Source of the DNA: an uncultured Opitutales bacterium | GTDB taxonomy: Bacteria > Verrucomicrobiota > Verrucomicrobiia > Opitutales > CAZQIE01 | Assembly: GCA_964593675.1 (NCBI GenBank) | Contig: CAZQIE010000004.1 | Span: 7,267 to 71,266 of the forward strand | Direction of reading: 5' to 3' | Length of the DNA: 64,000 nucleotides | Shown: one piece after another, positions 1-64,000 of the stretch | Position numbering within the stretch: position 1 is the first letter of the stretch | Layout of the letters: every line of letters starts with the position of its first letter | The notes under the pieces: generated by a model | Told to the model about the DNA's origin: nothing | The model's input: the letters and a program-made list of their open reading frames with translations, nothing else | Database searches by the model: none | Translations under genes and position numbers: made by a program

Positions 1-2
1 TC

Positions 3-2246
<2,244 letters not shown>

Positions 2247-2308
2247 CGCCACCACCAGCCGGCGCGCCTCCCGCGCCCCCGGCCCCTCCCTCAACCTCCT
2301 TTTCATCC

Positions 2309-4813
<2,505 letters not shown>

Positions 4814-4834
4814 CGCACGCTGACCAACCCATTC

Positions 4835-4866
4835 AAAGGCGGCCCCGCAACGGGCCGCCTTTTTTT
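4835..4866 (+). terminator. Rho-independent terminator of the gyrBA operon
   Basis: Stem aaaggcggccc / gggccgccttt with a short loop, followed by a run of six T's, about 20 nt after the gyrA stop. Confidence 0.85.
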
Positions 4867-4914
4867 GTCCCGTGCCCGAAGCAACCACCCGCGGCACAGC
4901 GAAGCCACAACCCC

Positions 4915-4960
4915 CCCCGTGCAGTTCACAGGATCGGGGCCACGCTCCGCGTGGTTCAGG
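4915..4960 (+). repeat. Degenerate solo copy of the dispersed ATCGGCCCACGCCGTGCG-family repeat
   Basis: ccccgtgcagttcacaggatcggggccacgctccgcgtggttcagg aligns by eye with the unit cccgtgcagcccaccagaatcggcccacgccgtgcgtgg seen at 24.0, 31.7 and 39.9 kb. Confidence 0.35.
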
Positions 4961-5087
4961 CTTAACAAAGCGCTGACGCCCGTTATGCTGCCCGGAGCAC
5001 AGGATGCCGCCCCTAGGCCGTATCTGAAACATAAGTATCAGCGCAGCAGCGGCTTGCATTGCAAGCTCCCTGTCGTTTCCCTTGCCA

Positions 5088-6281
5088 ATGTTCACCTTTT
5101 CCCGCAAAGCCAAAAACAGCATCCTGCAACGCTGCCAGGACGACGAGACCACGCGCATGCGGCTCCGTTATCGGCCGTATTACCACACCTTTGAGCGCCA
5201 GCAAGGCTCGCGCGTTTGGCTCGACGGCAAAGAAATGGTGATGCTCAGCAGCAACAATTACCTCGGGCTCTGCCATCACCCCAAAGTCATTGAAGCCGGC
5301 AAACGCGCCCTCGACCAATGGGGCAGCAGCCCCACCGGCGCGCGCCTGGCTAACGGCAGCCGCGCCTACCACCAGCGCCTTGAAGAAAAGCTCGCCGCGT
5401 TCGTGGGCAAAGAAGCCTGCCACATCAGCGTCGCCGGCTACATCTCCTGCATGTCCTCCGTCGAGCCCTTCGCCCAGCGCGGCGACGTCGTCGTGGCCGA
5501 CAAGACCCTCCACTCCTCCCTTTGGGCCGGCATTGGCCTCACCCAGGCCCGCGTCGAGCGCTTCGCCCACAACAACCCCGAAAACCTCCGCGAAGTCCTC
5601 TCCTTCGAAAAGCCCGAGACCGCGAAGATCCTCGTCTTCGAAGGCGTGTACTCCATGGAAGGCCACGTCGCGAAGATCCCCGAACTCCTGCAGGCAGCCG
5701 AAGGCCAAAACTGCTTCCTCGTCATGGACGACGCCCATGGCTTCGGAGTCATGGGACCCGGCGGCCGCGGCACGGCCGCACATTTTGAGGCCACCGACGA
5801 AATCGACATCCTCGTAGGCAGCTTCTCCAAGTCCCTCGCCAGCACCGGCGGCTGGCTTGCCGCCTCCAAAGACGTCGTCGAATACCTGCGCACGCACTCC
5901 AAGCAGACGATCTTCAGTGCCGCCCTCAGCCCCTGCCAGGCCGCCTGCGCCGAAGCCGCGCTCGACGTCCTCCAGACCGAGCCCGAGCACCACGCGCGCC
6001 TCTGGGAAAACACCCGCAAGTACAAGCAGATCCTCGCCGACCTCAAGCTCGACACCTGGGGCAGTGAAACCCCCGCCGTGCCCATCGTCCTCGGCTCAAA
6101 AGAACGCGCCTACTTCTTCTGGCGCACCCTCCTCGAACGCGGCGTCTTTGCCACCATGTCCATGGCCCCCGCCGTGCCTCCGGGCAAGGACCTCATCCGC
6201 ACCGCCATCTCTGCAAGCCACACCCCCGAAGACCTCGAAAAAATCGCCGAAGCCATGGCCTTCGCCGCCCGCAGGCTGTAG
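5088..6281 (+). CDS. PLP-dependent alpha-oxoamine synthase, serine palmitoyltransferase-like
   Basis: The track ORF starts at TTG 5082; the first ATG is at 5088. Motifs: SSNNYLGL, VFEGVYSMEG, MDDAHGFG, PLP-lysine GSFSKS, C-terminal IRTAISASHT. The EGVYSM and GxFSKS variants resemble Spt more than BioF or Kbl. Confidence 0.8.
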   Translation: MFTFSRKAKNSILQRCQDDETTRMRLRYRPYYHTFERQQGSRVWLDGKEMVMLSSNNYLGLCHHPKVIEAGKRALDQWGSSPTGARLANGSRAYHQRLEEKLAAFVGKEACHISVAGYISCMSSVEPFAQRGDVVVADKTLHSSLWAGIGLTQARVERFAHNNPENLREVLSFEKPETAKILVFEGVYSMEGHVAKIPELLQAAEGQNCFLVMDDAHGFGVMGPGGRGTAAHFEATDEIDILVGSFSKSLASTGGWLAASKDVVEYLRTHSKQTIFSAALSPCQAACAEAALDVLQTEPEHHARLWENTRKYKQILADLKLDTWGSETPAVPIVLGSKERAYFFWRTLLERGVFATMSMAPAVPPGKDLIRTAISASHTPEDLEKIAEAMAFAARRL

Positions 6282-6375
6282 GCACATCCGCCCAAGCTCG
6301 CCCCGCGGTGGGTAGAAAACCACGGCTCTGTCCCAACCGTGTTTCCCCGGATGACGCCGCCGTCGGCTCTGCCGG

Positions 6376-7620
6376 TTATTCCAGCTCCACGTACGCCTCT
6401 TCAGGAAGCGGCTCGTGGTGGCGCACCCTCCGCGCCGCGCCCGTGCGCAACGGGTACCGGAATTCCTTCCCCTCGTAATTGCGCATGATCACCTCCGACT
6501 CCGTGATCTCCTTCACATAGTCCGGGTTGATCGGCACCTTCCCGCCCCCGCCCGGCGCGTCGATCACGAACTGCGGGATCGCGTAGCCCGTCGTGTGCCC
6601 GCGCAGCGCCCGGATAATCTCGATCCCCTTGCGCACATCCGCCCGCAAGTGCGCGCTCCCCGTGATCAGGTCGCACTGATACAAATAGTAAGGACGCACC
6701 CGCATCTGAAGCAGCCGGTGGATCAGCGACTTCATCGTCTCCGCGTCATCATTCACACCCCGCAGCAACACCGACTGGTTACCCAACGGCACCCCCGCAA
6801 ACGACAGCCGCTCCAGTGCCTCACGCACCTCCTGCGTCGCCTCCCTCGGGTGGTTCATGTGGATGCTCATCCACAGCGGCCCGTGCTTCCGGATAACCTC
6901 GCACAGCCCCGGCGTGATCCGCTGCGGCAGGAAAACCGGAATCCTTGACCCGATCCGGATAAACTCCACGTGCGGAATCGCCCTCAGCCGCCCCAGCAGG
7001 TAATCCAGCTTGTGGTCCGACAGCAACAGCGGGTCGCCCCCGCTCAACAGCACATCCCGCACCTCCTCGTGCTTCTCGATGTATTGCAGGCCCCGTTCAA
7101 ACTCGGGGTGGAAATTGTAATCCTGCGCGTTCGATACCAGCCGGCTCCGCGTGCAATACCGGCAGTAGGACGCACACCGGTCCGTCACCAAAAACAAAAC
7201 GCGGTCCGGGTACCGGTGCACCAGCCCCTCCACAGGCATCGTCCGCTCCTCGCCCACCGGGTCCATCATCTCCCCCGGCGTCACCGACAACTCCTCCGCC
7301 CGCGGAATCACCTGCCGCCGGATCGGACACTCCGGGTTCCCGCGGTCGATCAAATTGAAAAAATAAGGCGTGATCGCCAACGCCAGCTTCCGGTTCGCGG
7401 ACTGGCATCCCAGCCGCTCCTCCGCCGTCAGCTCCATGTGCCGCTCGAGCTGCTCCAGCGTCGTGATCCGGTTCTGCAGTTGCCAAATCCAGCTATGCCA
7501 TTGGTCTGCCGCTACGTCCGCCCAGAGGCCTTGGCCGCTGTGCCACGTCGAAGGGTGGTCTTTCGGATACATTGCTATTTGGTGGCAACGGGGCAGGCGG
7601 GTCTGCGCAAAAAACCCCAT
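6376..7620 (-). CDS. kamA: Lysine 2,3-aminomutase (radical SAM)
   Basis: CASYCRYCTRS radical-SAM cluster motif, HRYPDRVLFLVT, SGGDPLL, RPYYLYQCD and DAPGGGGK are collinear with KamA. About 400 aa, which is KamA-sized rather than EpmB-sized. An alternative ATG start lies at 7572. Confidence 0.9.
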   Translation of the reverse strand: MGFFAQTRLPRCHQIAMYPKDHPSTWHSGQGLWADVAADQWHSWIWQLQNRITTLEQLERHMELTAEERLGCQSANRKLALAITPYFFNLIDRGNPECPIRRQVIPRAEELSVTPGEMMDPVGEERTMPVEGLVHRYPDRVLFLVTDRCASYCRYCTRSRLVSNAQDYNFHPEFERGLQYIEKHEEVRDVLLSGGDPLLLSDHKLDYLLGRLRAIPHVEFIRIGSRIPVFLPQRITPGLCEVIRKHGPLWMSIHMNHPREATQEVREALERLSFAGVPLGNQSVLLRGVNDDAETMKSLIHRLLQMRVRPYYLYQCDLITGSAHLRADVRKGIEIIRALRGHTTGYAIPQFVIDAPGGGGKVPINPDYVKEITESEVIMRNYEGKEFRYPLRTGAARRVRHHEPLPEEAYVELE

Positions 7621-7906
7621 TACGACTTACGGTCATTTGGCTCGGCTCTTAAGACCTTTCGGACCTTTCCCCGACCCCAAAACCGCGGGGTTAGAACGCC
7701 AGACTGTACATTGATGTATTTAAAACTGTCAATAGGTTGACTCAACTTCGCCGGAAGTCTACACGCTCCTCCAACCTTCCGGAAACGCCTCCGAAACCAC
7801 CCCCCTACATGCCCGCGTCCCACCTCCGCTTTGCCTACAATCACCCGCCCTCCGGCATCCAGGCGGCGGCAGGGCAGGGGACCTCCCATACCGCCCGCTG
7901 TACCCC

Positions 7907-8272
7907 ATGAAACGCGCAGGCTCCAACGACCTCGCAAAACAGCTTTGGGCGCTCGGAGACCCCGTGCGCCTCAACATCCTGCAACTCCTCCCCCAGTCCC
8001 CAAACTGCGAGCACGGCAACAACGTCTCCGAACTCGCCGAAATGCTCGGCCTGTCCCAGCCCACCATCTCCCACCACCTTCGCGTCCTCCGCCAAGCCGG
8101 CTTCATCCACGGCCGCAAAATGTGCCGCGACTGCTTCTATTGGATAGACGGCGAACAAAGCCAGGCCGTCCTCGACGCCCTTCGCGCCATCCTCCTCACC
8201 ACCCCCAACCGACCTCCCTCCCGCAAAAAGGCCCCGGCACCTAAGAACGCCCCGGCCCGCCCCCCTAAGTAG
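7907..8272 (+). CDS. ArsR/SmtB-family transcriptional regulator
   Basis: [13 protein letters not shown] ... [28 protein letters not shown] is a winged-helix ArsR signature. 121 aa. Confidence 0.85.
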
Positions 8273-8447
8273 CCCACGCCACCCCCTGCGCCCACTTCCG
8301 GGGACTTTTTACCCCGCGCCGTCCGGGGGCGCCGCCGCTCGGGGCAAGCGGCATCTTGAAGTAAACCGCCCTAGGGCCAAAAAGGAACACTTTGGCGTCA
8401 ACATTTCGTTTGCACCGCCAAGAACGCCTCCCATATTTGCAGGCGCC

Positions 8448-9605
8448 ATGTCGAACGTGAAAACAGGAGTGCTCGCTCTCGAAGACGGCAGCGTCTTCCG
8501 GGGACCCGCATTTGGTGCGGCTAAAACCGTCGTCGGCGAAGCCGTCTTCAACACCAGCATGACGGGGTATCAAGAGATCCTGACCGACCCCTCCTACTAC
8601 GCGCAGATCGTCACCATGACTGCGCCCCAGATCGGCAACTACGGGATCAACCCCCTCGACGCCGAGTCCGACAGCCCCAAAGTCGCCGGCTTTGTCGTCC
8701 GCGAACTCAGCCCAGTCGTCAGCAACTGGCGCAGCCAGGAGGACCTCGACTCCTACCTCAAGCGCTACAACATCCCCGGCATCCAAGGCGTTGACACCCG
8801 CGCCATCACCAAGAAGCTCCGCGTCGTCGGCGCGCTCAAGTCCTGCCTCAGCACCGAAAACATTTCTGACGAAGAAGCCGTCCGCCGCGCCCGTGAGTGG
8901 CCCGGCCTCGTCGGCGTCGACTACGTCAAGGAAGTCACCTGCCGCAAGCCCTACTCATTCAGCGCACCGGCCCAGGAAATCGTCCCCTTCACCGTCGTCG
9001 GCACCCAGCTCCGCCAGCCCCGCGTAGAAAACCGCATCTTCAAAGTCGTCGCCTACGACTTCGGCGCCAAGCTCTCCATCTTCCGCAAGCTCCGCTACCA
9101 CGGCTTCGACGTCACCGTCGTCCCCGCGGACACCCCGGCCGACGCCGTCAAGGCCCTCAAGCCTGACGCACTCTTCCTCTCCAACGGCCCCGGCGACCCC
9201 GCCGCCCTCCAGTACGCCCACACCGCCGTCCGCGAGCTCATCAAGCACTACCCGACCTTCGGCATCTGCCTCGGCCACCAGATCATCACCCACGCGATCG
9301 GTGCCAAGACCTTCAAGCTCAAGTTCGGCCACCGCGGTGGCAACCAGCCCGTCAAGAATATCGAGACCGGCGTGGTGTCCATCACCGCGCAAAACCACGG
9401 CTTCGCCTCCATGCCCGAGGAAGTCGAAAAGTGCGGCGCCGTCGTCACGGAGATCAACCTCAACGACAACACCGTCGAAGGCCTCCGCCACAAGTCGCTG
9501 CCCGTCTTCTCCGTGCAGTACCACCCCGAAGCCGCCCCCGGCCCCAACGACGCCGACCCGCTCTTCGAAGCCTTCTACGACATGGTCGCCAAGACCCGGC
9601 GGTAA
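8448..9605 (+). CDS. carA: Carbamoyl-phosphate synthase small (glutaminase) subunit
   Basis: N-terminus [26 protein letters not shown], and the class I amidotransferase triad region GICLGHQ ... VQYHPEA. Confidence 0.95.
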
Positions 9606-9616
9606 GCCGCTTCACC

Positions 9617-10237
9617 ATGGCGGCCGTCCCAATCAGGGCTGTAACTTCAGGCGCGGGCAAAATCCGCGCCTTTTGTTTGGCCTGCCTCCTCGCGCTCACC
9701 CTCTCCACCACGCTCCTCGCCGAGCCCGTCCCTGAGCGCCGCCTCTACCGGCCCCCCGACCGCTCCTTCACCTTCGAAATCCCCGAAGACTGGGTAGCCG
9801 CCCCTCACCCCGAGGAACCCCTCCCCGTCGTTTACGGCCCCCAACACCCCCGCTTCACCCCCACCATCACCCTCGTCGTCACCGACAAGGCCCCAGGCAC
9901 CTTTTTCGACTTCGTCGACGCCTCCGAACGCGACCTCAAGGAGTCCGGCGCCTTCAACGTCGGCCGCCACGCCATCTTCCTCACCCGCGACGGCCTCCCC
10001 GCGGTAAAACTCTCCGCCAAAGTCTTTGTCGACGACTGGCTCTACCGCCAGTTTTTCTACTTCTTCTCGGGACCCGGCTCTCGCCGCTACATCGCCATCG
10101 CCTGCTGCGGCGAGGAAGAAGCCCGCAACCTTGAGCCCCTCTTTGACGCCGCCCTCCGCTCCTGGCGCCTCACGCCCCCTCCCGCCAAGGACACCCCGGA
10201 CAAGCCCAAAACCCAGCCCCCCCCACGCCGCCGGTAG
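9617..10237 (+). CDS. Hypothetical secreted protein (possibly PsbP/DcrB-like fold)
   Basis: Internal ATG at 9617 directly after carA. Signal-peptide-like FCLACLLALTLSTTLLAEP. The upstream part of the track ORF overlaps carA and is R/P-rich junk. No diagnostic motif. Confidence 0.55.
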   Translation: MAAVPIRAVTSGAGKIRAFCLACLLALTLSTTLLAEPVPERRLYRPPDRSFTFEIPEDWVAAPHPEEPLPVVYGPQHPRFTPTITLVVTDKAPGTFFDFVDASERDLKESGAFNVGRHAIFLTRDGLPAVKLSAKVFVDDWLYRQFFYFFSGPGSRRYIAIACCGEEEARNLEPLFDAALRSWRLTPPPAKDTPDKPKTQPPPRRR

Positions 10238-10343
10238 GCCCAGGCGTCCTGCCTGTGTCATTCAGAAAGCTGCAACGCGGGCATGATCATGCGCTTTCTG
10301 CGCAATTCTGGTAACGCCCCCGCCTGACGTATTCATTTTCGCA

Positions 10344-11780
10344 CTACGCCAGGCCGAGCGTCCGCAACGAGCCCAAAAGCTGGCCCGTAAGCCCCAGGCC
10401 CATCTGCGAGTATACCCGATAGTCGGACCGCTGCAACGCCTCGCCCCCCTTGTTGCTCTGCGCCACCCCGCGCAAGAACCCGTCCTGCGAGAAATACGGC
10501 TGAAGCCCCTTCCAGGCCCGCACCGCCGCATCGCCAAGGTTCGGATCCGGCACAAGCAGCCCGCTCTGGTAAGCAATAGCCATCGCCGCCGCGATACCCG
10601 CCGAAGCCGACGTATCCGGCTCCAGTTCCTGCGCATCCAGAAAACACGGCCACAGCCCCGCCTCGTTCTGTGCCTTGAGGAGCACATCAAACATGCACCG
10701 CAGGTTATCCAGCAGGGTGGGGGGCCTCTCCGGCGCCGCAAACTCCAGCAGCGTCCGGACCGTCCCCAGCGTCAGCCAGCACGCCCCGCGCGCCCAGTTT
10801 GTGAACGTTCTGCGCCCGTCCGCGTAATGGCGCAGGTGGAACGCCGCTCCCGTAAACAGCTTTGCATGCCGCAGCGCGATCTGCTCCAGCGCCGCGTCCT
10901 GAAGCGCCCCCAGCTTCCGCACCCGACCGATCACCGCCATCGGGTATGCGATTGTATACGCACCCTCGCAGCTCAGTTCATAAAAGTCCTGCACCGTCCC
11001 CGTCGCGCTCCGCCTGCTGTTCCAAAACTCGAGCGCGAGGTCGATGGACGGGTGCGCCGCGTCCAGCCGCGCCAGGATCGCAAACGGCAGCGTTCCCTCG
11101 ATCCCGTAGATCGTGTTGTCCGCCGGTGCGCTCACGTGGTTCTCGTAAACCAGCCGCGGGCCTTGGAAATACAGCCCCAGATGCGCCTGCAGCGCCTCCT
11201 CAGCCCCCGGGAAGCCTGCCGTATCCAGGGACTGGATACCGTCCAGCACGCAGCCTTCCTTCCACCCAAACTGTTGCGCCGAAGCCAGGCTGCACAGTGC
11301 TCCTGCCGCGCTTTCGGCATGCTCGCCCGGCTGTGCCGCGTCAACCCGCAACAGCGGAAGAAGCGGCTCAAAGCCCGCCCGCTTCTGCGGGTCCGACCCG
11401 ATCAACCAAAGCCCGCTCGTCCCCTTTTCCAGCCGCAGCCGCAGCCCTTGACGCCGCATCTCCCCGCGCCGTGCGGCCGGAATCCGCGCCTCGAAAAACT
11501 GGAGCATGTCGGCATACCGTACGTCCAGGTCCGCGACCCGCTCCCCGCTCTCCGCAAGCGTCACTGCCACCCGCTTCTCCTCGCGGTCATCAACAGCCAC
11601 CGTCACCCGCAGGATGACATCCGACCCCGCTTCCGGGAGCGACGGCCAGTGCAGCACGAGGCCCACAGCCTCTGCCGGAGCAAGCCCGGCAGCCGCCAGG
11701 TTGAAGGGCATACGTTTGCCCTCAGGCACGCTAGGCCCGGAAGGCGTGGCAATTTCCGCAGGGTGGTACGGCGCCGTCAT
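10344..11780 (-). CDS. Glycoside hydrolase family 88/105-like (unsaturated uronyl hydrolase) with an N-terminal extension
   Basis: The C-terminal (alpha/alpha)6-type region has WARGACWLTLG and PDTSASAGIAAAMAIAY, typical of GH88/GH105. The ATG at 11780 shares one base with the upstream stop (TGATG); a GTG at 11783 is an alternative start. Confidence 0.7.
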   Translation of the reverse strand: MTAPYHPAEIATPSGPSVPEGKRMPFNLAAAGLAPAEAVGLVLHWPSLPEAGSDVILRVTVAVDDREEKRVAVTLAESGERVADLDVRYADMLQFFEARIPAARRGEMRRQGLRLRLEKGTSGLWLIGSDPQKRAGFEPLLPLLRVDAAQPGEHAESAAGALCSLASAQQFGWKEGCVLDGIQSLDTAGFPGAEEALQAHLGLYFQGPRLVYENHVSAPADNTIYGIEGTLPFAILARLDAAHPSIDLALEFWNSRRSATGTVQDFYELSCEGAYTIAYPMAVIGRVRKLGALQDAALEQIALRHAKLFTGAAFHLRHYADGRRTFTNWARGACWLTLGTVRTLLEFAAPERPPTLLDNLRCMFDVLLKAQNEAGLWPCFLDAQELEPDTSASAGIAAAMAIAYQSGLLVPDPNLGDAAVRAWKGLQPYFSQDGFLRGVAQSNKGGEALQRSDYRVYSQMGLGLTGQLLGSLRTLGLA

Positions 11781-13495
11781 CACAGCGATTCAAGCACGCC
11801 GGCAACCGCGCTGTCGAGCCCCGGCACCGGAGGCTTGCCCGGCCAGTTCCAGTACGTGCCCCGGTAGAGCGTCGCGCAATCCGCACGTTCCTCCGGCAAC
11901 TTCCGGTAGCTCTCCCAAGCCGCGGCATACTGGCGGCCCAGCTCGCGCACGCGGTCAGCATCCACCGCCAAACCCTTCTTCTTCTTGTAGCCCGCGGCCA
12001 GGATCTCCCAGCCCAGCGCGACAATCGTGTACGTCCGCAGTCCATACTCCGCCGACGTCCTCAAAAAGGCGCTATCCGCGGCCTTCTTCAGGGTCACCTT
12101 TTGCGCCAGCGCCACCACGTCCTTCCACAGCGCCACAGCCTCTTGCTTCTCGGCCACCGCGGCATCGAGCGTGTTCCGTTCGAACAAGTGGTCAAACACC
12201 CAGCCCAGTTCGCTCCACCCGCCAAAATTCTCATCGCGCATCCACAAGCCTGTCGGAGGCCACCCGCCCTTCGACACCGCGAAATGCGCCGTGCAATACC
12301 GCCCCTTCAGCACCGCTTCGTTCGCTGTCAGGCACAGCTTGCGGAACGCCGCCGTCCCGGCCTCGTCCAGCCCCAGTTCCTCACGGGCATGCGCGCGGAA
12401 ATGCTCCTCCTCCGGCACCGACGGCTCACACGTCCACCGTGACAGGATGTCGATGCTCAGCCGCGGCCAAAACTCGTTCTTCAAATACGGGCCAAACCAG
12501 CCGCCCCCGCGGCTCCAGCTGTACACGCCCCGGAACAGCCCGCTCCTGGCGGCCAGGTGCCGGACGCCATCCCCCGTCCCCATTTCCGGGAAGCCCTCCA
12601 GCACGCCCGCTATCGGGTAATTCGGGTGCGCCCCCTTGCCCTCATACTCACGCTGGCACTGCACCTCCACGATCTGCGGGTGCCTGCCGATCCCGAGGCA
12701 CGGGTTGTTCTTGATGAACCGGAAAAAGTCCGCCGCCACATGCTTGATCGAGAACACCAGATTCTCATGCGGCTCCACGCGGTCCGTCACTGAAAGGTAG
12801 TAATCAGGCGCCGCGTGGAAGCGGTCCCCAAAGTAGTCCCACGTCCGGTGGATCAGCGTCCGGTTATGCCGCACGCAAACCTCTTCCCGAAGGAAGCGCA
12901 GCAAACGCATAAACTGGTCCATCTGCTTTTCACGCGGCAAATCTTCGTCGTGCATCGGCACCGCCGTGTTGCCCATGTGGTAAGGCGTGTCGAAAAGGTA
13001 ACTCTCGCCAACGCGCACGATCAGCCCGTCCAGCTCCGGGAAACGCGTGAACAGCTCCTCAAACAGCACCCGGTGCAACTCCAGCGTCCGTTCCGAGTTC
13101 AGATCGATCCGCCCCTTTTTGTCGCAGATCTTCTCCCTCTCCAGCTCCACCAGGCGCTTCGGCAGGATGAACAGGTCCACGTGGTAATACACCTTCAGAC
13201 CCGCCGCCTTCGCCGCCCGGATCTCCGCCTCACGCTCCTTCGTGAACCCCTCCAGCCACCGCGCCTCCTCCGACCCCTCCGGCCAGAGGTCCAGCCCCAA
13301 CGCGTCGAACCGCACCACCGAATTGATGTGCTTGAAGACCTGCCCCGTGTACCCTCGCGACGCCAGTTCCCGCGGATCTGTAAACTGGGTGTCGAACGGC
13401 GCTTCACCCGGGTTGTGGTGCACCATGTCCAGCACGAACGGGTAGACGGACTTGCGCGTGTTGCCCTTCATCTTCGGAGCCGTGGTCGTTGCCAT
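11780..13495 (-). CDS. Putative glycoside hydrolase (TIM-barrel, alpha-glucuronidase-like), function uncertain
   Basis: ATG at 13495, 571 aa, non-repetitive composition, translationally coupled to the GH88/105-like gene. VLDMVHHNPGE and QCQREYEGKGAHPNYP are reminiscent of glucuronidase-type catalytic domains. Family assignment is by eye only. Confidence 0.55.
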   Translation of the reverse strand: MATTTAPKMKGNTRKSVYPFVLDMVHHNPGEAPFDTQFTDPRELASRGYTGQVFKHINSVVRFDALGLDLWPEGSEEARWLEGFTKEREAEIRAAKAAGLKVYYHVDLFILPKRLVELEREKICDKKGRIDLNSERTLELHRVLFEELFTRFPELDGLIVRVGESYLFDTPYHMGNTAVPMHDEDLPREKQMDQFMRLLRFLREEVCVRHNRTLIHRTWDYFGDRFHAAPDYYLSVTDRVEPHENLVFSIKHVAADFFRFIKNNPCLGIGRHPQIVEVQCQREYEGKGAHPNYPIAGVLEGFPEMGTGDGVRHLAARSGLFRGVYSWSRGGGWFGPYLKNEFWPRLSIDILSRWTCEPSVPEEEHFRAHAREELGLDEAGTAAFRKLCLTANEAVLKGRYCTAHFAVSKGGWPPTGLWMRDENFGGWSELGWVFDHLFERNTLDAAVAEKQEAVALWKDVVALAQKVTLKKAADSAFLRTSAEYGLRTYTIVALGWEILAAGYKKKKGLAVDADRVRELGRQYAAAWESYRKLPEERADCATLYRGTYWNWPGKPPVPGLDSAVAGVLESL

Positions 13496-13684
13496 GCCCT
13501 CACCCTAACACACGTTCCCCCACCCAGACAGCCTCTTTACTCCTAGACACGTAAAGCAAACGCCACCCCCGGCACTCCTCTGCACCCGCCATCAGTCTGG
13601 CGTTTTCCGGCCACTCCCAAATTAAGGACCGCCCCAACGCGCAGGCCCCAAGGCCCCCAGCCTCTCGCAAGCGCAATCAACCCC

Positions 13685-13712
13685 AATCAGGGTCCCACGG
13701 CGTGTGGTTCAG
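13685..13712 (+). repeat. Degenerate solo copy of the ATCGGCCCACGCCGTGCG-family repeat
   Basis: aatcagggtcccacggcgtgtggttcag aligns with the 4937-4960 copy and with the core of the family. Intergenic. Confidence 0.3.
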
Positions 13713-13823
13713 AAAAAAGAGTTTGGCCCGCCCGCACTCCCTCGCCTATGACATACCCACCAATCAGGGGCACCGTTGGTTTTGCCTTGTTCCGGCGCCG
13801 CGGCCCTCTTTCCCTTCAATCCC

Positions 13824-15008
13824 ATGATCGTCAAACCAAAGGTACGCGGTTTTGTGTGCGTCACGGCTCATCCCACCGGTTGTGCGGCGCACGTTCAGGA
13901 GCAGATTGATTACGTCAAGGCCCAAGGCCCCATCGCCGGTGGCCCCAAGAAGGTCCTCGTCCTCGGCGCCTCCACAGGCTACGGGCTCTCCTCCCGCATC
14001 GTCTCCGCCTTCGGCTGCGGCGCCGGCACCCTCGGCGTGTTCTTCGAGCGCCCTGCTGAAAAAGGCCGCCCGGCCTCCGCCGGCTGGTACAATTCCGCCG
14101 CCGTCGACAACGCCGCCCGCGCCGCCGGCCTCTACAGCAACAGCATCAATGGCGACGCCTTTTCCGACGCCCTCAAAACCCAAGTCGTCGACACCCTCAA
14201 GCGCGAACTCGGCCCCGTCGATCTCGTCATCTACAGCCTCGCCTCCCCGCGCCGCACCGATCCTAAGACCGGCGAAGTCTACAAGTCCGTCCTCAAGCCC
14301 ATCGGCCAAAGCTACACCAGCAAGACCGTTGACACGGACAAAAAGACCATCGAGGCCGTCTCCCTCGACCCCGCCACCCCCGAAGACATCGCGGCCACCC
14401 AGAAAGTCATGGGCGGTGAAGACTGGGAACTCTGGATGCGCGCCCTCGCCGACGCAGGTCTCCTCGCCAAAGGCGCCAAAACCGTCGCCTATTCCTACAT
14501 CGGGCCCGAGCTCACCTATCCCATCTACCGCAACGGCACCATCGGCAAGGCCAAGGAACACCTTGAGCACACCGCCAAAGCCCTCGACGCCCTCCTGGCG
14601 CCCCTCGGCGGCAAGGCCTTCGTCTCCGTCAACAAAGCCGTTGTCACCCAGGCCAGCTCCGCCATCCCGGTCGTCCCGCTCTACATCTCGCTCCTCCTCC
14701 GTGTCATGCGCGAGAAGAACGTCGACGAAGGCTGCATCGAGCAAATCCACCGCCTCTACAAGAGCTTCCTCTATACCGGAGGCGCCGTTCCCGTTGACGC
14801 CGCGGGCCGCATCCGCATCGACGACCTCGAAATGCGCCCCGAAATCCAGCAAGGCGTAGCCGCCCTCTGGCCCCAGGTCACCACGGAGAACCTCGAAAAC
14901 ATCTCCGACTTTGGCCGCTACCAGACCGAGTTCCTCAAGCTCTTCGGTTTCGGCCTCAAGGGCGTGAACTACGACGCCGAAGTCGACGTCGAAGTCCCCC
15001 TGCCGTAA
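13824..15008 (+). CDS. fabV: Trans-2-enoyl-ACP/CoA reductase
   Basis: The internal ATG at 13824 gives MIVKPKVRGFVCVTAHPTGCAAHVQEQIDYV, the canonical FabV N-terminus. LVLGASTGYGL and YSYIGPELT are also present. Confidence 0.93.
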   Translation: MIVKPKVRGFVCVTAHPTGCAAHVQEQIDYVKAQGPIAGGPKKVLVLGASTGYGLSSRIVSAFGCGAGTLGVFFERPAEKGRPASAGWYNSAAVDNAARAAGLYSNSINGDAFSDALKTQVVDTLKRELGPVDLVIYSLASPRRTDPKTGEVYKSVLKPIGQSYTSKTVDTDKKTIEAVSLDPATPEDIAATQKVMGGEDWELWMRALADAGLLAKGAKTVAYSYIGPELTYPIYRNGTIGKAKEHLEHTAKALDALLAPLGGKAFVSVNKAVVTQASSAIPVVPLYISLLLRVMREKNVDEGCIEQIHRLYKSFLYTGGAVPVDAAGRIRIDDLEMRPEIQQGVAALWPQVTTENLENISDFGRYQTEFLKLFGFGLKGVNYDAEVDVEVPLP

Positions 15009-15058
15009 GCCGCCTCCCCGCAGCCGACCGGCTTCGCCCCCGCCCTCGCGGGCCTCAG

Positions 15059-15104
15059 CGTGCCGTGGTATCCCCCGACTTCCGGGAGGTGCCACGGCAC
15101 GTTT
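15059..15104 (+). terminator. Long GC hairpin downstream of fabV (possible terminator)
   Basis: cgtgccgtgg ... ccacggcacg 10-bp outer stem with an inner ccccg/cggg pairing, followed by only ttt. The weak U-tract keeps confidence low. Confidence 0.35.
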
Positions 15105-15439
15105 GCGTACGCCCCGCCCACCTTTTGACACCTCGGCCTCAAGTCTCTCCCTCCCCGGACGACTTTCCCACGCAAACGGCGCACACCGCAGCCTCGGCTA
15201 ACCGCTGTCTCGCCAAAAAACAACCACCTCCTTCGCCTCCACCGGCGTGCGGTCAAGTTCTCTTTCATTCTTGCGCTCAACAACATAAGATGACACTTGA
15301 TAGTGCCAGTTCCCGGACGCTGCATCACCTCACCGCGAGGTCGCTTACCACTCCCGGCGCCCCAGGAACCCGCGTCCGCCACACCCCCGCAGCATCCTGG
15401 CGACACCACGCATCCCAAGGCATCCCCCCTCTTTAAGTC

Positions 15440-16438
15440 ATGACTTCCCTCTGTGCTCTAGTCTGCGGCGGCGGCGGCTTCATCGGCGGCCACCTCGCCA
15501 AGCGCCTCCTCGACGACGGCCTCCAGGTCCGCTGCGTCGACATCAAGCCCCTCTCCGAGTGGTACCAGGTCCACCCCCGCGCCGAAAACCTCGTCCTCGA
15601 CCTCCGCCTCGCCGACGCCTGCGGCATCGCCACCTCCGGCATCGACCACGTTTACAACCTCGCCGCGGACATGGGCGGCATGGGCTTCATCGAAAACAAC
15701 AAAGCCCTCTGCATGCTCAGCGTGCTCATCAACACGCACCTCCTCATGGCCTCCCGCGAGGCCCGCGTAAAACGCTTCTTCTACGCCTCCTCCGCCTGCG
15801 TTTACGCCGCCGACAAGCAGACCACCACCGAAAACCCCGGCCTCAGGGAGTCCGACGCCTACCCCGCCATGCCCGAAGACGGCTACGGCTGGGAGAAGCT
15901 CTTCTCCGAACGCATGTGCCGCCACTTCACCGAAGACTTCGGCCTTGAGACCCGCGTCGCACGCTTCCACAACGTCTACGGCCCCTTCGGCACCTATGAC
16001 GGCGGCCGCGAAAAAGCCCCGGCCGCCATCTGCCGCAAAGTCATTTCCGCAAAACTTAATAAGCAGGACTCCATCGAGATCTGGGGCGACGGCCTCCAGA
16101 CCCGCAGCTTCATGTACATTGATGACTGCATCCGCGGCATCCTCGAGCTCATGCACAGCAACGTCCGCGAGCCCCTGAACCTCGGCAGCGCCGAAATGGT
16201 CTCCATCAACCAGCTCGTCGAGATCGTCGAAAACATCGCCCACCTCTCCCTCAAGCGCCGTTACAAGCTCGATGCCCCCAAAGGCGTGCGCGGCCGCAGC
16301 AGCGACAACACCCTTTTCCGCAGCCATTTTGGCTGGGAGCCCTCGACCACCCTCCGCGCAGGCCTCGAAAAAACCTACGCCTGGATCGAAGCGGAAATGC
16401 AGAAGGCTCACTCCCCCTTTGCGCACGCCCATGGCTAA
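15440..16438 (+). CDS. gme: GDP-mannose 3,5-epimerase-like SDR
   Basis: GGGGFIGGHL, VYNLAADMGGMGFI, RFFYASSACVY, the YGWEK catalytic Y-x3-K, FHNVYGPFGT..GGREKAPAA.CRK, WGDGLQTRSF and GVRGR.SDN are collinear with plant and bacterial GME. Confidence 0.85.
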   Translation: MTSLCALVCGGGGFIGGHLAKRLLDDGLQVRCVDIKPLSEWYQVHPRAENLVLDLRLADACGIATSGIDHVYNLAADMGGMGFIENNKALCMLSVLINTHLLMASREARVKRFFYASSACVYAADKQTTTENPGLRESDAYPAMPEDGYGWEKLFSERMCRHFTEDFGLETRVARFHNVYGPFGTYDGGREKAPAAICRKVISAKLNKQDSIEIWGDGLQTRSFMYIDDCIRGILELMHSNVREPLNLGSAEMVSINQLVEIVENIAHLSLKRRYKLDAPKGVRGRSSDNTLFRSHFGWEPSTTLRAGLEKTYAWIEAEMQKAHSPFAHAHG

Positions 16439-17786
16439 CGCCACCCCTCTCTTTCCCCAAGGCTGGTCCCCCAGCCGCCTCTCTGTCGTCGGCCTCGGCA
16501 AGCTCGGCAGTTGCATGGCCGCCGCCTTCGCCTCCCGCGGCTTCGACGTCATCGGCGTCGACGTCAACACACGCACCGTCGACCTCGTCGGCCGCGGCGA
16601 AGCCCCCGTCGTTGAGACCGGTCTCGCGGACATGCTCCGCGACAACCGCCAGCGCCTCCGCGCCACCACCTCCCATGACGAGGCCATCGACCAGACCGAC
16701 GCCACCTTCGTCATCGTACCCACCCCCAGCGACGCCAACGGCTCCTTCTCCACCCAATACGCCGCCTGGGCCTTCCAGGAACTCGGCGCCTCCCTCAGGA
16801 AAAAAGCCGGCAAGCCCCACCTCTTTGTGATGACCAGCACCGTCCTCCCCGGCGCCTGCCGCGACGTGCTCGTCCCCACCCTCGAAAAAGCCTCCGGCCT
16901 CAAGGCGGGCCGCGATTTCGGCTTCTGCTACTCCCCCGAATTCATCGCCCTCGGCAGCGTCATCCGGGACTTCCTCAACCCCGACTTCACCCTCGTCGGC
17001 GAATGGGACGCCCCCTCCGGCGCCGCCCTGGAAGCCATCTACAAACGCGTCCTCCTCAACGGCGCCCCCTGCCGCCGCATGAGCGTCGAGAACGCCGAGC
17101 TCGCCAAAGTCTCCCTCAACGCCTACGTCACCCTCAAGATCACCTTCGCCAACATGCTCGCCGAGGCCTGCGCCAAGCTCCCCGGCGGCGATGTCGACGC
17201 CGTGACCCAGGCCCTCGGGTTTGACCGCCGTATCGGCTCCCGCTACCTCCGCGGCGGCTCCAGCTTCGGCGGCCCCTGCTTCCCGCGCGACAACCGCGCC
17301 CTCGCCCATGCCCTCGGTGAGCTCGGCGTGCCTCAGGATCTCCCCCTTACCACCGACCGCCTCAACGAAACCTGGATCGACCGCACCACCGACCGCGTCG
17401 CCTTCCTCGTGCCTGCCGGCTCCACCGTCACGCTCCTCGGCCTCTCCTACAAGCCCGCGTCCCCGGTCCTCGAAGCCTCGGCCTCCCTCGCGCTCGCCGA
17501 GCGCCTCAGCTCACGCGGCTTCCGTGTCGTCGCGCACGACCCCCTCGTCCCGACCAACGCCTTCACCGGCCACCAGCGCATCGTCATGCAGTCCGACGTC
17601 CGCGCCGCCCTCCATAAGGCCAGCCTCGTCCTCGTCGCCAACCCGGACCCCGCCTACGAAGCCCTCCGCGAAGCCGACTTTGCCGACTGCGCCCCCGACG
17701 TCATCGTCTTCGACCTCTGGCGCCTCCTGCGCCCGCACCTCGCCAAGAGCACCAAGCTCCGCTACATCGCGCACGGCGTCGCCTGA
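16431..17786 (+). CDS. Nucleotide-sugar 6-dehydrogenase (UDP-glucose/GDP-mannose dehydrogenase family)
   Basis: The internal ATG at 16431 overlaps the gme stop by 8 nt. N-terminal Rossmann VVGLGKLGSCMAAAFASRGFDVIGVD, central NAELAKV..NAY, and a catalytic-cysteine region GGSSFGGPCFPRD. Confidence 0.85.
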   Translation: MANATPLFPQGWSPSRLSVVGLGKLGSCMAAAFASRGFDVIGVDVNTRTVDLVGRGEAPVVETGLADMLRDNRQRLRATTSHDEAIDQTDATFVIVPTPSDANGSFSTQYAAWAFQELGASLRKKAGKPHLFVMTSTVLPGACRDVLVPTLEKASGLKAGRDFGFCYSPEFIALGSVIRDFLNPDFTLVGEWDAPSGAALEAIYKRVLLNGAPCRRMSVENAELAKVSLNAYVTLKITFANMLAEACAKLPGGDVDAVTQALGFDRRIGSRYLRGGSSFGGPCFPRDNRALAHALGELGVPQDLPLTTDRLNETWIDRTTDRVAFLVPAGSTVTLLGLSYKPASPVLEASASLALAERLSSRGFRVVAHDPLVPTNAFTGHQRIVMQSDVRAALHKASLVLVANPDPAYEALREADFADCAPDVIVFDLWRLLRPHLAKSTKLRYIAHGVA

Positions 17787-17804
17787 CCTTCCTCTCCCTC
17801 CCCC

Positions 17805-18959
17805 ATGAGCAACGCCGGCACTCTCGATACCTACAACGCCGACATCCAGAAGCGCCTCGGCGCACGTTGGCCCCATAACGCCGAGGTTGCCCAAACCCGC
17901 CTCCTTACCGCCTGGGCAAGCGGCCTCGAACGCCCCGAGTCCATCGCCCTCGAAGGCGTCGCCGCCGCCGGCTTCCGCTTCCTTGAAGGCGGCCACCCCG
18001 AACTCGCCCGCCGCGTCCTCCCCCTTCTCGATTCCCCCGAGTTCGAGTTCGACCGCCGCTTCCTCGCCCACCGCTGCGGCCTCACCGACACCCTCCCGCC
18101 ACGCATCCCTTTCCTCCTCGCCACCCACGCCGGCGAAATCCCCAACCCCGATTCCATGGCCCGCCAGACCGCCGCCATGGACCGCCTTGCCGCCGTCGCC
18201 CGTGAAGACGGCGCCATCCATACCCTCAACATCCGTTACAAAGAGGAAAAGTCCGCGCACCCCGCGCTCCCCGACTCCTACCTCGAACGCTCAGGCCGCG
18301 ACCTCCTCGGCCCTGAAGTCCGCCGCCTCCCCATCATGCGCGAAGTCTTCGACCGCGCAGCCGACGCCGCCCACCGCGCAGGCCTCGAATATTTCGGGTT
18401 CATGAACGGCGACATCCTCATGCACCGCGACGCCATCGTCCTCGCGCGCATGTATATGGAACACGGCTTTGAAGCCCTCGCCTTTGTCCGAACCGACATC
18501 CCCGCACTCAGCCGAGAATCCCCCGCGGACTGGCTTGAAGTCCACCTCTCCGGCGCAGACCTCTTCATCTTCAAGACCTCCTGGTGGCGCCAGTACAACG
18601 ACCTCCTGCGCGACTACATCATGTCCTGCTACTGGTGGGACCGCGTTCTCATGGGCCTCATGGTCCTCTACGGCCGCGCCGCCTATGTCGCCCACGTCCG
18701 CGGCCTCATGTTCCACCCCGTCCACACCCGCGTTTCCACCACCCGCCCGGACGTTGCCCACAACACCAACCTCTGCATGCGCGAGGACTCCTTCTACTAC
18801 GACCTCAACTGCGCCTACATCCGACGCCTCGAAGAGTTCCTCGGCAAACAGCGCTCCCTTCCCACCTTCAAGGCCAACCAGGAACTCTACGAACCCAGCA
18901 GCCTCGTCGACTTCCGCCGGCGCCTCCGCCCAGACCTCTTCAAAACACCGGCCAAATGA
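17805..18959 (+). CDS. Hypothetical protein (possibly GT-A-like), conserved operon member
   Basis: ATG at 17805, 384 aa, normal composition. Its stop overlaps the next start (ATGA). No diagnostic motif; FGFMNGDILM and GADLFIF faintly resemble GT-A DxD and acceptor regions. Confidence 0.6.
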   Translation: MSNAGTLDTYNADIQKRLGARWPHNAEVAQTRLLTAWASGLERPESIALEGVAAAGFRFLEGGHPELARRVLPLLDSPEFEFDRRFLAHRCGLTDTLPPRIPFLLATHAGEIPNPDSMARQTAAMDRLAAVAREDGAIHTLNIRYKEEKSAHPALPDSYLERSGRDLLGPEVRRLPIMREVFDRAADAAHRAGLEYFGFMNGDILMHRDAIVLARMYMEHGFEALAFVRTDIPALSRESPADWLEVHLSGADLFIFKTSWWRQYNDLLRDYIMSCYWWDRVLMGLMVLYGRAAYVAHVRGLMFHPVHTRVSTTRPDVAHNTNLCMREDSFYYDLNCAYIRRLEEFLGKQRSLPTFKANQELYEPSSLVDFRRRLRPDLFKTPAK

Positions 18960-20587
18960 CAGACCTTGAGGAAGAGCTTTCCGGTCTTGAAGCCCTCGCC
19001 GCAGGCGCAGACACCGACCCCGCGCCCGCCGGTCTCCTTGCCCTCGCCCGCGCCTCCTGCGCCGCGGACTCCGCCTGGGCCGAGGCCTTCCTCAACCTCC
19101 TCGACACCCACCGCTCCATCGCGGTCGCCCTCCTTGTCTGGCGCCGCGCGGCCGCCTCTGGCGCCACCGCGCTCGCCGAAGCCGCCGCCTCCATCCTCTC
19201 CCGCCGCGTGCCTGACCTCCCCGAAGTCGCCGCGCTCCTCCAGCGCCGCGCTGACGACGGTTCCCGTCCGCCCCCCGTTGCCGCGCCTTTCTATCCCCTT
19301 GCTCCCCGCGCGTGGAACCCCTTTTGCGGAGACGAGTCCATCCCCCTCCGCGCCCTAGCAGGGTGGGGGGGCATCCATGCCGTTCAAACCCTCTGGGTCG
19401 TCGGTGCCCACGAGTTCCGCGAGCACGCCACCTACCGCAGGCTCTTTCCCTCCCTCCGCAACATCGTCCTCTTCGAGCCAAATCCCCGCCTCGTCGCCAG
19501 CCTCCGTGAGTCCTGCGCCCACTCCGGCGTAACCCTCGTCCCCTGCGCCCTCTCGGATCACGACGGCTCCGCTCGCCTCAAGATCAGCTCCAACGAAGGA
19601 CTCTCCAGTTCCCTTTTTGATTTCGGCCTCCACAGCCAGGCCGCGCCCGACGTCACCTTTGTCGAAGAAGTCGCAGTCTCCGTCCGCCGCGTGGATTCCG
19701 TCCTCGCGGAGCACCGCCTCCCCCTGCCGGACGTCCTCGTGATCGACGCCCAGGGCGCCGAGGACAAGATCCTCTCCGGCACCCCCGCTGCCGTACTGGA
19801 GCACGCCCGCGTCATCTACGTCGAAACCAGCAAGGCCGAAGTTTACCGCGGCGGCACCTCTTACCACGCCGTACAGCAGCGCCTCAGCCCCACCCACCGC
19901 TACGTCGCCTTCGCCTCCATCCCCGGCCACCACGGCCTCCACGGCAACTCCCTCTTTGTCCGACGCCTCGGCCGCACCGCCGCGCCCGCCCCGGTCGCCC
20001 CGGCGGACCCCTTCGCCCACGCGCTCAGCCTCGCCCGTCAAGGCCTCCTCCGCGCCGCCGCCCGCCTCTTCGACGCCTCCACCCATCCCAACGCCGCCCG
20101 CAACGTCGCCACACTCGAGGCCCTCATCGCCGCCCCCGCACTCCCGGCCACCGCAGCCCTCGTTGACGAACTCGACCAGCCCGTCCCCCTTGTCGGTGCG
20201 GAAGCCCGCCCCCTCTGGTCCCTTACCCCCGCGGACGCCGCCACGCTCCGCCTCGCCCTCACCGCCGATTTCTTCGGCGCCACCCGCCCGGACGTCTCCT
20301 CCCGCCCCCTCTACCTCTGGGGCGCCGGCGCAGGCGGACGCCGCGTCCTCGCTCTGTGCCGCGCCGTCGGCCTCAACGTCGCCGCCCTTGTTGACCGCGA
20401 CCCCGCAAAACACGGCTCCACCCTCGAAAGCCTCGCCGTCGTCTCCCCCGACGCCCTCAAAGCCGCCCAGCCGCGCCCCTTCGTCATCATCGCTTCCATG
20501 TACGCCCCCGAAATCGCCCGCCAACTGCGCGGCCTCGGTTTTGGGCAGGCGGACTTCTGCATCCCCGCACCCTTTTTCCAGCCATGA
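18956..20587 (+). CDS. FkbM-family methyltransferase fused to a C-terminal Rossmann-like module
   Basis: The true start is ATG 18956 (ATGA overlap); the upstream 124 codons of the track ORF are P/R-rich overlap. The central region LWVVGAHEF..VLFEPNP..PCALSDHDG..VIDAQGAE..IYVE is FkbM-like. The C-terminus is LYLWGAGAGGRRVLALCRAVGLNVAALVDRDPAKHG. Confidence 0.75.
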   Translation: MTDLEEELSGLEALAAGADTDPAPAGLLALARASCAADSAWAEAFLNLLDTHRSIAVALLVWRRAAASGATALAEAAASILSRRVPDLPEVAALLQRRADDGSRPPPVAAPFYPLAPRAWNPFCGDESIPLRALAGWGGIHAVQTLWVVGAHEFREHATYRRLFPSLRNIVLFEPNPRLVASLRESCAHSGVTLVPCALSDHDGSARLKISSNEGLSSSLFDFGLHSQAAPDVTFVEEVAVSVRRVDSVLAEHRLPLPDVLVIDAQGAEDKILSGTPAAVLEHARVIYVETSKAEVYRGGTSYHAVQQRLSPTHRYVAFASIPGHHGLHGNSLFVRRLGRTAAPAPVAPADPFAHALSLARQGLLRAAARLFDASTHPNAARNVATLEALIAAPALPATAALVDELDQPVPLVGAEARPLWSLTPADAATLRLALTADFFGATRPDVSSRPLYLWGAGAGGRRVLALCRAVGLNVAALVDRDPAKHGSTLESLAVVSPDALKAAQPRPFVIIASMYAPEIARQLRGLGFGQADFCIPAPFFQP

Positions 20588-21858
20588 GCCGGCTCGCCGT
20601 CATCGTTCCCAACTACAACCACGCCGAGTACCTGCCCGACGCCCTCAACGGCATCGTCTCGCAGACCCGACTCCCCGACGATGTCCTCATCGTCGACGAC
20701 TGCTCCACCGACAACAGTTGGGAAGTCATTCTCGATTGGCAGCGCCGCTTCCCCAACCTCATCCGCGCCGTCCGTAACGAAAAAAACCTCGGCGCCCTCG
20801 GGAACCAGAAACGCGGCCTCGAGCTCACCCAGAGCGACTACATCTACCTCCATTCCGCCGACGACCTCGTCGAGCCCGACTGCTTCGAAGTCTACACCCG
20901 CCTCCTTGACCAGCACCCGCAGGCTCCCCTCGTCGCCAGCCGCACCGTCGTCTTCAAGGAAAACAAAACGGACGCCGTATACGAAGCCGGCCGCTGGTGC
21001 CCCTCCGAAGGCTACCATGGCCCCGAAGAATGCGCCCGCGAGCTCCGCTCACGCTTCTTTTGCAGCGGCCAGGTCATGTACCGCCGCCACGCCCTAGATG
21101 AAGCCGGCGGCTTCCACTACGACCTCGGCAATTTCTGCGACTGGTTCTGGCTCCACTGCAACATGCTCCGTCACGGCATGTGCTTCACCCCAAGACCCGT
21201 CACTGTCTTCCGCCTCGTTGAAAGCTCCTTCTCGGCCACGCAGGACCGCGACCAACAGCGCCGCCTCAAGGCCGCACGCTACCTCCTGAACCTCCTCTCC
21301 GAACCCCGCTTCGCCGACGTCCTCCCGCGCTTCGCGGAAAGCGGCGTCATCCTCCAGCTTGGCGACGCCGTCGCCCACGCCATCCTCTCCGAGCCCCGCT
21401 GGTGGACACCCCAGATGTTCGCCCTCGCCTACGGCAACCTGCACGAGTGGGCCGAGCAAAACCGCCGCATGCGCCTCCAGGGCTTCCGCGTCTTCTCCGA
21501 GCCCACGCTCGAAGAAAAGATCGCGCCCGTCGCCATGCAGGCCATCGCCAAGTGCAACAGCCGCCGCGTCTCCAACGTCGCCTTTTACGGCGCCGGCACC
21601 CACACCAAAACCCTCATGGCCCAGTGGAAGCGCCTCGGCGGCCCCGCTCCCACCTGCATCCTCGTCTCCCGCAAGGCACCCGGACAAGACACCTTCGAAG
21701 GGCTCCCCGTCGTCTCCGCCCTCGAAGCCACCTTTGCGCCCGGCACCCTCGTCATCCTCTCCTCCATGAACTACGAGCGAGACATGGCCGCTGTCCTCCG
21801 CGCCGCGCACCCCGACGTCCCCTTCATCGCCCTCTGGGACCCCTCCCTTGGCCTCTGA
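20584..21858 (+). CDS. Family 2 glycosyltransferase with a C-terminal Rossmann-like module
   Basis: ATGA overlap at 20584. VIVPNYNHAEYLPDALNGIVSQT..DDVLIVDDCSTDNS and HSADD are GT2 motifs. The C-terminal VAFYGAGTHTKTLMAQWKRLG ... FEGLPVVS module recurs elsewhere in the locus. Confidence 0.85.
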   Translation: MSRLAVIVPNYNHAEYLPDALNGIVSQTRLPDDVLIVDDCSTDNSWEVILDWQRRFPNLIRAVRNEKNLGALGNQKRGLELTQSDYIYLHSADDLVEPDCFEVYTRLLDQHPQAPLVASRTVVFKENKTDAVYEAGRWCPSEGYHGPEECARELRSRFFCSGQVMYRRHALDEAGGFHYDLGNFCDWFWLHCNMLRHGMCFTPRPVTVFRLVESSFSATQDRDQQRRLKAARYLLNLLSEPRFADVLPRFAESGVILQLGDAVAHAILSEPRWWTPQMFALAYGNLHEWAEQNRRMRLQGFRVFSEPTLEEKIAPVAMQAIAKCNSRRVSNVAFYGAGTHTKTLMAQWKRLGGPAPTCILVSRKAPGQDTFEGLPVVSALEATFAPGTLVILSSMNYERDMAAVLRAAHPDVPFIALWDPSLGL

Positions 21859-22876
21859 AGCTCCCAGCTCCCGCCCCTACGTCAGCATCGTCGTCGTCTC
21901 CCGCAACGACGACCACGGCGGCAAACTCATGGAGCGCCTCGGCGCGTTCTGGGAAAACGTCACCCACTTCGCACCCCGCTCCGGCCTTCGCCTCGAAGTC
22001 GTCCTCGTCGAGTGGAACCCGCCCGCCGACCGCCCACCTCTCGCTGACGTCCTCCCCATTCCCGCCTTCCGCGACGGCCTTGACCTCCGCATCGTCACCG
22101 TCCCCGAAGCCGTCCACCGCCGCATCCCGCGCTATTTCAACATCCCGCTCTTCCAAATGATCGGGAAGAACGTCGGCATCCGCCGCGCCCGCGCAGACTA
22201 CGTCCTCGTCACCTGCAACGACCTCATCTTCACCGAAGCCCTCTACCACTTTCTCGCCGCGCGCGTCCTTGACCCCTCCCGCACCTACCGCCTCGACCGC
22301 TTCGACCTCCCCGTGCGCGAGCTCCCTCCCCTCGGCCCCCAAGGCCGCCTCGATTTTTGCGCCACCCAAACCTGCACCGTCTGCGGCGCCCGTGACCGTG
22401 AGGGCATAACCGCCATCACCTTTGACGGCCCCCGCCACGCCTTTCTCCGTGCCGACCCCCAAGCCCTGCGCCGCTTCGCCAACGCCGGCCTCGGCTACCC
22501 CCTTCACACCAACGCCTGCGGCGACTTCACCCTCATGGCCCGCGACGCCTGGTTCGCCCTCCGCGGCCATAACGAGCTTCCCCTCGGCGACGTCTACGTT
22601 GACGGCCTCGTGAACTTCGCCGCCGCCGCCCTCGGCCTCAGGCAGGTCTACCTCGGCGACCCCGTCCGCGCCTACCACATCGCCCACGGCCTCAACTGCA
22701 CCATCGACATCGAGCAGCGCCGCCGCCACCGGCCCTCCCTCAACTACGCCCTCGACTACGTCCCCTGGTGCGAAGCCATCCTCCGCAACAGCGCCCCCAT
22801 GAACGTCAATAACGACGACTGGGGCCTCGCCTACGAAGACCTCCCCGAAACCTGGCTCTGCCGCGCAGGCAGGTAG
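21848..22876 (+). CDS. GT2-like glycosyltransferase
   Basis: TTG start at 21848, an 11-nt overlap; no in-frame ATG precedes the conserved YVSIVVVSRNDDHGG region. VTCNDLIF is a DxD-like motif. Confidence 0.65.
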   Translation: MASEAPSSRPYVSIVVVSRNDDHGGKLMERLGAFWENVTHFAPRSGLRLEVVLVEWNPPADRPPLADVLPIPAFRDGLDLRIVTVPEAVHRRIPRYFNIPLFQMIGKNVGIRRARADYVLVTCNDLIFTEALYHFLAARVLDPSRTYRLDRFDLPVRELPPLGPQGRLDFCATQTCTVCGARDREGITAITFDGPRHAFLRADPQALRRFANAGLGYPLHTNACGDFTLMARDAWFALRGHNELPLGDVYVDGLVNFAAAALGLRQVYLGDPVRAYHIAHGLNCTIDIEQRRRHRPSLNYALDYVPWCEAILRNSAPMNVNNDDWGLAYEDLPETWLCRAGR

Positions 22877-22964
22877 GGCAGGGGCCCACGCCCGGCACCG
22901 CAGCTATCCGCCTCCCCTCCAATTTCCACAACGTTCCGCGCACATATCTAGCCCTCCCAAAAGC

Positions 22965-23822
22965 ATGAGCCGTTACACAAAGGAAGAGAAACTCGCCGCC
23001 ATCTCAAAGCACACCTGGTACCACAGGATCGACCTCGGCGACGGCGTCGTCACCCCCGGCCACGATTGGGAGCACCTCTGGAATATGATCCGCGCCGTGC
23101 GCTCCAAAGTTTCCTACGCGGAACGCGCCGTCCTTGATGTTGGCAGTTGGGACGGCCTCTGGGCCTTCGAAGCCGAAAAACTCGGCGCCCGCTACGTCGT
23201 CGCCACCGACTGCGCTCCCGCTCACCCTCTCGAAAACACGTGCGTCGACGCCAAAATGCCTCACGCCCTCGAGAAGTTTCTCCTGCTGCGCGAAATCCTC
23301 GGCAGTAAAGTCATCCCCTTCTACAACGCCTCCCCCTACAACCTCACCCAGCGCCTTGATTCCCTCATCTTCCTCAAGGCGAATTGCGAACACCTCAAGT
23401 TCGACATCGTTCAGCACTTCGGCGTCCTCTACCACCTCCGCAACCCCCTCCATTCCCTCTCGGAAGCCCGCAACGTCCTCAAAGACAACGGCACCCTCAT
23501 CCTTGAGACAGCCTGCCTCCTCAACGAGCCCCGTTCCGTCATGCTCTTCAACGGCGCCGGCGAGCCCAGCACGCTACGCTTCTATAAAGGCCGCACAAAC
23601 TGGTGGGCCCCCTCTTGGCTCTGTCTGAAAGAGATGCTCCAAACCTGCTTCCTCGAACCCCTCGAAGATACCGCCGAATTCCTTACCGTCGCCGGCTATG
23701 GCGACGTCGGCCGCGTGGCCGTGGCGTGCAGGGCCATCCCGGTAACTGAAGGCGATGCCAGGCTCCGCGCAGAAATGGCCCACTATTTCCGCAACCCCGA
23801 CCACATCCCGTATTTCGCCTAG
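22965..23822 (+). CDS. Class I SAM-dependent methyltransferase (CmoB/DUF1698-like), copy 1
   Basis: WYHRIDLGDGVVTPG, motif I VLDVGSWDGLWAFEAEKLGA, and FDIVQHFGVLYHLRNPL. The stop TAG at 23820-23822 is formed at the junction with the MITE-like element. Confidence 0.8.
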   Translation: MSRYTKEEKLAAISKHTWYHRIDLGDGVVTPGHDWEHLWNMIRAVRSKVSYAERAVLDVGSWDGLWAFEAEKLGARYVVATDCAPAHPLENTCVDAKMPHALEKFLLLREILGSKVIPFYNASPYNLTQRLDSLIFLKANCEHLKFDIVQHFGVLYHLRNPLHSLSEARNVLKDNGTLILETACLLNEPRSVMLFNGAGEPSTLRFYKGRTNWWAPSWLCLKEMLQTCFLEPLEDTAEFLTVAGYGDVGRVAVACRAIPVTEGDARLRAEMAHYFRNPDHIPYFA

Positions 23823-24134
23823 AGCGTATTCAGTTCAAGTTGTCGCGCCTGTTGGACATCCCTCCTTCATCCGCGCCGACGTGAGGAAGGGGCGTCCCCA
23901 CTGCCAAGGGCCGCATTCCGAGCCGTGCAGATGAACGAATCGGCCCACGCCGTGCGCCCAGCACCCGTGTCTTAGCGGAGCGGCAGATATGCCCGTGCAG
24001 CCCACCAGAATCGGCCCACGCCGTGCGCCCAGCACCCGTGTCTTAGCGGAGCGGCAGACTCGCCCGTGCAGCCCACCAGAATCGGCCCACGCCGTGCGTG
24101 GCGGCGCACGCGACAACCTGAAACCAAACTGCTC
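23822..24134. mobile_element. MITE-like palindromic element (copy 1, 313 bp) with TA flanks and internal tandem repeats
   Basis: Left end gagcgtattcagTTCAAGTTGTCGCG. The reverse complement of the right end is gagcagtttggtTTCAGGTTGTCGCG. TA lies at 23820-21 and 24135-36. The element fills the whole gap between two convergent genes. Confidence 0.6.
23922..24105 (+). repeat. Tandem repeat, about 70-bp unit x 2.7, containing three perfect ATCGGCCCACGCCGTGCG cores
   Basis: The unit gcccgtgcagcccaccagaatcggcccacgccgtgcgcccagcacccgtgtcttagcggagcggcaga starts near 23922, 23991 and 24062. The whole unit is conserved, so there are no unique spacers. Confidence 0.85.
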
Positions 24135-25468
24135 TATTTCTTCACCGCAAGGAAGCGCAGGAACATCCCCGCCACCTCTGTGCAGGCGTCGTCCGAGATG
24201 ACTGTCACCTCGAAGCCGCGCCGCGTGAAGAACGCCATCAGGCTTTCGGGCTCGAAGAAATGCCCCACCGAGGCAATACCTGCCGTGTTGTTGATTGTCT
24301 CGTGATAAGGCTTTGTCCGGTACGTCCCCTTCTCGTCGCTCATTTCCTCATACGGGTATGACGGCAGCGTCTCACTCGCGCAGAACCCCCCGATGTAGAT
24401 CCGGTCCGAAAGCGTCGTCAGGTTCTCAAGCAACAGCAGCGGGTGAGGGGAGTGGTAGTATGAACCATGGCAAACGACCAGGTCATACCGCCCGTACCGC
24501 CTCGCATCAGCATTGAGGAAGTCGTCCGTGAAAACACGCACATGATCCCAGCCCATCGCGTTGCACAACGTCGACGTCTTCAGCACGTTTTCCGCACGCC
24601 CTTCGACGCAGTCCAACTGTGCCACGCCGGCGCGCACAAGCGCCGCCGTCTGGTAGCCCTCCCACGGACCAAATTCGAGCACCCGCAAGCCCTTCAGCGG
24701 CACCAGCGCGTCCACGCGGTCCGTCATCCCCCATTCCCGCCCGCTCGCATACAGGCCCAGCAGTTCCTCCAATGTCTTCGCCCGATACGTGAAGTGCTGC
24801 CACAAATGCGCGATCTGCGCAAAAGGCCACAGCACCTGATGCAGTGAAACCATCCGGCACGGCAACTCCTTCGCCAGTTCCGAGACCTGCGACCATTCCC
24901 CGTTGTTCACCGGGTGGCGCGCAAGCACCGCAAGCTCCGACTTCCCAAAACCCGCCGGCGCGAAATCACCGAACGCCCAATCCACCACCCGCACCCGGGC
25001 GTCCTTTGCCCCCGCTGCCGCCAAGCCTTCGCGGATCGCCCGCGCTTCGCCCAGCAGCCAGATCACCTTCGCCTTCTCCTTCTTCAACCGCTCCAGCACC
25101 AGCGTCCAGCAGTGCTGTGAGTTCTCAATCGTCCGCACCGCCGCAGCGTCCCGGTCCAACGCCCATAGCGCCGCCGACTGTATCTTCCATTTCGATATAC
25201 CAAGCTCATTTACAAGCTGGTTCCGGATCGCCTCCTCCGCCTGCGAAGCAATGAGAATCGTTTCGCAATCCAGCGTCTTCAACTCCACCGGAGAGATCAC
25301 AGGCTTCCCGCAGACCACCGTCCCGTGCTTCGCCGCGTCATTGTCCGCAAAACAGCAAATATCGAAAACCTGCGACAAACCCTCAAATGACGCCTGCCCT
25401 GCTACGCCTGCACCAAAAACGACCGCCTTCACGCGGTTGCCAAATGTCCTCCGGGAACCGTTCTGCAT
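24134..25468 (-). CDS. Three-part protein: N-terminal Rossmann-like module, unknown middle region, C-terminal class I methyltransferase
   Basis: The internal ATG at 25468 gives MQNGS..KAVVFGAGVAGQASFEGL..FADNDAAKHGTVVCGKPV. The C-terminus has LRVLEFGPWEGYQTAAL and DLVVCHGSYYHSPHPL. The stop TAG is the complement of 24134-24136, at the MITE edge. Confidence 0.7.
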   Translation of the reverse strand: MQNGSRRTFGNRVKAVVFGAGVAGQASFEGLSQVFDICCFADNDAAKHGTVVCGKPVISPVELKTLDCETILIASQAEEAIRNQLVNELGISKWKIQSAALWALDRDAAAVRTIENSQHCWTLVLERLKKEKAKVIWLLGEARAIREGLAAAGAKDARVRVVDWAFGDFAPAGFGKSELAVLARHPVNNGEWSQVSELAKELPCRMVSLHQVLWPFAQIAHLWQHFTYRAKTLEELLGLYASGREWGMTDRVDALVPLKGLRVLEFGPWEGYQTAALVRAGVAQLDCVEGRAENVLKTSTLCNAMGWDHVRVFTDDFLNADARRYGRYDLVVCHGSYYHSPHPLLLLENLTTLSDRIYIGGFCASETLPSYPYEEMSDEKGTYRTKPYHETINNTAGIASVGHFFEPESLMAFFTRRGFEVTVISDDACTEVAGMFLRFLAVKK

Positions 25469-25660
25469 GGGAAATGGGGGAATTCTGGATCCGACCTTAT
25501 TGCCGGCATCCGCTCTCTCCCACTGGACCCCGAAACGCCCCCTCCCGTCAAACCTTATAGCGCGTCCCCAATCAGGCTTGCGGGCATTTCGCGCCAGCCT
25601 TTTCCTCAATCCATCCACACGCGCGCGCACCGCGTCCCCTCAACTTCCCCCTCCCAAATC

Positions 25661-26518
25661 ATGAGCCGTTACACCAAGGAAGAGAAAATCGCCGCCATCT
25701 CCAAATACGCATGGTACCACCGCATCGACCTTGGCGACGGCGTCGTCACTCCCGGCAACGAGTGGGAACACCTCTGGAACATGATCCGCGCCGTCCGCTC
25801 GAAAATCGCCTATGAGCAACGCGCCGTTCTCGACATCGGCAGCTGGGACGGCCTCTGGGCCTTCGAAGCCGAAAAGCTCGGCGCCCGCTACGTTGTCGCC
25901 ACCGACTGCGCACCCGCCTACCCGTTCGAGAATACGGGCGTCGACTGGCAGCACGCCCTCGAGAAATTCCTTCTCCTGCGCGACATCCTTGGCAGCAAAG
26001 CCATCCCCTTCTACAACGCCTCCCCCTACAACCTCACCCAGCGCCTCGACTCCCTCATTTTCCGCAAGACCGGCTGCGAGCACCTGAAGTTCGATATTGT
26101 CCAGCACCTCGGCGTCCTCTACCACCTCCGCAACCCCCTGCACGCGCTTTCCGAGGCCCGCAACGTCCTCAAAGACAACGGCACCCTCCTCGTCGAGACC
26201 GCCTGCATCCTCGACGAGCCCCGCTCCGTCATGCTCTTCAACGGCGCCGGAGATCCCAAAACCTTCCGCATCTGTGCGGACCGCAGCACCTGGTGGGCGC
26301 CCTCCTGGCCCTGCCTCAAGGAGATGCTCCAGACATCCTTCTTCGAGCCCCTTGAAGACACCGTCCAATTCCTCCCGCTGAAAGGTCAGCCCCAAGACAA
26401 CATCGGCCGCGTTGCCGTCGCCTGCCGGGCCGTTCCCGTCGACAAGGGCGACCCCGCCCTTCGCGCCGAAATGGCCCATTACTTCCGCAATCCCGACCAC
26501 ATTCCCTTCTTCGGCTAA
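25661..26518 (+). CDS. Class I SAM-dependent methyltransferase (CmoB/DUF1698-like), copy 2
   Basis: 285 aa, the same length as 22965-23822 and roughly four-fifths identical by eye along the full length. The stop TAA at 26516-18 again abuts a MITE-like element. Confidence 0.8.
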   Translation: MSRYTKEEKIAAISKYAWYHRIDLGDGVVTPGNEWEHLWNMIRAVRSKIAYEQRAVLDIGSWDGLWAFEAEKLGARYVVATDCAPAYPFENTGVDWQHALEKFLLLRDILGSKAIPFYNASPYNLTQRLDSLIFRKTGCEHLKFDIVQHLGVLYHLRNPLHALSEARNVLKDNGTLLVETACILDEPRSVMLFNGAGDPKTFRICADRSTWWAPSWPCLKEMLQTSFFEPLEDTVQFLPLKGQPQDNIGRVAVACRAVPVDKGDPALRAEMAHYFRNPDHIPFFG

Positions 26519-26640
26519 AGCGTTTCTGCTTCAACTTGTCGCGCTGTTCCCTTCATTCCGTTACTCGCGCCGACGCGAGGATGGGGCGCCCACGCTCGCC
26601 GCAGGGCCGGCGTATGCGACACCCTAAGGCAGAAGTGCCC
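26518..26640. mobile_element. MITE-like element (copy 2a)
   Basis: aagcgtttctgcTTCAACTTGTCGCG left arm, gcgccgacgcgagg core, degenerate right arm gcgacaccctaaggcagaagtgccc. TA at 26516-17 and 26641-42. Confidence 0.5.
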
Positions 26641-26642
26641 TA

Positions 26643-26725
26643 AAGCACATCCCGTTCAACTTGTCGCACCTGTCGGATATCCCACCATCCACGCCGACGC
26701 GAAGTTGATTCCTCCTGAAACTTCT
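26643..26725. mobile_element. MITE-like element (copy 2b, truncated or degenerate right end)
   Basis: aagcacatcccgTTCAACTTGTCGCA left arm and cacgccgacgcgaag core immediately after the shared TA. The right boundary is unclear. Confidence 0.35.
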
Positions 26726-26763
26726 GGGGCGTATCCGGTTCACGGATACGCCCCTTTCTCTTT
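26726..26763 (+). terminator. Perfect 12-bp hairpin plus T-rich tail
   Basis: ggggcgtatccg gttca cggatacgcccc followed by tttctcttt. It lies between convergent genes and directly abuts the stop of the minus-strand gene at 26762, so it may act in both directions. Confidence 0.6.
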
Positions 26764-28222
26764 ACGAAAACGTAAGGCGCCGCGCCCCGGGGAACAGCCG
26801 GGCCATTGTCCGCCGCACGTCTTTCTCATTGTGCGTCCGCGGCACCAGGATCAGCGAAGGGCTCATGCCGCTCGCCGCGGCCTCGCTCGCCTCGCGCACC
26901 GGAACGCCTTCCAGCTCCGCCACCCCGGTCCGTTTGATCGTCAGCAAATACGCGGGCTTGGGCAGCCCCAGTTCCCTGAGCGCATCCAGAAGTTCCAGCG
27001 TATGCGCGTCAGCCCCGCAGGCAGCCAGCCCAGCGCCCGCCTCAGCGATCCTCCGCCGCACGCCCGGGTCTGCCAGATTCTTGCGTAGCCGCGCCGCCCC
27101 TTCCTCCGGCCAAAACGTTACCTGCGACGCCTCCGGGAACAGCAACTTCGCCGCCACGCACATCTGCGTGGCATACAGCCTCGACGAAATCAGCACCAGC
27201 CCCGGCTTCTCCACCGCACCCGCAGCTGCCTCCGACGCCTTCAGCACCCGCAGCCCCTCGAACTCAGCCTCCTTTGGCGTATCCGTTGTAAGGATGTACG
27301 CTGGCCGCGGCATTGAGGCCTCCTCCAATGCCCTCAAAAGCTCCTGCGTATGCCCGCCGGCTCCGTACACCGCCAGCGGCCCCTTTGCCCGCATCACGCG
27401 AATCCTGAACTCCGGCGACGCCACCACAGTCCGCACCTGCGTCAGGATCTCGTTCCCTCCCGGCGCCGTCTTTACCCACATCGGCCGGTACACACCTTGC
27501 ATGACCGGTTTCCCGAACGTGGCGTTCGGGCGCTTCTCGGCAACGCACACAATCGCGTACATGTCGTTGCCCTGACCCGCCCGCCCATACGAAATACCGT
27601 CCATCGCCCCCGGATAGTAATCCGCGTACCACGCCGGATCGCTCGCATGGTTCTCCGTGTACCGGAACACCTGCATCGTCGGCACCCCGTACCCATTCGC
27701 GCTGTAATAGTCCCAATACATCGTCGGGCACATCATGTACATCCCGTGGTCGATGTGGTTGCTCGACGGCGTCAGATGCATGATCCGGCCCCCTGGCGCC
27801 GTCAGGTGGTGCAGACACGCCAGCGCGTTCGGTACGTTGAAAATGTGCTCCAGCGTCCCCCCGTCGTAGATCAGGTCAAATGCCCCGCGCCAGGCCTGTG
27901 GCGGCTCCGGGTCATTTAAGTCGTGGATGATCTCCGGTTCCTCATACGCCGAGTAATCCATGGCCAGCACCGCGTCGAACCCGAGCGCCTGGAACAGCGT
28001 CCGCTGGGAAATGTAACCCTTCGCGCCCAGCTCCACGCTCTGCGACAGCTCATACTCGGCCTCGGCCATCCGCAGCGGATACCCATATATGGCAGCCAAC
28101 GTCTCCACCTCCTCGCGCGTTGCATACACAAACTGGTGCCCCAGCGTGAGCACCTTCCCCTGGAAAGGCCGCCTCAGCCCTTCCTTCATCAATACCGCGA
28201 TATCTTTGCGTGCGATGCCCAT
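26762..28222 (-). CDS. Methyltransferase-like N-terminal domain fused to two tandem Rossmann-like modules
   Basis: The N-terminus has FDLIYDGGTLEHIFN..LTAPGGRIMHLTP (class I MTase motifs post-I to III; motif I is atypical, VLTLGHQ). The C-terminus has LAVYGAGGHTQELLRALEE..FEGLRVL and LAACGADAHTLELLDALRE..LEGVPV. Confidence 0.7.
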   Translation of the reverse strand: MGIARKDIAVLMKEGLRRPFQGKVLTLGHQFVYATREEVETLAAIYGYPLRMAEAEYELSQSVELGAKGYISQRTLFQALGFDAVLAMDYSAYEEPEIIHDLNDPEPPQAWRGAFDLIYDGGTLEHIFNVPNALACLHHLTAPGGRIMHLTPSSNHIDHGMYMMCPTMYWDYYSANGYGVPTMQVFRYTENHASDPAWYADYYPGAMDGISYGRAGQGNDMYAIVCVAEKRPNATFGKPVMQGVYRPMWVKTAPGGNEILTQVRTVVASPEFRIRVMRAKGPLAVYGAGGHTQELLRALEEASMPRPAYILTTDTPKEAEFEGLRVLKASEAAAGAVEKPGLVLISSRLYATQMCVAAKLLFPEASQVTFWPEEGAARLRKNLADPGVRRRIAEAGAGLAACGADAHTLELLDALRELGLPKPAYLLTIKRTGVAELEGVPVREASEAAASGMSPSLILVPRTHNEKDVRRTMARLFPGARRLTFS

Positions 28223-28246
28223 ATAAATTCAAAGGTTCCTGTATCG

Positions 28247-29233
28247 TTATTTCTGTTTTCCCAGGCACTCGAACCACTGCGCCGTGGCCTGTGCGATCGA
28301 CTGCGGGTCCCACAGCGGCGCATCCTTCCAGTCGTCGATCCGCTCCAACATACGCTGCACACCCGCCTCCAGCGGCACCCGAGGCTCCCACCTCAGCGCC
28401 TTCCGGATCGCCGAAATGTCCGCAAACGTGCAATCCGGCTCCCCGGGCCGCTTCGGCAAGTGCGTCACCGGCCCACCCAGCAGCTCCACAAGCCGGTTCA
28501 CCGCATACGTGTGCCCCGACCCGACATTCAGCCGCACCCCCGTGACGTCCGATTCCGCCGCGGCCACAAACGCCTCCGCCACGTCCGTCACAAACGTAAA
28601 GTCCCGCGTCTGTTTCCCGTCGCCCACAACCGTGTAAGGCTTGTTCGCCAGCTTTTGGCGCAGGAACACCCCGAACACCGCGCCGTAGGCGCCTGTCGTG
28701 CGGCTCCGCGGCCCATAAACGTTGAACAGGCACAACGACAGCGCCGGAACCCCGTAAACCTTGTTCCAGTGGAACACCAGTTGCTCGCCCAGATACTTCG
28801 TCAACGCATACGGGTGCTCCGGTTTCGCCGGCGCCGACTCCGGCGTCGGGTACACGTCCGGAATCCCATAGCACGTCGAACTCGCCGTATATACAAAGCG
28901 CTTCACGCCCACCTGTCGCGCCACCTGCAGCACGCGCAGCGTCCCCTCTGCGTTCACCGAAAAATAATCCTCCGGCTTCTCAATCGACGGCACCAAGTCC
29001 GCACGCCCCGCCAGGTGGAAGAACCATTCCGCCCCCTCCACATCCGCGGCTTCCAGCGCCTGCACCGGCTTCTGCACCAGCCGGAACCCCGCCTTCTCCC
29101 GCGCCAGCGCAAGGTTCCCCGGCCTTCCCGTCGAGAAATCATCCACCCCCACCACGCTGTGCCCACGCGCCAGCAGGAGATCCGTCAGGTGACTGCCAAT
29201 AAACCCGGCCGCGCCGGTGACCACGCATTTCAT
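28247..29233 (-). CDS. NAD-dependent sugar epimerase/dehydratase (extended SDR)
   Basis: VTGAAGFIGSHL, ASSTCYG, and catalytic YALTK. 328 aa. Confidence 0.85.
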   Translation of the reverse strand: MKCVVTGAAGFIGSHLTDLLLARGHSVVGVDDFSTGRPGNLALAREKAGFRLVQKPVQALEAADVEGAEWFFHLAGRADLVPSIEKPEDYFSVNAEGTLRVLQVARQVGVKRFVYTASSTCYGIPDVYPTPESAPAKPEHPYALTKYLGEQLVFHWNKVYGVPALSLCLFNVYGPRSRTTGAYGAVFGVFLRQKLANKPYTVVGDGKQTRDFTFVTDVAEAFVAAAESDVTGVRLNVGSGHTYAVNRLVELLGGPVTHLPKRPGEPDCTFADISAIRKALRWEPRVPLEAGVQRMLERIDDWKDAPLWDPQSIAQATAQWFECLGKQK

Positions 29234-29344
29234 GTGTATCAGGTTTTTGAATACGAGGGTATGCGCCTGCCCGCAGCGTGAACGCCCGCGCCCGCCCGCC
29301 CAAAATCTCCCGCTCCCGCGGTCACTCCTTTCGGGCCGGCTCGC

Positions 29345-30913
29345 CTAGAACGTCAGCATTGCCATCCCGCTCTTCAACAGGCGGGCCTTCTTGATGCAGT
29401 CGCGGTTACCCACAATGCACACCGCCTGCGCCCCGGCAAGCTGGCTGTTGAACGTCGCCAGATCCAGCGGCAAGCCCGCCGCCGCCGACAACGACCCCAC
29501 CGCGCAGAACGCATCACCCGCGCCGATCGTGTCCACCGCCGTTGACTCGAACGGCGGAACCCGGCACGGCGGCTCATCCCCGTTAAGACCTATCGTCTCC
29601 ACCTCGCCCAGCGTCAGCCACGCATACTTCGCCCCAAGGTAGTCCTTCAACCGCGCCAGTTCCTCCGCGTGGTTGAACTCCTTGCGCCCGCAAGCCAGCG
29701 TCAGCTCCGTGCGGTCCAAGCTGAACGTGTCCGCCCGGTTCCACCGCCGGTTGATGATGTTGAAACCGTAATTGTTGCTGTTCGTCTGGCAATTCAGGGA
29801 AAGGAACCGCGACTTCTCCTCCAGCAGCAGCCGCACCGGGTCCTGATGCACCCCGTGCCCGAAGTCCATCGCGATCACCAGATCGTAATCCCCGATCACC
29901 GACTCCAGCCGCGACCGCATCCGTTCCACCATCTCCGGGCTCGGGTGTGTCGCGTCGATATAGTTTACCGAGAAAAGCTTGTTCATCTCGCGGCCCGTTT
30001 TCACAGGCTCCACGAACCGCTGCTTCACGATCGTCGTCACGTCCTCGCGCTGCACCAGATCGCTCTCCGTAGGCAGGTGCTCCCGCAGCAGCCCCTCCAC
30101 CCAAGGCTCCTTCCCCACATAAGCCATCAGGTGCGCGTGCGGCGTGAACTCCCTCACATGGCGGAAGACAGCCAGCGCGCCGCCAGCCTGCATCTCGTCC
30201 GCCACAAACCGCCCCGACAACATCCGGTTCTTCGACGTCAGCCCTTGCACCGACACCGTCGTATACCGGTCAAAAATGATATCCCCGACCACCAGCACCT
30301 TCAGCTTCGCCAGCCCATCCACCAGCTCGCGGAACCGCTGCGGCGTGAACCGCTGCGCCACGCGCCGGCAAAAGTCCTTCACGCTCGAAGGCACCGGATC
30401 AAAATGGTTGTTAAGGATGCGCGTGGAGCTGAACACCACGCTCCCCACGTAGCGCATCTCGCCCCCCAGCCGCTCCACCGTCAGCACGTCGTCGCGGATG
30501 TTTCCCGTCACATCCGTGCCCTCGTCCATGTATTCCCGCCCCTTGCAGTACACATGCGGGCACACGCACTCGATCGCCTCCACCGCCGCCGGGAACGGGA
30601 TCACCACCACAAAGTCCACACACGCCAGCGCGCTCAGCGCCTTCACCCGAAGCGCATTGTTAAAATACGGACGCCCCGGACCCTTGTTCACCATCCGCTC
30701 ATCCGTGATCGTCACCACCAGCACGTCCCCGTGCTCCCGTGCTTCCTCAAAATGGATGATGTGACCCGGGTGTACCAAGTCGAACGTGCCGTGGCATTGC
30801 ACGATCCGTTTCCCCTGCTCGCGCAGCGCGCGGAAAAACCCCGGCGCCTCCCCGAACGGCACTTCCTTTGCCGCCGTCCCCTTGCCATCAAAATCACGTT
30901 TTACCTGGAGCAT
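29345..30913 (-). CDS. Bifunctional sugar-phosphate nucleotidyltransferase (N-terminal) / PfkB-family sugar kinase (C-terminal), HldE-like with reversed domain order
   Basis: The N-terminal CHGTFDLVHPGHIIHFEEA is a cytidylyltransferase-fold HxGH motif. The C-terminal DTIGAGDAFCA is the PfkB signature. It overlaps the gmhA stop by 13 nt. Confidence 0.8.
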   Translation of the reverse strand: MLQVKRDFDGKGTAAKEVPFGEAPGFFRALREQGKRIVQCHGTFDLVHPGHIIHFEEAREHGDVLVVTITDERMVNKGPGRPYFNNALRVKALSALACVDFVVVIPFPAAVEAIECVCPHVYCKGREYMDEGTDVTGNIRDDVLTVERLGGEMRYVGSVVFSSTRILNNHFDPVPSSVKDFCRRVAQRFTPQRFRELVDGLAKLKVLVVGDIIFDRYTTVSVQGLTSKNRMLSGRFVADEMQAGGALAVFRHVREFTPHAHLMAYVGKEPWVEGLLREHLPTESDLVQREDVTTIVKQRFVEPVKTGREMNKLFSVNYIDATHPSPEMVERMRSRLESVIGDYDLVIAMDFGHGVHQDPVRLLLEEKSRFLSLNCQTNSNNYGFNIINRRWNRADTFSLDRTELTLACGRKEFNHAEELARLKDYLGAKYAWLTLGEVETIGLNGDEPPCRVPPFESTAVDTIGAGDAFCAVGSLSAAAGLPLDLATFNSQLAGAQAVCIVGNRDCIKKARLLKSGMAMLTF

Positions 30914-31497
30914 TGCGCCACCCTCTCTTTCAAGATGCGGGTCACCATATGCCCCACAACAATTTGCAAGTCCTCAGAAATCTGCATGTCGTCCACCGCG
31001 AAGTGCAGGGCGATATCCACCATCCCCTTGCACACCCCGCCGCTGAACCCCAAAATCCCCGCCGTCTCGAGCCCAAGCTCCTGCGCCACCTTCAGCGCCT
31101 CCACCACATTCGGCGAGTTCCCGCTACCCGACATCACCACCAGCAGGTCGCCACGCTTCCCCTGCACCCGTAGCTGGTTCGAAAAAATCTTCTCATAGCC
31201 CGTGTCGTTCCCCAAGCACGTCAGCACCGACACATTCCCCACCAGCGCGTGCGCCCTCAGGCCCTTTCCCGGCGACGGTGCCACCCCATACAAAAGGTCC
31301 ACCGCAAGATGCGCCGCATTCGCCGCGCTTCCGCCGTTGCCGCACAAAAACACCGTCGCACCGCGCTCCCATACCCCATACAACGCGTCCGCAAGCCGCT
31401 CCACGCCCGACCAGTCCGCGTCCTTCAACACAGACCCAAACCGCGAAATATACGCCTGGACGATCTCGCAACCGACGCTCTGGACAGTGGCAGCCAT
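30901..31497 (-). CDS. gmhA: Phosphoheptose isomerase (SIS domain)
   Basis: The internal ATG at 31497 gives a 198-aa protein with FLCGNGGSAANAAHLAVDL and VMSGSGNSPNV SIS motifs. The upstream 76 codons of the track ORF are G/R-rich and lie in repeat DNA. Confidence 0.85.
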   Translation of the reverse strand: MAATVQSVGCEIVQAYISRFGSVLKDADWSGVERLADALYGVWERGATVFLCGNGGSAANAAHLAVDLLYGVAPSPGKGLRAHALVGNVSVLTCLGNDTGYEKIFSNQLRVQGKRGDLLVVMSGSGNSPNVVEALKVAQELGLETAGILGFSGGVCKGMVDIALHFAVDDMQISEDLQIVVGHMVTRILKERVAQCSR

Positions 31498-31690
31498 GCA
31501 AATGCGCCCTCCGGAAAAACGCCAAAAATCCCGCGTCCTCCTCGGGCAAGTGGGGAATAAGTCGTCAGGATTCTTCCGTTCTTCAGTCCTCGCGCAACGG
31601 AAAACGTGCCCTTGCCGCCAATCCTGAACCCACTCCCCCCTCGGCCACCTCCGCGACTCATGCCCAGGCCGTGCGACCCCCCCAAAAAAA

Positions 31691-31860
31691 AACGCGAAGC
31701 GGCAGCCCCCACCCGTGCAGCCCAACAGAATCGGCCCACGCCGTGCGTGCCAGCCCAGACCTTACCAAAACCGCCGCAGAAACGCGAAGCGGCAGCCCAA
31801 CCCGTGCAGCCCAACAGAATCGGCCCACGCCGTGCGTGGCGGCGTGCGTGGTTTGATCCG
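31691..31860 (+). repeat. Tandem repeat, about 90-bp unit x 2, with two perfect ATCGGCCCACGCCGTGCG cores
   Basis: The unit aacgcgaagcggcagccc..cccgtgcagcccaacagaatcggcccacgccgtgcg occurs at 31691 and 31781. Confidence 0.8.
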
Positions 31861-32019
31861 TTGGGACAGGAAAATTGCGTTACAGCCGGTTTTCCGGTAA
31901 AAATAGACCTTCGCGCGGCGCGCCTGCTCGAACCCGCCTTGCGGACCACCCAAGGATCGTGTTCGCTATTCTAGCGCGGCACTCGTGTTCCGCCTCTCCC
32001 ATTTCCTTGTCGGCCCATC

Positions 32020-34107
32020 ATGCTCCCCAAGACCCTGTTCCCCGTAATCCTCCTCTGCGCCCTCCTGTTCGGCGTCCCCATTGCCCACGCCGCGCCCGTC
32101 CGCTCCCAGCACACCGAAGCTGAGCTCATCGCCGAGGACTCCACCCTCGTCCCTGGCCGCCCCTTTTGGGTCGCCCTCCGCCTGCGCATGGACCCCCATT
32201 GGCACACCTACTGGGAAAACGCGGGCGAAGCCGGCCTCCCCACCACCCTGAAGTGGCAACTCCCCAACGGCTGGCATGCCGGCCCCATCCATTGGCCCGC
32301 ACCCAGCCGCTTCGTTCAAGGCGGCGTTGTAAACTTTGGCTATGACGGCGAGGTCCTCCTCCTCGTCAACATCACCCCCCCCGCCAACCTCACCGCAGAC
32401 GAACCCATCACCCTCAAGGCCCAGGCGGACTGGCTTGAATGCGCCGACATCTGCGTCCCCGGACGCGCCCAGCTCGCCCTCGACCTCCCCGTAACCGCGG
32501 GCCCCCCCATCGCCTCAGTCCACAAGCCCGCCTTTGACAACGCCCGCGCCCAGTGGCCCTCCCCCCTCCCCGCAGGGTTTCAGGCCAAAGCCTGGCGCAC
32601 CCCCGCCACCTTCACCCTAAGCCTCACCGGCCCCACCGGAACCCCCGCACCCGCCGGCGCCTTTTTCTTCTCCCGCGACGCCACCGTGTCGCCCTCGGCC
32701 CCACAGACCGCGACGACCTCCGCCTCCACGCTCGTCCTCACCCTAACACGCGAAAAAGGCGTGCCCGACCCCGCGACCCTGTCCGGCGTCCTCAGCCTCC
32801 CGCGCGGCTTCCTTGGCAACGGCACTCCCGCCGCCTACACACTGGACCTCCCCTTTGAGGCCGGCGCAGCCCCCGTGCCTTCGGCCGCGACCGCCACGCC
32901 CTCCAACACGCCGCCGCGCCCCGGCCTCGGCAAGGTCCTCGTCCTCGCCTTCTTTGGCGGCCTCATCCTCAACCTCATGCCCTGCGTTTTCCCCGTTCTT
33001 GGCCTCAAGATCATGGGCTTCGTCAAGCAGGCCGGGGCCTCCCGCCGCAGAGTCGTCCTTCACGGCCTCACCTTCACCCTCGGCGTCCTCGTCAGCTTTT
33101 GGGTGCTCGTCGCCGTCCTGTCCCTTCTACGCGCCGGAGGCCACCAGCTCGGCTGGGGCTTCCAGCTCCAGGAGCCCGGCTTCGTCCTCGCCCTCGCCCT
33201 TTTCCTCTTCATTTTCGGCCTCAACCTCAGCGGCGTCTTCGAAGTCGGCTATGCCCTCATGGGCGTCGGCTCCCGCCTGAGCGGACGCTCCGGACTCGCC
33301 GGCTCCTTCTTTAGCGGCGTCCTGGCCACCGTCGTCGCCACGCCCTGCGCCGCCCCCATGCTCGCCCCCGCCCTTGGGGCCGCCCTCGCGCTCCCCCCGC
33401 TCGGCATGGCCGCCGCCTTCACGGCCATCGCCCTGGGCCTCTCCACGCCCTACCTCCTGCTCTGCGCCTACCCGCGACTCGTCCAGGCCCTTCCCAAGCC
33501 CGGAGCCTGGATGGAAAGCTTCAAGCAGTTCATGGCCTTTGCCCTTTACGCCACCGCCGCCTACCTCCTCTGGACCCTCGCCGGCCAAGTCGGTGACGAA
33601 CGCTTCCAGAACATCCTCTTCGGCTTCGTCCTCGCCGCGCTCGCCTGCTGGATCTACGGACGCTGGGGCGCCCCCCAACGCTCACCCCGCACACGCTCCC
33701 TCGGTCGCCTCACCGCCGCCACCGTCCTCGGCGCCGCCCTGTTCCTCGCCTACGCCCCCGAAACCAAGCTCGCCTGGGAACCCTGGAGCCCTGCGCGCCT
33801 CGAAGAGCTCCGCGCCCAAGGCCGTCCCGTCTATGTGGACTTTACCGCCCGCTGGTGCGCCACCTGTCAGGTCAACAAACGCGCCGTCTTCAGCTCAAAA
33901 GACGTCCTCGATGAGCTTGGCCGCCGCGACTTCGCCCTCCTGAAGGCCGACTGGACAAACCGGGACCCCGCCATCACCGCCGCCCTGGAACGCTTTGGCC
34001 GGGCCGCCGTCCCCTTCAACCTCGTTTACCTGCCCAACCGCTCGGACCCCATCATCCTGCCCGAAGTCCTCACTCCCGCCATCGTCCTCGACGCCATCAG
34101 CCAGTAA
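32020..34107 (+). CDS. dsbD: Thiol:disulfide interchange protein DsbD family (N-terminal DsbD-alpha-like, CcdA-type membrane core, C-terminal thioredoxin)
   Basis: Signal peptide, then ADWLECADICVPG. The membrane core has LNLMPCVFPVL and TPCAAPML. The C-terminus has FTARWCATCQVNK, a thioredoxin CxxC. Confidence 0.85.
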   Translation: MLPKTLFPVILLCALLFGVPIAHAAPVRSQHTEAELIAEDSTLVPGRPFWVALRLRMDPHWHTYWENAGEAGLPTTLKWQLPNGWHAGPIHWPAPSRFVQGGVVNFGYDGEVLLLVNITPPANLTADEPITLKAQADWLECADICVPGRAQLALDLPVTAGPPIASVHKPAFDNARAQWPSPLPAGFQAKAWRTPATFTLSLTGPTGTPAPAGAFFFSRDATVSPSAPQTATTSASTLVLTLTREKGVPDPATLSGVLSLPRGFLGNGTPAAYTLDLPFEAGAAPVPSAATATPSNTPPRPGLGKVLVLAFFGGLILNLMPCVFPVLGLKIMGFVKQAGASRRRVVLHGLTFTLGVLVSFWVLVAVLSLLRAGGHQLGWGFQLQEPGFVLALALFLFIFGLNLSGVFEVGYALMGVGSRLSGRSGLAGSFFSGVLATVVATPCAAPMLAPALGAALALPPLGMAAAFTAIALGLSTPYLLLCAYPRLVQALPKPGAWMESFKQFMAFALYATAAYLLWTLAGQVGDERFQNILFGFVLAALACWIYGRWGAPQRSPRTRSLGRLTAATVLGAALFLAYAPETKLAWEPWSPARLEELRAQGRPVYVDFTARWCATCQVNKRAVFSSKDVLDELGRRDFALLKADWTNRDPAITAALERFGRAAVPFNLVYLPNRSDPIILPEVLTPAIVLDAISQ

Positions 34108-34145
34108 CACCCCCTTCCGCCCCCTCCCGGCCCTGGAACTCAGCA

Positions 34146-34184
34146 AAGCGGCAGATCAAGCCCACGCAGCCCAACACAGCTGCC
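34146..34184 (+). repeat. Partial solo copy of the dispersed repeat family
   Basis: aagcggcagatcaagcccacgcagcccaacacagctgcc resembles the 5' half of the 31.7-kb unit (agcggcagcccaacccgtgcagcccaacagaat). Confidence 0.35.
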
Positions 34185-34187
34185 TAG

Positions 34188-35240
34188 TCAGCGCGTTGGT
34201 GCTTTCACGCCCGCAGCCGCGGCCTCGTACAGCTCCACAACGTCGCCCACATCCTCGACCCAGTATAGGCGGTCTGCCTGTTCCGGTTTCGCGGCCAACG
34301 TAAAGTCCTGCGGCGTCGGCAACCCCGTCGCCTTCGCATTCCGCGCGATCCCCGACTTCTCCATGTACCGCACAAACCGGTTCGCCAGCTCCTTCCGCGC
34401 GCTTGCCCGCGACACCGTCAGGTTCCACGCCACCACCAGCGTGCCATGTTCCGGGATCTCAAACCGGAAGAGCGCGGAGTCCCCGCACGCACGCTTAAAA
34501 TCCGTGCTTCGGCCGTACGCCACCGTCGCGTCACCCGCCGCCAGCGCGGCAAACGGGTTTACCCCGGCACCCGGCGTAAGGAACCGCCGCTGCGACCGCA
34601 ACAGCGAGCCCGCCTGTTCCACGGCCGCCGTGTCCAGTGCGTTCGGCGAATGCCCCAGATACAGCAACGCCACCCCCACGGCCTCCCGGGGCTCCCGCGT
34701 CATCGCCAGTTTCCCGCGCAACGGCGCGAGCTTTGCCGGGTCGAAAAGCGTATCCAGACCGTTGAACGGGCCGCCCTCCGCCCCCTCGCGATACCCGATC
34801 CCGCAAACCGCCCACGTCAGCGGCAGCGACACCGTAAGGTCCGGGTCGTACGGCGGGCTTTGCAAGAACCCGGGTTCTGACGTGCCCTCTTTGGCCGGCG
34901 GCTTCATGGCAGCGCTCGCCAGCGGCACGATCAGGTTGTCCCGCAAAAACGCATCCACCGAGGCCCCCGTGAGCACGATCACGTCGCACGGAGAACGCCC
35001 CGCCCCCAGGTCTTCCCGCAACTCCGCCTCGCTCGACAGCGGGCGCACCTCCACCTTCGCCCCCGTTTCCTGCTCGAACGCCTTCAGCACTTCAGGCGCA
35101 AGCAGCCCTTCCGGCGCGCAAACGACGAGCGGCCCAGCCGCGCGTACCTTCCATGCGGGCACGCGGTCGAACCACAGCCAAGCCAGACCGACGGCAAGCG
35201 TCGTCACCACCAGGCACGTCATCAGCAATTTGCGGAGCAT
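34188..35240 (-). CDS. Periplasmic solute-binding protein (PotD/PotF-like, ABC-type), orphan
   Basis: N-terminal TM/signal anchor. The overall pattern is that of type 2 extracellular solute-binding proteins (VVCAPEGL..FEQETG.KV .. DVIVL). No permease or ATPase is adjacent. Confidence 0.7.
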   Translation of the reverse strand: MLRKLLMTCLVVTTLAVGLAWLWFDRVPAWKVRAAGPLVVCAPEGLLAPEVLKAFEQETGAKVEVRPLSSEAELREDLGAGRSPCDVIVLTGASVDAFLRDNLIVPLASAAMKPPAKEGTSEPGFLQSPPYDPDLTVSLPLTWAVCGIGYREGAEGGPFNGLDTLFDPAKLAPLRGKLAMTREPREAVGVALLYLGHSPNALDTAAVEQAGSLLRSQRRFLTPGAGVNPFAALAAGDATVAYGRSTDFKRACGDSALFRFEIPEHGTLVVAWNLTVSRASARKELANRFVRYMEKSGIARNAKATGLPTPQDFTLAAKPEQADRLYWVEDVGDVVELYEAAAAGVKAPTR

Positions 35241-35375
35241 CGGCTGCCTCCGTATTGGCGGGGGCGCCGCCCAAAGGCAACTCCGTACGCCGCGACTCTA
35301 ACGTGCGCGCTTGGCCTACCAGCCGCGTCCCCGCGCTACGGGGGGGCCAGTCGGGGGAGTCGCCGTTTTCGCCGC

Positions 35376-35771
35376 CTACAGCTTCGCCTTTATCGTCTCC
35401 AGAATCTTGATGGACTTCCGTTCGTCCCCAAACACCCCATACCGGATCCCCACCTTCGTCGTGCGGTCCGTTTCACGCTCCAGCGACACCGACACGCTCG
35501 TGTCGTCCGCCGTCCGCGCCTCAAACGAGGCCTCCTGCGCGTCCGCCTTACGCTCCACGATGTTGTAGCCCAGGTCCTTCAGGGCGCCTTCGGTTGCCCG
35601 TGCGGACTGGGGCACCGACGCCTGAAGTGTGTCGGTGAGCTCACCACGGACGTACGCCACGCCACCCCCCGCGGCCCCGGCGGCGGCGATGGCAAGGCAG
35701 CCGGTCATGAGGGTTGCGGCGGAAAGGCAAGCAGCGAGCCAGAGGGCAGTGATGGCTTTCTCAAATTTCAT
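35376..35771 (-). CDS. DUF3568-like lipoprotein
   Basis: Lipobox LMTGC after a signal peptide. 131 aa. The G/A-rich linker followed by an alpha/beta region is typical of DUF3568 proteins. Confidence 0.65.
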   Translation of the reverse strand: MKFEKAITALWLAACLSAATLMTGCLAIAAAGAAGGGVAYVRGELTDTLQASVPQSARATEGALKDLGYNIVERKADAQEASFEARTADDTSVSVSLERETDRTTKVGIRYGVFGDERKSIKILETIKAKL

Positions 35772-35885
35772 GGCCCTAATGTAACAAACCGTTGGACGAT
35801 GACAACGGGGGACGGGCGTTTTTGGTGCAAATAATCAGGCGCGTTATTGGGCAACCTTTCGCCGCCGCGGGCCCCGGCTGATTTC

Positions 35886-36260
35886 TCACGCCAAGCGCAG
35901 ATACCAGTCCAGGATAACGTGGGCGAGCAACCCGATCCGTGTCGCCCCTTCAATGGTCATCAGGACGAGCGTCCACTTTATCGACATCGCCCGCCGTGCG
36001 AGCGTCCCGAACGCGGTCATGCCCAGGATAATGAGACCGTTCAGGCGCGTCTCGGGCAGCACCAGCAGCGAAAGGTAATACACCCACGACAGTATGAGGC
36101 ACGCCAGCCACGCCCCCGTGAGCAGCTTGCCGGGCCCGCCGGGGTTTTCGTCCAGCGGGTGCCGGTTGGCCCGGATCTGCCGAAGGCCGATATAGCGCTC
36201 CGCCACGATGAGCTGGGTGAGCTCAAAGAAGATGAAGAGCGGTGCGAGCAGCGCGAGCAT
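35886..36260 (-). CDS. Small integral membrane protein, hypothetical
   Basis: The internal ATG at 36260 gives 124 aa with 3-4 hydrophobic spans (MLALLAPLFIFFEL.., LLTGAWLACLILSWVYYLSLLVL). The upstream part of the track ORF is R/G-rich. Confidence 0.5.
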   Translation of the reverse strand: MLALLAPLFIFFELTQLIVAERYIGLRQIRANRHPLDENPGGPGKLLTGAWLACLILSWVYYLSLLVLPETRLNGLIILGMTAFGTLARRAMSIKWTLVLMTIEGATRIGLLAHVILDWYLRLA

Positions 36261-36550
36261 GGGGGACCGTCGTGCGCGGGGTGGGTGTGGCGGGGCGCGG
36301 GTTTGAGCGGGTTTGCCGGGCCTGCGCCCGTGCCGAGGCGCGGAACCCGTTGCCATTGTGCGTTCACCCGACCCCGAGCGGAAGCCAAAACCCGTCTCCA
36401 GTCCGCCCCTGCCGCCGTTCCAGTTCCTTCGCACCAAGCGTCCATCCGACGCCCTCTACGCAATTGAAGACCGCCGTGCGGTCGCTGTGCGCGTGGCCTT
36501 GTGGCCGAAGGGGCTTGCGGGGGTGCTGACAAAGGGTCAGGGTCGAACGC

Positions 36551-37333
36551 ATGTCAGGTGCTCGTGTTCCGGTTGAGGTGCAACGGCCCGGCTTGCTCGC
36601 GTTTTGGGACTTTCACGAGGCCCCCGGTGAGGCTCGGGTGTCCGGGGCTGGTGAGGCATACCGGCTCCGCGAGTGTGGTGGGCCGATTCTGCGTGTGAAC
36701 GAGGGGCCCTTTGGCAGCGCGGCGCGGATCGCTACAGGGCAGTATTTCCTGCTGCCGAGGGAGGAGCTGGGGGCGCTTGATATACATGGTCCAAAGGCGG
36801 AGGTTTCCGTGGTAGCCTGGGTAAAGCGTCTGGGGGCGGCGAACTGGCAGGCCGTTGCCGGGGTGTGGGATGAATCTGTGGACACGCGGCAGTATTGCCT
36901 GTTTTTGAACGCTTACAGCGAGACGAGCTGCCGAACGATGCAGCGGACGCCGTGCGCAAACCGGGTCCACGCCCATATTTCCAGTGTCGGTGGGCCGACT
37001 CCCGGTGCCCCCTTTTGCCTGACCTACGCGACCGGGGCTTCGGAGGTGCTTCCGGGGCGGTGGGCGTGCCTTGCCTTTACGTATGACGCGAAGGAAATCC
37101 GGGTATACGTGGACGGGCGCCTGGATGCGCAGTTTGAGACGAACCCGTTTCCCTATGCGGAGGGCATATTCGACGGTGGGCCGGCGGGTGCCCCGCTGAG
37201 CGTGGGGGCAAATTCCGTCCGGGGGCAGATGGAGAACTTTTTCGACGGTCTGTTTGGCGGCCTTGCGATTTTCGGGCGGGCGCTGCAACCCGACGAGGTT
37301 GCGGGGTTGAGCGCCGCACGCCGGCAGGGCTGA
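36551..37333 (+). CDS. LamG/concanavalin-A-like lectin domain protein
   Basis: VVAWVKR......WQAVAGVWDE, FTYDAKEIRVYVDG and FDGLFGGLAIFGRALQPDEV match the Laminin_G_3 pattern. No signal peptide is evident. Confidence 0.7.
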   Translation: MSGARVPVEVQRPGLLAFWDFHEAPGEARVSGAGEAYRLRECGGPILRVNEGPFGSAARIATGQYFLLPREELGALDIHGPKAEVSVVAWVKRLGAANWQAVAGVWDESVDTRQYCLFLNAYSETSCRTMQRTPCANRVHAHISSVGGPTPGAPFCLTYATGASEVLPGRWACLAFTYDAKEIRVYVDGRLDAQFETNPFPYAEGIFDGGPAGAPLSVGANSVRGQMENFFDGLFGGLAIFGRALQPDEVAGLSAARRQG

Positions 37334-37368
37334 CGCCGCCGCCCGGTCTGCATGTGGAAAGACGCAGC

Positions 37369-37415
37369 GGCCGCAGTCCTTTGGGAAGGGCCGCGGCCGC
37401 CGGTTCTCTCTTTTT
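37369..37415. terminator. GC-rich hairpin with a distal T-tract between the convergent LamG and hsp20 genes
   Basis: ggccgcagtcctt / aagggccgcggcc, 13 bp with 2 mismatches, then ...ctctctttttg. The T-tract is about 12 nt from the stem, so confidence is moderate. Confidence 0.45.
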
Positions 37416-37512
37416 GATATTACTGTATTTGGTCTTACCTCCTCAGGCTAGGATCTCCCGGGTTGAAGGTTGGGGGGAGCGCGTGGCCGCGTGCGCGGCT
37501 TAAGTCGCGCGG

Positions 37513-37890
37513 TTACTTGATGGTGATCTTGCGCGGTTTGACTTCCTCGGCCTTTGGCAGGGTGAGGCACAGCATGCCGTCCTCGACCATTGCCGAGATC
37601 TTTGAGGGATCGACGGCGACGTTGAGGCGTAGGGCGAGGCGGAAGTCGTGGCCGCTGATCTCGCGGCGCAGCGGCTTCCAGGTTTCGGGCGTCTTTTGGG
37701 CGCGCGTGCCGGTGATCAAGAGGATGTCTTCCTCAAGGGAGACATCGAGGCCGTCTTTGGTCACGCCGGGCATGGCGACTTGGACCTGGAAGTCGTCCGG
37801 GCTTTCCCAGACTTCGTACGTCGGGCGGCGGAACGCCTGGGGACGGGTCTGGGTCGCGGGCTTATCAAACTTGGTTTCGATTTCGTTCAT
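37513..37890 (-). CDS. Small heat-shock protein (Hsp20/alpha-crystallin), downstream copy
   Basis: The alpha-crystallin domain signature is present: FQVQVAMPGVTKDGLDVSLEEDILLITG ... EDGMLCLTLPK. Confidence 0.9.
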   Translation of the reverse strand: MNEIETKFDKPATQTRPQAFRRPTYEVWESPDDFQVQVAMPGVTKDGLDVSLEEDILLITGTRAQKTPETWKPLRREISGHDFRLALRLNVAVDPSKISAMVEDGMLCLTLPKAEEVKPRKITIK

Positions 37891-37929
37891 GGCGCGTATC
37901 TCCGGAATTAGGTGTGTTGCGGTTGTCGG

Positions 37930-38364
37930 TTAGCGCACGTCGATGCGGCGCGGCTTGCGGGCTTCCTGCTTCGGGAGCGTGATCGTGAGGATGCCGTCTT
38001 CGTAGTGGGCCTCCACTCGGGCGGGGTCTACGCATTCGGGGACGCTGAGGGAGCGCGTGTAGCTTTCCTCGGCTTCGCCTTCGTCGGTCTTGCGCACGCG
38101 GTTGGCGTTGATCGACAGGACGGCGTTTTCGATTTCGAGGGTGATCTGGTCCTTCTTCACGCCGGGTAGCTCAATGCGGACGTAGAAGTTCGTGTCGTCC
38201 TCATAGAGGTCGGTGGCGGGCGCAGCTTCCGCGGCGGCCCAGGGGGAGCCGAAGAAGGGCTCAAAGAGGGAGCTCATACGGTCGAAGGCCGGGAGGGCGC
38301 TTTCGAAGAGGCGATTCATGTCCGTAAACCCGGTTGGCGGGCATTCATAGCGTACGAGTTTCAT
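37930..38364 (-). CDS. Small heat-shock protein (Hsp20/alpha-crystallin), upstream copy
   Basis: DLYEDDTNFYVRIELPGVKKDQITLEIENAVLSI ... YEDGILTITLPK. Confidence 0.9.
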   Translation of the reverse strand: MKLVRYECPPTGFTDMNRLFESALPAFDRMSSLFEPFFGSPWAAAEAAPATDLYEDDTNFYVRIELPGVKKDQITLEIENAVLSINANRVRKTDEGEAEESYTRSLSVPECVDPARVEAHYEDGILTITLPKQEARKPRRIDVR

Positions 38365-38428
38365 GGTGATGTCCTTGTGTATAGAGGTTTGTGTTGGTGC
38401 TCGTTGTGGCTTTTGCCTGCCAGCCTAA

Positions 38429-38446
38429 TTGCAGCTGGCATGCCAG
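38429..38446 (-). promoter_or_regulatory. Sigma-54 (-24/-12) type promoter upstream of the hsp20 pair
   Basis: The minus strand reads CTGGCATGCCAGCTGCAA. TGGCAT-N5-CTGCA has the GG and GC elements at the canonical spacing (consensus TGGCAC-N5-TTGCW), about 65 nt upstream of the hsp20 ATG. Confidence 0.6.
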
Positions 38447-38675
38447 CCGTGTATAATAAAAAGATAGCTCATAATCAGCGAGTTACAACAGGTGTGGGTG
38501 AAAGTGGGCGTGTCAGAATGGCACTGTTGCGGGACGCCTTTTCCTGGGGCTGTATTGAGAGGGACAAGGTGGCGCACAAGCAGGGGTGTTTGCAACAGGG
38601 CGTGCGGGAGAAACGTGGTGGGGGCGGCTTTGGCGCACGCTTGCGCCGGGGCGCAGCGGGGGTTTGATTGGGGGG

Positions 38676-38891
38676 ATGGCGAATCCGGGTATGGCGGACG
38701 ACGAACGGGTGCGGGAACTGGAGATCAAGGTGGCGTTTCTTGAGCGGCACGTTGAGGAGCAGGACCGCGTAATGCATGGTCTGGCAAAGGACCTGGACCG
38801 GTTGCGCGGCGAGGTGAAGCGGCTTAGTGAGCGCATGACGTCGGGGCCGGGGGAAGACGCGCCGGCCAATGAGCGGCCACCGCATTATTGA
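38676..38891 (+). CDS. slyX: SlyX-family coiled-coil protein
   Basis: The internal ATG at 38676 gives 71 aa with RVRELEIKVAFLERHVEEQDRVMHGLAKDLDRLRGEVKRL, the SlyX pattern. Confidence 0.75.
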   Translation: MANPGMADDERVRELEIKVAFLERHVEEQDRVMHGLAKDLDRLRGEVKRLSERMTSGPGEDAPANERPPHY

Positions 38892-38919
38892 GCGGACGCG
38901 TGACCGGGGAGAGCATGCG

Positions 38920-39858
38920 ATGTGCGGCAGATTCACACTGGGGGCGACGGAGGCGCAGGTGCTGCGCAAGTTCAAGGTCGGGGCGTGCCCGGGCCTGAGG
39001 CCGCGTTACAACATCGCGCCGACACAGCCCGTGCTGGTGGTGAGGGCCGCGCGCGCGGGGGAGGGCTGCGACGCGGCACCGCGGGAGGCGGCGTGGCTGA
39101 ACTGGGGGCTTGTGCCGTTCTGGGCGAAGGACGTGGGGATAGGGTCGCGGCTGATCAACGCGCGTTCGGAAACGGCCGCGGAAAAAGCGGCGTTTCGGGG
39201 GCCGATGCGGCACCACCGGTGCCTGCTGCCGGCTTCCGGGTTCTACGAGTGGCAGCGGGCGGGGCGGGGGCGGGGACCGGCGCAGGCGTTCTATTTTACG
39301 GCGGCGGACGGGGGCCTGCTGGCCCTGGCGGGGGTGTTCGACGTGTGGCAAAGCGCCGATGGCTCGGTGATCGAGTCGTGCGCGGTGCTGACGACGCGCG
39401 CCAACGCGGCGGTGGCCCGGATACACGACCGGATGCCGGTGCTGCTTGAGGTCAGGGATTTCGAGCGTTGGCTGGACCCGGCGCTTCAGCGTCCGGACGC
39501 GCTACGGGACTTGCTGGTGCCGTGCGAGCCTGGGCTCCTGCGGGTCCATGCAGTGTCGTCGCGGGTGAACGCGGCGACGACCGAGGGCCCGGACCTTATC
39601 GCGCCGGAACCGTGCGAGGCGTGGGCCACGGACGAGGGCGCCGCACAGGGCGAAGGCGCCGGAAGGGCAGGGGTGGGGGCCCCGGCTGACGAGAGCGCTG
39701 GCAAGGCCGGGGCTGAGGCCGCCGGTAACGTGGGCAAGCAGGAGGCGGGTGCGCCGGGCCCGCGCGCGGCTTCGGCAAAGAAACCGCGGGCGCGTGGGGA
39801 CGGGGCGCGGACCGATGGCACCCAGCAGGACTTCTTTGGAGGCTTGTTCGGCGACTAA
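38920..39858 (+). CDS. SOS-response-associated peptidase (SRAP/YedK family) with a roughly 85-aa low-complexity C-terminal tail
   Basis: The internal ATG at 38920 gives MCGRFTL (catalytic Cys2). NIAPTQPV, LINARSETAAEK, FYEWQ and HDRMPVLL are also present. The tail is A/G/E-rich and ends QQDFFGGLFGD. Confidence 0.88.
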   Translation: MCGRFTLGATEAQVLRKFKVGACPGLRPRYNIAPTQPVLVVRAARAGEGCDAAPREAAWLNWGLVPFWAKDVGIGSRLINARSETAAEKAAFRGPMRHHRCLLPASGFYEWQRAGRGRGPAQAFYFTAADGGLLALAGVFDVWQSADGSVIESCAVLTTRANAAVARIHDRMPVLLEVRDFERWLDPALQRPDALRDLLVPCEPGLLRVHAVSSRVNAATTEGPDLIAPEPCEAWATDEGAAQGEGAGRAGVGAPADESAGKAGAEAAGNVGKQEAGAPGPRAASAKKPRARGDGARTDGTQQDFFGGLFGD

Positions 39859-39862
39859 CCAC

Positions 39863-39997
39863 GCACGGCGTGGGCCGATCCTGTGAGCCATACGGCGTGG
39901 CTGTCGCTGCGCTTGTCTTGGGCGGTAGAGCGCACGGCGTGGGCCGATCCTGTGAGCCATTCGGCGTGGGCTGTCGCTACGCTTGTTTTCGGGCAGT
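39863..39997 (-). repeat. Tandem repeat, about 69-bp unit x 2, reverse orientation, with two perfect cores
   Basis: cgcacggcgtgggccgatcctgtgagccat(a/t)cggcgtgg(g)ctgtcgct(g/a)cgcttgt.. occurs at 39863 and 39932. A partial third copy, gtagagcgcacggcgtgggcgtg, lies at 40113-40135. Confidence 0.8.
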
Positions 39998-40106
39998 TTT
40001 ACTTCAGGTTGTCGCGTGCACCGACGCTGCGGCGAGCGTGGACGCCCCAGCCTCGCGCCGGCGCGGGCAAAAAGGCCCGGCTGTTGATGCGACAACTTAA
40101 ACTGGA
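39992..40106. mobile_element. MITE-like element (copy 3), boundaries uncertain
   Basis: gggcagttttacTTCAGGTTGTCGCG left arm, caccgacgctgcggcgagcgtggacgcccc core, TGCGACAACTTAA right arm. It is embedded between copies of the other repeat family. Confidence 0.4.
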
Positions 40107-40203
40107 CGTGTTTTAGGCCGTAGAGCGCACGGCGTGGGCGTGTGGGATGACGCGAGATCGAGACTTGCGTTGAGGGACAGGTGTGTCCAATTTTGCCGCA
40201 CGC

Positions 40204-40288
40204 GCCCAGATGGCGGAATTGGCAGACGCGTCGGACTCAAAATCCGATGCCCTCTAAAGGCGTGTGGGTTCGACCCCCACTCTGGGCA
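40204..40288 (+). tRNA. tRNA-Leu (anticodon CAA)
   Basis: Hand-folded cloverleaf. Acceptor GCCCAGA/TCTGGGC with discriminator A. D arm GCG..CGC with GAATTGGCAGA. Anticodon stem TCGGA/TCCGA with loop CTCAAAA. Long variable arm (class II). T arm GTGGG TTCGACC CCCAC. No encoded CCA. Confidence 0.95.
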
Positions 40289-40345
40289 CTTTTTCTTCTC
40301 CCCAGCGCGGCTTCGCGTGTTTGCGGTAGCGGGTGATGGGGAGCT

Positions 40346-41497
40346 TCAGGCGCCGGGGCGGGTGTGGCCCGCTGTTTCAGTCTCGCCGTCGCACCAGAGG
40401 CCCGTGAAGCGGATGCTGCGTGCATGTTCGGGGGCCCCGCGGTGATTGCGCAGGAATTGGCCCGCGAGCATTTCGACGGCCGCAGCGCCCATGGGCCGGC
40501 ATAGGGGGTCGATGCCGCACCAGCCCGCGACGTCTTGGGCAAGCCACAGGTGCACGAGGGAGATTTTCCGGGGCACGCGCCAGCCGCAGTCTTCGAGGAG
40601 CGGCCGCAGCATGCGGTAGGAGGTCAGGATGGCGTCGGGCTTCCAGCATTCCAGCCAGTCCCGGAGGGGCTTGCGGTAGGGGGCGTAATCGTCGGGCAGG
40701 TCGATGGGGCAAATGGGGAGGCGGTCGGCTTCGGGCCAGGCGGCCTGGGCGCGGAGGTAGGCGCCGGCGTATTCCCCGTTCGAGCCGCGGTCGATGTAGC
40801 CGGGCAGGTGCAGGGCAATCCGGCGGTGGCCGCGTGCCTTGAGGCGTTCGCAGGCCAGGGTCATGTTCGAGAAATAATCGGGCTGCACGTAGTCGTAGCG
40901 CTCGCGCTCGGGCGCAACGTCGCCGACATGGTGGCGGAGCCGCCGCGTGTTGGTGCCGAGGCAGACGACCGCGGTGCGGGTCCAGGTGACGCCGACGATG
41001 CGGCTGTCGTAGAGGCCCGGAATGATGACGCCGGGTATGCCGCGCGCCTGAAGGATGCGCTCGTAGTGCCGCACGCGCTCCTCGGGGCTGGCGATATCGG
41101 GGGCCATCCGGATTTCCTCGAGCTTGTAGCCGAGCGCCGCGGCCTGGGCCTGCGCGCCTTTCCAGAATTCAGCTTCCCACGGTTGGGTGCCGCGCCGGTG
41201 CTTCTGCCTGTCGTCGTTGAGCCAGGCCAGCGTGGCGCGGAAAGCGGGTGTCTTCCGGCTGCGCACGTGCGCCTGGTAGATGCTTAGCAAGGGGTCGGGG
41301 CGGTAGCCGAGGCGTTCGGCGATTTCCTGGACGCGCTTGCGCGTTTCCGCGGCACAGCGGCACGTCCCACGCAGCGCGCGCGAGGCCGTCATGGTCGAAA
41401 CCCCGGCGGCTTTTGCGACGTCAGCCAATTTCGGGCGCTGAGCTGCGCCGCCGCGATCCGCCGTCTCGCCGGCACGGCTCGGGGGATGGGAAGGCAT
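40346..41497 (-). CDS. LacI-family transcriptional regulator
   Basis: N-terminal HTH KLADVAKAAGVSTMTASRALRG, followed by a periplasmic-binding-protein-like sugar-binding core. Confidence 0.85.
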   Translation of the reverse strand: MPSHPPSRAGETADRGGAAQRPKLADVAKAAGVSTMTASRALRGTCRCAAETRKRVQEIAERLGYRPDPLLSIYQAHVRSRKTPAFRATLAWLNDDRQKHRRGTQPWEAEFWKGAQAQAAALGYKLEEIRMAPDIASPEERVRHYERILQARGIPGVIIPGLYDSRIVGVTWTRTAVVCLGTNTRRLRHHVGDVAPERERYDYVQPDYFSNMTLACERLKARGHRRIALHLPGYIDRGSNGEYAGAYLRAQAAWPEADRLPICPIDLPDDYAPYRKPLRDWLECWKPDAILTSYRMLRPLLEDCGWRVPRKISLVHLWLAQDVAGWCGIDPLCRPMGAAAVEMLAGQFLRNHRGAPEHARSIRFTGLWCDGETETAGHTRPGA

Positions 41498-41564
41498 TTG
41501 CGTTACCTAGAACGCATCGGGCCCGTTGTTACAAACATCAAATTCGGCAAAGCTCCGAACGCGT

Positions 41565-42440
41565 ATGAAGCTACAAAGTCTCGTTGCGGGTGCCGCGTGC
41601 GCCCTGCTGACTACCATTCCGGCCTTCGGCTCCACGCTTGTGTACGAAGGCTTCAACTACACCACCGGCACTGCCGCCCTTTCGGGCGCGAACACGGGTT
41701 CCGGGTGGACGACCGCGTGGACGGTGGACTCGGGGAGCGCCCCCGACGTGGTTTCCGGTTCGATCGCTCTCGGTTCGCTGACGGTCTCCGGCAACAGCAT
41801 TACGCAGTCTGCCGACGCCACGAACAACAGCATCACGCGTTCGTTCACGGCAGTGGGCACGGGTGTGACTTCAGGTGCCGCCCAGACGGTCTGGCTGAGC
41901 TTTGTGCTCCAGGGCAACGGCAACAACTCCGGCGACGCCTACCTGTCGCTCCTGCGCAACAGCGGTTCCGCGGCGACGGACGAGCTTGTCCGCATCGGCC
42001 GCAAGAGCGGTGTTTCGGGCGGCAACATCACGCTCTCGAGCGCGGCCAGCACGAATCCCGCGCAGACGGCGTTCGGCAATGTTACGTTTGACTCGACCGC
42101 TCGCCTGCTGCTCGTGAAGCTCGACTTGCAGCGCAGCGGGGTCGGCACGGGCACCAACATCGTGACCGCGCAGCTCTGGACCGTCACGAGCGTCCCGGCC
42201 GATGAAGGCGCGCTCGGCAGCTCGGTGGCGAATTTCACGACCGCGACGCTGGGCTCGGGCACGGGTCTGGACAAGGTCCGCCTCTATGACGCGTCTTCCG
42301 GGGCGAATGCCTCGTTCGACGAAATCCGCATCGGCGACACGCTTTCGGACGTTACGCCTGTTCCGGAGCCCTCCACATATGCGGCGGCTCTGGGCCTTGG
42401 CGCGCTCGCGGCGTCCTGCCTTTTCCGTCGGCGCCGCTAG
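41565..42440 (+). CDS. PEP-CTERM sorting-domain secreted protein (jelly-roll/LamG-like body)
   Basis: The internal ATG at 41565 gives a signal peptide. The C-terminus VPEPSTYAAALGLGALAASCLFRRRR is PEP-CTERM (motif, TM helix, basic tail). FDEIRIGDT precedes it. Confidence 0.85.
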   Translation: MKLQSLVAGAACALLTTIPAFGSTLVYEGFNYTTGTAALSGANTGSGWTTAWTVDSGSAPDVVSGSIALGSLTVSGNSITQSADATNNSITRSFTAVGTGVTSGAAQTVWLSFVLQGNGNNSGDAYLSLLRNSGSAATDELVRIGRKSGVSGGNITLSSAASTNPAQTAFGNVTFDSTARLLLVKLDLQRSGVGTGTNIVTAQLWTVTSVPADEGALGSSVANFTTATLGSGTGLDKVRLYDASSGANASFDEIRIGDTLSDVTPVPEPSTYAAALGLGALAASCLFRRRR

Positions 42441-42459
42441 ACGGGAATAGTGCGATCAG

Positions 42460-42498
42460 GAAGACCCGCTGGAAGCTTTCCGGCGGGTCTTCTTTTTT
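42460..42498 (+). terminator. Rho-independent terminator of the PEP-CTERM gene
   Basis: gaagacccgc / gcgggtcttc 10-bp stem followed by tttttt. Confidence 0.8.
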
Positions 42499-42529
42499 GT
42501 TTGGACGCGGGCGACCGCCCGCTGGGCGC

Positions 42530-42565
42530 AAAAAAAGGCAGGCACCGGGTGGTGCCTGCCTTTTT
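42530..42565. terminator. Bidirectional terminator (serves mutB on the minus strand)
   Basis: aaaaaaa ggcaggcacc gggt ggtgcctgcc ttttt: a perfect 10-bp stem flanked by an A-run and a T-run. Confidence 0.8.
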
Positions 42566-42591
42566 GTAACCGGATTTCCGGAAAGAAGGGC

Positions 42592-44766
42592 CTAGCCTTG
42601 CTGCTCGACGAGGAGCTGGAGGATCTTCTTGGCGGACTCGGGGATGACGGTGCCGGGGCCGAAGATGGCGGCGGCGCCGTTCTTGAGGAGGAAGTCGTAG
42701 TCCTGCGCCGGGATGACGCCACCGCAGACGACCATGATGTCCTCGCGGCCAAGCTTCTTGAGCTCGGCGATGAGGGCGGGCAGGAGCGTCTTGTGGCCGG
42801 CGGCGAGCGAGCTCATTGCAACGACGTGGACGTCGTTCTCAACGGCCTGCTTGGCGGTTTCCTCGGGCGTCTGGAACAGGGGGCCGACGTCAACGTCGAA
42901 GCCCATGTCCGCATAGGCCGTGGCGACCACCTTGGCGCCGCGGTCGTGACCGTCCTGGCCCATCTTGGCGATCATGATGCGGGGGCGGCGGCCTTCGTTC
43001 GACTCGAACTTCTTCACGAGCTCGCGCACTTCGATCATCTTGTTGTCCTCGCCGAATTCGCTGCTGTAGACGCCGGAGATGGTGCGGATCTGGGCCTTGT
43101 GGCGGCCGAAGACCTTTTCCATCGCGTCGGAGATTTCACCGAGGGTGGCGCGGGCCTTGGCGGCCTCGACGGCGAGCTCGAGCAGGTTGCCCTTGCCAGA
43201 GCCGGCGGCTTCGGTGATGGACTCGAGGACGCGGCGGCAGGCGGCTTCGTCGCGCTCGCTGCGGAGCTTCTTGAGCTTCTTGACCTGGGCTTCGCGGACG
43301 GCCGTGTTGTCGATGTCCAGGATTTCCAGCGGGTCTTCCTTCTCGAGGCGGTACTTGTTGAGGCCGACGATGGTCTCCTTGCCGCTGTCGATGCGGGCCT
43401 GGCGGCGGGCGGAGGCTTCCTCAATGCGCATCTTGGGGAGGCCGGCTTCGATGGCCTTGGTCATGCCACCGTAGTTTTCGACTTCCTCAATGTGCGCCCA
43501 CGCCTTCTTCATGAGGGCGTCGGTGAGGGCTTCCACGTAGTAGGAGCCACCCCATGGGTCCACGACCTTGGTGATGCCGGTCTCTTCCTGGAGGAAGAGC
43601 TGGGTGTTGCGCGCGATGCGTGCGGAGAAGTCCGTGGGCAGCGCGATGGCTTCGTCCAGGGCGTTGGTGTGGAGGCTCTGGGTGTGGCCGCAGGCGGCCG
43701 CCATGGCTTCGATGGCGGTGCGCACGACGTTGTTGAAGGGGTCCTGCTCGGTGAGGCTCCAGCCGGAGGTCTGCGAGTGCGTGCGCAGAGCCATGGACTT
43801 TTCGAGCTTCGGGTTGAACTGCTTCACGAGTTTGGCCCAGAGGCAGCGCGCGGCGCGCATCTTGGCGACTTCCATGAAGTAGTTCTTGCCGATGGCCCAG
43901 AAGAACGACAGGCGCGGCGCGAAGTCATCGACGCCGAGGCCGGCCTTGATGCCGGTGCGGATGTATTCGAGGCCGTCGGCGAGCGTGTACGCCATCTCGA
44001 GGTCGGCGGTGGCGCCGGCTTCCTGCATGTGGTAGCCGGAGATCGAGATGGAGTTGAACTTCGGCATGTTCCGCGACGTATAGGCGAAGATGTCGCCGAT
44101 GATCCGCATCGAGGGTGTAGGCGGATAGATATACGTGTTGCGGACCATGAACTCCTTGAGGATGTCGTTCTGGATGGTCCCGGAGAGCTGCTCGAGTTTC
44201 GCGCCTTGTTCGAGGCCGGCGACGATGTAGAACGCCATCACGGGGATGACGGCGCCGTTCATGGTCATGGACACGGAGACGCGCTCGAGGGGGATGCCGT
44301 CGAAGAGCGTCTTCATGTCGAGGATCGAGTCGACGGCCACGCCGGCCTTGCCGACGTCACCGATCACGCGGGGGTGGTCGGAGTCGTAGCCACGGTGGGT
44401 GGCAAGGTCGAAGGCGACGGAGAGGCCCATCTGGCCGGCCGCGAGGTTGCGCTTGTAGAACGCATTGGATTCCTCGGCGGTGGAGAAGCCGGCGTACTGG
44501 CGGACCGTCCAGGGGCGCTGCACGTACATCGTGGCGTACGGGCCGCGCAGGAACGGCGCGAGACCGGCGGTGTAGCCGAGGTGCTGCATCCCCTTCAGGT
44601 CCTCGCCCGTGAAGAGCGGGGTGACGGGGATCTGCTCCATGGTCTGCTCGATGAGCCGGTCCAGGGTCTGCCCCGTTTCGGCCTCGAGTGCCTCCTGCCA
44701 GCGCTGACGGCTGACCGGGGCCGAGGTGGGCTTGTATTCGAGTTTGGTGAAATCGGGCTGGCTCAT
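42592..44766 (-). CDS. mutB: Methylmalonyl-CoA mutase large (catalytic, B12-binding) subunit
   Basis: 724 aa. [19 protein letters not shown], the TIM-barrel mutase region, and the C-terminal B12-binding domain [14 protein letters not shown] (DxHxxG). Confidence 0.95.
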
Positions 44767-44767
44767 G

Positions 44768-46909
44768 TTAGAGGACTCCGAGCTGGTTCAGGAGGGTCTG
44801 ATTGAAGGTGAAGTTGTTCGTGCGGATCGAGATGCTGTCGTCAAGGCCGGCGGCCTTGTAGGCAGCTTCGTGCTCGGGCGCGGGTGCGCCCGCCAGGATG
44901 ACTTTGACCTGCGGCTTGGAGGCCTTGAGGGCCTTGGTGACCGCGGGCACCAGTTCCGGGTAGGTTTCGTCCGTGGAGCAGATCACCACAATCGGGCAGC
45001 CGGACTCGAGGGCGGCCTTGGCGGCGTCCTCTGCGTTGGCAAAGCCTTTCGGGTAGACCGAGTCGAACCCGCCAGCAGAGAAGAAGCCGCGGCTGAAGTC
45101 GGCGCGGGCCTTGTGCTGTTTGAGGGAGCCCATCGTCGCGAGGAAGATGGTGGGGCGCTTGCCGGTCTTGGCCTTGTAGGCTTCGGAGGCGGCGCGGAGG
45201 CGCTCGTAGCCCTGGCTGATGCGCTGGCAGCACACCGGGGTGGCGGTGGGCTTCAGGCCATCCTTCGAGCGGAGGGCGCGGGAGATTTCACCGAGGGTGG
45301 CACCGGCGCCGGCGGCCTCAATGAGGGCCGGGAGCACGGTCTCGGGGTCGGCGTCGAGCACGTTGCCGAGGCGGGAGAGCACCGCGCGGTCGGCGACCTG
45401 GTCGGCCGAGACGCGGTAGTCCTGGAGCTGATGGGCGCGGCGGCGATGCACGCTCGCGTAGTCCACCGCGTTCTTTTCCAGGGCCTTTTCGCCGAGGTTC
45501 GGATACATGTTCGTGCCGATGACGACGTCACGGCGCTGGCCCACGGCGCTGATGCGCTTGGCGGCCGTGTCGGCGACCATCTTCTGCACGGTGCCGGCGG
45601 CGAGGGCCGCGGCCATGCCACCCGCCTTTTCGATGTCCTGGAAGATCTTCCAGGCTTTCGCGGCGAGCTGTTCCGTGAGGTTTTCGACGAACCAGGAGCC
45701 ACCCGCGGGGTCCGCGACCTGGCCGACGTGGCATTCCTCGCTGAGGATGACGTGGGTGTTGCGCGCGATGCGGCGGGAGAAATCGTCCGGTTCGCGGATG
45801 CACTCGTCAAAGGGACCGACGTGCATGCTGTCGACGCCGCCCACGACGCCCGCAAAGGCCTCAATGGAGCTGCGGAGCATGTTCACATACGGGTCGAGGA
45901 CGGTCTTGTTGAACGTGCCCGTGCGGCCGTGGACGTGCAGCTTGCGCGCACGCTTGGAGCCGCCGAAGGCCTCGACGACGCGGGCCCAGAGCAGGCGCGC
46001 GGCGCGGAACTTGGCGACTTCCATGAAGAACTGGGGCCCGATGGCCATCGAGAAGCGCATGAGCGGGGCAACGGCTTCGACGTCGAGGCCGCGCGTCTTC
46101 ATCTGGCGCAGGTATTCGGTGGCCGTCGCCAGAGCGCAGCCGAGCTCCTCGGCGGAGCTGGCACCGGCGTCCGCGTAGGGCTGGGTGTTCACGCCGATGG
46201 CGCCAAAGCTGGGGGCGTTGCGGGCGTTCCACGACGCCAGGACGGCCATCTCGCGGTAGGCGCCGTCGAGCGAGACGGGCAGGCGGCCGGCCCGGGCGAG
46301 CACGGCGAGCGGGTCCATCTCAATGCCGCCACGCAGGAGCGCGGGCGTCTTGCCCTTGCGGCGAAGGGATGCGTAGAGGAGCGAGGCGACGGGCAGCGCG
46401 CCACAACCGGCCTGCACGCGCACCGGCACCTTCTCAAGGTCGATGCCTTCGAGGGCCGTGAGGATGTCGCGCACCGTGGAAATCGAGAGCCCGCAGGCGC
46501 CGACTTCGCCGACTTGCGCCTGGTCCGGGTCGATGCCCGAGACGGTCGCGATGTCCAGCAGGATGTTCAGGCCCGTCTGGCCGCGCGAAAGATCGGCCTT
46601 GGCGGCCTTGTTGAAGTCCTCCACCAGCCCGTAGGGGAGCTCCTGGGAGACGGCCCAGAGCTCGCGGTGGTAGCCCGCGGCGTGCGTGCCGCGCAGGTAG
46701 CCGGGGAAGCCCGGGAAATTCTCAAGACCCGCCGGAGCATCCTCCATCCTATAAATAGGCTGCAGCGAAATGCCTTCGTAGGTCGCTGTGACCAGTTTCT
46801 TCTCGAACGGTGCTCCGTTCAGCGACGCCTCAGCCTCCCGGCGCCATTCCTCGTACGAGGGACGGGGAAATTCCGCCAGCAGGGAGTCGGGTTTGTTTGG
46901 GTGGTTCAT
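44768..46909 (-). CDS. mutA: Methylmalonyl-CoA mutase small (beta) subunit
   Basis: The internal ATG at 46909 ([23 protein letters not shown]). Mutase-fold homology along its length, but the C-terminal domain lacks the DxHxxG His ligand. The stop is 1 nt before the mutB start. Confidence 0.85.
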
Positions 46910-47265
46910 GACGAGTGGGATTGAAGAACTGCGAAAACGATGCGAGTGAAAGCGACTGCAAAACCGCATTTTCAAGCGGCTTCGCCCGGTGGCGCCTCGG
47001 CGCACCGACGCATGTGGCCCCGGCAAGGGAGCTAGAAGAGTCCCTAATTGTCCCCCCTCCGTCAAGGGAATTTGGGTATTCGCACGTGATAAACCTTCCT
47101 CATTGGGATTTTTGGTTTTGTAAGCTACTGACTTCCAACGAAGGCCACCGGTTTTGAGTTTGGCTTAACTTCAAAAAAGTTGACTTTAGAGAAACTAATA
47201 CCCAGATTCCGGGGCCTCAGATTGGGGGCTCCGCTGTCGTGGGCCTCCGCTAGCTAAAGATCGTT

Positions 47266-47694
47266 ATGCTCCAAAAGATTGACCATCTGGGTATTGCCGT
47301 TAAGTCGCTGGACGAGACCGTGCCGTATTACGAGAAGGTGCTGGGTCTGAAGTGCGAATCGCGCGAAGAAGTGCCCTCGCAGAAGGTGCGCGTGGCGTTT
47401 TTCTCCGTGGGTGAAGTGCACCTGGAGCTTCTGGAGCCGACGAGCCCGGAAAGCCCGATCGCAAAGTTTCTGGAGAAGAATCCGGCGGGCGGCATCCACC
47501 ACATCGCTTTCCGCACGGACAACATTGAAGGCCAGCTCAAGCAGGCGGCGGACAACGGTGTGAAGCTGCTTCACGAGAAGCCGTTCGAAGGCGCCCACGA
47601 GATGCTGGTTGCGTTCCTGCACCCGAAGAGCACCTTTGGCGTCCTCACCGAGTTCTGCGCGAAGAAGCCGGGCGCGAGCTGCTGCTGCCACTAA
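47266..47694 (+). CDS. mce: Methylmalonyl-CoA epimerase (VOC/glyoxalase fold)
   Basis: IDHLGIAV.SLDE....Y...LG ... ELLEP.....PIAKFLEKNP.GGIHHIAF... Confidence 0.9.
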   Translation: MLQKIDHLGIAVKSLDETVPYYEKVLGLKCESREEVPSQKVRVAFFSVGEVHLELLEPTSPESPIAKFLEKNPAGGIHHIAFRTDNIEGQLKQAADNGVKLLHEKPFEGAHEMLVAFLHPKSTFGVLTEFCAKKPGASCCCH

Positions 47695-47813
47695 GGCGGC
47701 GCAGACTGGCGGCTTTTTTTAAGAACGGGGCAAAAGCTTGGCTTGCGGAGCACCGCGGCACCAGCTATCCCCACATCCGACCTAAAGCGACACCTCCTCC
47801 ATTTCCCACGCAA

Positions 47814-49367
47814 ATGGCCATAGCACCTCACCTTCTTGAACAGCTCGAAAAGCGGCGCGCCGAAGCCCGCCTCGGCGGCGGCCAGGACAAGATTGACGCC
47901 CGTCACGCCAAGGGGCTTCTGACAGCCCGCGAGCGCATTGACACCCTCTTCGAGACCGACACCTTCCAGGAATTCGGCATGCACGTGCAGCACACCTGCA
48001 CGGACTTCGGCATGGCCGGCAAGAGCCTGCCGGGTGACGGCGTTGTGACCGGCACGGGCTTTGTGGACGGCCGCCCGGTGGCGGCGTTCAGCCAGGACTT
48101 CACGGTTGGCGGCGGTGCGCTCGGGCGCATGCACGCCAAGAAGATTTGCGACCTGATGGACTACGCGGTCCAGACGGGCATGCCGGTCATCGGCATCAAT
48201 GACTCCGGCGGCGCGCGCATTCAGGAGGCGGTGAACTCGCTCTCCGGTTACGGGCAGGTGTTCTACAAGAACGTGCTGCTCTCCGGCGTTGTCCCGCAGA
48301 TCGCGATCATTGCCGGCCCGTGCGCCGGTGGTGCGGCGTACTCCCCGGCCCTGACGGACTTCATCATCATGACGCGGGAGAACTCCCAGATGTTCATCTG
48401 CGGTCCCGAAGTCATCAAAGCGGCGACCGGTGAGAAGGCGTCGCTGGAGCAGTTCGCGACGGCGCAGGCGCACGCGTCGGTGAGCGGCAACATCCACATG
48501 ATTGCCGACAACGACCGGCACGCCATCGAGCTCGCCAAGAAGCTCCTGTCGTACCTGCCGTCCAACAACATGTCGGACCCGCCGCACCGGCCGTCCGAGC
48601 ACATCACGATCGCGCGTGACGAGGGCATGAACGCCCTGGTGCCCGCGGACTCGAAGATGCCGCTCAACGTCTATGAAGTCATCCACCGCCTCGTTGACGG
48701 CGGCGACTTCCTGGAGATCCAGCGCGAATGGGCGAAGAACATCGTCGTGGGCTTTGCCCGCATCGAAGGCATCGTGGTGGGCATTATCGCCAACCAGCCC
48801 AGTTTCAAGGCTGGCACGCTGGACATCGACGCCTCGGACAAGGCGGCGCGGTTCATCCGCACGTGCAACATTTACAACATCCCGATCCTTTCGCTCGTGG
48901 ACGTCCCCGGCTTCATGCCCGGTCTGGCCCAGGAGCGCGGCGGCATCATTCGCCATGGCGCGAAGATGCTGTTTGCCTACGCAGCGGCGACGGTGCCCAA
49001 GATCACCGTCATTCTCCGCAAGGCCTACGGTGGCGCTTACCTCGCGATGTGCAGCTCCGACCTCGGCGCGGACCTGGTGTTTGCTTGGCCGACGGCTGAA
49101 ATCGCGGTCATGGGTGCTGAAGGCGCGGTGAAGGTCCTTTACAAGAAGGAAATCACGGACGCTCCGGACCCGAAGGCCCGCGAAGCGGAACTGCGCAAGG
49201 AGTATCAGGCCAAGTTCGCCTCGCCCTACCAGGCGGCGGAAAGCGGGATGATCAGCGACGTTATCGACCCGGCGCAGACGCGCTCGATCGTGGCGCTCGG
49301 CTTGCGCAACACGCTCTCGAAGCGCTGCACGCGTCCGCCGAAGAAGCACGGCAACATTCCGCTCTAA
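47814..49367 (+). CDS. Methylmalonyl-CoA carboxyltransferase / propionyl-CoA carboxylase beta-type subunit (12S/MmdA-like)
   Basis: 517 aa. RERIDTLF, GINDSGGARIQE, and VGIIANQP..AGTLDIDASDKAARFIRTCN carboxyltransferase motifs. Confidence 0.93.
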   Translation: MAIAPHLLEQLEKRRAEARLGGGQDKIDARHAKGLLTARERIDTLFETDTFQEFGMHVQHTCTDFGMAGKSLPGDGVVTGTGFVDGRPVAAFSQDFTVGGGALGRMHAKKICDLMDYAVQTGMPVIGINDSGGARIQEAVNSLSGYGQVFYKNVLLSGVVPQIAIIAGPCAGGAAYSPALTDFIIMTRENSQMFICGPEVIKAATGEKASLEQFATAQAHASVSGNIHMIADNDRHAIELAKKLLSYLPSNNMSDPPHRPSEHITIARDEGMNALVPADSKMPLNVYEVIHRLVDGGDFLEIQREWAKNIVVGFARIEGIVVGIIANQPSFKAGTLDIDASDKAARFIRTCNIYNIPILSLVDVPGFMPGLAQERGGIIRHGAKMLFAYAAATVPKITVILRKAYGGAYLAMCSSDLGADLVFAWPTAEIAVMGAEGAVKVLYKKEITDAPDPKAREAELRKEYQAKFASPYQAAESGMISDVIDPAQTRSIVALGLRNTLSKRCTRPPKKHGNIPL

Positions 49368-49391
49368 TCCCACAAGGACCCGAAACCGGAA

Positions 49392-49778
49392 ATGAACCCA
49401 TACCTTATCCTGGGCGCCGCGGAAGGTTCCGTATCGCCGGGCGACCTGGCCCTCGTGGTCATCGCCTGCGCGCTGCTGGCCCTCCTGCTCGTCGTCCTGC
49501 GCGTGGCAAGCCCCAAGCTGCTGGAAAAGCAGGGGGTGTTGCCCGTCGCGCAGCCCGGCCCTTCGGCCCCGCTGTCGCCCATCACCGCCGGGATTCCGAT
49601 GCCGACGTCTCCCGAGACGCCTGCCCAGGACATTCCGCCGCACATTCTGGCCGTCATCGCGGCGGCCGTCCATGTCTCGGTCCAGCAGCCGCATCGCATC
49701 GTGAAGGTGAGCAGCCATGCCACCACTTGGGCGATTGAAGGCCGCCGTGACCACTTCCAGAGCCACCAATTCCGTTAA
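49392..49778 (+). CDS. OadG/MmdD-like small membrane subunit of a biotin-dependent decarboxylase (tentative)
   Basis: One N-terminal TM helix (LALVVIACALLALLLVVL), a P-rich linker, then IPPHILAVIAAAVH...HRIV resembling gamma/delta subunits. Its position between the carboxyltransferase and BCCP genes supports this. Confidence 0.5.
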   Translation: MNPYLILGAAEGSVSPGDLALVVIACALLALLLVVLRVASPKLLEKQGVLPVAQPGPSAPLSPITAGIPMPTSPETPAQDIPPHILAVIAAAVHVSVQQPHRIVKVSSHATTWAIEGRRDHFQSHQFR

Positions 49779-49799
49779 AAGACACACTCTCCCAGTCTC

Positions 49800-50210
49800 A
49801 TGAAACGTCTGCGCATTACCGTTGAAGGCAAGACCTACGAAGTAACCGTCGAAACGCTTGGCGCCGAAGGTGCCGCGACGGCTCCCGTGGTCCCCCTCGT
49901 CTCGTCGGCCGCTCCGGCTCCTGCTCCCGTGGCTCCGGCCCCGGTGGCCCCGGCTCCTGTTCCCGTCGCGCCCGCGCCCGCCGCTGCCGCTGGTGGCGCT
50001 GGCAACGTTCCCAGCCCGCTTGCCGCCGTGGTCGTCTCCATTGACGTCAGCCTCGGCCAGAAGGTTGAGGAAGGCCAGAAGCTCATTACGCTGGAGGCGA
50101 TGAAGATGAACACCTTCGTGAACGCCCCCAAGGCCGGCACGATCGCCGCCATCCACGTGAAGGCGGGCGACTCCGTTTCCGAAGGCCAAGGCCTTATCAC
50201 GCTTCAGTAA
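49800..50210 (+). CDS. Biotin carboxyl carrier protein (1.3S/MmdC-like)
   Basis: The C-terminal biotinyl domain has the EAMKM motif (LITLEAMKMNTFV), preceded by an Ala/Pro-rich linker. Confidence 0.9.
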   Translation: MKRLRITVEGKTYEVTVETLGAEGAATAPVVPLVSSAAPAPAPVAPAPVAPAPVPVAPAPAAAAGGAGNVPSPLAAVVVSIDVSLGQKVEEGQKLITLEAMKMNTFVNAPKAGTIAAIHVKAGDSVSEGQGLITLQ

Positions 50211-50225
50211 ACGCTTGCGGCTGAC

Positions 50226-50247
50226 GGCCCGCCCATTGGGGCGGGCC
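50226..50247 (+). other. Intra-operon GC stem-loop without a U-tract
   Basis: ggcccgccc attg gggcgggcc: a perfect 9-bp stem between the BCCP and CoA-transferase genes. It may be an mRNA stability or processing element. Confidence 0.4.
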
Positions 50248-50276
50248 GCTCGCTGTCCGCACACTTTGATCGCACC

Positions 50277-51782
50277 ATGTCCCAAAGCCTTCTGAACAAA
50301 GTATTTCGCGAGATTAGCCCGGAAGAGGCCGCAAGCCTGATTCGCCATGGGCAGACCATTGGCTTCAGCGGTTTCACGCCCGCCGGTGCCTGCAAGGTCG
50401 TTCCCAAGGCGATTGCCGCACGCGCCAAGGCGGAGCACGCCGCGGGGCGCCCCTTCAAGGTGGGCGTCATCACGGGTGCCTCCACCGGCAAGTCGCTTGA
50501 CGGCGAGCTGGCGCGCGCCGATGCCGTGCTTTTCCGCACGCCGTACCAGTCCGACAAGGACCTGCGCGACAGCATCAACCAGGGCAAGACGCGGTTCTTT
50601 GACATGCACCTGTCCGTGGTGCCCCAGTGGGTGCGCTACGGGTTCCTCGGTCGCATCGATTGGGCTATCGTTGAAGCCTGTGACGTCACGCCCAATGGCG
50701 AGATCGTCCTGAGCACCTCCGTGGGCTGCTCGCCGGCGTTCTTGAACTGCGCGGAAAACATCATCATCGAGCTCAACGAATTCCACCCGAGCCGCCTGCG
50801 CGGGTTCCACGACATTTACGAGACGGCCAATCCGCCGTACCGCCGCGAAATCCCGATCTACACGCCGTCGGACCGCTGTGGTTCGGCCGTGGTGAAGGTG
50901 GATCCGTCGAAGATCGTGGGCATCGTGCGCACGAACGCTCCGGACGAAACCGGCGGTTTCGAGGAAGCGGACGCGGTGACGCAGAAGATCGGCCAGAACG
51001 TGGCGGAGTTCCTCGCCGCGGAAGTGAAGATGGGCCGCATCCCGTCCACCTTCCTGCCCATCCAGTCGGGCGTCGGCAACATCGCCAACGCCGTGCTCGG
51101 CGCCATGGGTGCGCACCCGGACATCCCGGCCTTCGAGATGTACTCCGAGGTGATTCAGGACTCCGTGATCGCGCTGATGAAGCAGAACCGCATCCGGTTC
51201 GCCAGCGGCACATCCATCACGGTGGGCCCGCACATCCTGAAGGAAGTTTACGGGAACCTGGAATTTTTCCGCCCGCGCATGGTTTTGCGCCCGCAGGAAA
51301 TCTCGAACAACCCGGAACTCGTCCGGCGCCTGGGGATTATCACGGTCAACACGGCCATCGAGGTGGACCTGTTCGGCAACGTGAACAGCACGCACCCGCT
51401 GGGCAAGAACCTGATGAACGGTATCGGTGGCTCGGGTGACTTCACCCGCAACGCCTATATCTCCATCTTCACCTGCCCGTCGCTCGCCAAGGGCGGCAAG
51501 ATCAGCCCGATTGTCCCGCTCGTGGCCCACATGGACCACAGCGAGCACTCGGTCTCGGTCATCGTCACGGAGCAGGGTGTGGCGGACATGCGCTGCAAGG
51601 ACCCGCACGAACGCGCCGAACTCATCGTCGAAAAGTGCGCCCATCCGGAGTACCGCGACGAGCTTCGCGGCTACTTCAAGAGCGTCAAGGACGGCCACAC
51701 GCCGCAGACCCTCAAGCAGGCGTTTGCGATGCACCAGAAGTTCCTCGAGACGGGAGACATGCACGGCGTAAAGTGGAGCTAG
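50277..51782 (+). CDS. Succinate CoA-transferase / acetyl-CoA hydrolase-transferase family (propionyl-CoA:succinate CoA transferase-like)
   Basis: 501 aa. GFSGFTPAG, EACDVTPNGEIVLSTSVG and NGIGGSGDF motifs of the Ach1/ScpC/Cat1 family. Confidence 0.88.
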   Translation: MSQSLLNKVFREISPEEAASLIRHGQTIGFSGFTPAGACKVVPKAIAARAKAEHAAGRPFKVGVITGASTGKSLDGELARADAVLFRTPYQSDKDLRDSINQGKTRFFDMHLSVVPQWVRYGFLGRIDWAIVEACDVTPNGEIVLSTSVGCSPAFLNCAENIIIELNEFHPSRLRGFHDIYETANPPYRREIPIYTPSDRCGSAVVKVDPSKIVGIVRTNAPDETGGFEEADAVTQKIGQNVAEFLAAEVKMGRIPSTFLPIQSGVGNIANAVLGAMGAHPDIPAFEMYSEVIQDSVIALMKQNRIRFASGTSITVGPHILKEVYGNLEFFRPRMVLRPQEISNNPELVRRLGIITVNTAIEVDLFGNVNSTHPLGKNLMNGIGGSGDFTRNAYISIFTCPSLAKGGKISPIVPLVAHMDHSEHSVSVIVTEQGVADMRCKDPHERAELIVEKCAHPEYRDELRGYFKSVKDGHTPQTLKQAFAMHQKFLETGDMHGVKWS

Positions 51783-51820
51783 TCCACCGCGCCGCGCGAC
51801 AAACGTCCGCGGAAAAAACA

Positions 51821-51855
51821 AAAAAACCCGAGCTCGCAGGAGCCCGGGTTTTTTT
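51821..51855. terminator. Bidirectional rho-independent terminator
   Basis: aaaaaa cccgagctc gcag gagcccggg ttttttt between the convergent CoA-transferase and rph genes. Confidence 0.85.
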
Positions 51856-51872
51856 GTGGCCTGTGCCAGAGC

Positions 51873-52625
51873 TTACGGCTTCGCGGCGGCCGCGGCGGCC
51901 AGCGTGGCCCGCTGGAGGGAGCCGATCGTGCCAAGGCCTTCCTTTGCGAGCTTGAGGAGCGCATCGAGCTCTTCCTGCGAAAACGTGGCTTCCTCGCCGG
52001 CGCCCTGGACTTCCACGAAGCGCCCGGAGCCCGTCATCACGATGTTCGCGTCGACGGCGGCATCCTTGTCTTCCGCGTAATTGAGGTCGAGCAGCGGGGT
52101 GTCTTCGCAAAGGCCGACGCTGACGGCGGCGACGGAGTCCGTGAACGGGTTCTGGGCGATCAGCCCCTGCGCCATCAGCTTGTTTACGGCAAGCTGGGCG
52201 GCCACGTACGCGCCGGAAATGGCGGCGGTGCGCGTGCCACCGTCGGCCTGGAGGACGTCGCAGTCGATCCAGAGCGTCATGCCCGGGAGCTTTTGCAGGT
52301 CCACCACGGCGCGGATCGCGCGGCCGATGAGACGCTGGATTTCCACGGAGCGCCCGTCGACCTTGCCCTTCGTGCTGTCACGCGCCTTGCGGTCGAGCGT
52401 GCTGTAGGGCAAAAGGGAATACTCGGCGGTGATCCAGCCGCCCGGCACACCCTGTTGCAGCATCCACGACGGCACCTTCTTCTCGATCATGGCCGCGCAG
52501 ATGACCCGCGTCTTGCCGAAGGAGGCGAGCACGCTTCCGGTGGCATGGGGCGCGAAGCCCGGTTCAAAGGAGATCGGGCGCAACTGGTTCGCGGCACGAC
52601 CGTCAGGACGTATAAACGCACACAT
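51873..52625 (-). CDS. rph: Ribonuclease PH
   Basis: RPDGRAANQLRP, GSVLASFGKTRVICAA, CDVLQADGGTRTAAI.GA.VA. Confidence 0.93.
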   Translation of the reverse strand: MCAFIRPDGRAANQLRPISFEPGFAPHATGSVLASFGKTRVICAAMIEKKVPSWMLQQGVPGGWITAEYSLLPYSTLDRKARDSTKGKVDGRSVEIQRLIGRAIRAVVDLQKLPGMTLWIDCDVLQADGGTRTAAISGAYVAAQLAVNKLMAQGLIAQNPFTDSVAAVSVGLCEDTPLLDLNYAEDKDAAVDANIVMTGSGRFVEVQGAGEEATFSQEELDALLKLAKEGLGTIGSLQRATLAAAAAAKP

Positions 52626-52734
52626 GAATTCGGATGGGAAAGGTTTTGGAGCCCTCCAAAACGCCCTAGGCCCGCGTTCATGACAAGACTGAAGCGGCTT
52701 GTCTGCCCCAAGAAAACGGTTTCCCTACGTTGGT

Positions 52735-54549
52735 ATGAGGAGTTTTCTCAAAATGGTTCTCGCGAACCTCGTTGCAATGGGCCTTGCCGCCCTTGCGACG
52801 ATCTCCGCTCTCTTTGCCCTGCTGCTGCTCGTTAGCCTGGTCGCCGGCACTCATGCGGCCCGGGTCCCTGACAAGGCGATCCTCGTGATCGACCTGGGGA
52901 TGAACATCACCGACAGCCCCCACGGCACGACGTTTGACGAGCTTTTGCAGGAGGCCGTGGAAGGCGCGCCCGTCCCCAGCGTGGCCCTGCGCCAGCTGAC
53001 CCTGGCGATCGACCGCGCGGCGGTGGACCCGCAGATCGCGGGCCTGTTCATCTACGGCAGCCTCATGCCGGAGAACTATGGCTCCGGTTACGCGGCGCTC
53101 TCCGAGGTCCGCGCAGCGATCACGCGCTTCAACGAGTCCAGGAAGCCGACCATCGCCTATCTCGTTTCGCCGTCTTTGCGCGATTACTACATCGCCAGCG
53201 CCGCAAAGCGCGTCCTGCTTCACCCGTATGGCATAGTTGCCGTGCACGGTATGGCGGCGGAGAGCCTGTACCTGGCGAAGGCGATGGACAAGTATGGCAT
53301 CGGCGTTCAGGTCACGCGGGTTGGGCGCTACAAGTCGGCGGTCGAGACGTTCACGTCAGACCGTATGAGCGAGGATGACCGCGAGCAGATCGGCGTGCTC
53401 CTTGATGACATCTGGCGCACGATCGTGAAGGACATTGCGGCGGGCCGTAAAATGCCCAGCGAGATCCTCTACGCCGCATCCTCACGCAATGCCTTCTTCA
53501 TGGCCAACGAGGCCGTCAAGGCGGGCCTGGCGGACGGTATCGCCCATTTCGACGAGGTGATCACGGAGCTGGAAATGGAAGGCCGGCGCGATGAGAAGCT
53601 TCAGTCTTTCGCCCAGGTTTCCCTCCGCGACTACATCAACATGGAGCACCTGCACCGGAAGTTCCAGGACGTGGACAAGCCGGAGATCGCGGTGGTCTAT
53701 GTCGAGGGTGAGATTGTGGACGGCGAGGGCTCGCCGCAGAACGCCGGCGCCGACCGCATCGCCCGCGATCTCCGTGCGCTGCGGCAGGACGACCGGGTCG
53801 CGGGCGTCGTGCTGCGCGTGAACAGCCCGGGCGGCAGCGCCATCGCTTCCGAAGTCATCCACCGTGAGCTCATGCTCTTTGAAAAACCGCTCGTGGTCTC
53901 GATGGGCACGTTTGCAGCGTCCGGCGGCTACTGGATTTCGACGCCGGCAAACGCGATCCTCGCGCAGCCCACGAGCATAACGGGGTCCATCGGCGTCTTT
54001 GGTCTCGTGTTCAACGTCAAGCGCATCGCCAATGAGCACGGGGTGACGTTCGACAGTGTGAAAACCTCGCCGTTCGCTGACATCGAGACCATCACGCGCC
54101 CGAAGACGTCCGCCGAAATGGCGATCATCCAGCGCTTCACGGACAACTTCTACGAGCAGTTCGTCTCAAAGGTCTCCGAGGGCCGCGACATGCCGCCAGA
54201 CCGCGTAATGGAGCTGGCGGAGGGGCGCGTGTGGTCTGGCGTGCGGGCGTCGGAGCTCAACCTCACCGATGGTATCGGGGGCTTGGGCGACGCCATCCGC
54301 AAGGTCGCCACGGCCGCGCAGGTGGAGGCGTACACGATCCGGGATGTGCCGGAGCGCAAGACCCTCGGCGAGGCGCTTGCGGAGATGTTTGGCCGGGATG
54401 GCACAACCCCGCCCGTGGTGCGCATTCCGGAGCTTAATGCCTTGGCACGCCTGCGGCGTCAGATCCGCGACGACCTGGGCTGGGTGCGTTCCATGAACGA
54501 CCCGGTCGGCGTCTACGCCCGCATGCCCTTCAACCTCATCATCCGTTAG
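52735..54549 (+). CDS. sppA: Signal peptide peptidase SppA, 67K type (tandem ClpP/crotonase-like domains)
   Basis: First ATG at 52735 (the track ORF starts at TTG 52699). TM anchor, then two S49 domains. The second contains RVNSPGGSAIASE and SMGTFAASGGYWIS. Confidence 0.88.
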   Translation: MRSFLKMVLANLVAMGLAALATISALFALLLLVSLVAGTHAARVPDKAILVIDLGMNITDSPHGTTFDELLQEAVEGAPVPSVALRQLTLAIDRAAVDPQIAGLFIYGSLMPENYGSGYAALSEVRAAITRFNESRKPTIAYLVSPSLRDYYIASAAKRVLLHPYGIVAVHGMAAESLYLAKAMDKYGIGVQVTRVGRYKSAVETFTSDRMSEDDREQIGVLLDDIWRTIVKDIAAGRKMPSEILYAASSRNAFFMANEAVKAGLADGIAHFDEVITELEMEGRRDEKLQSFAQVSLRDYINMEHLHRKFQDVDKPEIAVVYVEGEIVDGEGSPQNAGADRIARDLRALRQDDRVAGVVLRVNSPGGSAIASEVIHRELMLFEKPLVVSMGTFAASGGYWISTPANAILAQPTSITGSIGVFGLVFNVKRIANEHGVTFDSVKTSPFADIETITRPKTSAEMAIIQRFTDNFYEQFVSKVSEGRDMPPDRVMELAEGRVWSGVRASELNLTDGIGGLGDAIRKVATAAQVEAYTIRDVPERKTLGEALAEMFGRDGTTPPVVRIPELNALARLRRQIRDDLGWVRSMNDPVGVYARMPFNLIIR

Positions 54550-54564
54550 CGCCGCTCCGCACCC

Positions 54565-55320
54565 ATGGACGACCAGACCCGCATCGCAAACCTCGAGCAG
54601 CAGGTGGCCGCGCTCCAGCAGACGCTGGCTGAGTTGCGCCGCGACCTGCGGGAGCGCCTCGACGAAAAAATCCCCGACATGCTCGTGGACGTCACGCAGC
54701 AGCTCGAACACCGCGAGCGTCTCCACCGGCTCTTACAGTGGGGACCCGGCCACCTCCCGCCGACGCGGCGCTGGGCGCTGTCTCCCGACGCGCTGATCGT
54801 GATGGTCGAGCACCTCCTGGCCCACCCGTGCAAGCGGCTCGTGGAGTGCGGAAGCGGCGTCTCGACGGTCGCCTTTGCGCGCCTGCTCCAGCTTCAGGGC
54901 GGGGCAGGGCACCTCTACAGTCTGGAATCCAACGAGGCGTTTGCGGGGCAGGTTGCGGGCTGGCTCCGCGAGCTTGGGCTTGAGCGCTTCGTGACCCTGA
55001 TCACGGGCACGCGCTCATACACGTTCCAGGGCGTCTCGTTCAACTGGTATGAGCAGCGCGGCCTGACGACCGAGCCGATCGACTTCCTGCTGGTCGATGG
55101 CCCGCCCACCAACGACTCGCCCCTCGCCCGCTACCCGGCGGCGCCCATCCTCTTCCCCCGCCTCGCACCGGGCGCCCACGTTTTTGTGGACGACTTCAAC
55201 CGGCCCGGCGAGCAGCGCATGTTCGAGGTCTGGAGGGCAGAGTTTCCGCTCTGGCAGCCGGCGCAGCGGCAGACGGAGAAGGGCTTGGGCGTGCTCATCA
55301 AGCCCGGCGCTGGCCATTAG
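54565..55320 (+). CDS. Class I SAM-dependent methyltransferase (Methyltransf_24-like) with an N-terminal coiled coil
   Basis: VECGSGVSTVAFA is motif I and FLLVDGPP is a post-II-like motif. The N-terminus RIANLEQQVAALQQTLAELRRDL is heptad-like. The stop TAG at 55318-20 sits at a MITE junction. Confidence 0.7.
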   Translation: MDDQTRIANLEQQVAALQQTLAELRRDLRERLDEKIPDMLVDVTQQLEHRERLHRLLQWGPGHLPPTRRWALSPDALIVMVEHLLAHPCKRLVECGSGVSTVAFARLLQLQGGAGHLYSLESNEAFAGQVAGWLRELGLERFVTLITGTRSYTFQGVSFNWYEQRGLTTEPIDFLLVDGPPTNDSPLARYPAAPILFPRLAPGAHVFVDDFNRPGEQRMFEVWRAEFPLWQPAQRQTEKGLGVLIKPGAGH

Positions 55321-55407
55321 AGCACATTCAGTCCGAGTGGTCTCACCTGTTAGGTCCCTCCTCCGTCCTCGCGTCGGCGCACGCGACAAACTGAAGGAGA
55401 ACTGCTC
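55320..55407. mobile_element. MITE-like element (copy 4, minimal 88-bp form)
   Basis: TA|gagcacattcagtcc...cctcgcgtcggcgcaCGCGACAAACTGAAggagaactgctc|TA. The GAGCA termini are inverted and TA lies on both flanks (55318-19, 55408-09). Confidence 0.6.
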
Positions 55408-55441
55408 TAGCCTGGAATTGCTCCTGGGAGCCTGGCCGCTT

Positions 55442-56635
55442 TCAGTCGCGGGCTTCCGCGCCTCGCCGGGGCTTGCCGTCTGAAGTGGGTTGGATCAGCG
55501 AAAGGGAGTCGCCGTCCCGCAAAGCATCGGGCGGGTTCGAGACGAGGCGGTCTTGTTCGGATACGCCGGAAAGCACCTCGACATTCGTCCCAAAGTCGCG
55601 GCCCAGTTTAACCGGACGGAAGCGCGCCTTCGAGTTCTCGTCGACTACGACAATGCTGGGACCTTCGGAGCGGAATACAAGCGTGTTGGCCGGCACCATA
55701 AGCTCAGCCTTGGGCTTCGGGAGCGTGATGCGCACGCGCACAAACATGCCTGGCAGCAGCGCACCGTCCGGGTTTGGGACGTCAACCTCGACCTTCAGGG
55801 TGCGGGTCGTCGCGTCCAGCGCACCAGCCGTCCGCACGACTTTACCGGCGAAGTGACGTCCCTCGTATTCCGCGGCCAGCACGGTGGCCGGTATGCCGGG
55901 CTGGATGCCGCGCACGTAGGTCTGGGGCACGCTGACGAAAACTTTCAGCGTGTCCTGCCGCGACAGCACGAAGAGCTCCCGGCTGCCACGGCCTTCGGTG
56001 ATCAGGGCGCCCAAGTCATAGTTGCGGACGGTTACCACGCCGGGGAAGGGGGCCACCACTTTCTGAAACTCCTGCACGTGCGCGAGGCGCTGGGCCTCAG
56101 CCTCCGCCGCGGCCAGCTCGGCGCGGGTTTCCGCAGCCGTTGCCGTCCGTTCCTCGGTCTCAAGCTTCGAAACGAACTCTTTCGCGGAGAGCTCGCCGAT
56201 GCGCTGGAGCTTGATCTGGGCGATCTTTGCGCGCTCCCGTGCCATGTTCGCCCGTGCGCGCGCGGAGGCCAGTTGCGCGTCGACTTCCGGGGCATCAATT
56301 TCCGCGAGCACCTGTCCGGCTTCCACCTTTTGACCGATGTCGGCCGCCCAACGCTTCAGGTAGCCACTGGTGCGCGCATGGAGCGCCACTTCTTCCGCGG
56401 CCTGGGCGGTGCCCGGGAGGGTGAGTTCATCGGTGGGCGGGGCAAGGCGCGCCTGCGTGACGGTCACGGGGAACGTGTTGTCCACGGTCGCAAGGGCAGC
56501 GGGCTTGAGCCTGGCCGAACGCTGCATCTTGATGATCACGCCCGAGGCCGCGACGAGCGCCAGCAGCGCAAGCGCCGTGAGGGTGAGCGTCTTCCGGCCG
56601 CGCGTGGCGGTGGGCTTGATGTCAGGACTCTGCAT
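55442..56635 (-). CDS. RND efflux periplasmic adaptor (membrane fusion protein)
   Basis: N-terminal anchor, alpha-hairpin coiled-coil region (AQLASARARANMARERAKIAQ..), beta-barrel and MP domains. Overlaps the RND gene by 14 nt. Confidence 0.88.
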   Translation of the reverse strand: MQSPDIKPTATRGRKTLTLTALALLALVAASGVIIKMQRSARLKPAALATVDNTFPVTVTQARLAPPTDELTLPGTAQAAEEVALHARTSGYLKRWAADIGQKVEAGQVLAEIDAPEVDAQLASARARANMARERAKIAQIKLQRIGELSAKEFVSKLETEERTATAAETRAELAAAEAEAQRLAHVQEFQKVVAPFPGVVTVRNYDLGALITEGRGSRELFVLSRQDTLKVFVSVPQTYVRGIQPGIPATVLAAEYEGRHFAGKVVRTAGALDATTRTLKVEVDVPNPDGALLPGMFVRVRITLPKPKAELMVPANTLVFRSEGPSIVVVDENSKARFRPVKLGRDFGTNVEVLSGVSEQDRLVSNPPDALRDGDSLSLIQPTSDGKPRRGAEARD

Positions 56636-59600
56636 GTTCCGGGGAAAGGTGTTCGGGTTCCGTTGGCTTCGGGTGCGGCTTGCGGAGGGCCGCGTACGTC
56701 ACGGGCACAAGGATCAGCGTGGCGAGTGTGGCAAAGATCAGACCCCCGATGACCGCGCGGCCCAACGGGGCGTTCTGCTCGCCGCCTTCGCTCAGGCTGA
56801 GGGCCATCGGCAGCATGCCGATGATCATCGCCATGGCTGTCATGAGGACGGGGCGCAGCCGGATGAGCGCGGCGCTCGCGGCGGCCTCAGCCGGGGTGTC
56901 TCCGGCGCGGAGGCGTTCGTTGGCGAAGGAAATGAGCAGGATCGAATTGGCCGTGCCGACGCCGATGCTCATGATCGCGCCCATCAGCGCGGGCACGCTC
57001 AAAGTCGTTCCCGTGCCGAAAAGTGCCCAGGCGATGCCGCAGAGGGCGCCCGGTATGGCCATGAGGATGATCACGGGTTCGAGCCAGGACTGGAAGTTCA
57101 CCACGAGGAGCAGGTAAACGAGCACGATGGCGAAAAGCAGCCCGTATCCAAGTTGTCGATACGACTGTTTCATCGCCAGGGCCTGTCCGCGCATCAGGAT
57201 GGACGAGCCCTTGGGCAGCTTCGCCTCGACTTCCTTCACCGCCTTCTCGACATCCCGGACCGCGGCGCCGAGGTCGCGACCTTCCACGTTGGCGAAGATG
57301 TCGAGCACCGGCTGCACATTGTAGTGGTTGACCACCCCGGGGGCTTCCGTGCGCTTGAGCGTCGCCAGGTTTGCGAGCAGCTGGGGCTCGCCGTCGCCCG
57401 TGCTTACAGGCGTATGCATGACCGCCTCGAGCGAGTCCACCCGGTACTGGGGAGTTTGAACAGCGACGCGGTAGTTCACGCCATTGCGCGGGTTGAGCCA
57501 GAAATTCGGGGCCGTCTGCGAGCTTGAGGAAAGCGACACGAGCACATCGCTGGCCACGTCCCTCTGGTTCAGGCCGAGCTCTTTCGCGCGGTCGCGGTCA
57601 ACCGTCACCGCGAGCGTCGGGGTGTGCATCGTCTGGTGTATCCGGACGTCCACTACACCGGGAATCTTTGAGATGCGCGCGGTAAGCTCGGTGGCGACGG
57701 GGTAGTTCTGGTCCGTCTTGCCGACAAGCTGGATGTCTATGGGCGCCGGAAGGCCGAAATTCAGGATTTGGCCCACGATATCGGCGGGCTGGAAGAAGAA
57801 CGTGCAATCGGGGAACTCGCGGGGGAGGTTGTTGCGCAGGCTTTGCACGATATCGGCTGTTGCCACGGTGCGGTCCTTCGACAGCGAGACGAGGATCTCG
57901 CCGTCCGCGGGCCCGAGCGTGGCCGCGTCCCCGTAGGTGAGGTTCACGCCGCCCGGAGGCAGCCCGATGTTGTCAAGCATGCGGTCCAGGTCGCCTGCCG
58001 GGATCTGGCGCCGTATGGATTCCTGGATGCGGGAAAAAAGGACGCTGGATTGCTCCAGCCGCGTGCCTTCGGGCGCCCGGACGTGCAGGCGGAACTGCCC
58101 GGCGTCCACCTGGGGGAAGAAGTCCTGGCCAAGGACGGGGAGGAGCACGGCTAGGGACAACCCGGCGAACCCGAAGCCCGCCGCCAGCGTGAGCCCGCGC
58201 CGTTGCAGGCAGCCGCGAAGGATGTCCTCGTAGGCCGCGCGGAGCTTGAGGAAGCCTGCGTTGGTGGCGTGGTGCAGGCGCGAGAGCAGCCCCGTGGGCG
58301 CCGTGCCGCCTTCACCCGCCGTGCCAACCTCGCTGTGGGCGTGGCTCTCGTGCTTGAGCAGCGCCTGCGTCATGGTCGGCACGACGGTGCGCGACAGCCA
58401 GTAGGAGGACATGATGGCAAAGACGGCGGCCATCGCGAGGGGCGAGAACAGGTAGTAAACGACGCCCTTGAGGAAGAACACGGGGATGAAGACGATGCAG
58501 ATGCAGGTCGTCGATACGAACGCGGGGGCGGCGATTTGCTGGGCGCCGTCGAGGATCGCCTGTTTCAGCGGCTTGCCGAGCGCAAGGTTGCGGTGGAGGT
58601 TCTCGATCTCAACCGTGGCGTCGTCCACGAGCACGCCGACCGCCAGTGCCAGGCCCCCGAGTGTCATCACATTCACCGTCTGGCCGAGCGCATACAGGCC
58701 GACCAGAGAGCACGCGATGGAGAGCGGGATGGACGTTGCCACGACCAGCGTGCTCCGTGCGGACCCGAGGAACAGCAGGATCATCCCGGCCGTCAGGAAC
58801 GCCGCGATGAGGGCCTCGTGTTGCACGCCTTCCAGCGCGGCCCTGACGAAAACGGACTGGTCGAAAAGGTAGCTCATCTCGAGGCCATCGGGCAGGGTGG
58901 CCTGGATTTTCGGAAGCACAGCCCGCACGCGCTCAATGATATCGAGCGTCGAGGCGGCGCCGCTCTTGAGCACCGTCAACAGGGTGGCGCGTCGGCCCTC
59001 CTGGTGGACAATGTTTGTCTGCGGGGAAAAGCCATCGCGCACGAGTGCGACGTCCCTCAGGAAGACGGTGGTATTCCCCACCCGTTTGATGGGCACGTTG
59101 TTCAGCGCCGCGAGCACGAGCGGGCTGCTGTTCATGACCACGTTGTATTCGCGGTCGCCGATCTTGGCCGTGCCGGTTGGCAGGATGACGTTCTGCGCGT
59201 TTACGGCCTCGGACACGTCCGAGGGCGAAAGGCCCTTCGCCTGCAATGCCTGCAGGTCCAGATCCACGACCACCTGGCGGAGCTTGCCGCCGTAGGGCAG
59301 GGGGACCTGGGCGCCCTGGACGGTTGCCAACTGCGTTCTCAGGAACTGGGTGGCGATATCCTGGATTTCCTGCTCGCTGAGCACCTTGCTGCTGATCGCC
59401 AGCTGGAGGATCGGCACGTTCGAGGCGCTGTAACGCACGATCAGCGGGGGCGTCGCTCCGGGGGGCATCGTGCGCACGAGCGTCTGGTTGATTGCCGTCA
59501 CCTGCGCCACCGCGGCGTCAATGTGGGCGCCCTCGTGGAAGAACACCTTGATCACGCACACCCCGTTGAGCGTCTGCGATTCGATGTGCTCGATATCGTT

Positions 59601-59825
59601 GACGGTCGTGGTCATCGCGCGCTCGCAGACGGTCGTGATGCGACGCTCGAATTCCTGGGGGGGCAGGCCGTTGTAGCTCCAGACGACGGCGACGACGGGC
59701 AGGTCAACGGACGGGAAAATGTCCTTGGCCATGCGCAGGAAGCTCAAGGCTCCCAGGAGCATGAGCAGGATGGCCAACACGGCGAACGTGTAAGGCTTGC
59801 TCAGCGCTAACCGGACGATCCACAT
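56622..59825 (-). CDS. RND efflux permease (AcrB/HAE1-like)
   Basis: The internal ATG at 59825 (MWIVRLALSKPYTFAVLAILLMLLG). 12-TM architecture with two large periplasmic loops. The upstream 65 codons of the track ORF are unlikely to be coding. Confidence 0.93.
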   Translation of the reverse strand: MWIVRLALSKPYTFAVLAILLMLLGALSFLRMAKDIFPSVDLPVVAVVWSYNGLPPQEFERRITTVCERAMTTTVNDIEHIESQTLNGVCVIKVFFHEGAHIDAAVAQVTAINQTLVRTMPPGATPPLIVRYSASNVPILQLAISSKVLSEQEIQDIATQFLRTQLATVQGAQVPLPYGGKLRQVVVDLDLQALQAKGLSPSDVSEAVNAQNVILPTGTAKIGDREYNVVMNSSPLVLAALNNVPIKRVGNTTVFLRDVALVRDGFSPQTNIVHQEGRRATLLTVLKSGAASTLDIIERVRAVLPKIQATLPDGLEMSYLFDQSVFVRAALEGVQHEALIAAFLTAGMILLFLGSARSTLVVATSIPLSIACSLVGLYALGQTVNVMTLGGLALAVGVLVDDATVEIENLHRNLALGKPLKQAILDGAQQIAAPAFVSTTCICIVFIPVFFLKGVVYYLFSPLAMAAVFAIMSSYWLSRTVVPTMTQALLKHESHAHSEVGTAGEGGTAPTGLLSRLHHATNAGFLKLRAAYEDILRGCLQRRGLTLAAGFGFAGLSLAVLLPVLGQDFFPQVDAGQFRLHVRAPEGTRLEQSSVLFSRIQESIRRQIPAGDLDRMLDNIGLPPGGVNLTYGDAATLGPADGEILVSLSKDRTVATADIVQSLRNNLPREFPDCTFFFQPADIVGQILNFGLPAPIDIQLVGKTDQNYPVATELTARISKIPGVVDVRIHQTMHTPTLAVTVDRDRAKELGLNQRDVASDVLVSLSSSSQTAPNFWLNPRNGVNYRVAVQTPQYRVDSLEAVMHTPVSTGDGEPQLLANLATLKRTEAPGVVNHYNVQPVLDIFANVEGRDLGAAVRDVEKAVKEVEAKLPKGSSILMRGQALAMKQSYRQLGYGLLFAIVLVYLLLVVNFQSWLEPVIILMAIPGALCGIAWALFGTGTTLSVPALMGAIMSIGVGTANSILLISFANERLRAGDTPAEAAASAALIRLRPVLMTAMAMIIGMLPMALSLSEGGEQNAPLGRAVIGGLIFATLATLILVPVTYAALRKPHPKPTEPEHLSPEHAES

Positions 59826-60018
59826 GGGCAAATGGCCCGCCGCGACCACGCACAGTCGCCTGCGGGTAAGCCGACCAGCGTGCAGCCGACCGCTTGTGGG
59901 CGCAAGACCAACCCGCCAGTTCCCTTTGGCCTTATTCGCACCCGGTCGGGCGTGCGCGTTTTGGCCCGTAAGAGCATTGGGCTTGAGCGCATGAACGCGC
60001 TGGCCGATAACGCGGCAC

Positions 60019-60792
60019 ATGGTCTACGTGCTCGTTCCGCTGGCCGCGTTGTTGGCCTCCGCGCTCACGCTGTTTTCCGGGTTTGGGCTCGGCACACTCC
60101 TCATGCCGGTCATGGCGGTCTTCTTTCCCGTGGACCTCGCGGTCGCGCTTACGGCCGTCGTGCACCTCCTGAACAACCTGTTCAAGCTCGCGCTCGTCGG
60201 GCGGGCGGCAGACCCGCGGGCGGTCCTGCGGTTTGGTGTGCCGGCGATTCTGGCGGCGCTCGCAGGGGCGGCGCTCCTGACGGTTCTCGCGGACCTGCCT
60301 TCGCTCGGCTCCTACGAGCTGGCCGGTGCCACGTTTCAGCTGCACCCGGTAAAGCTTGCGGTGGCTGCCGTCATGGCGCTGCTGGCCGTGGTGGAGCTTT
60401 TGCCCGCGTTTGAGCGTCTCCAGTTCGACGCCCGCTGGATGCCCCTGGGCGGCCTGATCAGCGGCTTCTTTGGTGGGCTTTCCGGACACCAGGGCGCGTT
60501 GAGGTCGGCGTTCCTCGTGCGCTCCGGCTTGGCCAAGGAAGCCTTCATTGGCACGGGCGTCGTGTTGGCCTGCCTGGTGGACGTCACGCGCCTGTCGGTC
60601 TATGGCGCCCATTTTGCGAGCGCGGGCCTGGGTGAGAACGGCGGCCTCCTTGCGCTCGCCACGGGGGCGGCCTTTGCGGGGGCCTTCATTGGGGCGCGCC
60701 TCATGAAGAAGGTGACGATCCGGACAATCCAGATCCTCGTCTCCGGCCTCCTTTTGCTGATCGCCGCCTTGCTCGCGCTCGGCATGCTCTGA
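60019..60792 (+). CDS. TauE/SafE (DUF81) family anion exporter
   Basis: 257 aa with 7-8 hydrophobic spans and internal duplication. GFGLGTLLMP and GGLSGHQGALRSAFL motifs. Confidence 0.85.
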   Translation: MVYVLVPLAALLASALTLFSGFGLGTLLMPVMAVFFPVDLAVALTAVVHLLNNLFKLALVGRAADPRAVLRFGVPAILAALAGAALLTVLADLPSLGSYELAGATFQLHPVKLAVAAVMALLAVVELLPAFERLQFDARWMPLGGLISGFFGGLSGHQGALRSAFLVRSGLAKEAFIGTGVVLACLVDVTRLSVYGAHFASAGLGENGGLLALATGAAFAGAFIGARLMKKVTIRTIQILVSGLLLLIAALLALGML

Positions 60793-60837
60793 GGGCCTTC
60801 ATTTTCGCGGAAAAGTGCGGCCTTGAAGGCCATTTGC

Positions 60838-60942
60838 TGGTCACTCCGCCGACGCGGCGGCGAGCGTGACGCCCCTTTCTCGCGTCGGCGCGGGGTGTTG
60901 GAACGGCGTGAACGGGTGCGACGACTTGAAATACAACTGCCT
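60838..60942. repeat. Remnant of the MITE-like family (core plus right arm only)
   Basis: ccgccgacgcggcggcgagcgtgacgcccc matches the 40.0-kb copy core. The right arm is TGCGACGACTTGAAatacaactgcc. No recognisable left arm. Confidence 0.35.
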
Positions 60943-61034
60943 TAGCCTCTCTGGGGCAGCGGTTTGGGGGTTCGGCTCGAAGATTTTTCAGATTTTGTTC
61001 AAGTCTGTCAGGAGGCGGACGACTTCTATTCCTG

Positions 61035-61256
61035 ATGGATCCAATAGCTGCAGGCGTAGCGATGATAGCCGCGCAGAGCCAAGTTGCTCGCTCGGACGCC
61101 ACGTTGCGCCTGGTCAAAAACAGCGCCGATCAACAGGCGCAAGCGGTGGAAGCCCTCGTGGCGGCCGCCGTTCAGCTGAACGTTCCTACCTACAGCGGTT
61201 CCGGCGCCGCCTCGCCGGGCAGCATACCCGGCCAGCTCCTGAGCGCCCTGGCCTAG
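61035..61256 (+). CDS. Small YjfB-like (putative motility protein family) protein
   Basis: 73 aa. The pattern ...AMIAAQSQVARSDATLRLVKNSADQQAQAVEALV resembles pfam YjfB_motility. A good terminator follows. Confidence 0.5.
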   Translation: MDPIAAGVAMIAAQSQVARSDATLRLVKNSADQQAQAVEALVAAAVQLNVPTYSGSGAASPGSIPGQLLSALA

Positions 61257-61292
61257 CCCACAACTATTGTCAGTGCCGTTGTAGATACCAAC

Positions 61293-61334
61293 GAGCCCCG
61301 GCCTCTTGCGAAGGGCCGGGGCTCACTTGTTTTC
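61293..61334. terminator. Rho-independent terminator between convergent genes
   Basis: gagccccggcc / ggccggggctc 11-bp stem, then acttgttttc. Confidence 0.7.
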
Positions 61335-61354
61335 GGTAAAACGGGCAGGGCCGG

Positions 61355-62533
61355 TTACTTCACGAATTCCGCCAGCGCCGCGATGACCTCGTCCTGCTGC
61401 GCACGCGACAGTTCGGGATAGACCGGGATGCTCAGGACCTCCGAGGCCAGGCGTTTTGCCACGACCGAGCCTTGGCCTTTGCCGCGGAGCGGGGCGAAGC
61501 ATTCCTGGTCTTCCAGCACGAGCGGGTAGTAGACGTCGTGCCCGATCTGCTTGCGTTGCAGGTGCTCGCGCAGCGCGTCTCGGCGGCCGGTGCCGGGCAC
61601 GCGGAGGGTGAACTGGTTCCAGATGTGGCCGTTATGCGGGCATGCGGCGGGCAGGATGAGTTTTGCGCCCGCGGGGGCGTCCACCGTCGCGCCATGGCAG
61701 CAATGGGCGATGTCAGCCACGGCTACTCCCGGCAACGACTTCAGCTTCTCAAGGTAATAGGCGGCGTTCGCCTGGCGCCGGGCGTTGTAGCCGTCGTAGT
61801 GGGGCAACTTTACGCCGAGCAGCGCGCATTGGAGCGCATCCAGGCGGAAGTTCGCTCCGACAAACTTGTGGTAATACTTGGGCTTCATCCCGTGGACGCG
61901 CAGGATGCGGGCCTTGTCGGCAAGCGCGTCGTCGTTTGTCACGAGGAGGCCACCGTCGCCAAAGCCGCCGAGGTTCTTTGAGGGGAAGAAGCTGTACGTG
62001 CCGAACTCGCCAAAAGTCCCCACCTGGCGCCCCTTGTACGTGGCCCCGAGCGACTGTGCGCAGTCCTCAACCACCGCCAGTTTGTGCTGCTTTGCCAACG
62101 CCAGCACGGCGTCCATGTCCGCCGCCTGGCCAAACAGGTGGACGGGCAGGATGGCCTTTGTGCGCGGTGTCACCTTCGCCGCCGCCTCGCGCACATCGAG
62201 GTTGAAGCAAGCCGGGCAGGCGTCCACGAACACCGGGGTGGCCCCGAGGCGGTGGACGGAGCCAGCCGTGGCGAAGAACGTAAAGGTGGGCACGAGGACC
62301 TCGTCCCCGGGGCCGATGCCGAGGGCCATCAGGGCGAGCACGAGGGCGTCCGTCCCTGACGAAACGGTGACGGCGTGCTTGACGCCGATTTTGGCGGCGA
62401 GGGCGGCCTCCAGCGCATCGACTTCGGGCCCGAGGATGAACATGCCGGACTGGAGCACGCGCTCAAACGCACGTTTCAGTTCGGGCTCAAGCGCCGCGTT
62501 CTGGGTCTTCAGGTCGAGAAGGGGGACTCCCAT
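61355..62533 (-). CDS. DegT/DnrJ/EryC1/StrS-family sugar aminotransferase
   Basis: SGTDALVLAL, FFATAG, and the PLP-lysine region YSFFPSKNLGGFGDGG. Confidence 0.9.
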   Translation of the reverse strand: MGVPLLDLKTQNAALEPELKRAFERVLQSGMFILGPEVDALEAALAAKIGVKHAVTVSSGTDALVLALMALGIGPGDEVLVPTFTFFATAGSVHRLGATPVFVDACPACFNLDVREAAAKVTPRTKAILPVHLFGQAADMDAVLALAKQHKLAVVEDCAQSLGATYKGRQVGTFGEFGTYSFFPSKNLGGFGDGGLLVTNDDALADKARILRVHGMKPKYYHKFVGANFRLDALQCALLGVKLPHYDGYNARRQANAAYYLEKLKSLPGVAVADIAHCCHGATVDAPAGAKLILPAACPHNGHIWNQFTLRVPGTGRRDALREHLQRKQIGHDVYYPLVLEDQECFAPLRGKGQGSVVAKRLASEVLSIPVYPELSRAQQDEVIAALAEFVK

Positions 62534-62749
62534 ACGTCTGGTCTCAAAAAGTTCGGGTTAGGTCCGCAAAGCCCCGGCCAACGCCGGTTGCCTTCGCGAA
62601 GCCCCATACTTTGGGCGTCCCCGCCCGCCACGGCGAGGCAAATTCCCGCCCCCTGCGTACGGCATACGCCTACGTCCAAAACTGGCTCCTTCGTGCGAAC
62701 AGGGGCAGCGCCCGCTGCATCGCTTTCACCCGACCCCAACCGGTGGGGC

Positions 62750-63418
62750 TTAGTCGCCCTTGGGCGGGTTCTGCTGGGTCTGCGCGAGGGTGACGAGGCC
62801 CTTGTCGATGGCGTAACGCGTGAGGCCCGCAATGCCATGCAGGTTCAGTTTCTGCATGAGGTGCGCCCGGTGCGTCTCCGCGGTCTTCGTGCTGATGTTC
62901 AGGCGCGTCGCAATCTCCTTGCTGCTGTAGCCTTCTGCAATCAGCTGCAACACTTCGCGCTCGCGGGAGGACAGGGATTCGAGCGAATCGTCCTGCTCCG
63001 GGTTGATCATGATCTGGCGCGTAATGCTTACAACCGCCGGCCCGAGGTAGGTTTCCCCGGCAAGCACCGTCTTGATCGCCTTCTGCATCTCGGCGAGCCC
63101 GGCCGTCTTCTCAATGATCCCATTCGCGCCAGCCTTCAGCGCCTGACGCACCATGCCCGACGAAAAATACGCGGAAAACAGCAACACCACGGTCTGCGGG
63201 GCCTTTTCCTTGATGCGCCGGAGGATCTCCAGCCCATTCAGGGAGGGGAGCTTAACGTCCGAGAGCACCAAGTCAGGCTTGAGCTTCGCGCAGGCATCCC
63301 AGCCTTCCTGACCGTCGCCATAAGTGCCGACCAACGTGCAGCCCGGGTAGCCTTGAAGGACCTCAACGAGGAGATCCCTCAGCATCGTCTCGTCCTCAAT
63401 AATGACAACTTTCTTCAT
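62750..63418 (-). CDS. NarL/FixJ-type response regulator (REC plus LuxR HTH)
   Basis: MKKVVIIEDE..., the phospho-acceptor region DLVLSDVKLP, and C-terminal LSSREREVLQLIAEGYSSKEIATRLNISTKTAETHR. Confidence 0.9.
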   Translation of the reverse strand: MKKVVIIEDETMLRDLLVEVLQGYPGCTLVGTYGDGQEGWDACAKLKPDLVLSDVKLPSLNGLEILRRIKEKAPQTVVLLFSAYFSSGMVRQALKAGANGIIEKTAGLAEMQKAIKTVLAGETYLGPAVVSITRQIMINPEQDDSLESLSSREREVLQLIAEGYSSKEIATRLNISTKTAETHRAHLMQKLNLHGIAGLTRYAIDKGLVTLAQTQQNPPKGD

Positions 63419-63568
63419 GTGCTCCGGCTTTTGTTAACCCGCAGTGGTGAGGCTGTTGGGCGACGCGTTAAGGCACTTCCTGCCGCTCCTTATCTACTGG
63501 AAATATTACGGCATGCAAGCCTTCCCTTGGCCTGCGGTAAAAAAACAGCAACGCACCGACCCGCCCGG

Positions 63569-64000
63569 TCACTTTTTTGCGGGCTGATAGCGGTTTAACA
63601 TTTTCACCAACTTGCGGGCGTTTTCAGGAACCTCAAACTTCTGGTCAAACAGGACGTGCGGGGCGGAGATGCCGGCGTTGGCGTAATAGACGCGGTTCGC
63701 CGCGTTGTCCGTCCTCAGGATCTCCGTTTTCAGGGACAGGCCGACTTCCGCGCCGCTCTCGATTTCCTCGTAAACCAAAACCGCCGCGTTCTTGAGGAGA
63801 TGCTCAGGCGGGTTGCCGCCCGTGGGGCCGGCGGCCACAACGCCCACCACGCCGAAGTCCCAGCGCTCGCGGTGCAGCACTTCGAGGGCGCTGTCCTTCA
63901 ACAGGATGACGACGGAGCTGGAAGTGCGTGCGCCGATCTGCACACCCGCGCTGCCCGAATCCATCGTGTAAAACGCGGGAGGGCTCCACTTGCCGTCGGG
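63569..64000 (-). CDS. SYLF (Ysc84/DUF500) lipid-binding domain protein, 5' partial (continues beyond the window end)
   Basis: The minus-strand frame stays open to base 64000 (..PDGKWSPPAFYTMDSGSAGVQIGARTSSSVVILL..), matching the SYLF pattern W..P.F......GS.G.QIG. Confidence 0.75.
   Translation of the reverse strand, partial: PDGKWSPPAFYTMDSGSAGVQIGARTSSSVVILLKDSALEVLHRERWDFGVVGVVAAGPTGGNPPEHLLKNAAVLVYEEIESGAEVGLSLKTEILRTDNAANRVYYANAGISAPHVLFDQKFEVPENARKLVKMLNRYQPAKK

Follow-up and report, generated by a model that had tools for sequence, protein, structure and literature searches.

In ABC-dependent O-antigen loci the exporter genes wzm and wzt normally lie within the locus. In Campylobacter, GDP-heptose is made via the GHMP kinase HddA and the NTP_transferase HddC, and the heptose loci are located between the kps ABC-export genes. 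Uronic acids and heptoses are typical sugars of the envelope. The mycobacterial methylmannose and methylglucose polysaccharides are made by soluble transferases and methyltransferases encoded in a small cluster with no exporter. The methylmannose polysaccharide (MMP) cluster consists of four genes, for two methyltransferases, one mannosyltransferase and one hydrolase (PMC9883506, PMC2674218). For heptose activation, a published classification that is quoted in PMC11573728 gives only mono-domain, kinase/nucleotidyltransferase and isomerase/kinase/nucleotidyltransferase types. GM35E of Methylacidiphilum fumariolicum is reported as the first bacterial GDP-mannose 3,5-epimerase (GME) to be characterised (PMC6678494).

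The locus analysed here encodes 13 soluble enzymes and is located in a 64-kb window (the whole stretch of DNA that was analysed) from a probable member of the Opitutales (Verrucomicrobiota). As a bacterial glycan locus it belongs to an ordinary type, of which it represents an uncharacterised variant, and it is predicted to make unusual activated sugars, to join them with three glycosyltransferases and to methylate them with five methyltransferases. The 16 kb is a composite of two halves, a conserved module and a widespread heptose-like cassette. No characterised locus with the same gene set was found.

Organization of the Locus

The ORFs listed in Table 1 fill positions 15440-31497 with intergenic gaps of less than 320 bp, and no housekeeping gene interrupts them. 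Their GC3 values of 0.77-0.90 correspond to the native codon bias, and the 13 genes proposed in the earlier note are confirmed. In composition and GC skew, every one of these genes is like its neighbours, and the region is therefore a long-resident part of the genome. Four transcription units were found rather than the three blocks proposed earlier (plus strand, 15440-23822; minus strand, 24134-25468/25630; plus strand, 25661-26518; minus strand, 26762-31497). A 12-bp terminator hairpin at 26726-26754, downstream of g09, separates the convergent genes g09 and g10.

The four overlap junctions claimed for the plus strand are all present: 8 nt between g01 and g02 (16431-16438), ATGA overlaps that couple g03 to g04 (18956) and g04 to g05 (20584), and 11 nt between the TTG start of g06 at 21848 and the g05 stop at 21858. 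On the minus strand, the stop of g13 (gmhA) overlaps the start of g12 by 13 nt. An intergenic repeat with an exact 36-nt core (at 23992 and 24063 in the g07-g08 gap) is present in four copies in the whole window, against 0 expected by chance, and the four copies bracket g08-g13.

Table 1. Coordinates of the genes and intergenic repeats in the 64-kb window
Feature	Coordinates	Strand	Basis or remark
g01, GDP-mannose 3,5-epimerase homologue, 332 aa	15440-16438	+	Pfam Epimerase; GME structure matches
g02, nucleotide-sugar 6-dehydrogenase, 451 aa	16431-17786	+	Overlaps g01 by 8 nt
g03 (X384), predicted GT-A-fold glycosyltransferase, N-terminal helical domain	17805-18959	+	AF2 model and Foldseek
g04, FkbM-type methyltransferase, C-terminal PglD_N/Methyltransf_14-like Rossmann domain, 543 aa	18956-20587	+	HMM
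g05, GT2 glycosyltransferase, C-terminal PglD_N-like domain, 424 aa	20584-21858	+	Glycos_transf_2, 97 bits
g06 (X342), predicted GT-A-fold glycosyltransferase, 342 aa	21848-22876	+	AF2 model and Foldseek
g07, DUF1698/CmoB-like class I methyltransferase, paralogue a, 285 aa	22965-23822	+	Methyltransf_9, 42 bits
Intergenic repeat, tandem copies, period 71 nt	23937-24106	+	Repeat search, families D3 and D4; between convergent g07 and g08
g08, N-terminal PglD_N-like domain and C-terminal class I methyltransferase	24134-25630	-	Longest ORF, 498 aa
g09, DUF1698/CmoB-like methyltransferase, paralogue b, 285 aa	25661-26518	+	Own plus-strand unit
g10, N-terminal class I methyltransferase and two tandem PglD_N-like domains, 486 aa	26762-28222	-	Methyltransf_23, 30 bits
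g11, extended SDR nucleotide-sugar epimerase/dehydratase, GalE/UXS-like, 328 aa	28247-29233	-	Epimerase, 178 bits
g12, nucleotidyltransferase (HldC-like) and PfkB kinase (HldA-like) fusion, 522 aa	29345-30913	-	HMM
g13, GmhA-like SIS-domain sugar-phosphate isomerase, 198 aa	30901-31497	-	SIS_2, 81 bits
Two further copies of the g07-g08 repeat	31695-31844	+	Upstream of gmhA; 36-nt cores at 31712 and 31801

GDP-Hexose Enzymes

The plant GME structures 8sg0 and 2c59 match g01 with 338-345 bits (E 1e-100), against 103 bits for the next-best SDR, and g01 keeps the catalytic motifs SSAC, YGxEKL and GGREKAPAA. By these sequence criteria g01 is a genuine GME homologue. All three UDPG_MGDP_dh domains are present in g02, which scores 313 bits with TIGR03026. 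Its best solved relative is the GDP-mannose 6-dehydrogenase AlgD (217 bits), and it shares 52-58% identity with the first module gene of three comparison loci (L006, L008 and L032). The bit scores, the motifs and the relation to AlgD thus uphold the epimerase and dehydrogenase assignments made earlier.

Glycosyltransferases

The 384-aa product of g03 has no match in Pfam, NCBIfam or the PDB sequences, and only 9 of its 178 matches among 1.84 billion representative proteins are below 1e-30. Its AF2 model (pLDDT 95.5) was matched by Foldseek to the GT-A transferases TarP, AvpGT, GalNAc-T2 and WrtF. This fold assigns the protein that had been listed as an unknown to the glycosyltransferases, in a GT-A-fold family that is rare and has no name. 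X384 is fused to an FkbM methyltransferase in L006 and L007. Full-length homologues of g05 (38-44% identity) are encoded in L006, L008 and L032. No Pfam or NCBIfam match was obtained for g06, and its homologues, more than 2,500 in number, are every one annotated as hypothetical. The AF2 model of g06 (pLDDT 91) was matched to the K4CP chondroitin polymerase, GalNAc-T2 and AvpGT, which places g06 too among the glycosyltransferases, in a GT-A-fold family that is large and likewise has no name. Counterparts of g06 in the modules of L006 and L032 are 44-46% identical, and a 518-aa ORF of L008 gives a partial match of about 28%. Where the earlier note proposed two GT2-type transferases, the locus has three GT-A transferases, namely the GT2 enzyme g05 and two (g03 and g06) that have no Pfam family.

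Methyltransferases and Shared Domains

All five of the methyltransferase domains claimed earlier survive HMM scoring, to give a ratio of methyltransferase domains to glycosyltransferases of 5:3. Scores of 51 bits for Methyltransf_21 and 70 bits for TIGR01444 were obtained with g04, and 25 bits for Methyltransf_14 with its C-terminal domain. The DUF1698/CmoB-like paralogues g07 and g09 score 42 and 40 bits, respectively, and are 80% identical as proteins and 86-87% identical as DNA. An assignment of g07 as CmoB itself was rejected (TIGR00452, 60 bits, far under the cut-off of 275). The start of g08 is probably Met55 (25468), for a protein of 444 aa with 29-30 bits for Methyltransf_23 and a weak NeuD match at the N-terminus. 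With a Methyltransf_23 cut-off of 27 bits, the scores of g08 and g10 (29-30 bits) are marginal. A homologue of g08 in L035 (37% identity over 331 aa) matches DUF1698 weakly and adjoins an X342 homologue.

A PglD_N-like domain of about 90 aa is present in 5 copies in 4 proteins (g04, g05, g08 and g10) and is thus common to both halves of the locus. The C-terminal domain of g04 resembles the N-terminus of g08, and that of g05 shows homology with each of the two g10 repeats (E 1e-8 and 3e-3). The homologues of g05 match PglD_N weakly. The two halves are linked only indirectly, by these two domain pairings, by the g08-X342 adjacency in L035 and by a g10-like methyltransferase domain (36%) encoded within the L008 module. 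A further link is provided by E1/TPP tailoring genes beside the module in L006, which are homologous to those beside the g12-type fusion in L001.

Heptose-like Cassette

The best solved relative of g11 is a UDP-glucose 4-epimerase (7ys8, 199 bits). It was rejected as HldD (91 bits against a cut-off of 275), and the SDRs next to the fusion elsewhere, with 23-29% identity to it, are not its orthologues. The fusion protein g12 contains a CTP_transf_like domain (residues 41-107) and a PfkB domain (390-508), in an order reversed relative to HldE. Its best NCBIfam matches are the HldE and rfaE domain models, all under cut-off, and its nucleotidyltransferase half is slightly nearer to ethanolamine-phosphate cytidylyltransferase than to HldC. 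There are 2,543 matches to g12 below E 0.001, and the best 120 of these are about 60% identical and almost all have the same two Pfam domains. A SIS gene adjoins the fusion or is near it in L001, L002, L003, L009, L011 and L012. Neither this cassette nor any of six others whose surroundings were examined has a linked GmhB. The fusion and the GmhA-like isomerase of the heptose pathway in the earlier note are confirmed. Because all heptose-pathway matches fall well below the NCBIfam equivalog cut-offs (112 against 209 for g13 with TIGR00441 gmhA; 103 against 521 for HldE), the assignment to heptose is a probable one.

Recurrence of the Two Halves

The plus-strand module of sugar dehydrogenase, X384, FkbM, GT2 and X342 is rare and conserved. 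Three further lineages, all distant, also have it, and a fourth has part of it; its synteny is kept at 33-58% identity in DNA of 42% (L008), 52% (L032) and 70% (L006) GC. The modules of L006, L008 and L032 have no GME and no heptose genes, and no exporter, primer, polymerase or ligase gene lies beside these other instances within the 12-23 kb of DNA available. All of the other complete instances are rich in methyltransferases, with four FkbM genes in L032, FkbM and two class I enzymes in L008, and FkbM domains in three proteins of L006. The L032 module is compact and abuts unrelated housekeeping genes on one side.

The cassette of GmhA-like isomerase, reversed nucleotidyltransferase-kinase and SDR occurs without the module in many Verrucomicrobiota (L001, L002 and L009-L012), where the surrounding tailoring genes differ from those here. 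It adjoins Wzz/GNVR, Poly_export and Wzy_C genes in L002, and a TPR plus GT41 (OGT-like) gene is near it in L001. The single integrated pathway of the earlier note is only partly supported, through the indirect links of the shared PglD_N-like domains and of L035 and L008, and is weakened by this separate recurrence, since two parts that each occur alone may not feed one product.

Homologues of X342 are present in two further loci. In L034 the homologue (42%) directly follows ABC2_membrane and ABC_tran genes, in a locus that also contains a Bac_transf primer, Wzy_C, a dehydrogenase, an SDR, MT23 and FkbM. In L033 the homologue (40%) is accompanied by a dehydrogenase (44%), an SDR and methyltransferases, and is surrounded by giant multi-domain transferases and an FkbM+RfbT protein.

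Proposed Pathway and Destination of the Product

The pathway steps are all drawn from homology. The whole region would supply only soluble cytoplasmic enzymes, for sugar supply, GT-A assembly by three transferases and heavy O-methylation. In the first step, g01 would convert GDP-D-mannose to GDP-L-galactose or GDP-L-gulose, and the AlgD-like g02 would provide a GDP-hexuronic acid. In the second, g13 and the reversed HldC-HldA fusion g12 would convert sedoheptulose-7-P to an NDP-heptose (the nucleotide may be CDP instead of ADP), for which a GmhB-type phosphatase encoded at an unlinked site would be required; g11 would then modify the NDP-heptose. Sugars would be transferred to the acceptor by X384, GT2 and X342 (step 3). 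The FkbM enzyme g04 may work physically with X384, as both are one polypeptide in another lineage, and further methyl groups would come from the DUF1698-like g07, g08 and g09 and from g10 (step 4). A probable role of the PglD_N-like domains is in nucleotide or nucleotide-sugar binding, or in docking between the enzymes (step 5).

A domain search detected no Wzx, Wzy, Wzm/Wzt, WbaP/WecA or ligase domain in the locus or in the whole 64-kb window, as the earlier note had stated for the locus. Neither a flanking export set within the window nor a collapse of the methyltransferase calls was seen. Because X342 has relatives that adjoin ABC exporters of the Wzm/Wzt type and a primer resembling WbaP, the favoured product is a methylated surface glycan, an O-chain or capsule-like polysaccharide, with priming, export and ligation genes at unlinked sites (probability about 0.5). 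As part of this reading, the dehydrogenase-X384-FkbM-GT2-X342 core may, at even odds, be an old, rare and mobile module, and GME, the heptose cassette and the extra methyltransferases may equally be lineage-specific additions to it. The window and the other module instances have no export, priming, polymerase or ligase genes, and wzm and wzt would normally be expected inside an ABC-dependent locus; these observations run against a surface glycan, as the solitary occurrences of module and cassette run against a single product.

A polymethylated oligo- or polysaccharide that stays in the cytoplasm, as a Gram-negative counterpart of the mycobacterial polysaccharides, is unlikely. Hydropathy analysis gave a strongly hydrophobic stretch in g12 alone among the 13 proteins, which is read as a buried strand and not as a membrane span, and this agrees with such a product, as do the exporter-free surroundings and the compact L032 module with its housekeeping neighbour and four FkbM genes. 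Exporter absence at the other module instances is weak evidence because their contigs are short, and relatives of X342 and of the dehydrogenase are held by ABC-exporter and WbaP-type loci. The L002 cassette adjoins Wza/Wzz/Wzy_C genes, and uronic acids and heptoses point to the envelope. The MMP cluster with its intracellular product is a precedent (PMC9883506, PMC2674218), but the recycling hydrolase and acyltransferase of the mycobacterial kind are absent here.

There is also a low probability that the locus is two or three neighbours and not one system, namely the five-gene module with a product of its own, an NDP-heptose supply that serves something else (for example, LPS core or a different glycan) and stand-alone methyltransferases. 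The separate occurrences of module and cassette, the repeat family that brackets exactly g08-g13, and the four transcription units with convergent pairs and a strong terminator all fit this arrangement. The pairings g04-g08 and g05-g10 cross the divide, however, and the L035 adjacency, the g10-like enzyme of the L008 module, the E1/TPP genes that join the L006 module and elsewhere accompany the fusion, and the 16 kb uninterrupted by housekeeping genes all argue against it.

Glycosylation and methylation of a protein or small molecule (a glycolipid or natural product) is improbable. In its favour are the absence of polymerase and exporter genes from the locus, the OGT-like gene of L001, and fold matches to polypeptide GalNAc-transferases and to AvpGT, which acts on small molecules; ADP-heptose is also known to be used for the heptosylation of proteins and for natural products, septacidin among them (PMC11573728). 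The fold matches are generic GT-A ones and do not discriminate the acceptor type, and in no instance is the module accompanied by a conserved gene for a candidate acceptor protein, a carrier, a PKS/NRPS or lipid synthesis. Nothing positive was found for the earlier suggestion of a non-polymeric product or a protein or lipid modification, and X342 relatives occur in ABC-type and WbaP-primed polysaccharide loci.

Comparison with Known Systems

Among the closest known systems are the ABC-dependent O-antigen and capsule loci with methyl-modified chains (Escherichia coli O8/O9a WbdD; Vibrio cholerae O1 RfbT), which share soluble or peripheral GT-A transferases, assembly at the cytoplasmic face and SAM-dependent methylation. 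Such loci also house relatives of X342 and the dehydrogenase, near ABC2_membrane/ABC_tran and an FkbM+RfbT-domain protein. In contrast, wzm/wzt, primer and ligase are absent here within 64 kb, as are the WbdD-type kinase-methyltransferase and its coiled-coil ruler; five methyltransferase domains replace one terminator methyltransferase, and two of the three transferases are in families without a Pfam model.

The MMP cluster (ManT, MeT1, pMeT3 and MmpH) is similarly compact, soluble and exporter-free, with a high ratio of methyltransferases to transferases (PMC9883506). It belongs to another phylum and other enzyme families, includes a hydrolase that is absent here, and has an intracellular product; the present locus adds GME, a dehydrogenase and a heptose-like cassette.

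The analogy to the O-methyl-heptose chemistry of Campylobacter jejuni capsules holds only as a theme, with heptose activation beside SDR tailoring and O-methyltransferases in a hypervariable glycan locus. The route differs: an HldC/HldA-type fusion is present, and no HddA/HddC-type domains or kps genes were found in the domain search. The HldE-type pathway is matched by the SIS isomerase, the PfkB-type kinase, the nucleotidyltransferase of the cytidylyltransferase superfamily and the adjacent SDR. It differs in that g12 is a nucleotidyltransferase-kinase of reversed domain order, all scores are under the equivalog cut-offs, the SDR is GalE/UXS-like and not HldD, and the (F/L)xxGRSTT motif reads VVFSSTR.

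In comparison with the M. fumariolicum GM35E, g01 has the GME catalytic motifs and comes from the same phylum. The predicted GME here differs in its 8-nt overlap with the dehydrogenase gene, which raises an L-hexuronic acid as a possible product.

Gene Content and Layout of the Locus

The window has a GC content of approximately 64%, and a single clear gene model was obtained from frame-specific GC3 and the ORF listing. The locus is filled by 13 genes (g01 to g13), with every gap at 320 bp or less, and is bounded by fabV and dsbD. The wider flanks consist of housekeeping genes. On one side are gyrB, gyrA, an aminotransferase, lysine 2,3-aminomutase, carA, and a GH88-like hydrolase; on the other are a solute-binding protein, HSP20, SRAP, a LacI regulator, two methylmalonyl-CoA mutase subunits, a carboxyltransferase, an RND efflux pair, a DegT aminotransferase, and a response regulator. 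The coordinates of the features are collected in the table.

The tight coupling of the plus-strand genes described in the earlier note was seen at each junction: the ATG of g02 lies within the final 8 nt of g01, two ATGA overlaps follow, and the TTG start of g06 is found 11 nt ahead of the g05 stop. On the minus strand, g12 and the SIS gene g13 (gmhA-like) overlap by 13 nt. The domain calls hold under HMM scoring of all 13 proteins. The three transcription blocks of that note become four transcription units by gene orientation, because the second CmoB-like gene is on the plus strand and has a minus-strand unit on either side; it is divided from the convergent g10 by a strong hairpin with a T-run. 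Two other points of the same note are revised below, namely the 384-aa "unknown", now modeled as a GT-A transferase, and the unity of the 16 kb. By hydropathy, a strongly hydrophobic stretch occurs only in g12 and is taken to be a buried strand and not a transmembrane segment.

Positions in the window of the locus, its boundaries, and the features discussed in the text
Feature	Position	Strand	Remark
fabV	13776-15008		left boundary of the locus
Locus, g01-g13	15440-31497		13 genes
ATG of g02	16431	+	junction with g01
ATGA overlaps	18956, 20584	+	junctions in the plus-strand block
g06 (X342)	21848-22876	+	TTG start
CmoB-like gene, first copy	22965-23822
CmoB-like gene, second copy	25661-26518	+
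Intergenic repeats	23937-24106, 31695-31844	+	four copies bracketing exactly g08-g13
Hairpin with T-run	26726-26754
dsbD	32020-34107		right boundary of the locus
GC skew sign change	approximately 35600-36000
LamG-domain protein	36551-37333		outside the locus
PEP-CTERM-anchored protein	41526-42440		outside the locus
Methylmalonyl-CoA mutase gene group	42592-51782		outside the locus
DegT aminotransferase	61355-62533		outside the locus

Repeats and Base Composition

An intergenic repeat of 61-71 nt with the invariant core CCCGTGCAGCCCAMCAGAATCGGCCCACGCCGTGCG is present in four copies in the window, where 0 are expected by chance. A structured RNA was rejected, since the repeats fold no better than shuffled sequence and match no Rfam family. 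They may be REP-like elements, or scars of recombination or insertion. Recent horizontal transfer of the locus was also rejected: the GC3 and the strong strand-specific GC skew of all 13 genes match those of the neighboring genes, which indicates that the genome has carried this arrangement for a long time.

The plus-strand GC skew is -0.18 to -0.35 in every gene from gyrB to approximately 35.6 kb, on either coding strand. It turns to +0.1 to +0.3 within approximately 1 kb and is near 0 past 46 kb. Such a sign change would be consistent with either an origin of replication or the breakpoint of a rearrangement. The gyrB and gyrA genes are located 31-36 kb from the switch; DnaA boxes are neither enriched nor clustered there, and the dnaA gene was not found. 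Farther along, two methylmalonyl-CoA mutase subunits, a glyoxalase-fold protein (possibly an epimerase), a carboxyltransferase, and an acetyl-CoA hydrolase/transferase are encoded together, which from their sequences would be the set expected for the succinate-to-propionate pathway. The envelope or glycan genes outside the locus (LamG-domain, PEP-CTERM-anchored, and DegT-family sugar aminotransferase proteins) include no exporter.

Sugar-Supply Enzymes

Protein g01 was scored at 338-345 bits against plant structures of GDP-mannose 3,5-epimerase (GME) and at most 103 bits against other SDRs. It carries the GxxGxxG NAD site of the extended SDR fold, here as GGGGFIGGH. The segments SSAC, YGxEKL, and GGREKAPAA are identical in the alignment with Arabidopsis GME (2c59); we take these to provide the catalytic Cys (SSAC), the Tyr/Lys pair (YxxxK), and the second acid/base Lys (GGREKAPAA). 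Membership of g01 in the GME family, as a true homologue, is well supported by sequence. Protein g02 is a three-domain nucleotide-sugar dehydrogenase whose best solved relative is AlgD, GDP-mannose 6-dehydrogenase. By homology, the GME, of an enzyme type that turns GDP-mannose into GDP-L-galactose/GDP-L-gulose, and the overlapping AlgD-like dehydrogenase would supply GDP-L-hexose and/or GDP-hexuronic acid.

Two Predicted GT-A Families

Neither X384 (g03, 384 aa) nor X342 (g06, 342 aa) has a Pfam match. A word-indexed search with X384 returned the query itself only, and exhaustive HMMER was therefore needed to find its family: 178 relatives among 1.84 billion representatives, just 9 of them below 1e-30. 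A glycosyltransferase Pfam domain is present in 0 of the 40 aligned relatives (one matches TPR repeats only), and the family profile gave no sequence match in the PDB. The AlphaFold model built from the family alignment has a pLDDT of 95.5, and TarP, AvpGT, GalNAc-T2, and WrtF are among the GT-A transferases that it matches. The model of X342 has a pLDDT of 91, with K4CP, GalNAc-T2, and AvpGT among its GT-A matches. The Foldseek probability is 1.0 for both models against GT-A structures, yet the TM-scores are only 0.34-0.50. In X384, N201-x-D203 is invariant, and full or near-full conservation extends to other Asp residues and to an HxxH motif. In X342, D125 is invariant. These acidic positions are candidates for the metal/nucleotide-binding motif that follows strand 4 in the GT-A fold.

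On these models, X384 and X342 are predicted to be GT-A-fold glycosyltransferases. Together with the GT2 protein g05 (97 bits against Pfam GT2), they would bring the GT-A transferases of the locus to three, beside five methyltransferase domains, and the three enzymes would join the sugars onto the acceptor. The more than 2,500 homologues of X342 are annotated "hypothetical" throughout, none of the relatives listed has a glycosyltransferase Pfam domain, and the modeled fold makes X342 a candidate for a new glycosyltransferase family. The locus thus flags two GT-A families that are without a Pfam model, that of X342 being large (more than 2,500 members) and that of X384 very rare.

Homologues of X342 (P0272-P0390) occur in Verrucomicrobiota, Desulfovibrionales, Thermodesulfobacteriota, Vicinamibacteria, and Bryobacterales, and many members are approximately 550 aa long with an extra domain. 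When the X384 and X342 families were compared profile to profile, the probability was 12%, at which they are not shown as specifically related and a sister relationship is not demonstrable. A 391-aa protein beside FkbM genes in another locus (L001) proved unrelated to X384.

Methyltransferases and PglD_N-like Domains

Protein g04 was identified as an FkbM methyltransferase by HMM. The paralogues g07 and g09 are DUF1698/CmoB-like, are 80% identical to each other, and fall far under the CmoB threshold; a CmoB function was rejected, as the score is 60 bits where the cut-off is 275 and the PDB matches are weak. Proteins g08 and g10 each contain a class I methyltransferase domain that is barely over the Pfam cut-off. 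At the nucleotide level, the duplicated CmoB-like genes are 86-87% identical from 13 nt 5' of the ATG. They flank the oppositely oriented g08, and the pair could drive its inversion or deletion.

A Rossmann-like segment of approximately 90 residues is found in five copies in four proteins (alignment A4): g04 and g05 each have one copy at the C-terminus, g08 has one at the N-terminus, and g10 has two. This PglD_N-like domain has weak matches to the Methyltransf_14 C-terminal domain, the NeuD N-terminus, and PglD_N. The A4 profile matches, again weakly, 3nkl, the N-terminal domains of PerB, VioB, and PglB, and the C-terminal domain of the sugar C-methyltransferase TylC3. All these matches are mutually consistent and indicate a single domain class. 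In solved enzymes, domains of this class accompany nucleotide-sugar-modifying enzymes and contribute to nucleotide-sugar binding. Because of this association, we infer that the domains here would bind a nucleotide or nucleotide-sugar or serve in docking. BLASTP pairs g04 with g08 at an E value of 4e-4 and g05 with the two g10 repeats at 1e-8 and 3e-3, and proteins of the plus strand are therefore tied to those of the minus strand.

The g05 domain has further matches in L010 (842-1261 and 3503-3757), a different heptose locus of Verrucomicrobiota: the C-terminal end of a polysaccharide deacetylase, and a second ORF. In Verrucomicrobiota, glycan-tailoring enzymes of many types therefore seem to have acquired a PglD_N-like domain.

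A Conserved Five-Gene Module

The order dehydrogenase-X384-FkbM-GT2-X342 (g02 to g06), in which the GT2 protein includes the C-terminal PglD_N-like domain, was found in X384/X342 neighborhoods. Synteny extends to three further sites, at 33-58% identity, and partially to a fourth. In a 70%-GC metagenome contig (L006/L007), X384 and FkbM form one protein of 896 aa. In a 42%-GC Opitutales MAG (L008), the X342-like member is a 28% partial match inside a 518-aa ORF. A 52%-GC contig (L032) has four FkbM genes, and L004/L005 hold partial copies. The scan of genome collections returned this one Opitutales MAG (L008), and the metagenome scan gave mostly distant stand-alone GT-A proteins without the module. 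No GME, heptose genes, or exporter accompany the other module instances in the available DNA.

From sequence, X384::FkbM appears to be a Rosetta-stone fusion within a rare conserved five-gene module. FkbM may act in a complex with X384, since the two are fused in L006, and the DUF1698-like enzymes and g10 would add methyl groups. Conservation across very different genomes makes the module a defined unit for biochemistry, and the fusion adds weight to this.

The Heptose-like Cassette

The minus-strand cassette consists of g13, g12, and g11. In g12, an N-terminal CTP_transf_like domain (residues 41-107) precedes a C-terminal PfkB kinase domain (390-508), the reverse of HldE, in which the kinase is N-terminal and the nucleotidyltransferase is C-terminal. 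The scores are under the HldE equivalog cut-offs (PRK11316, 103 vs 521; rfaE_dom_II, 83 vs 181; rfaE_dom_I, 72 vs 345). As both the score and the domain order fail, the cassette is named HldE-like only. The fusion family has 2,543 matches, of which the best 120 are approximately 60% identical to g12 and nearly all carry both Pfam domains; the domain order was read in g12, and the homologues were judged by the two listed domains. The closest named relatives among the matches listed are from Opitutaceae, Opitutus, and other Verrucomicrobiota.

The nucleotidyltransferase half of g12 was scored at 52 bits against ethanolamine-phosphate cytidylyltransferase and 46 bits against Burkholderia HldC. 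It has VVFSSTR at the position of the (F/L)xxGRSTT motif that is carried by promiscuous heptose nucleotidyltransferases (PMC11573728). The published classification of NDP-heptose enzymes covers mono-, di- (kinase/nucleotidyltransferase), and tri-domain types, and the reversed order is absent from the list (PMC11573728). The nucleotide specificity of the fusion, a very common enzyme in Verrucomicrobiota, bears on the recently raised question of the purpose of CDP- and UDP-heptoses.

The gmhA score of g13 is 112 against a cut-off of 209. Protein g11 is a GalE/UXS-like extended SDR; HldD was rejected as its function at 91 bits against 275, the best matches being GalE/UXS-like. An HAD phosphatase (GmhB) is found neither in the window nor in six other cassette contexts. 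GmhB is unlinked in E. coli, and by analogy the phosphatase of the g12/g13 pathway may be encoded elsewhere. The GmhA-like protein, the fusion, and such an unlinked phosphatase would yield an NDP-heptose that g11 then modifies.

In most contexts examined, the SIS gene is near the fusion (beside or near it in L001, L002, L003, L009, L011, and L012), with flanking SDR genes, and the cassette is followed by tailoring genes quite unlike those of this locus (L001, L002, and L009-L012). This post-cassette set includes E1_dh + Transket_pyr pairs, YerE-like TPP enzymes, zinc alcohol dehydrogenases, DegT aminotransferases, and methyltransferases, and is conserved in many Verrucomicrobiota and related metagenome contigs. 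From its gene content it looks like a widespread uncharacterized route to branched or higher-carbon sugars on a nucleotide-heptose.

A Composite Region with Linked Halves

The module occurs elsewhere without the cassette, and the cassette without the module; the 16-kb region is therefore read as composite. The test of neighborhood conservation proposed in the earlier note finds each part conserved and not one integrated 16-kb set. This separate recurrence, and the repeats that bracket g08-g13, would suit two or more functionally separate neighbors, which we consider improbable. Against such a separation stand the shared domain pairs and three links in other genomes: a g08 homologue (37% over 331 aa) adjoins an X342 homologue in L035, a g10-like methyltransferase sits inside the L008 module, and the E1 and TPP tailoring genes beside the L006 module are homologous to those beside the fusion in L001. 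These are evidence that the two halves still cooperate.

Destination of the Product

No Wzx, Wzy, Wzm/Wzt, WbaP/WecA, or ligase domains were detected in the whole 64-kb window, in agreement with the earlier note, and no such gene was found in the 12-23 kb available for the other strict module instances. Related genes are found in other company elsewhere. In L034, an X342 homologue (42%) comes right after an ABC2_membrane/ABC_tran pair, in a locus that also encodes a Bac_transf primer, Wzy_C, a dehydrogenase, an SDR, and MT23 and FkbM methyltransferases. The X342 homologue of L033 (40%) is accompanied by a dehydrogenase (44%), an SDR, and methyltransferases, and is surrounded by giant multi-domain transferases, sulfotransferases, and an FkbM+RfbT-domain protein. 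The heptose cassette of L002 directly adjoins Wza/Wzz/Wzy_C genes (Wzz/GNVR, Poly_export, and Wzy_C). Because these three contexts hold export or polysaccharide genes, a conventional surface glycan with unlinked export is favored from sequence, at a probability of roughly 0.5.

A methylated glycan that is not exported, resembling the mycobacterial methylmannose or methylglucose polysaccharides (PMC9883506, PMC2674218), would account for the missing exporters and for L032, in which one flank of the module consists of unrelated genes; both points count against the exported surface glycan. It is nevertheless an unlikely product, as a relative of X342 adjoins an ABC exporter pair in L034 and the cassette adjoins the Wza/Wzz/Wzy_C genes of L002. 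A more specific proposal, somewhat less likely still, combines the export-less module of distant lineages, PglD_N-like domains on a nucleotide-linked chain, and the reversed fusion into a new class of cytoplasmic, heavily O-methylated uronic-acid oligosaccharides outside Actinobacteria. The chain would be nucleotide-linked rather than lipid-linked, would be held by the PglD_N-like domains, and would be made by a module with one to four FkbM proteins. An L-hexose derivative and a heptose would extend it here, the heptose through the reversed HldC-HldA enzyme, possibly as a CDP-sugar. A protein or small molecule as the acceptor is very improbable.

Comparison with Known Systems

No characterized locus with this gene set was found in the literature, the scope within which the earlier note's refuting outcome, a known locus of exactly this gene set, was checked. 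No relevant publications were found for a characterized Verrucomicrobiota glycan or for an FkbM/O-antigen system that matches the gene set. The locus is like an O-antigen or capsule locus in its sugar-supply, transferase, and tailoring parts and unlike one in linked export genes. The Wzm/Wzt pair (ABC2_membrane + ABC_tran) of ABC-dependent O-antigen and capsule systems is absent from the 64-kb window, whereas it is present by the X342 homologue in L034. Like the mycobacterial clusters for polymethylated polysaccharides, the locus is soluble, methyltransferase-rich, and export-less, a pattern also seen in the other module instances. It appears to differ from those clusters, in a comparison by domain families only, in its FkbM, DUF1698, and GT-A proteins and in having no glycoside hydrolase. 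The locus is an uncharacterized, lineage-variable glycan locus, and nothing in it contradicts current ideas of such loci. What sets it apart is the presence of two unnamed GT-A families, a five-gene module, a five-fold PglD_N-like domain, and a widespread reversed fusion.

Follow-up and report, generated by a model that had tools for sequence, protein, structure and literature searches.

A gene of GDP-mannose 3,5-epimerase overlapping that of an uncharacterised nucleotide-sugar 6-dehydrogenase in an Opitutales bacterium: a possible nucleotide-level route to an L-hexuronate

The window analysed here is a stretch of 64,000 nucleotides of DNA from an uncultured Opitutales bacterium (contig CAZQIE010000004.1). 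Its forward strand carries the gene of a GDP-mannose 3,5-epimerase (ORF1, GME), the end of which overlaps the start of the gene of a nucleotide-sugar 6-dehydrogenase (ORF2, DH). The features of the region, with the basis of each assignment, are as follows:

15440 to 16438, + strand: GDP-mannose 3,5-epimerase (GME/GM35E), 332 aa; PDB match to plant GME, residues and identity
16431 to 16438, + strand: 8-nt overlap ATGGCTAA, in which the dehydrogenase gene starts before the epimerase gene ends; the sequence itself
16431 to 17786, + strand: nucleotide-sugar 6-dehydrogenase (DH) of an uncharacterised clade, 451 aa; Pfam domains and TIGR03026
17805 to 18959, + strand: unknown protein unk384, 384 aa; no Pfam or NCBIfam match
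18956 to 20587, + strand: FkbM-family methyltransferase, its start overlapping the previous stop as ATGA; PF05050 2.6e-13, TIGR01444 69.6 bits
20584 to 21858, + strand: GT2 glycosyltransferase, 424 aa; PF00535 1e-27
21848 to 22876, + strand: putative glycosyltransferase of GT-A fold (unk342), of a family without a model; predicted structure
22965 to 23822, + strand: class I SAM methyltransferase MT285a, with which the + strand run ends; Pfam methyltransferase domains
24134 to 25630, - strand: protein with a NeuD-like N-terminal region and a methyltransferase domain; PF13489 8.4e-7, TIGR03570 weak
25661 to 26518, + strand: methyltransferase MT285b, a paralogue of MT285a (80% identical); Pfam and pairwise identity
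26762 to 28222, - strand: methyltransferase-domain protein, 486 aa; PF13489 6.5e-7
28247 to 29233, - strand: extended SDR epimerase/dehydratase (GalE-, LegB- or heptose-epimerase-like), not a GME; PF01370 2.7e-52
29345 to 30913, - strand: HldE-like bifunctional heptose kinase/nucleotidyltransferase; PF01467 and PF00294
30901 to 31725, - strand: SIS-domain protein, a GmhA-like sedoheptulose-7-P isomerase; PF13580 8.6e-23

The ATG of ORF2 lies at 16431-16433 and the TAA of ORF1 at 16436-16438, therefore the overlap is exactly 8 nt, as the sequence-only reading had proposed. The mechanical ORF2 starts at 16272; after 16431 no further in-frame start comes before RLSVVGLGKLG, the Rossmann strand (residues 16-26), and the homologues of DH start a few residues ahead of this motif. 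The overlap says little by itself, since overlaps link the genes of the entire operon: unk384 and the FkbM gene share ATGA (18956-18959), the FkbM and GT2 genes 4 nt, and the GT2 gene and the next one 11 nt. GME and DH are the first two genes of what we take to be an operon of seven, linked by overlaps and serving a methylated surface glycan, which probably contains heptose as well. Scans for promoters and terminators gave no signal in the operon, the sole match of the Rfam scan was a tRNA at 40204-40288, outside the operon, and a scan of DnaA boxes for a GC-skew switch found no enrichment.

A homologue of unk384 likewise follows the dehydrogenase in L001, the locus most closely related to the DH cluster (positions 3776-4915 of that locus, 35% identity). 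The model of unk342 (AF2, pLDDT 89) is matched by K4CP and ppGalNAc-T2 in Foldseek (E 5e-8); it has more than 2500 homologues, none with a name, and they recur near the DH clade at 14 to about 20 loci. No relation between unk384 and the GT-A family of unk342 was found (hhalign probability 0.1%). The SDR at 28247-29233 is 28% identical to the window GME, and every NCBIfam match that it has is below cut-off.

The top PDB matches of ORF1 are plant GMEs (8sg0, E 3.8e-102; 2c59, E 7.8e-100), the next family, UDP-glucuronate decarboxylase, reaching merely 1e-28. Over 316 aa, ORF1 and plant GME are 50% identical; against bacterial homologues of many phyla the figure is 70-77%. The motifs YGWEK (149-153), GGREKAPAA (188-196) and WGDGLQTRSF (215-224) are present, and the NAD-binding GxxGxxG/A motif appears as GGGGFIGG (residues 10-17), with G10, G12, G13 and G16 invariant in the alignment. 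Eight residues have been listed as defining GM35E (PMC8787198), and by alignment ORF1 keeps all eight: S118, C120, Y149, K153, N178, K192, R222 and R286 correspond to S143, C145, Y174, K178, N203, K217, R243 and R306 of the Arabidopsis enzyme. They comprise the catalytic triad Ser143/Tyr174/Lys178 (S118, Y149, K153), the acid-base pair Cys145/Lys217 (C120 within SSAC and K192 within GGREK), Arg306, which acidifies the Cys, Arg243, which contacts the diphosphate, and Asn203. A Lys and not a His at the K217 position sets GM35E apart from GDP-fucose synthase. The earlier description of the first protein as a plant-type GME, and not a 4-epimerase, is borne out by this identity and these residues; ORF1 is a bona fide GME by family, and GME activity is predicted from its sequence. 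The eight residues were invariant in 97 aligned bacterial GMEs (12 deep DH-linked, 9 canonical DH-linked and 76 unlinked), among which we sought an adaptation of the DH-linked enzymes to a uronate substrate and found no systematic substitution. The epimerase therefore appears to be unspecialised, which fits a GME acting first on GDP-mannose.

DH has the three-domain architecture of its family (PF03721, 8e-40; PF00984, 8e-23; PF03720, 1e-14) and scores 313 bits on TIGR03026 against a cut-off of 189.8. Its AF2 model has a pLDDT of 88, falling below 50 in the active-site loop 172-174, and the best fold match is 3vtf (TM 0.87). The catalytic residues of the family, in S. pyogenes numbering, are Thr118, Glu141, Lys204, Asn208, Cys260, Asp264 and Lys320 (PMC4794789), for which DH keeps T137, E170, K226, N230, C283, D287 and K341. 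All but T137 are invariant in 89 clade members, and T137 is invariant in two further alignments. With GGPCFPRD at residues 280-287, the three Pfam domains and these residues, the claim of an intact catalytic-cysteine dehydrogenase holds well; judged in this way, DH is a catalytically intact nucleotide-sugar 6-dehydrogenase.

The clade to which DH belongs carries a signature that is invariant in 89 loci: GLGKLG, PEFIALGS, GGPCFPRD, YKPxSxVxE and DxWR. Family-wide, Tyr10, implicated in thioester hydrolysis, is 98% conserved, and Arg327, which is salt-bridged to the NAD+ pyrophosphate, 99% (PMC4794789). AlgD, 3vtf and 3gg2 retain both residues; in the clade, Tyr10 is replaced by Lys24 in 88 of 89 members and Arg327 by Glu348 in 84 of 89. 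Glu145 and Asp325 are also replaced, by Leu174 and Val346. The four positions are close to the pyrophosphate of NAD+ and to the diphosphate of the substrate, and their replacement may reflect a changed substrate geometry. The clade is monophyletic against AlgD, 3vtf and 3gg2 in a neighbour-joining tree, about equidistant from AlgD and from the prokaryotic UDP-glucose dehydrogenases (UGDs); identity of DH is 37% to AlgD (217 bits, the best PDB sequence match) and 35% to the Pyrobaculum UGD. DH belongs to a large unnamed clade, distinct both from the GDP-mannose dehydrogenases of AlgD type and from the orthodox UDP-glucose dehydrogenases. A firm clustering with UDP-glucose or UDP-ManNAc dehydrogenases, which would have spoken against the proposal, was not seen in this tree.

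We then considered the residues that mark the substrate groups of the family. His217 of AlgD, described as the key mannose-O2 contact since it touches the 2''-OH, is Val233 in DH (Val in 83 and Ile in 5 of the 89 clade members). Arg122 is replaced by Thr135, Ala263 by Ser278 (Gly in 73 of 89) and Cys213 by Leu229, and the Lys of AlgD at index 393 is Arg267 in DH and in 89 of 89 members. With His217, Arg122 and the Lys at index 393 missing, oxidation of GDP-mannose itself is unlikely. DH shares with the GMD group the marker Leu126, which is Pro in other groups (Leu139, within STVLPG), and further GMD-like markers in the N-terminal domain (Leu at index 219, Gly at 112, Leu at 90). On the other side, Arg267 is the counterpart of Arg260 of hUGDH, which binds the glucosyl O2/O3, and of the UGD group's Arg244 (index 393), a residue that binds hydroxyls of the sugar. 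Val233, at index 359, corresponds to Leu211 of UGDs, which lines C2'', both being aliphatic though not identical, and the Gly that most clade members have at index 406 is UGD-like. Where contact with O2/O3 of the sugar is predicted (Arg267, Val233), DH resembles UGDs. The motif ahead of the catalytic Cys, YLxGxxGYGGPCFPRD, is nearer to UGDs than to AlgD, and the UGD marker Lys116 (index 215) is absent, Thr135 standing in its place. The best NCBIfam equivalog-type match is AglM, and all UGD equivalog scores are far below their cut-offs (AglM 246.6 of 670, TuaD 154.6 of 700, PRK15057 62.7 of 757 bits). An assignment by best match was tried and dropped: with the clade profile, AlgD (304 bits), 3vtf (299) and 3gg2 (284) nearly tie, so the best match decides nothing. 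Foldseek placed UGDs on top (TM 0.86-0.87) and AlgD at TM 0.54, an order that is uninformative for specificity because AlgD is a domain-swapped dimer.

The co-occurrence of the pair across genomes, raised in the sequence-only reading, turned out positive from the DH side, with GME at 33% to 50% of the loci of the DH clade, in several phyla. A true GME was found at 26 of 80 metagenomic loci, and at 10 of the 21 that have at least 5 kb on both sides. In 11 pairs the genes lie within 300 nt, in 1 they overlap, and either gene order occurs; pairs are present, among others, in an Oscillatoriales cyanobacterium and in one MAG each of the Actinomycetota, the Alphaproteobacteria and the Opitutaceae. 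The GMEs next to DH are polyphyletic in the GME tree, and GME-linked DHs are scattered over the entire DH tree. At 7 loci without GME a different SDR (SDR-X) adjoins DH, with a Ser-x-Cys motif, a His in place of K217, which gives the Cys/His pair seen in GDP-fucose synthase, and an Arg at the R306 position, and 1 further locus has an Fcl-like SDR; the replacement of GME by SDR-X looks like non-orthologous displacement. Altogether, the DH neighbourhoods contain 34 epimerase-type SDRs, with residues of the 3,5-epimerase type, versus 4 other extended SDRs. Seen from the GME side, a DH of this clade lies at 4 of 80 loci, about 95% being without it, and it is likewise absent beside the three closest relatives of the window GME that were examined. 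No epimerase-type SDR occurs at about 45% (well-flanked loci) to half of the DH loci, a subclade of DH is without any over 10 kb, and in L001 neither the 2.4 kb upstream nor the 8 kb downstream contains a GME. Directly upstream of DH, the most frequent neighbour is a class I methyltransferase of about 283 aa (32 of 91 loci), often placed between GME and DH; this family is absent beside the DH of the window. A motif search for GDP- and UDP-sugar pyrophosphorylase genes found none within 8 kb of the DH loci. One locus (L147) has an NTP-transferase/HAD fusion of heptose type. Apparent Rosetta-stone fusions of GME or methyltransferase with DH were discarded, the long ORFs being artefacts of upstream read-through.

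Our tentative reading, held at somewhat less than even confidence, is that both enzymes serve one pathway, in which GME turns GDP-mannose into GDP-L-galactose or GDP-L-gulose and DH turns this into a GDP-L-hexuronate. The equilibrium of GME lies on the side of GDP-mannose. In the first step, GME, acting as its family membership predicts, would convert GDP-mannose to the two GDP-L-hexoses; in the second, DH would oxidise C6 of one of them with 2 NAD+, giving GDP-L-galacturonate, which we favour, or GDP-L-guluronate. Being irreversible (PMC10740432), the dehydrogenase reaction would draw the epimerase towards its products in spite of the unfavourable equilibrium. The GT2 and GT-A transferases encoded downstream would then add the L-hexuronate to the glycan, which the methyltransferases would modify. 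The sequential pathway draws support from the unspecialised GME, the catalytically intact DH in a clade of its own, the co-occurrence with GME from the DH side, the displacement pattern of SDR-X, the missing AlgD markers and the irreversibility of the dehydrogenase step. By extension, and with the same reserve, the clade could consist of GDP-L-hexose 6-dehydrogenases that follow GME or the analogous SDR-X, in a widespread and undescribed nucleotide-level route to L-hexuronates. Against the pathway stand the lack of biochemical precedent (our literature search found nothing on GDP-L-galacturonate, GDP-L-guluronate or a GDP-L-galactose dehydrogenase), the UGD-like O2/O3 positions, the UGD as best fold match, the AglM match, the paucity of DH at GME loci including the closest relatives, the lack of a nearby GME in L001, the DH loci without an epimerase-type SDR, and the generality of overlaps in the operon. 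In addition, a beta-L-hexose would have to be bound in a substantially different way by an enzyme built for an alpha-D-hexose.

Parallel supply is an explanation nearly as likely as the sequential pathway: DH would be a divergent 6-dehydrogenase of UDP-glucose, or of a similar alpha-D-gluco UDP-sugar, making UDP-glucuronate, and GME would work separately, the genes travelling together because the GDP-L-galactose or GDP-L-gulose of the one and the sugar of the other enter the same glycan. In polysaccharide clusters, genes for the precursors of different sugars often lie side by side, and the UGD-like contact positions, the motif ahead of the Cys, the fold and AglM matches, the many DH and GME loci without the partner and the chained operon all suit this explanation. 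However, loss of Tyr10 or Arg327 is very rare among orthodox UGDs, and the clade falls far below every UGD equivalog cut-off. Moreover, the neighbours of DH are 34 SDRs of the 3,5-epimerase type and not the enzymes that a UGD would be expected to have nearby, consumers of UDP-GlcA or 4-epimerases, for which the 4 other SDRs would stand, and partners of three SDR lineages replace one another beside the clade.

The reverse order, in which DH makes GDP-D-mannuronate from GDP-mannose and the GME-type enzyme then inverts C5 (and C3) of this product to give GDP-L-guluronate or GDP-L-galacturonate, is unlikely. AlgD as the best PDB sequence match and the GMD-like N-terminal markers agree with it, and for the Bordetella WbmF/G/H proteins a UDP-level relation of D-manno to L-galacto/L-gulo has reportedly been proposed for O-antigen uronic acids; 2pzj, a WbmF-type structure, is a distant match of the window GME. 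But DH lacks His217, Arg122 and Ala263, which, with the UGD-like Arg267 and Val233, argues against the epimerisation of GDP-mannuronate that the sequence-only reading had offered as a variant. The DH-linked GMEs, being the same as the unlinked ones, give no sign of adaptation to a carboxylate, and the 4-keto-hexuronate intermediate would be a beta-keto acid, prone to decarboxylation. Least probable of all is that DH acts on a different NDP-sugar of the cluster, such as a methylated hexose, or has lost its four-electron chemistry, and is linked to GME by the shared cluster only: the frequent methyltransferase neighbour, the replaced Tyr10 and the poorly modelled loop would fit, but Cys283, Lys226, Asn230, Asp287 and Glu170 of the covalent mechanism are all invariant, and that methyltransferase does not adjoin the DH of the window.

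Should the sequential pathway be true, a soluble, nucleotide-activated L-hexuronate donor would be new biochemistry and a practical tool for the enzymatic synthesis of L-uronate glycans, and an L-hexuronate route would exist for the surface glycans of soil and freshwater Acidobacteriota, Verrucomicrobiota, Cyanobacteriota and Actinomycetota. Whatever the substrate, hundreds of proteins automatically named UDP-glucose 6-dehydrogenase form a clade that replaces two near-universal mechanistic residues, and the loss of Tyr10 and Arg327 bears on how thioester hydrolysis and NAD+ binding really work. These results also open a first way into the surface glycans of Acidobacteriota and Verrucomicrobiota, which are heavily methylated and unstudied.

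Among known systems, ORF1 shares with AtGME (2c59) and with MfGM35E of Methylacidiphilum fumariolicum the length class, the GxxGxxG motif, the Ser/Tyr/Lys triad, the Cys/Lys pair and the equivalents of Arg306, Arg243 and Asn203; nothing distinguishes them at the sequence level, but the genomic setting differs. As neighbours of MfGM35E, the accessible part of its description gives a glycosyltransferase and a phosphatidylglycerophosphate synthase, with no mention there of a dehydrogenase partner. AlgD (1mfz/1mv8), which supplies a GDP-activated uronate, shares family and catalytic residues with DH but keeps Tyr10, Glu161 and the TDDxR motif, all three absent from DH. In alginate, L-guluronate arises on the polymer by C5 epimerisation (AlgG), not on the nucleotide sugar (PMC10740432). 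With the prokaryotic UGDs (Pyrobaculum islandicum 3vtf, Haloferax AglM, Burkholderia BceC 2y0c) DH shares the fold (TM 0.86-0.87), the Arg that contacts O2/O3, the aliphatic index 359 and a similar loop ahead of the catalytic Cys; it differs in Tyr10 to Lys, Lys116 to Thr, Glu145 to Leu, Asp325 to Val, Arg327 to Glu and DGRN to DxWR, and association with a GME-type SDR is a feature of the DH clade and no known feature of UGDs.

The statement that no activated-sugar route to L-uronates is established has to be softened. Bordetella WbmF/G/H are said to have been proposed for the UDP-level formation of an L-configured acetamido-uronic acid, L-GalNAc3NAcA; EC 5.1.3.12 is UDP-glucuronate 5'-epimerase; and GDP-guluronate was reportedly found in Fucus in the 1960s. 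WbmF/G/H and EC 5.1.3.12 embody the same idea, a nucleotide-level L-hexuronate made by an SDR epimerase and a 6-dehydrogenase. These routes are UDP-activated, involve mostly 2,3-diacetamido sugars and place oxidation before epimerisation, whereas here the epimerase is one of GDP-mannose and the order that we favour is epimerisation before oxidation.

The sequence-only reading took a GDP-mannose 3,5-epimerase (GME) and a nucleotide-sugar 6-dehydrogenase (DH), encoded by overlapping genes, as a possible nucleotide-level route to an L-hexuronic acid. The two genes lie as follows:

15440-16438, plus strand: GME, 332 aa
16431-17786, plus strand: DH, with its ATG (16431-16433) within the last GME codons

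The overlap of 8 nt, read from the sequence as ATGGCTAA, is as that reading had it, since the GME stop is the TAA at 16436-16438. The mechanical ORF of DH begins at 16272; we consider 16431 a sensible start because no other in-frame start codon lies between it and the Rossmann strand, and because the DH homologues start a few residues ahead of the GLGKLG motif. The same gene chain contains further overlaps: ATGA at 18956-18959 between the gene of a 384-aa protein and an FkbM methyltransferase gene, 4 nt between the latter and a GT2 gene, and 11 nt between the GT2 gene and the next one. The GME/DH overlap is real, yet it is nothing special in a chain of overlapping genes.

Judged by its residues and best matches, the first protein is an ordinary GME and not a 4-epimerase. 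Its closest solved relatives in a PDB search were the plant GDP-mannose 3,5-epimerases (E values of 3.8e-102 and 7.8e-100), followed by the next family at only 1e-28, and it is 50% identical to plant GME over 316 aa. The motifs first noticed in it are present (YGWEK at residues 149-153, GGREKAPAA at 188-196 and WGDGLQTRSF at 215-224). The residues that define the enzyme are Ser143/Tyr174/Lys178, the acid-base pair Cys145/Lys217, Arg306, Arg243 and Asn203, with a His in GDP-fucose synthase in place of Lys217 (review, PMC8787198); the window GME keeps them all, as S118, Y149, K153, C120, K192, R286, R222 and N178. The family is very large among bacteria, the window protein being 70-77% identical to homologues of many phyla, and one bacterial member, from Methylacidiphilum, is already characterised (PMC6678494). 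At two other loci (L169:8001-10926 and L170:1462-4387), a GME closely related to that of the window (73% identity) has a stop that overlaps the gene of a second extended SDR, followed by a methyltransferase; this is another tightly coupled GME partnership.

DH is built of three domains in the manner of the UDP-glucose/GDP-mannose dehydrogenase family. It passes TIGR03026 with 313 bits against a cut-off of 189.8 but scores far under every equivalog cut-off (AglM, 246.6 against 670; TuaD, 154.6 against 700). The GGPCFPRD motif is found at residues 280-287, as quoted earlier, and the residues of the covalent mechanism are complete (T137, E170, K226, N230, C283, D287 and K341). In the AlphaFold2 model, confident as a whole (pLDDT 88), the pLDDT falls below 50 exactly at residues 172-174, in the deviant PEFIALG active-site loop.

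How closely GME and DH are linked depends on the side from which one looks. Viewed from DH, the link is strong. Among 80 metagenomic loci found via the clade motifs (GLGKLG, PEFIALGS and GGPCFPRD), 26 contained a true GME whose catalytic residues are complete; of the 21 loci with at least 5 kb on both sides, 10 did. Eleven of the GMEs were within 300 nt of DH and one overlapped it, and either gene order was seen. The GME neighbours are scattered over several parts of the GME tree, and the GME-linked DHs are spread across the DH tree. Viewed from GME, the link is weak: only 4 of 80 GME loci of reference genomes (±8 kb) contained a DH of the clade, and 7 contained unrelated dehydrogenases. The four belong to an Oscillatoriales cyanobacterium and an Actinomycetota MAG, in both of which DH is directly upstream of GME, and to an alphaproteobacterial and an Opitutaceae MAG. 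Among three of the window GME's closest relatives looked up, none had a DH of the clade beside it.

Unbiased clustering of all ORFs around DH gave as top neighbour families the SDR epimerases, a class I SAM methyltransferase of about 283 aa and the family of the window protein at 21848-22876. No other family stands immediately upstream of DH as often as this methyltransferase, which is absent from the window. It was present in 32 of 91 loci (e.g., L002:9162-10004 and L004:9165-9998), often lying between GME and DH and overlapping the DH start. In seven loci without GME, a second SDR type, here SDR-X, directly adjoins DH (L106:121-1140, L128:237-1298, L131:165-1220, L134:394-1488, L135:4528-5631, L151:11366-12388 and L153:7203-8303). 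SDR-X carries the motifs ASSGCVYPN, YGWAK, GVENHAV and NRVADN, is about 30% identical to GME and is roughly equally close in the PDB to GalE (139 bits) and GME (131 bits). The Ser-x-Cys motif is kept, a His aligns with Lys217 and an Arg with Arg306, and SDR-X therefore has the residues predicted for a GDP-fucose-synthase-type 3,5-epimerase (Cys/His pair). One further locus has an Fcl-like SDR beside DH. Altogether, an epimerase-type SDR was found in 34 of 80 DH loci (47-58% of the well-flanked ones), against 4 with another extended SDR. This interchange of partners looks like non-orthologous displacement, a classical sign of functional coupling. Separately, one and the same 466-aa DH (P0073) is encoded in two very unlike settings: without GME in the 'Leptolyngbya sp. 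7M' chromosome (L003, CP070897.1), and in the order Wza-Wzc-GME-methyltransferase-DH on a Logan SRR24079484 contig (L004). This may stem from a recent transfer or from a chimeric assembly.

The surroundings of the pair in the window include:

13776-15008: FabV, preceding GME
17805-18959, plus strand: 384-aa protein, no family match
21848-22876, plus strand: GT-A-fold protein; its family has over 2500 members, all named hypothetical
22965-23822 and 25661-26518, plus strand: paralogous class I methyltransferases, 80% identical
24134-25630, minus strand: NeuD-like and methyltransferase protein, between the two paralogues

After FabV, the plus strand reads GME, DH, the 384-aa protein, the FkbM methyltransferase, GT2, the GT-A-fold protein and, last, a methyltransferase. 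The convergent genes of the minus strand code for two more proteins with a methyltransferase domain and for an SDR, HldE and GmhA. The 384-aa protein, unrelated by profile comparison to the GT-A family of 21848-22876, has a homologue (35% identity) in the same post-DH position in another DH locus, L001. For the 21848-22876 family there is no Pfam or NCBIfam model; the window protein's AlphaFold2 model (pLDDT 89) matches the GT-A glycosyltransferases K4CP and ppGalNAc-T2 (E 5e-8, TM 0.44-0.49), and homologues recur near the DH clade, often directly downstream. Elsewhere, too, DH is accompanied by genes for heptose, by Wza/Wzc or Wzm/Wzt exporters and by many methyltransferases, so the predicted product of the gene set is a methylated surface glycan of the LPS or EPS type. 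Upstream of FabV, the minus strand (10344-13495) encodes a protein that resembles GH88 in a weak C-terminal match (5e-15) and, overlapping it, one of 571 aa without a family match; a GH88-like protein was also seen near DH in locus L005. The plus strand is strongly C-rich from position 1 to about 36 kb, with a GC skew of -0.17 to -0.32 that does not follow gene orientation. Between 36 and 46 kb the skew is positive (+0.08 to +0.23), and past 48 kb it is close to 0. A DnaA-box scan for this switch gave no enrichment; a rearrangement, an assembly join or a replication landmark could explain it.

Acting in series, GME would turn GDP-mannose into GDP-L-galactose or GDP-L-gulose, which DH would then oxidise to GDP-L-hexuronate. 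The GME equilibrium is unfavourable. It would be pulled forward by DH because the dehydrogenase reaction is irreversible (PMC10740432). We place this sequential route first, tentatively and somewhat short of an even chance: the true GME, the intact DH, the DH-side link and the missing GDP-mannose markers in DH speak for it, but the UGD-like sugar-contact positions described below and the weak GME-side link speak against it, and a literature search found nothing describing such a dehydrogenase, GDP-L-galacturonate or GDP-L-guluronate.

Almost as probable is a parallel supply of sugars in which DH would be a divergent UDP-glucose dehydrogenase (UGD). UGD structures match the DH model at TM 0.86-0.87, and when group-specific positions were mapped after Freas et al. 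(PMC4794789), two predicted by sequence to touch sugar O2/O3 were UGD-like; Arg267 is the counterpart of hUGDH Arg260, and Val233 stands at the position of a UGD Leu. An Arg binding a trans-diequatorial 2,3-diol would, we infer, fit L-galactose as well as glucose, and not mannose. The reverse order via GDP-mannuronate, also raised at first, is improbable. AlgD, the GDP-mannose dehydrogenase of alginate, is the top single PDB match of DH (217 bits, 37% identity), followed by Pyrobaculum UGD (35%), and the two tie in a clade-profile search (304 and 299 bits). The GDP-mannose dehydrogenase markers are absent from DH (His217 replaced by Val233, Arg122 by Thr135 and Ala263 by Ser278), and DH-linked and unlinked GMEs show no systematic substitution in the alignment; for these reasons, GME before oxidation would be the likelier order for enzymes acting in series. 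The remaining probability goes to other substrates of DH.

In sum, the observation stands and its first interpretation gains partial support; both GME and DH fall within known enzyme families. The DH clade, whose named members are mostly Acidobacteriota MAG proteins with generic names, is worth characterising whatever its substrate proves to be, and the hypothesis is cheap to test. Four family-conserved residues near the NAD+ pyrophosphate or substrate diphosphate are replaced in DH (Tyr10 by Lys24, Glu145 by Leu174, Asp/Asn325 by Val346 and Arg327 by Glu348), and the replacements are invariant or nearly so among 89 clade members; family-wide, Tyr10 is conserved at 98% and Arg327 at 99% (PMC4794789). 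The clade is monophyletic in a neighbour-joining tree with AlgD, Pyrobaculum UGD (3vtf) and a further reference dehydrogenase (3gg2), and, unlike the clade, all three retain the canonical residues at these four positions.

Follow-up and report, generated by a model that had tools for sequence, protein, structure and literature searches.

Five related segments on four glycan enzymes

The window analysed here, a whole stretch of 64,000 nucleotides, carries a sugar-tailoring cluster (15.4 to 31.7 kb) in which one glycosyltransferase and three methyltransferases were predicted to share a small Rossmann-like module. This raises the question of whether the segments are one domain and what such a domain does on these enzymes. 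We located all five copies at the predicted places on the four enzymes (Table 1), and found that the unit spans about 95 aa with five strands, longer than the 60-80 aa originally proposed. An HMM search of the 687 six-frame fragments of the window showed no sixth copy. The copies fall into two subtypes, the K-type (GxGxxG...D.D..K.G), M1 and M3, and the H-type (YGAGxHT...GxPV...SS), M2, M4 and M5. The N-terminal part of the motif pattern in the original prediction proved restricted to the modules, with four occurrences in the six-frame translation, all inside modules, against a mean of 0.68 in shuffled windows. The pattern did not hold throughout, as M1 lacks the G-x-P-V motif and M5 is degenerate, deviating at two of the most conserved family positions, with D in place of the final G of GAG and no Ser at the close of strand 4. 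The modules are alanine- and glycine-rich in composition, and the G+C content of the genome is 64-68%.

Table 1. Positions of the module copies and of their host genes in the window
Feature	Description	Position	Strand	Motifs or domain matches
M1	K-type, C-terminus of FkbM methyltransferase (aa 446-543)	20291..20584	+	WGAGAGG ... VDRDPAKHG ... IIAS
M2	H-type, C-terminus of GT2 glycosyltransferase (aa 326-424)	21559..21855	+	YGAGTHT ... EGLPVV ... ILSS
M3	K-type, N-terminus of 444-aa class-I methyltransferase MT444 (aa 9-105)	25154..25444	-	FGAGVAG ... ADNDAAKHG ... LIAS
M4	H-type, first of MT486 tandem pair (aa 277-375)	27098..27394	-	YGAGGHT ... EGLRVL ... LISS
M5	Degenerate H-type, second of MT486 tandem pair (aa 393-486)	26765..27046	-	CGADAHT; VPR replaces SS
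Host 1	FkbM-family methyltransferase, 543 aa	18956..20587	+	PF05050 and TIGR01444 match
Host 2	GT2 glycosyltransferase, 424 aa	20584..21858	+	PF00535, E 1e-27
Host 3	MT444, class-I SAM methyltransferase, 444 aa	24134..25468	-	PF13489 match
Host 4	MT486, class-I SAM methyltransferase, 486 aa	26762..28222	-	PF13489 match

All four hosts are soluble, and domain searches found the left-handed beta-helix part of sugar acyltransferases in none of them, as predicted. The description of the three methyltransferases as unrelated needs correction, since MT444 and MT486 both match PF13489. The FkbM host is present in NCBI as a singleton cluster, and its orthologues in two sampled loci (L001 and L005) retain the K module. 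The H module of the GT2 host is kept in 6 full-length orthologues and missing from 113 of the 119 closest homologues. Of 12 MT486 homologues, 11 consist of a methyltransferase alone, about 280 aa long, and the remaining one (P0011) has a single H module; no module was detectable in the two catalytic homologues of MT444. Absence of the module from the closest catalytic homologues of these three hosts (GT2, MT486 and MT444) supports an accessory, modular nature.

Homology and origin of the copies

Pairwise blastp linked M4 and M5 (54-60 bits, 43% identity), M2 and M4 (45 bits), M1 and M3 (31 bits) and M2 and M5 (28-33 bits), and gave only 16.5 bits between M2 and M3. We then built an HMM from the remaining copies with each copy left out in turn, and searched all six-frame fragments of the window. 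The results showed that every omitted copy was the top non-training match, with E values of 1e-9 for M1, 2e-11 for M2, 2e-14 for M4 and 1.5e-8 for M5; M3 was the weakest (E 0.17) and is linked to the others via M1 and profile comparison. H-type and K-type profiles made from database relatives matched each other with 99.3-99.4% probability (E about 1e-20), whereas unrelated parts of the same host proteins, used as a control, stayed below 11%. These results confirmed, at the level of sequence, that the five segments are homologous members of one domain family.

The family is poorly covered by existing models. M1 matched Pfam PF08484, the C-terminal domain of sugar C-methyltransferases, with 29.8 bits (cut-off 23.5, model positions 73-160), M3 weakly matched the N-terminal part of TIGR03570 (E 3e-4), and M4 reached 16.4 bits against PglD_N, under the cut-off of 23.4. 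M2 had no Pfam match above threshold. In the Pfam and NCBIfam searches, none of the five copies reached the cut-offs of PF17836 and TIGR03570, and PF13727 had no match among them.

The idea of one module reused across the cluster proved misleading. Except for M5, the nearest relatives of each copy are in other organisms (43-50% identity), those of M3 being K-type modules elsewhere (43%), and the best match of M5 anywhere is M4 (43% identical). By these identities, the M5/M4 pair is the sole local duplication among the five, and the copies diverged anciently rather than arising by recent shuffling.

Fold and solved relatives

The AlphaFold models were confident for M2 (pLDDT 94.9, pTM 0.87) and for the M4-M5 tandem (pLDDT 93.7, pTM 0.70), and showed the Rossmann-like order of elements, strand-helix-strand with a glycine-rich loop, in agreement with the predicted fold. 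The scores of the tandem model suggest a defined two-module unit. In Foldseek searches the M2 model matched VioB (TMq 0.62) and 3nkl (TMq 0.61), although single-module E values were weak (0.004-0.04), with scores just as high for generic NAD(P) Rossmann domains; its best superposition was VioB 7txp, with an rmsd of 2.4 A over 89 columns. The tandem model also matched KijD1/TcaB9, WbaP and 2g6t. Its top matches were the tandem RCK domains of GsuK, at a TM-score of only 0.35, so the two-domain arrangement differs from that of the MT486 tandem.

In profile searches of the PDB, the K profile matched 3nkl (4e-13), Rex (4e-9), a DapB-type reductase (1e-6), VioB (3e-6) and the WbaP accessory domain (residues 144-233, about 0.009), and the H profile matched 3nkl (4e-5), PglB (0.013) and PerB (0.017); 4rv9 was also among the PDB matches. 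The predicted likeness to the N-terminal subdomain of NeuD/PglD is borne out by the PerB, VioB and PglB matches, the VioB superposition and the weak TIGR03570 and PglD_N matches. The K-type copies are nearer to the PF08484, 3NKL and Rex kind than to PglD_N.

Relation to known systems

The N-domain of class I sugar N-acetyltransferases (PglD, PerB, VioB, NeuD; PF17836, TIGR03570), in which this kind of domain holds the nucleotide of the NDP-sugar, shares fold and size with the module. The order of motifs is also common: a hydrophobic strand is followed by GAG(G)H, strand 2 ends in an acidic residue, G-x-P-V comes next, and strand 4 closes with a small residue and Ser. These acetyltransferases have a left-handed beta-helix and a catalytic His, whereas the window modules lack both, are fused instead to a GT2 or a methyltransferase at either terminus, and also occur in tandem; the Asp and Lys that bind ribose are missing from the window's H-type copies.

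A domain of this kind also makes up the C-terminus of TcaB9/KijD1 and serves as the cytoplasmic accessory domain in PglF/WbpM dehydratases and in large phosphoglycosyl transferases such as WbaP. In the sugar C-3-methyltransferases TcaB9/KijD1/TylC3 (PF08484, Methyltransf_14), it is likewise appended to a sugar-pathway SAM methyltransferase, but these enzymes have a zinc-ribbon Methyltransf_13 part that the FkbM-type and other class-I hosts lack; the PF08484 match covers just the second half of the model, and four of the five copies go unrecognised. Both profiles find their strongest sequence match in the domain of the PglF/WbpM-type dehydratase 3NKL (PF13727 group), and in PglF/WbpM and WbaP this domain is, as the window module probably is, a non-catalytic appendage on glycan enzymes. 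Those proteins are membrane-anchored, with the domain following a four-helix transmembrane bundle, unlike the soluble hosts of the window, and the beta-hairpin swap element of the WbaP group is not evident in the window modules. Rex/CoA_binding (PF02629) and tandem RCK domains are ligand-sensing Rossmann modules acting as dimers or pseudo-dimers, the Rex domain forming a dimer interface; their DNA-binding or channel partner has no equivalent beside the window module. The WbaP accessory domain makes a dimer interface, is stabilised by UMP, UDP or UTP, and has been proposed to be allosteric (PMC10942596).

Distribution and conservation of the family

The module profile matched at least 2267 protein clusters. 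Fusion partners included GT2, GT4, FkbM and class-I methyltransferases, radical-SAM, TagF-like and LicD enzymes, with the module at the N- or C-terminus of the host, and some short Met-starting proteins consist of nothing but one or two modules, apparently standing alone. Among 147 representatives, 72 carried one copy, 65 two, nine three and one four, a census skewed to multi-copy proteins because matches were ranked by whole-protein score. Pfam recognised a minority of copies, PF08484 matching 34 of 148 relatives and CoA_binding 9 of 148. Loci with more than one carrier are frequent: L003 (Verrucomicrobia) has three GT2 bearing four modules, L005 three carriers, L007/L011 (Aminicenantes) three or four and L009 three, against a single one in L006, in a small sample of loci located for the most part via orthologues of the window's own cluster. 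These results indicate, from sequence matches, that the module is a widespread, poorly annotated accessory family on glycan enzymes.

In 174 database copies, taken with no motif filter, the loop residues G (0.99), A (0.86) and G (0.97), the D at the end of strand 2 (0.71), G-x-P-V and the S at the end of strand 4 (0.90) were the most conserved positions, with values at positions common to the five window copies inflated because the database copies were recruited by a profile built from those five. The conserved family positions align with VioB G8, G10, D32, K37 and G67-S68, residues that, according to the VioB paper, make contact with dTDP at its ribose and pyrophosphate (PMC9271549). The complete set for NDP-ribose binding is present in M1 and M3 (GxGxxG, Asp, Lys and (A/S)-Ser), and in M1 the Asp, Lys and Gly align with VioB D32, K37 and G39. 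All three H-type copies in the window lack the ribose-binding Asp and Lys. They retain only the phosphate-contacting loops and a conserved His, so that their ligand is less certain. Of docking, oligomerisation and nucleotide-sugar binding, the three functions first offered, the alignment with the dTDP contacts favours the last.

Proposed function

From the motifs, the models and the analogy with solved relatives, we infer that the module may be an autonomous nucleotide- or pyrophosphate-binding accessory domain that acts as a pair, serving as a sensor or dimeriser, and couples its enzyme to the nucleotide or nucleotide-sugar of the pathway, a reading to which we give a probability of about one half. 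A nucleotide or pyrophosphate ligand would lie in the crevice that the GAG loop makes with the strand-4 end. Pairing would be provided by two tandem copies in one chain or by dimerisation of single-copy proteins, and M5 has probably lost binding and acts as the structural partner of M4. The role would be regulatory rather than catalytic, tying the activity or assembly of the enzyme to the pathway nucleotide, as is reported for the WbaP accessory domain with UMP.

A weaker but still credible reading places the module within the active site, where it would hold the nucleotide of the NDP-sugar substrate as in VioB/PglD; FkbM, MT444 and MT486 would then methylate nucleotide-activated sugars, not the finished glycan. 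In TcaB9/KijD1, a domain of this type grips the nucleotide of the NDP-sugar substrate, and the fold matches include KijD1/TcaB9 structures solved with TDP or dTDP-sugars. The PF08484 match of M1 and the VioB contact residues conserved in K-type copies agree with this, as does the cluster, which comprises exclusively soluble sugar-nucleotide and tailoring enzymes, with transporter, polymerase and initiating transferase all absent between 15.4 and 31.7 kb. However, the nearest catalytic homologues function without the module, its placement is not fixed (N or C, one to four copies, or stand-alone), about 110 residues separate the FkbM catalytic domain from M1, the NDP-sugar donor of the GT2 is already bound by the GT-A domain, and H-type copies miss the ribose-binding residues.

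Of the original proposals, docking or oligomerisation is rather unlikely; here contacts between modules would join the GT2 and the methyltransferases in a hetero-complex, and a ligand would be irrelevant. The repeated clustering of several carriers in spans of 10-20 kb across unrelated lineages (L003, L005, L007/L011, L009), the commonness of tandem copies and the dimer interfaces of related domains such as that of WbaP are in line with such docking, but conservation peaks in the crevice where such domains canonically bind ligand (GAG loop, Asp, strand-4-end Ser) and forms no surface patch, L006 has one carrier only, and the loci are few and chosen largely by orthology.

Binding of NAD(H) by the K-type copies, linking glycan tailoring to redox state in the manner of Rex/CoA_binding, is improbable. 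The Rex match is to its NADH-sensing domain, M1 and M3 carry GxGxxG and the acidic residue ending strand 2, and the DapB-type match, weak NCBIfam Rex matches and the CoA_binding matches among relatives point the same way. Against this, 3nkl is the best match, the sugar-nucleotide enzymes VioB and WbaP match too, every partner is a glycan enzyme, the signature is absent from H-type copies, and the related WbaP domain is stabilised by uridine nucleotides (PMC10942596).

Chance resemblance, linker or low-complexity sequence, to which the composition and the M3 leave-one-out value might point, is refuted by blastp, leave-one-out HMMs, profile-profile comparison, the motif count, confident folded models and the database clusters.

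Five copies of one module in a cluster of soluble sugar enzymes

The region 15440-31725 encodes soluble enzymes only, with five methyltransferases and one GT2 glycosyltransferase, and no transporter, polymerase or initiating transferase was found in 15.4-31.7 kb. Towards its flanks the region also encodes a UDP-glucose/GDP-mannose dehydrogenase homologue, two NAD-dependent epimerases/dehydratases, a SIS-domain protein (GmhA-like) and a cytidylyltransferase-PfkB kinase fusion, whose domain order is the reverse of that in E. coli HldE. This gene content suggests a methylated heptose-type sugar. Four of the enzymes carry a small module: M1 at the C-terminus of the FkbM methyltransferase, M2 at the C-terminus of the GT2, M3 at the N-terminus of the methyltransferase MT444, and M4 and M5 in tandem at the C-terminus of the methyltransferase MT486.

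Features discussed in the text, in window positions
Feature	Position	Strand	Family or remark
gyrB, gyrA	48-4813		
ORF384	17805-18959		no family; overlaps FkbM start by 4 nt (ATGA)
FkbM-family methyltransferase, 543 aa (M1)	18956-20587	+	PF05050, TIGR01444
GT2 glycosyltransferase, 424 aa (M2)	20584-21858	+	
ORF342, conserved	21848-22876	+	no Pfam or NCBIfam family
Two CmoB-like methyltransferases	22965-23822, 25661-26518	both +	PF08003/PF13489
Direct repeats of the CmoB-like genes	22952-23822, 25648-26518		86-87% DNA identity, 80% protein identity
71-nt unit, two head-to-tail copies	23937-24078		96% identical
Class-I methyltransferase MT444, 444 aa (M3)	24134-25468	-	
Class-I methyltransferase MT486, 486 aa (M4, M5)	26762-28222	-	
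tRNA-Leu(CAA)	40204-40289	+	

The five segments lie where the original prediction had placed them, and the reported observation is real; the unit is about 95 aa long rather than the 60-80 aa first estimated. The N-terminal motif proposed for it occurred four times in the six-frame translation, in the modules only, against a mean of 0.68 after shuffling. Leave-one-out HMMs, run on the complete set of 687 six-frame fragments from the window, recovered each omitted copy as the top non-training match (E of 1e-9 for M1, 2e-11 for M2, 2e-14 for M4 and 1.5e-8 for M5; M3 was weak at 0.17). No other window fragment scored better than E ~0.3, and a sixth or cryptic copy was not found in the linkers, ORF342 or the rest of the window.

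Pairwise blastp comparisons divided the copies into two groups: K-type modules with the motif D.D..K.G (M1 and M3, 31 bits between them) and H-type modules with a GAGxHT-like loop (M2, M4 and M5; M4-M5, 54-60 bits and 43% identity; M2-M4, 45 bits; M2-M5, 28-33 bits), which were weakly connected with each other (M2-M3, 16.5 bits). The K-type and H-type profiles aligned over about 90 columns with a probability of 99.3-99.4% (E ~1e-20), a comparison that is not fully independent, because the mixed profile had recruited both sets; linkers and other regions of the same proteins stayed below 11% probability. Both profiles independently had 3NKL as their top solved domain (K-type, 4e-13; H-type, 4e-5). 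The nearest relatives of each module were modules of other organisms at 43-50% identity, with the sole exception of M5, whose best match was the adjoining M4. Because the nearest relatives lie in other genomes, recent intra-locus shuffling was ruled out as the source of the five copies, which are old family members and not recently copied.

The two CmoB-like genes form direct repeats that flank the oppositely oriented MT444 gene, their similarity beginning 13 nt upstream of the start codon. Between MT285a and the 3' end of the MT444 gene, the intergenic gap contains the duplicated 71-nt unit.

Fold and structural relatives

AlphaFold2 models were of high confidence for M2 alone (pLDDT 94.9, pTM 0.87) and for the M4-M5 tandem (pLDDT 93.7, pTM 0.70). 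In the models, the predicted order of elements is strand 1, GAG loop, helix, strand 2, short G-x-P-V hairpin, strand, helix and strand. Foldseek placed the M2 model among Rossmann NAD(P)-type domains generally. Its tightest superpositions were the VioB N-domain 7txp (probability 1.00, E 0.016, TMq 0.62, with an rmsd of 2.4 A across 89 columns) and 3NKL (TMq 0.61, TMt 0.54), with other Rossmann domains scoring similarly; the E-values are weak, as would be expected of about 100 residues. As a globular alpha/beta unit of some 90 aa that can be superposed on a solved N-domain of this family, the M2 model has a PglD_N-like fold, and the original prediction was right to see a resemblance to the N-terminal subdomain of NeuD/PglD. 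The tandem model matched the KijD1/TcaB9 C-methyltransferases, WbaP (8t53), tandem RCK domains and the uncharacterised C. acetobutylicum protein 2g6t, the last with a probability of 1.00. The solved FkbM methyltransferase 2py6 gave a weak K-profile match at residues 49-109 (E 0.1), and phmmer with the full-length FkbM protein found no match in the PDB.

Relation to curated families and named systems

The module is a domain of the PglD-N / PF08484 / 3NKL type in new, uncharacterised architectures. NeuD, PglD, PerB and VioB acetyltransferases have a C-terminal left-handed beta-helix with a catalytic histidine, whereas in the window each module is followed by the protein terminus, another module or a methyltransferase domain. 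No hexapeptide/beta-helix family matched any of the four host proteins, as had been predicted for the acyltransferase part. TIGR03570 matched M1, M3 and M4 at its N-terminal model positions 2-85 only, and the scores of the host proteins (MT444, 20.4 bits; FkbM, 19.1; MT486, 14.9) did not reach the curated cut-off of 160.8. PglD_N (PF17836) matched M4 alone, at 16.4 bits, under its gathering cut-off of 23.4.

M1 was the only window copy above a Pfam threshold. Taken by itself, the segment scored 29.8 bits against PF08484 (Methyltransf_14; gathering cut-off 23.5), and within the complete protein it scored 24.8; the match covers the latter half of the 160-position model (73-160). M2 to M5 gave no PF08484 match. 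In the C-methyltransferases TcaB9 and KijD1, a zinc-binding Methyltransf_13 N-domain and a SAM domain precede the PF08484 domain; no PF08421 match was found, and the partner of the PF08484-like M1 is instead FkbM (PF05050). Kinship with CoA_binding_3 (PF13727), the accessory domain of WbaP and PglF, is possible: the K-type profile matched the solved members 3NKL (4e-13) and WbaP (0.009) and the H-type profile 3NKL (4e-5), and no PF13727 match was listed for the isolated segments. In WbaP and PglF the accessory domain stands behind an N-terminal transmembrane bundle, whereas the window hosts are soluble and their modules terminal.

Among the best 148 relatives, Pfam recognised Methyltransf_14 in 34, PglD_N in 23 (E <= 0.001) and CoA_binding in 9. 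Since at most 15 of 44 H-type instances had any Pfam match at E <= 0.01, the H-type is a branch of a known superfamily for which essentially no model exists. Relatives carry PF22674 (C2185-like_N) in their precomputed annotations, but direct scans gave no significant match and it was rejected; 2g6t may be the source of that name.

Distribution and modularity

A profile of the five copies retrieved 2267 clusters (counted as 50% identity representatives) at E <= 0.001 among 1.84 billion proteins. The best 148 of these 2267 contained 174 good domain instances, which we sorted by the motifs GxGxH[T/S] (H-type, 74) and D.D..K.G (K-type, 61); seven had both motifs and 32 neither. In the same 148 representatives the partners were GT2 (34), GT1/GT4 (27), FkbM (10), radical SAM (4) and TagF-like (4) domains and various class-I methyltransferases, with LicD, WbsX and MptE-like partners also present. 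As GT2 proteins favour the H-type over the K-type by 27:10 and FkbM proteins the K-type over the H-type by 9:1, the two conserved fusions of the window are the common ones.

The module stands at either the N- or the C-terminus, and short Met-starting proteins consisting of only one or two modules appear to be a stand-alone form. One copy was found in 72 of the best representatives, two in 65, three in nine and four in one, counts that the ranking biases upward. The module is dispensable for the catalytic folds: among the closest homologues of the GT2, 113 of 119 lack it, as do 11 of 12 homologues of MT486 and the two catalytic homologues of MT444. In one representative, P0022 (1810 aa), the profile matched 12 stretches, each of them incomplete (positions 22-70), and a domain scan gave no full module; it may be a repeat protein sharing part of the pattern.

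Several carriers per locus are a recurring pattern in a small and partly orthologous sample of related loci. L001 encodes a fused ORF384-FkbM-K protein with a GT2-H and an ORF342 homologue, and L005 two GT2-H besides an FkbM-K. In L003/L004, from a Verrucomicrobia MAG, four H modules are spread over three GT2. Within 10-20 kb there are three or four carriers in L007/L011 (Aminicenantes) and three in the metagenome locus L009, whereas L006 has a single carrier. A search with a narrower alignment gave two genome loci and six metagenome loci, too few for co-occurrence statistics. Both L001 and L005 have an ORF342 homologue (51% and 41% identity, respectively) directly after GT2-H. ORF384 and FkbM are a single 909-aa fusion protein at L001 7253-9982, and paralogues of ORF384 occur further in L001 and L005. 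The nearest named relatives of the cluster proteins are from Verrucomicrobia, and the proteins themselves are singletons in NCBI.

A putative ligand site and the possible role of the module

Over the 174 instances, conservation was highest in the loop (G 0.99, A 0.86, G 0.97) and at the Ser ending strand 4 (0.90), followed by the G-x-P-V hairpin (0.85, 0.77, 0.70) and the Asp ending strand 2 (0.71). In a HMMER alignment with the K profile, the conserved columns fell on Gly8/Gly10, Asp32, Lys37, Gly39, Pro46-Val47 and Gly67-Ser68 of VioB. In VioB, Asp32 and Lys37 contact the ribose of dTDP, against which Gly8 packs, and Gly11 and Gly67 contact the pyrophosphate through their backbone amides (PMC9271549). 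Because the conserved columns coincide with this dTDP site, the family keeps the putative NDP-binding crevice. M1 and M3 have the full VioB-like set of contact residues. M2 and M4 have Val or Thr at the Asp position but retain the loop, the His and Ser-Ser, and M5 has GAD instead of GAG and Pro-Arg instead of Ser-Ser.

We favour, at a probability of about 0.5, an accessory module that would bind a ligand and act in pairs. The conserved crevice points to ligand binding; promiscuous fusion at either terminus, dispensability, and the occurrence of tandem as well as stand-alone forms are typical of sensors; and one copy of the tandem is degenerate. The WbaP domain is a precedent: it forms a dimer interface, is stabilised by UMP, UDP or UTP and has been proposed to be allosteric (PMC10942596).

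The main rival, unlikely but a serious contender, casts the module as a holder of the substrate's NDP, by analogy with VioB and the C-methyltransferases. It is favoured by the membership of M1 in PF08484, whose domain holds the substrate NDP in TcaB9 and KijD1, a role to which their PDB titles also point, and by a cluster that is all soluble and sugar-nucleotide in character. If the K-type copies do hold an NDP handle, these FkbM and class-I methyltransferases are predicted to act on nucleotide-activated sugars. Pure docking, close to the shared complex that had been proposed for these enzymes, is distinctly unlikely. NAD(H) sensing is very improbable. The classical dinucleotide-binding signature, GxGxxG followed by an acidic residue where strand 2 ends, is present in M1 (GAGAGG...VDRD) and M3 (GAGVAG...ADND). 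M2, M4 and M5 lack it: their loops read GAGxHT or GADAHT, and V or T occupies the acidic position.

A further reading is a long shot: the module as a shared handle reader or pairing device carried by every tailoring enzyme of such clusters. All enzymes would then recognise the same nucleotide- or pyrophosphate-anchored intermediate, or pair module to module; glycosyltransferases and methyltransferases, though soluble, would be arranged in an ordered assembly line, like polyketide synthases with their docking domains, and the H-type would be a new ligand-specificity class absent from Pfam models.

Little is understood of the accessory domains of bacterial glycan enzymes, and the related WbaP domain has only recently been tied to dimerisation and uridine-nucleotide sensing. 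A sister of that domain occurs on thousands of soluble glycosyltransferases and methyltransferases, frequently as tandem copies and with several to a locus. Defining this family would help to annotate many proteins of the "GT2 plus unknown tail" kind, and, with about two-thirds of the sampled H-type copies lacking a Pfam match, it is a tractable one for studies of binding and regulation.

Composition of the window

The gyrB and gyrA genes lie near the start of the window, and tRNA-Leu(CAA) is the only RNA gene found in it. Three compositional regimes were seen in 1-64000, with a switch at about 35900-36000. The first regime, from 1 to 35.9 kb, has a marked excess of C on the + strand (overall GC skew about -0.25). 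The skew there is independent of the coding strand, because it is negative at third codon positions in + genes (-0.6 to -0.7) and in - genes (about -0.4). At about 36 kb the GC skew flips sharply to +0.15 to +0.27, and from 47 kb it is about 0. A replication origin or terminus could account for the switch, as could an inversion or a chimeric contig.

Follow-up and report, generated by a model that had tools for sequence, protein, structure and literature searches.

A probable family of old, decaying MITEs with TA-flanked ends in a GC-rich genome of the class Opitutae

Dispersed over a 64 kb window of bacterial DNA (the window being the whole stretch that was analysed) are six loci of a repeat of about 125 bp, hereafter family A, whose copies are probably lineage-restricted, old and decaying non-autonomous DNA transposons (MITEs). 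As is usual for bacterial MITEs, the element is small and without coding capacity, has terminal inverted repeats, and is present as dispersed copies in both orientations. Terminal repeats ending in TA, and TA targets, are likewise typical of such elements (PMC5896051).

Copies, termini and structure of family A

The family was defined by aligning the sequence around 14-mer arms, TTCARGTTGTCGCG, and by means of an nhmmer profile built from the copies. With at most one mismatch, the 14-mer occurs 5 times in the window for 0.04 expected; with at most two mismatches it flags eight arms, at positions 23834, 24109, 26530, 26655, 40003, 40088, 55382 and 60917. The profile detected exactly six loci in the 64 kb (E values from 1e-31 to 1e-7), four in plus and two in minus orientation, lying beside mutually unrelated genes. 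The motif being far above chance and the profile search finding six loci, the repeat family proposed by an earlier sequence-only reading of this DNA is real. Six of the arm positions given there were borne out, and two had to be shifted slightly (40004 to 40003, and 40079 to 40088). The copies are the following.

23822-23906, plus strand: left arm of copy c1, profile positions 1-85 (nhmmer E=7e-19); the left TA, 23820-23821, lies within the TAG stop of ORF 22965-23822
24093-24134, plus strand: right arm of c1, profile positions 84-127 (nhmmer E=8e-7); the TA at 24135-24136 lies within CTA 24134-24136
26518-26640, plus strand: c2, full-length, 123 nt (nhmmer E=6e-31); the left TA, 26516-26517, lies in the TAA stop of ORF 25661-26518
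26643-~26716, plus strand: c3, left half only, profile positions 1-77 (nhmmer E=9e-15)
39991-40113, minus strand: c4, full-length, inside an array of a second repeat, family B (nhmmer E=4e-31)
55320-55407, plus strand: c5, 88 nt, internally deleted (nhmmer E=9e-15); left TA 55318-55319, right TA 55408-55409
60836-60944, minus strand: c6, right end truncated, profile positions 1-108 (nhmmer E=2e-21); TA 60945-60946
8296-8373, plus strand: possible seventh, badly degraded remnant, a right half ending CCCTA (weak nhmmer E=0.06; GCGGCATCTTGAAGTAAACCGCCCTA compared with the right end of c4)

The possible seventh remnant sits between an arsR-like gene and carA. Two of the copies were first delimited otherwise: c3, drawn as 26643-~26725, is a left half ending at ~26716, and c4, drawn as 39992-40106, covers 39991-40113.

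Copies measure 88-125 bp, well inside the range of about 50-500 bp of bacterial MITEs, and the consensus reads TA/GAGCRnnTTCnGTTCAAGTTGTCGCGCCTGTTGGAYATCCC...CCGCGCCGACGCGAGGnnGGGGCGTCCACGCTCGCCGCnGCGTCGGCGCACGCGACAACCTGAAnnnnAACTGCTC/TA, slashes marking the ends of the element. Its 26-bp terminal inverted repeats open with (G/A)AGC and close with the 14-mer, 8 variable nt lying in between; conservation is seen in the 14-mer and in the terminal GAGC. These repeats are imperfect, with 13-19 of the 26 positions identical within a copy (50-73%). We also considered whether the paired terminal repeats of a copy co-vary in a compensatory way, and rejected this, since within-copy identity was not above between-copy identity. 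The shared termini and palindromic core of the first reading are present, the ends being GAGC, AAGC or GGGC and the GC-rich core being GCGCCGACGCGAGG...CTCGCG(T/C)CGGCGC. The TA flanks noted there were also recovered, at 9 of the 10 intact ends, with no direct repeat longer than TA, and in 9 of 10 cases the end reads TAG or TAA, i.e. TA plus a purine. Pairwise identity between copies is 67-84%, which, together with the truncated copies, argues for an old family.

Neither a concatenated six-frame translation of all copies, made to look for spurious ORFs called within other copies, nor the 117-aa open frame that runs across c4 matched any protein among 5.8 and 1.8 billion.

Nesting with a second repeat and target duplication

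Copy c1, first taken for a single element of 313 bp, is a composite in which a left family A arm, a family B array and a right family A arm follow each other: the 186 nt between the two arms are ~2.6 units of an unrelated 71-nt tandem repeat. Family B was found at the following places in the window.

23907-24092, no strand assigned: array interrupting c1 (TRF 23937-24098, period 71, 2.3 copies, 96% matches; c1 aligned to c4 and c2)
39859-39988, resuming at 40116-40150, plus strand: array that was the target of the c4 insertion (TRF, 1.9 units of 69 nt)
31695-31850, minus strand: two units in a divergent intergenic region (repeat-family match)
4899-4971: degraded family B

Family B arrays are formed of units of ~70 nt, 2-3 in tandem, and are far better conserved than family A; seven units share an exact 16-mer core, CACGGCGTGGGCCGAT, and three of them lie within c1. 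Within the family B unit, GGTAGAGCGCAC is similar to TAGAGCRC, the terminus of family A. Two other identities were tried for family B and rejected: a structured RNA, because no such folding is predicted (z-scores +0.3 to +1.2), and a CRISPR array, because the "spacers" are near-identical to each other, which indicates tandem duplication. Nesting is thus observed both ways, with family B inside a copy of family A (c1) and a copy of family A (c4) inside a family B array.

The evidence for target duplication comes from the latter nested insertion and from one TA shared by c2 and c3. The dinucleotides flanking c4 are TC (39989-39990) and TA (40114-40115). Removing c4 together with one of them yields the family B junction GCTTGTTTTAGGCCGTAGAGCG, which aligns without gap to the neighbouring intact GCTTGTCTTGGGCGGTAGAGCG, while removing both, or neither, requires a 2-nt gap in the family B alignment. 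It follows that the TA pair does not just belong to the element, and the net insertion appears to be the element plus a short duplication. Copies c2 and c3 are joined through a single TA (26641-26642), as expected if the second insertion hit the duplicated TA of the first. At c5, excision of the element with one TA gives CAT TAG CCT, with the native stop at the same codon.

As to the length of the duplication, the net inserted length of 125 nt at c4 fits 123+2 (TA) and 121+4 (YTAR) equally. The four-base flanks are CTAA/CTAA for c2, CTAG/CTAT for c1, TTAG/CTAG for c5 and CTAA/CGAA for c4. YTAR is the target of IS5-group elements. Family A could accordingly be read as an element starting AGC...GCT, mobilised by a transposase of the IS5 superfamily with a 4-bp YTAR duplication; 3-4 of the 4 bases agree in each of these pairs, and the c4 insertion is compatible with it. 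This reading must nevertheless invoke a mutation of an outer base in 3 of the 4 pairs, where a 2-bp duplication needs only one, at c4; moreover, complementarity of the inner purine and pyrimidine holds in every copy, which is what bases belonging to the terminal repeat should show. We consider it rather unlikely, and the alignments favour a short duplication of which 2 bp (TA) is the best fit and 4 bp (YTAR) nearly as good. The first reading had pointed to MITEs derived from IS630/Tc1-mariner transposons. The MITE-like character was retained, and descent from that group in particular was not established: the 4-bp YTAR target fits about as well, and, as that reading had stated, a transposase domain is absent from the ~47 ORFs of the window. 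No parent insertion sequence with matching terminal repeats was found within the window either.

Copy c1 does not conform to a simple insertion. Upon excision of c1 with one TA, the minus-strand gene retains its TAG, the 22965 ORF passes from 285 to 341 codons and no stop is restored for this plus-strand gene, so that an extra rearrangement step is required. Bounded by two native stop codons and holding a family B array, c1 is probably a rearranged locus. The likeliest cause of its abutting two native stops is a later rearrangement, e.g. recombination between neighbouring copies: two copies, one per stop codon, would have recombined, and family B would have come to lie within c1 later in the history of the element.

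Stop codons, convergent genes and RNA structure

Overlaps between family A ends and stop codons, described in the first reading, are real: TAG 23820-23822, TAA 26516-26518 and TAG 55318-55320 (the stop of ORF 54565-55320) on the plus strand, and CTA 24134-24136, which is the TAG stop of the minus-strand ORF 24134-25630. We asked how often TA targeting would produce them. TA makes up 1.5% of the dinucleotides in this 65% GC window, and 35 of 47 stop codons contain it. Of about 198 TA sites at which insertion is tolerable, 35 (~18%) are in stop codons and 163 are intergenic. Finding 3-4 of 8-10 family A ends in stop codons then has p ~0.07-0.15, so that the overlaps, first presented as a special feature, are about as frequent as TA targeting predicts. 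Because both ends of the element begin with a purine, a copy landing in the TA of a TAA or TAG stop necessarily rebuilds a stop and leaves the protein unchanged. A stronger proposal would make A and B interacting mobile repeats, with purine-first TA ends adapted to target stop codons, reshaping gene 3' ends and possibly forming a bidirectional terminator where a copy occupies all of the space separating convergent genes, as c1 does; we hold this to be quite improbable.

The first reading had further proposed that c1 defines the C-terminus of the 22965 protein. The lengthening of the ORF upon removal of c1 stands, but the role in setting the C-terminus does not, for homologues end at the same position or within four residues of it. 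The 22965 protein ends in ...RNPDHIPYFA, its paralogue in ...RNPDHIPFFG, and the element-free homologue P0004 in ...RNPDFIPYYS, at the same aligned position; homologues P0003 and P0005 extend 3-4 residues further, and the nhmmer profile found no family A copy at these two loci. Element-free homologues ending at the same position imply that the methyltransferase stop is ancestral.

These genes, 22965-23822 and 25661-26518, encode methyltransferases of 285 aa of DUF1698/Methyltransf_9 type (84% nucleotide and 80% amino-acid identity), and belong to a glycosyltransferase/methyltransferase cluster, a family A copy standing at the end of each. Since c1 and c2 terminate tandem paralogues, they could descend from a single insertion predating the paralogue duplication; c1-c2 identity is 82%, not above that of other family A pairs. 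A tandem duplication of two genes, of which c1 and c2 would both be parts, was rejected, as no homology links the convergent genes that follow them.

Convergent genes flank four of the five family A loci, an arrangement found in 9 of the 44 intergenic regions, and the fifth locus is between a gene and tRNA-Leu. The location between convergent genes speaks for a different reading, in which family A would be no transposon relic but a set of RNA elements under selection in 3' UTRs, serving as terminators, stabilisers or RNase targets. So do the long hairpins, closed by the terminal repeats, into which full copies fold, with z-scores down to -2.95, and the fact that c1 fills a gap holding no other terminator. 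There is also a precedent in Correia elements (NEMIS), which are processed by RNase III via stem-loops in the transcript (PMC2229807). The z-scores are however modest (-0.4 to -2.95) and strand-dependent, truncated copies being worse than shuffled sequence, and in the consensus fold of five copies 0 of 18 pairs show a compensatory change, with an unfavourable covariation term. No T-tract follows the hairpins, although the organism has canonical terminators, and a terminator scan gave zero sites within family A copies, its sole strong site nearby being outside the elements.

26726-26763, plus strand: canonical intrinsic terminator, a 12-bp stem followed by TTTCTCTTT, downstream of c2 and c3 and outside the element

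This terminator comes directly after c2 and c3, which puts both elements in the 25661 gene's 3' UTR. Together with those at 4838-4866 and 61293-61324, it has the usual GC-rich stem and T-run, and the organism thus uses standard terminators independently of the repeats. Among Rfam 15 covariance models, only tRNA-Leu reached the gathering score, and the c1 and c4 regions had no match at E<=1. Both orientations are present, and several copies are truncated or deleted, which also argues against selected RNA elements; such an origin is improbable in our opinion. The terminator or RNA-processing role advanced in the first reading was not upheld by these folding, covariation and terminator results, and would be conceivable by comparison with Correia elements (PMC2229807). 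Family A copies are probably transcribed together with the neighbouring genes, as long hairpins in 3' UTRs.

We also envisaged a REP/BIME origin, in which family A would be a repeated extragenic palindrome disseminated by a transposase of the RAYT (Y1) kind. A location downstream of genes is known for GTAG-tagged REPs, whose termini supply the TAG stops of flanking ORFs (PMC3733652), and GGTAGAG is present within family B units. Against this, family A measures ~125 bp with 26-bp terminal repeats instead of being a palindrome of 20-40 nt, the bases preceding TAG at its ends vary (C, T, A, G) and so form no GTAG or CGTC tag, RAYT is absent from the window, and the nested c4 insertion shows a net gain of 2 nt, as expected of target duplication. 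A REP/BIME origin therefore seems very improbable.

We return to the reading of family A as decaying MITEs. A transposase supplied in trans, encoded outside the window, would have inserted the elements at TA-containing targets, with duplication of a short target. As TA is rare and the genome gene-dense, insertions that survived would be found mostly at gene 3' ends, including the TA of stop codons; this target choice and the purine ends would then explain, with no function assumed, why copies overlap stop codons and are enriched where genes converge. The copies would later have diverged to 67-84% identity, with truncations in c3 and c6 and an internal deletion in c5.

Host lineage and comparison with known repeats

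GyrA places the host, an uncultured bacterium, in the Verrucomicrobiota, class Opitutae; its best named matches, at 73-76% identity, are Rubellicoccus, Cerasicoccus and Opitutales MAGs, and the best unnamed one reaches 80%. The genomes that supply the nearest GyrA sequences (79-80% identity) have a GC content of 54-56%, compared with 65% here. No relative at >=90% protein identity was found among ~15 billion proteins, and each of 13 window proteins looked up was either a singleton cluster at 90% identity or had no exact sequence in the collection. The sole other occurrence is a 1.7-kb contig of run SRR12976788 (Logan), identical to the window. No empty site for family A came to light among these sequences.

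The ~47 ORFs of the window include gyrase, a polysaccharide glycosyltransferase/methyltransferase cluster, methylmalonyl-CoA enzymes and an RND efflux system. Genes for methylmalonyl-CoA mutase, carboxyltransferase and CoA-transferase at 42.6-51.8 kb are suggestive of a metabolism that forms propionate. Strand asymmetry is extreme, with a GC skew of -0.2 to -0.3 over 1-35 kb, +0.1 to +0.27 from ~35.7 kb, and near 0 beyond 47 kb. Left of the switch at ~35.7 kb, plus-strand genes have 0.63-0.78 C at the third codon position and minus-strand genes 0.21-0.29; this difference by strand indicates that the skew tracks the DNA strand, irrespective of which strand is coding. In its polarity the switch looks like a replication origin; no cluster of DnaA boxes was found, and genes left of the switch are mostly head-on. 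Each of the three compositional domains contains family A copies, which speaks against a chimeric contig.

Searches beyond the window were made with several parts of the element. The right-end 20-mer TTCAGNTTGTCGCGTGCRCC gave 19 singletons among GTDB species-representative genomes, all of them chance matches in coding sequence, and 27 chance matches among JGI metagenome contigs. The right-end 17-mer and the left-end 23-mer found nothing related among IMG/VR viral contigs, blastn of c4 had zero matches among PLSDB plasmids, and nhmmer profiles of families A and B found zero copies at any of the loci retrieved, among them the gyrA loci of the closest relatives and those of the nearest methyltransferase homologues. 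With no copy in the collections searched, family A is restricted to this lineage on the evidence available.

Literature searches on MITEs in Acidobacteria and Verrucomicrobia yielded no description of such a family for the group. Family A adds a MITE family for the class Opitutae (Verrucomicrobiota); the class of element itself is well known, and no new mechanism is revealed. It illustrates how TA-targeting elements with purine-first ends can occupy stop codons in a GC-rich genome without cost to their host. Such repeats also fragment assemblies of these organisms and can mislead the annotation of gene ends.

Correia elements of Neisseria have terminal inverted repeats of ~26 bp, TA at both ends and many copies near genes, all of which recall family A. 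To our knowledge, no transposase has been identified for them. They measure ~100-155 bp and are transcribed, forming RNA stem-loops (PMC2229807). Their sequences are unrelated to family A and they belong to a different phylum; family A copies are much more diverged (67-84%) than Correia copies, and the IHF site, promoter and RNase III processing of the latter are without support in the family A sequence.

The RUP elements of Streptococcus pneumoniae, intergenic units of ~107 bp with terminal inverted repeats and a TA target, are thought to be mobilised by IS630-Spn1 (PMC2229807). Their terminal repeats match a resident IS630-family element, whereas family A has no such partner within the window, and RUP copies are highly conserved and believed to be still mobile, whereas those of family A look old.

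ERIC units (or IRU) of enterobacteria are imperfect palindromes, for which a TA duplication and orientation-dependent effects on mRNA have been reported. They are intergenic units of 127 bp with MITE-like features (PMC2759123). Their sequence is unrelated to that of family A.

Lastly, most GTAG-tagged REPs are located downstream of genes, where the two flanking ORFs converge or point the same way, and their termini often supply the TAG stop of a flanking ORF (PMC3733652). These are palindromes of 20-40 nt that carry a GTAG or CGTC tag and are presumably moved by RAYT transposases, whereas family A, devoid of a GTAG tag, is an element of ~125 bp with terminal repeats and, as far as the nested copy indicates, a short target duplication.
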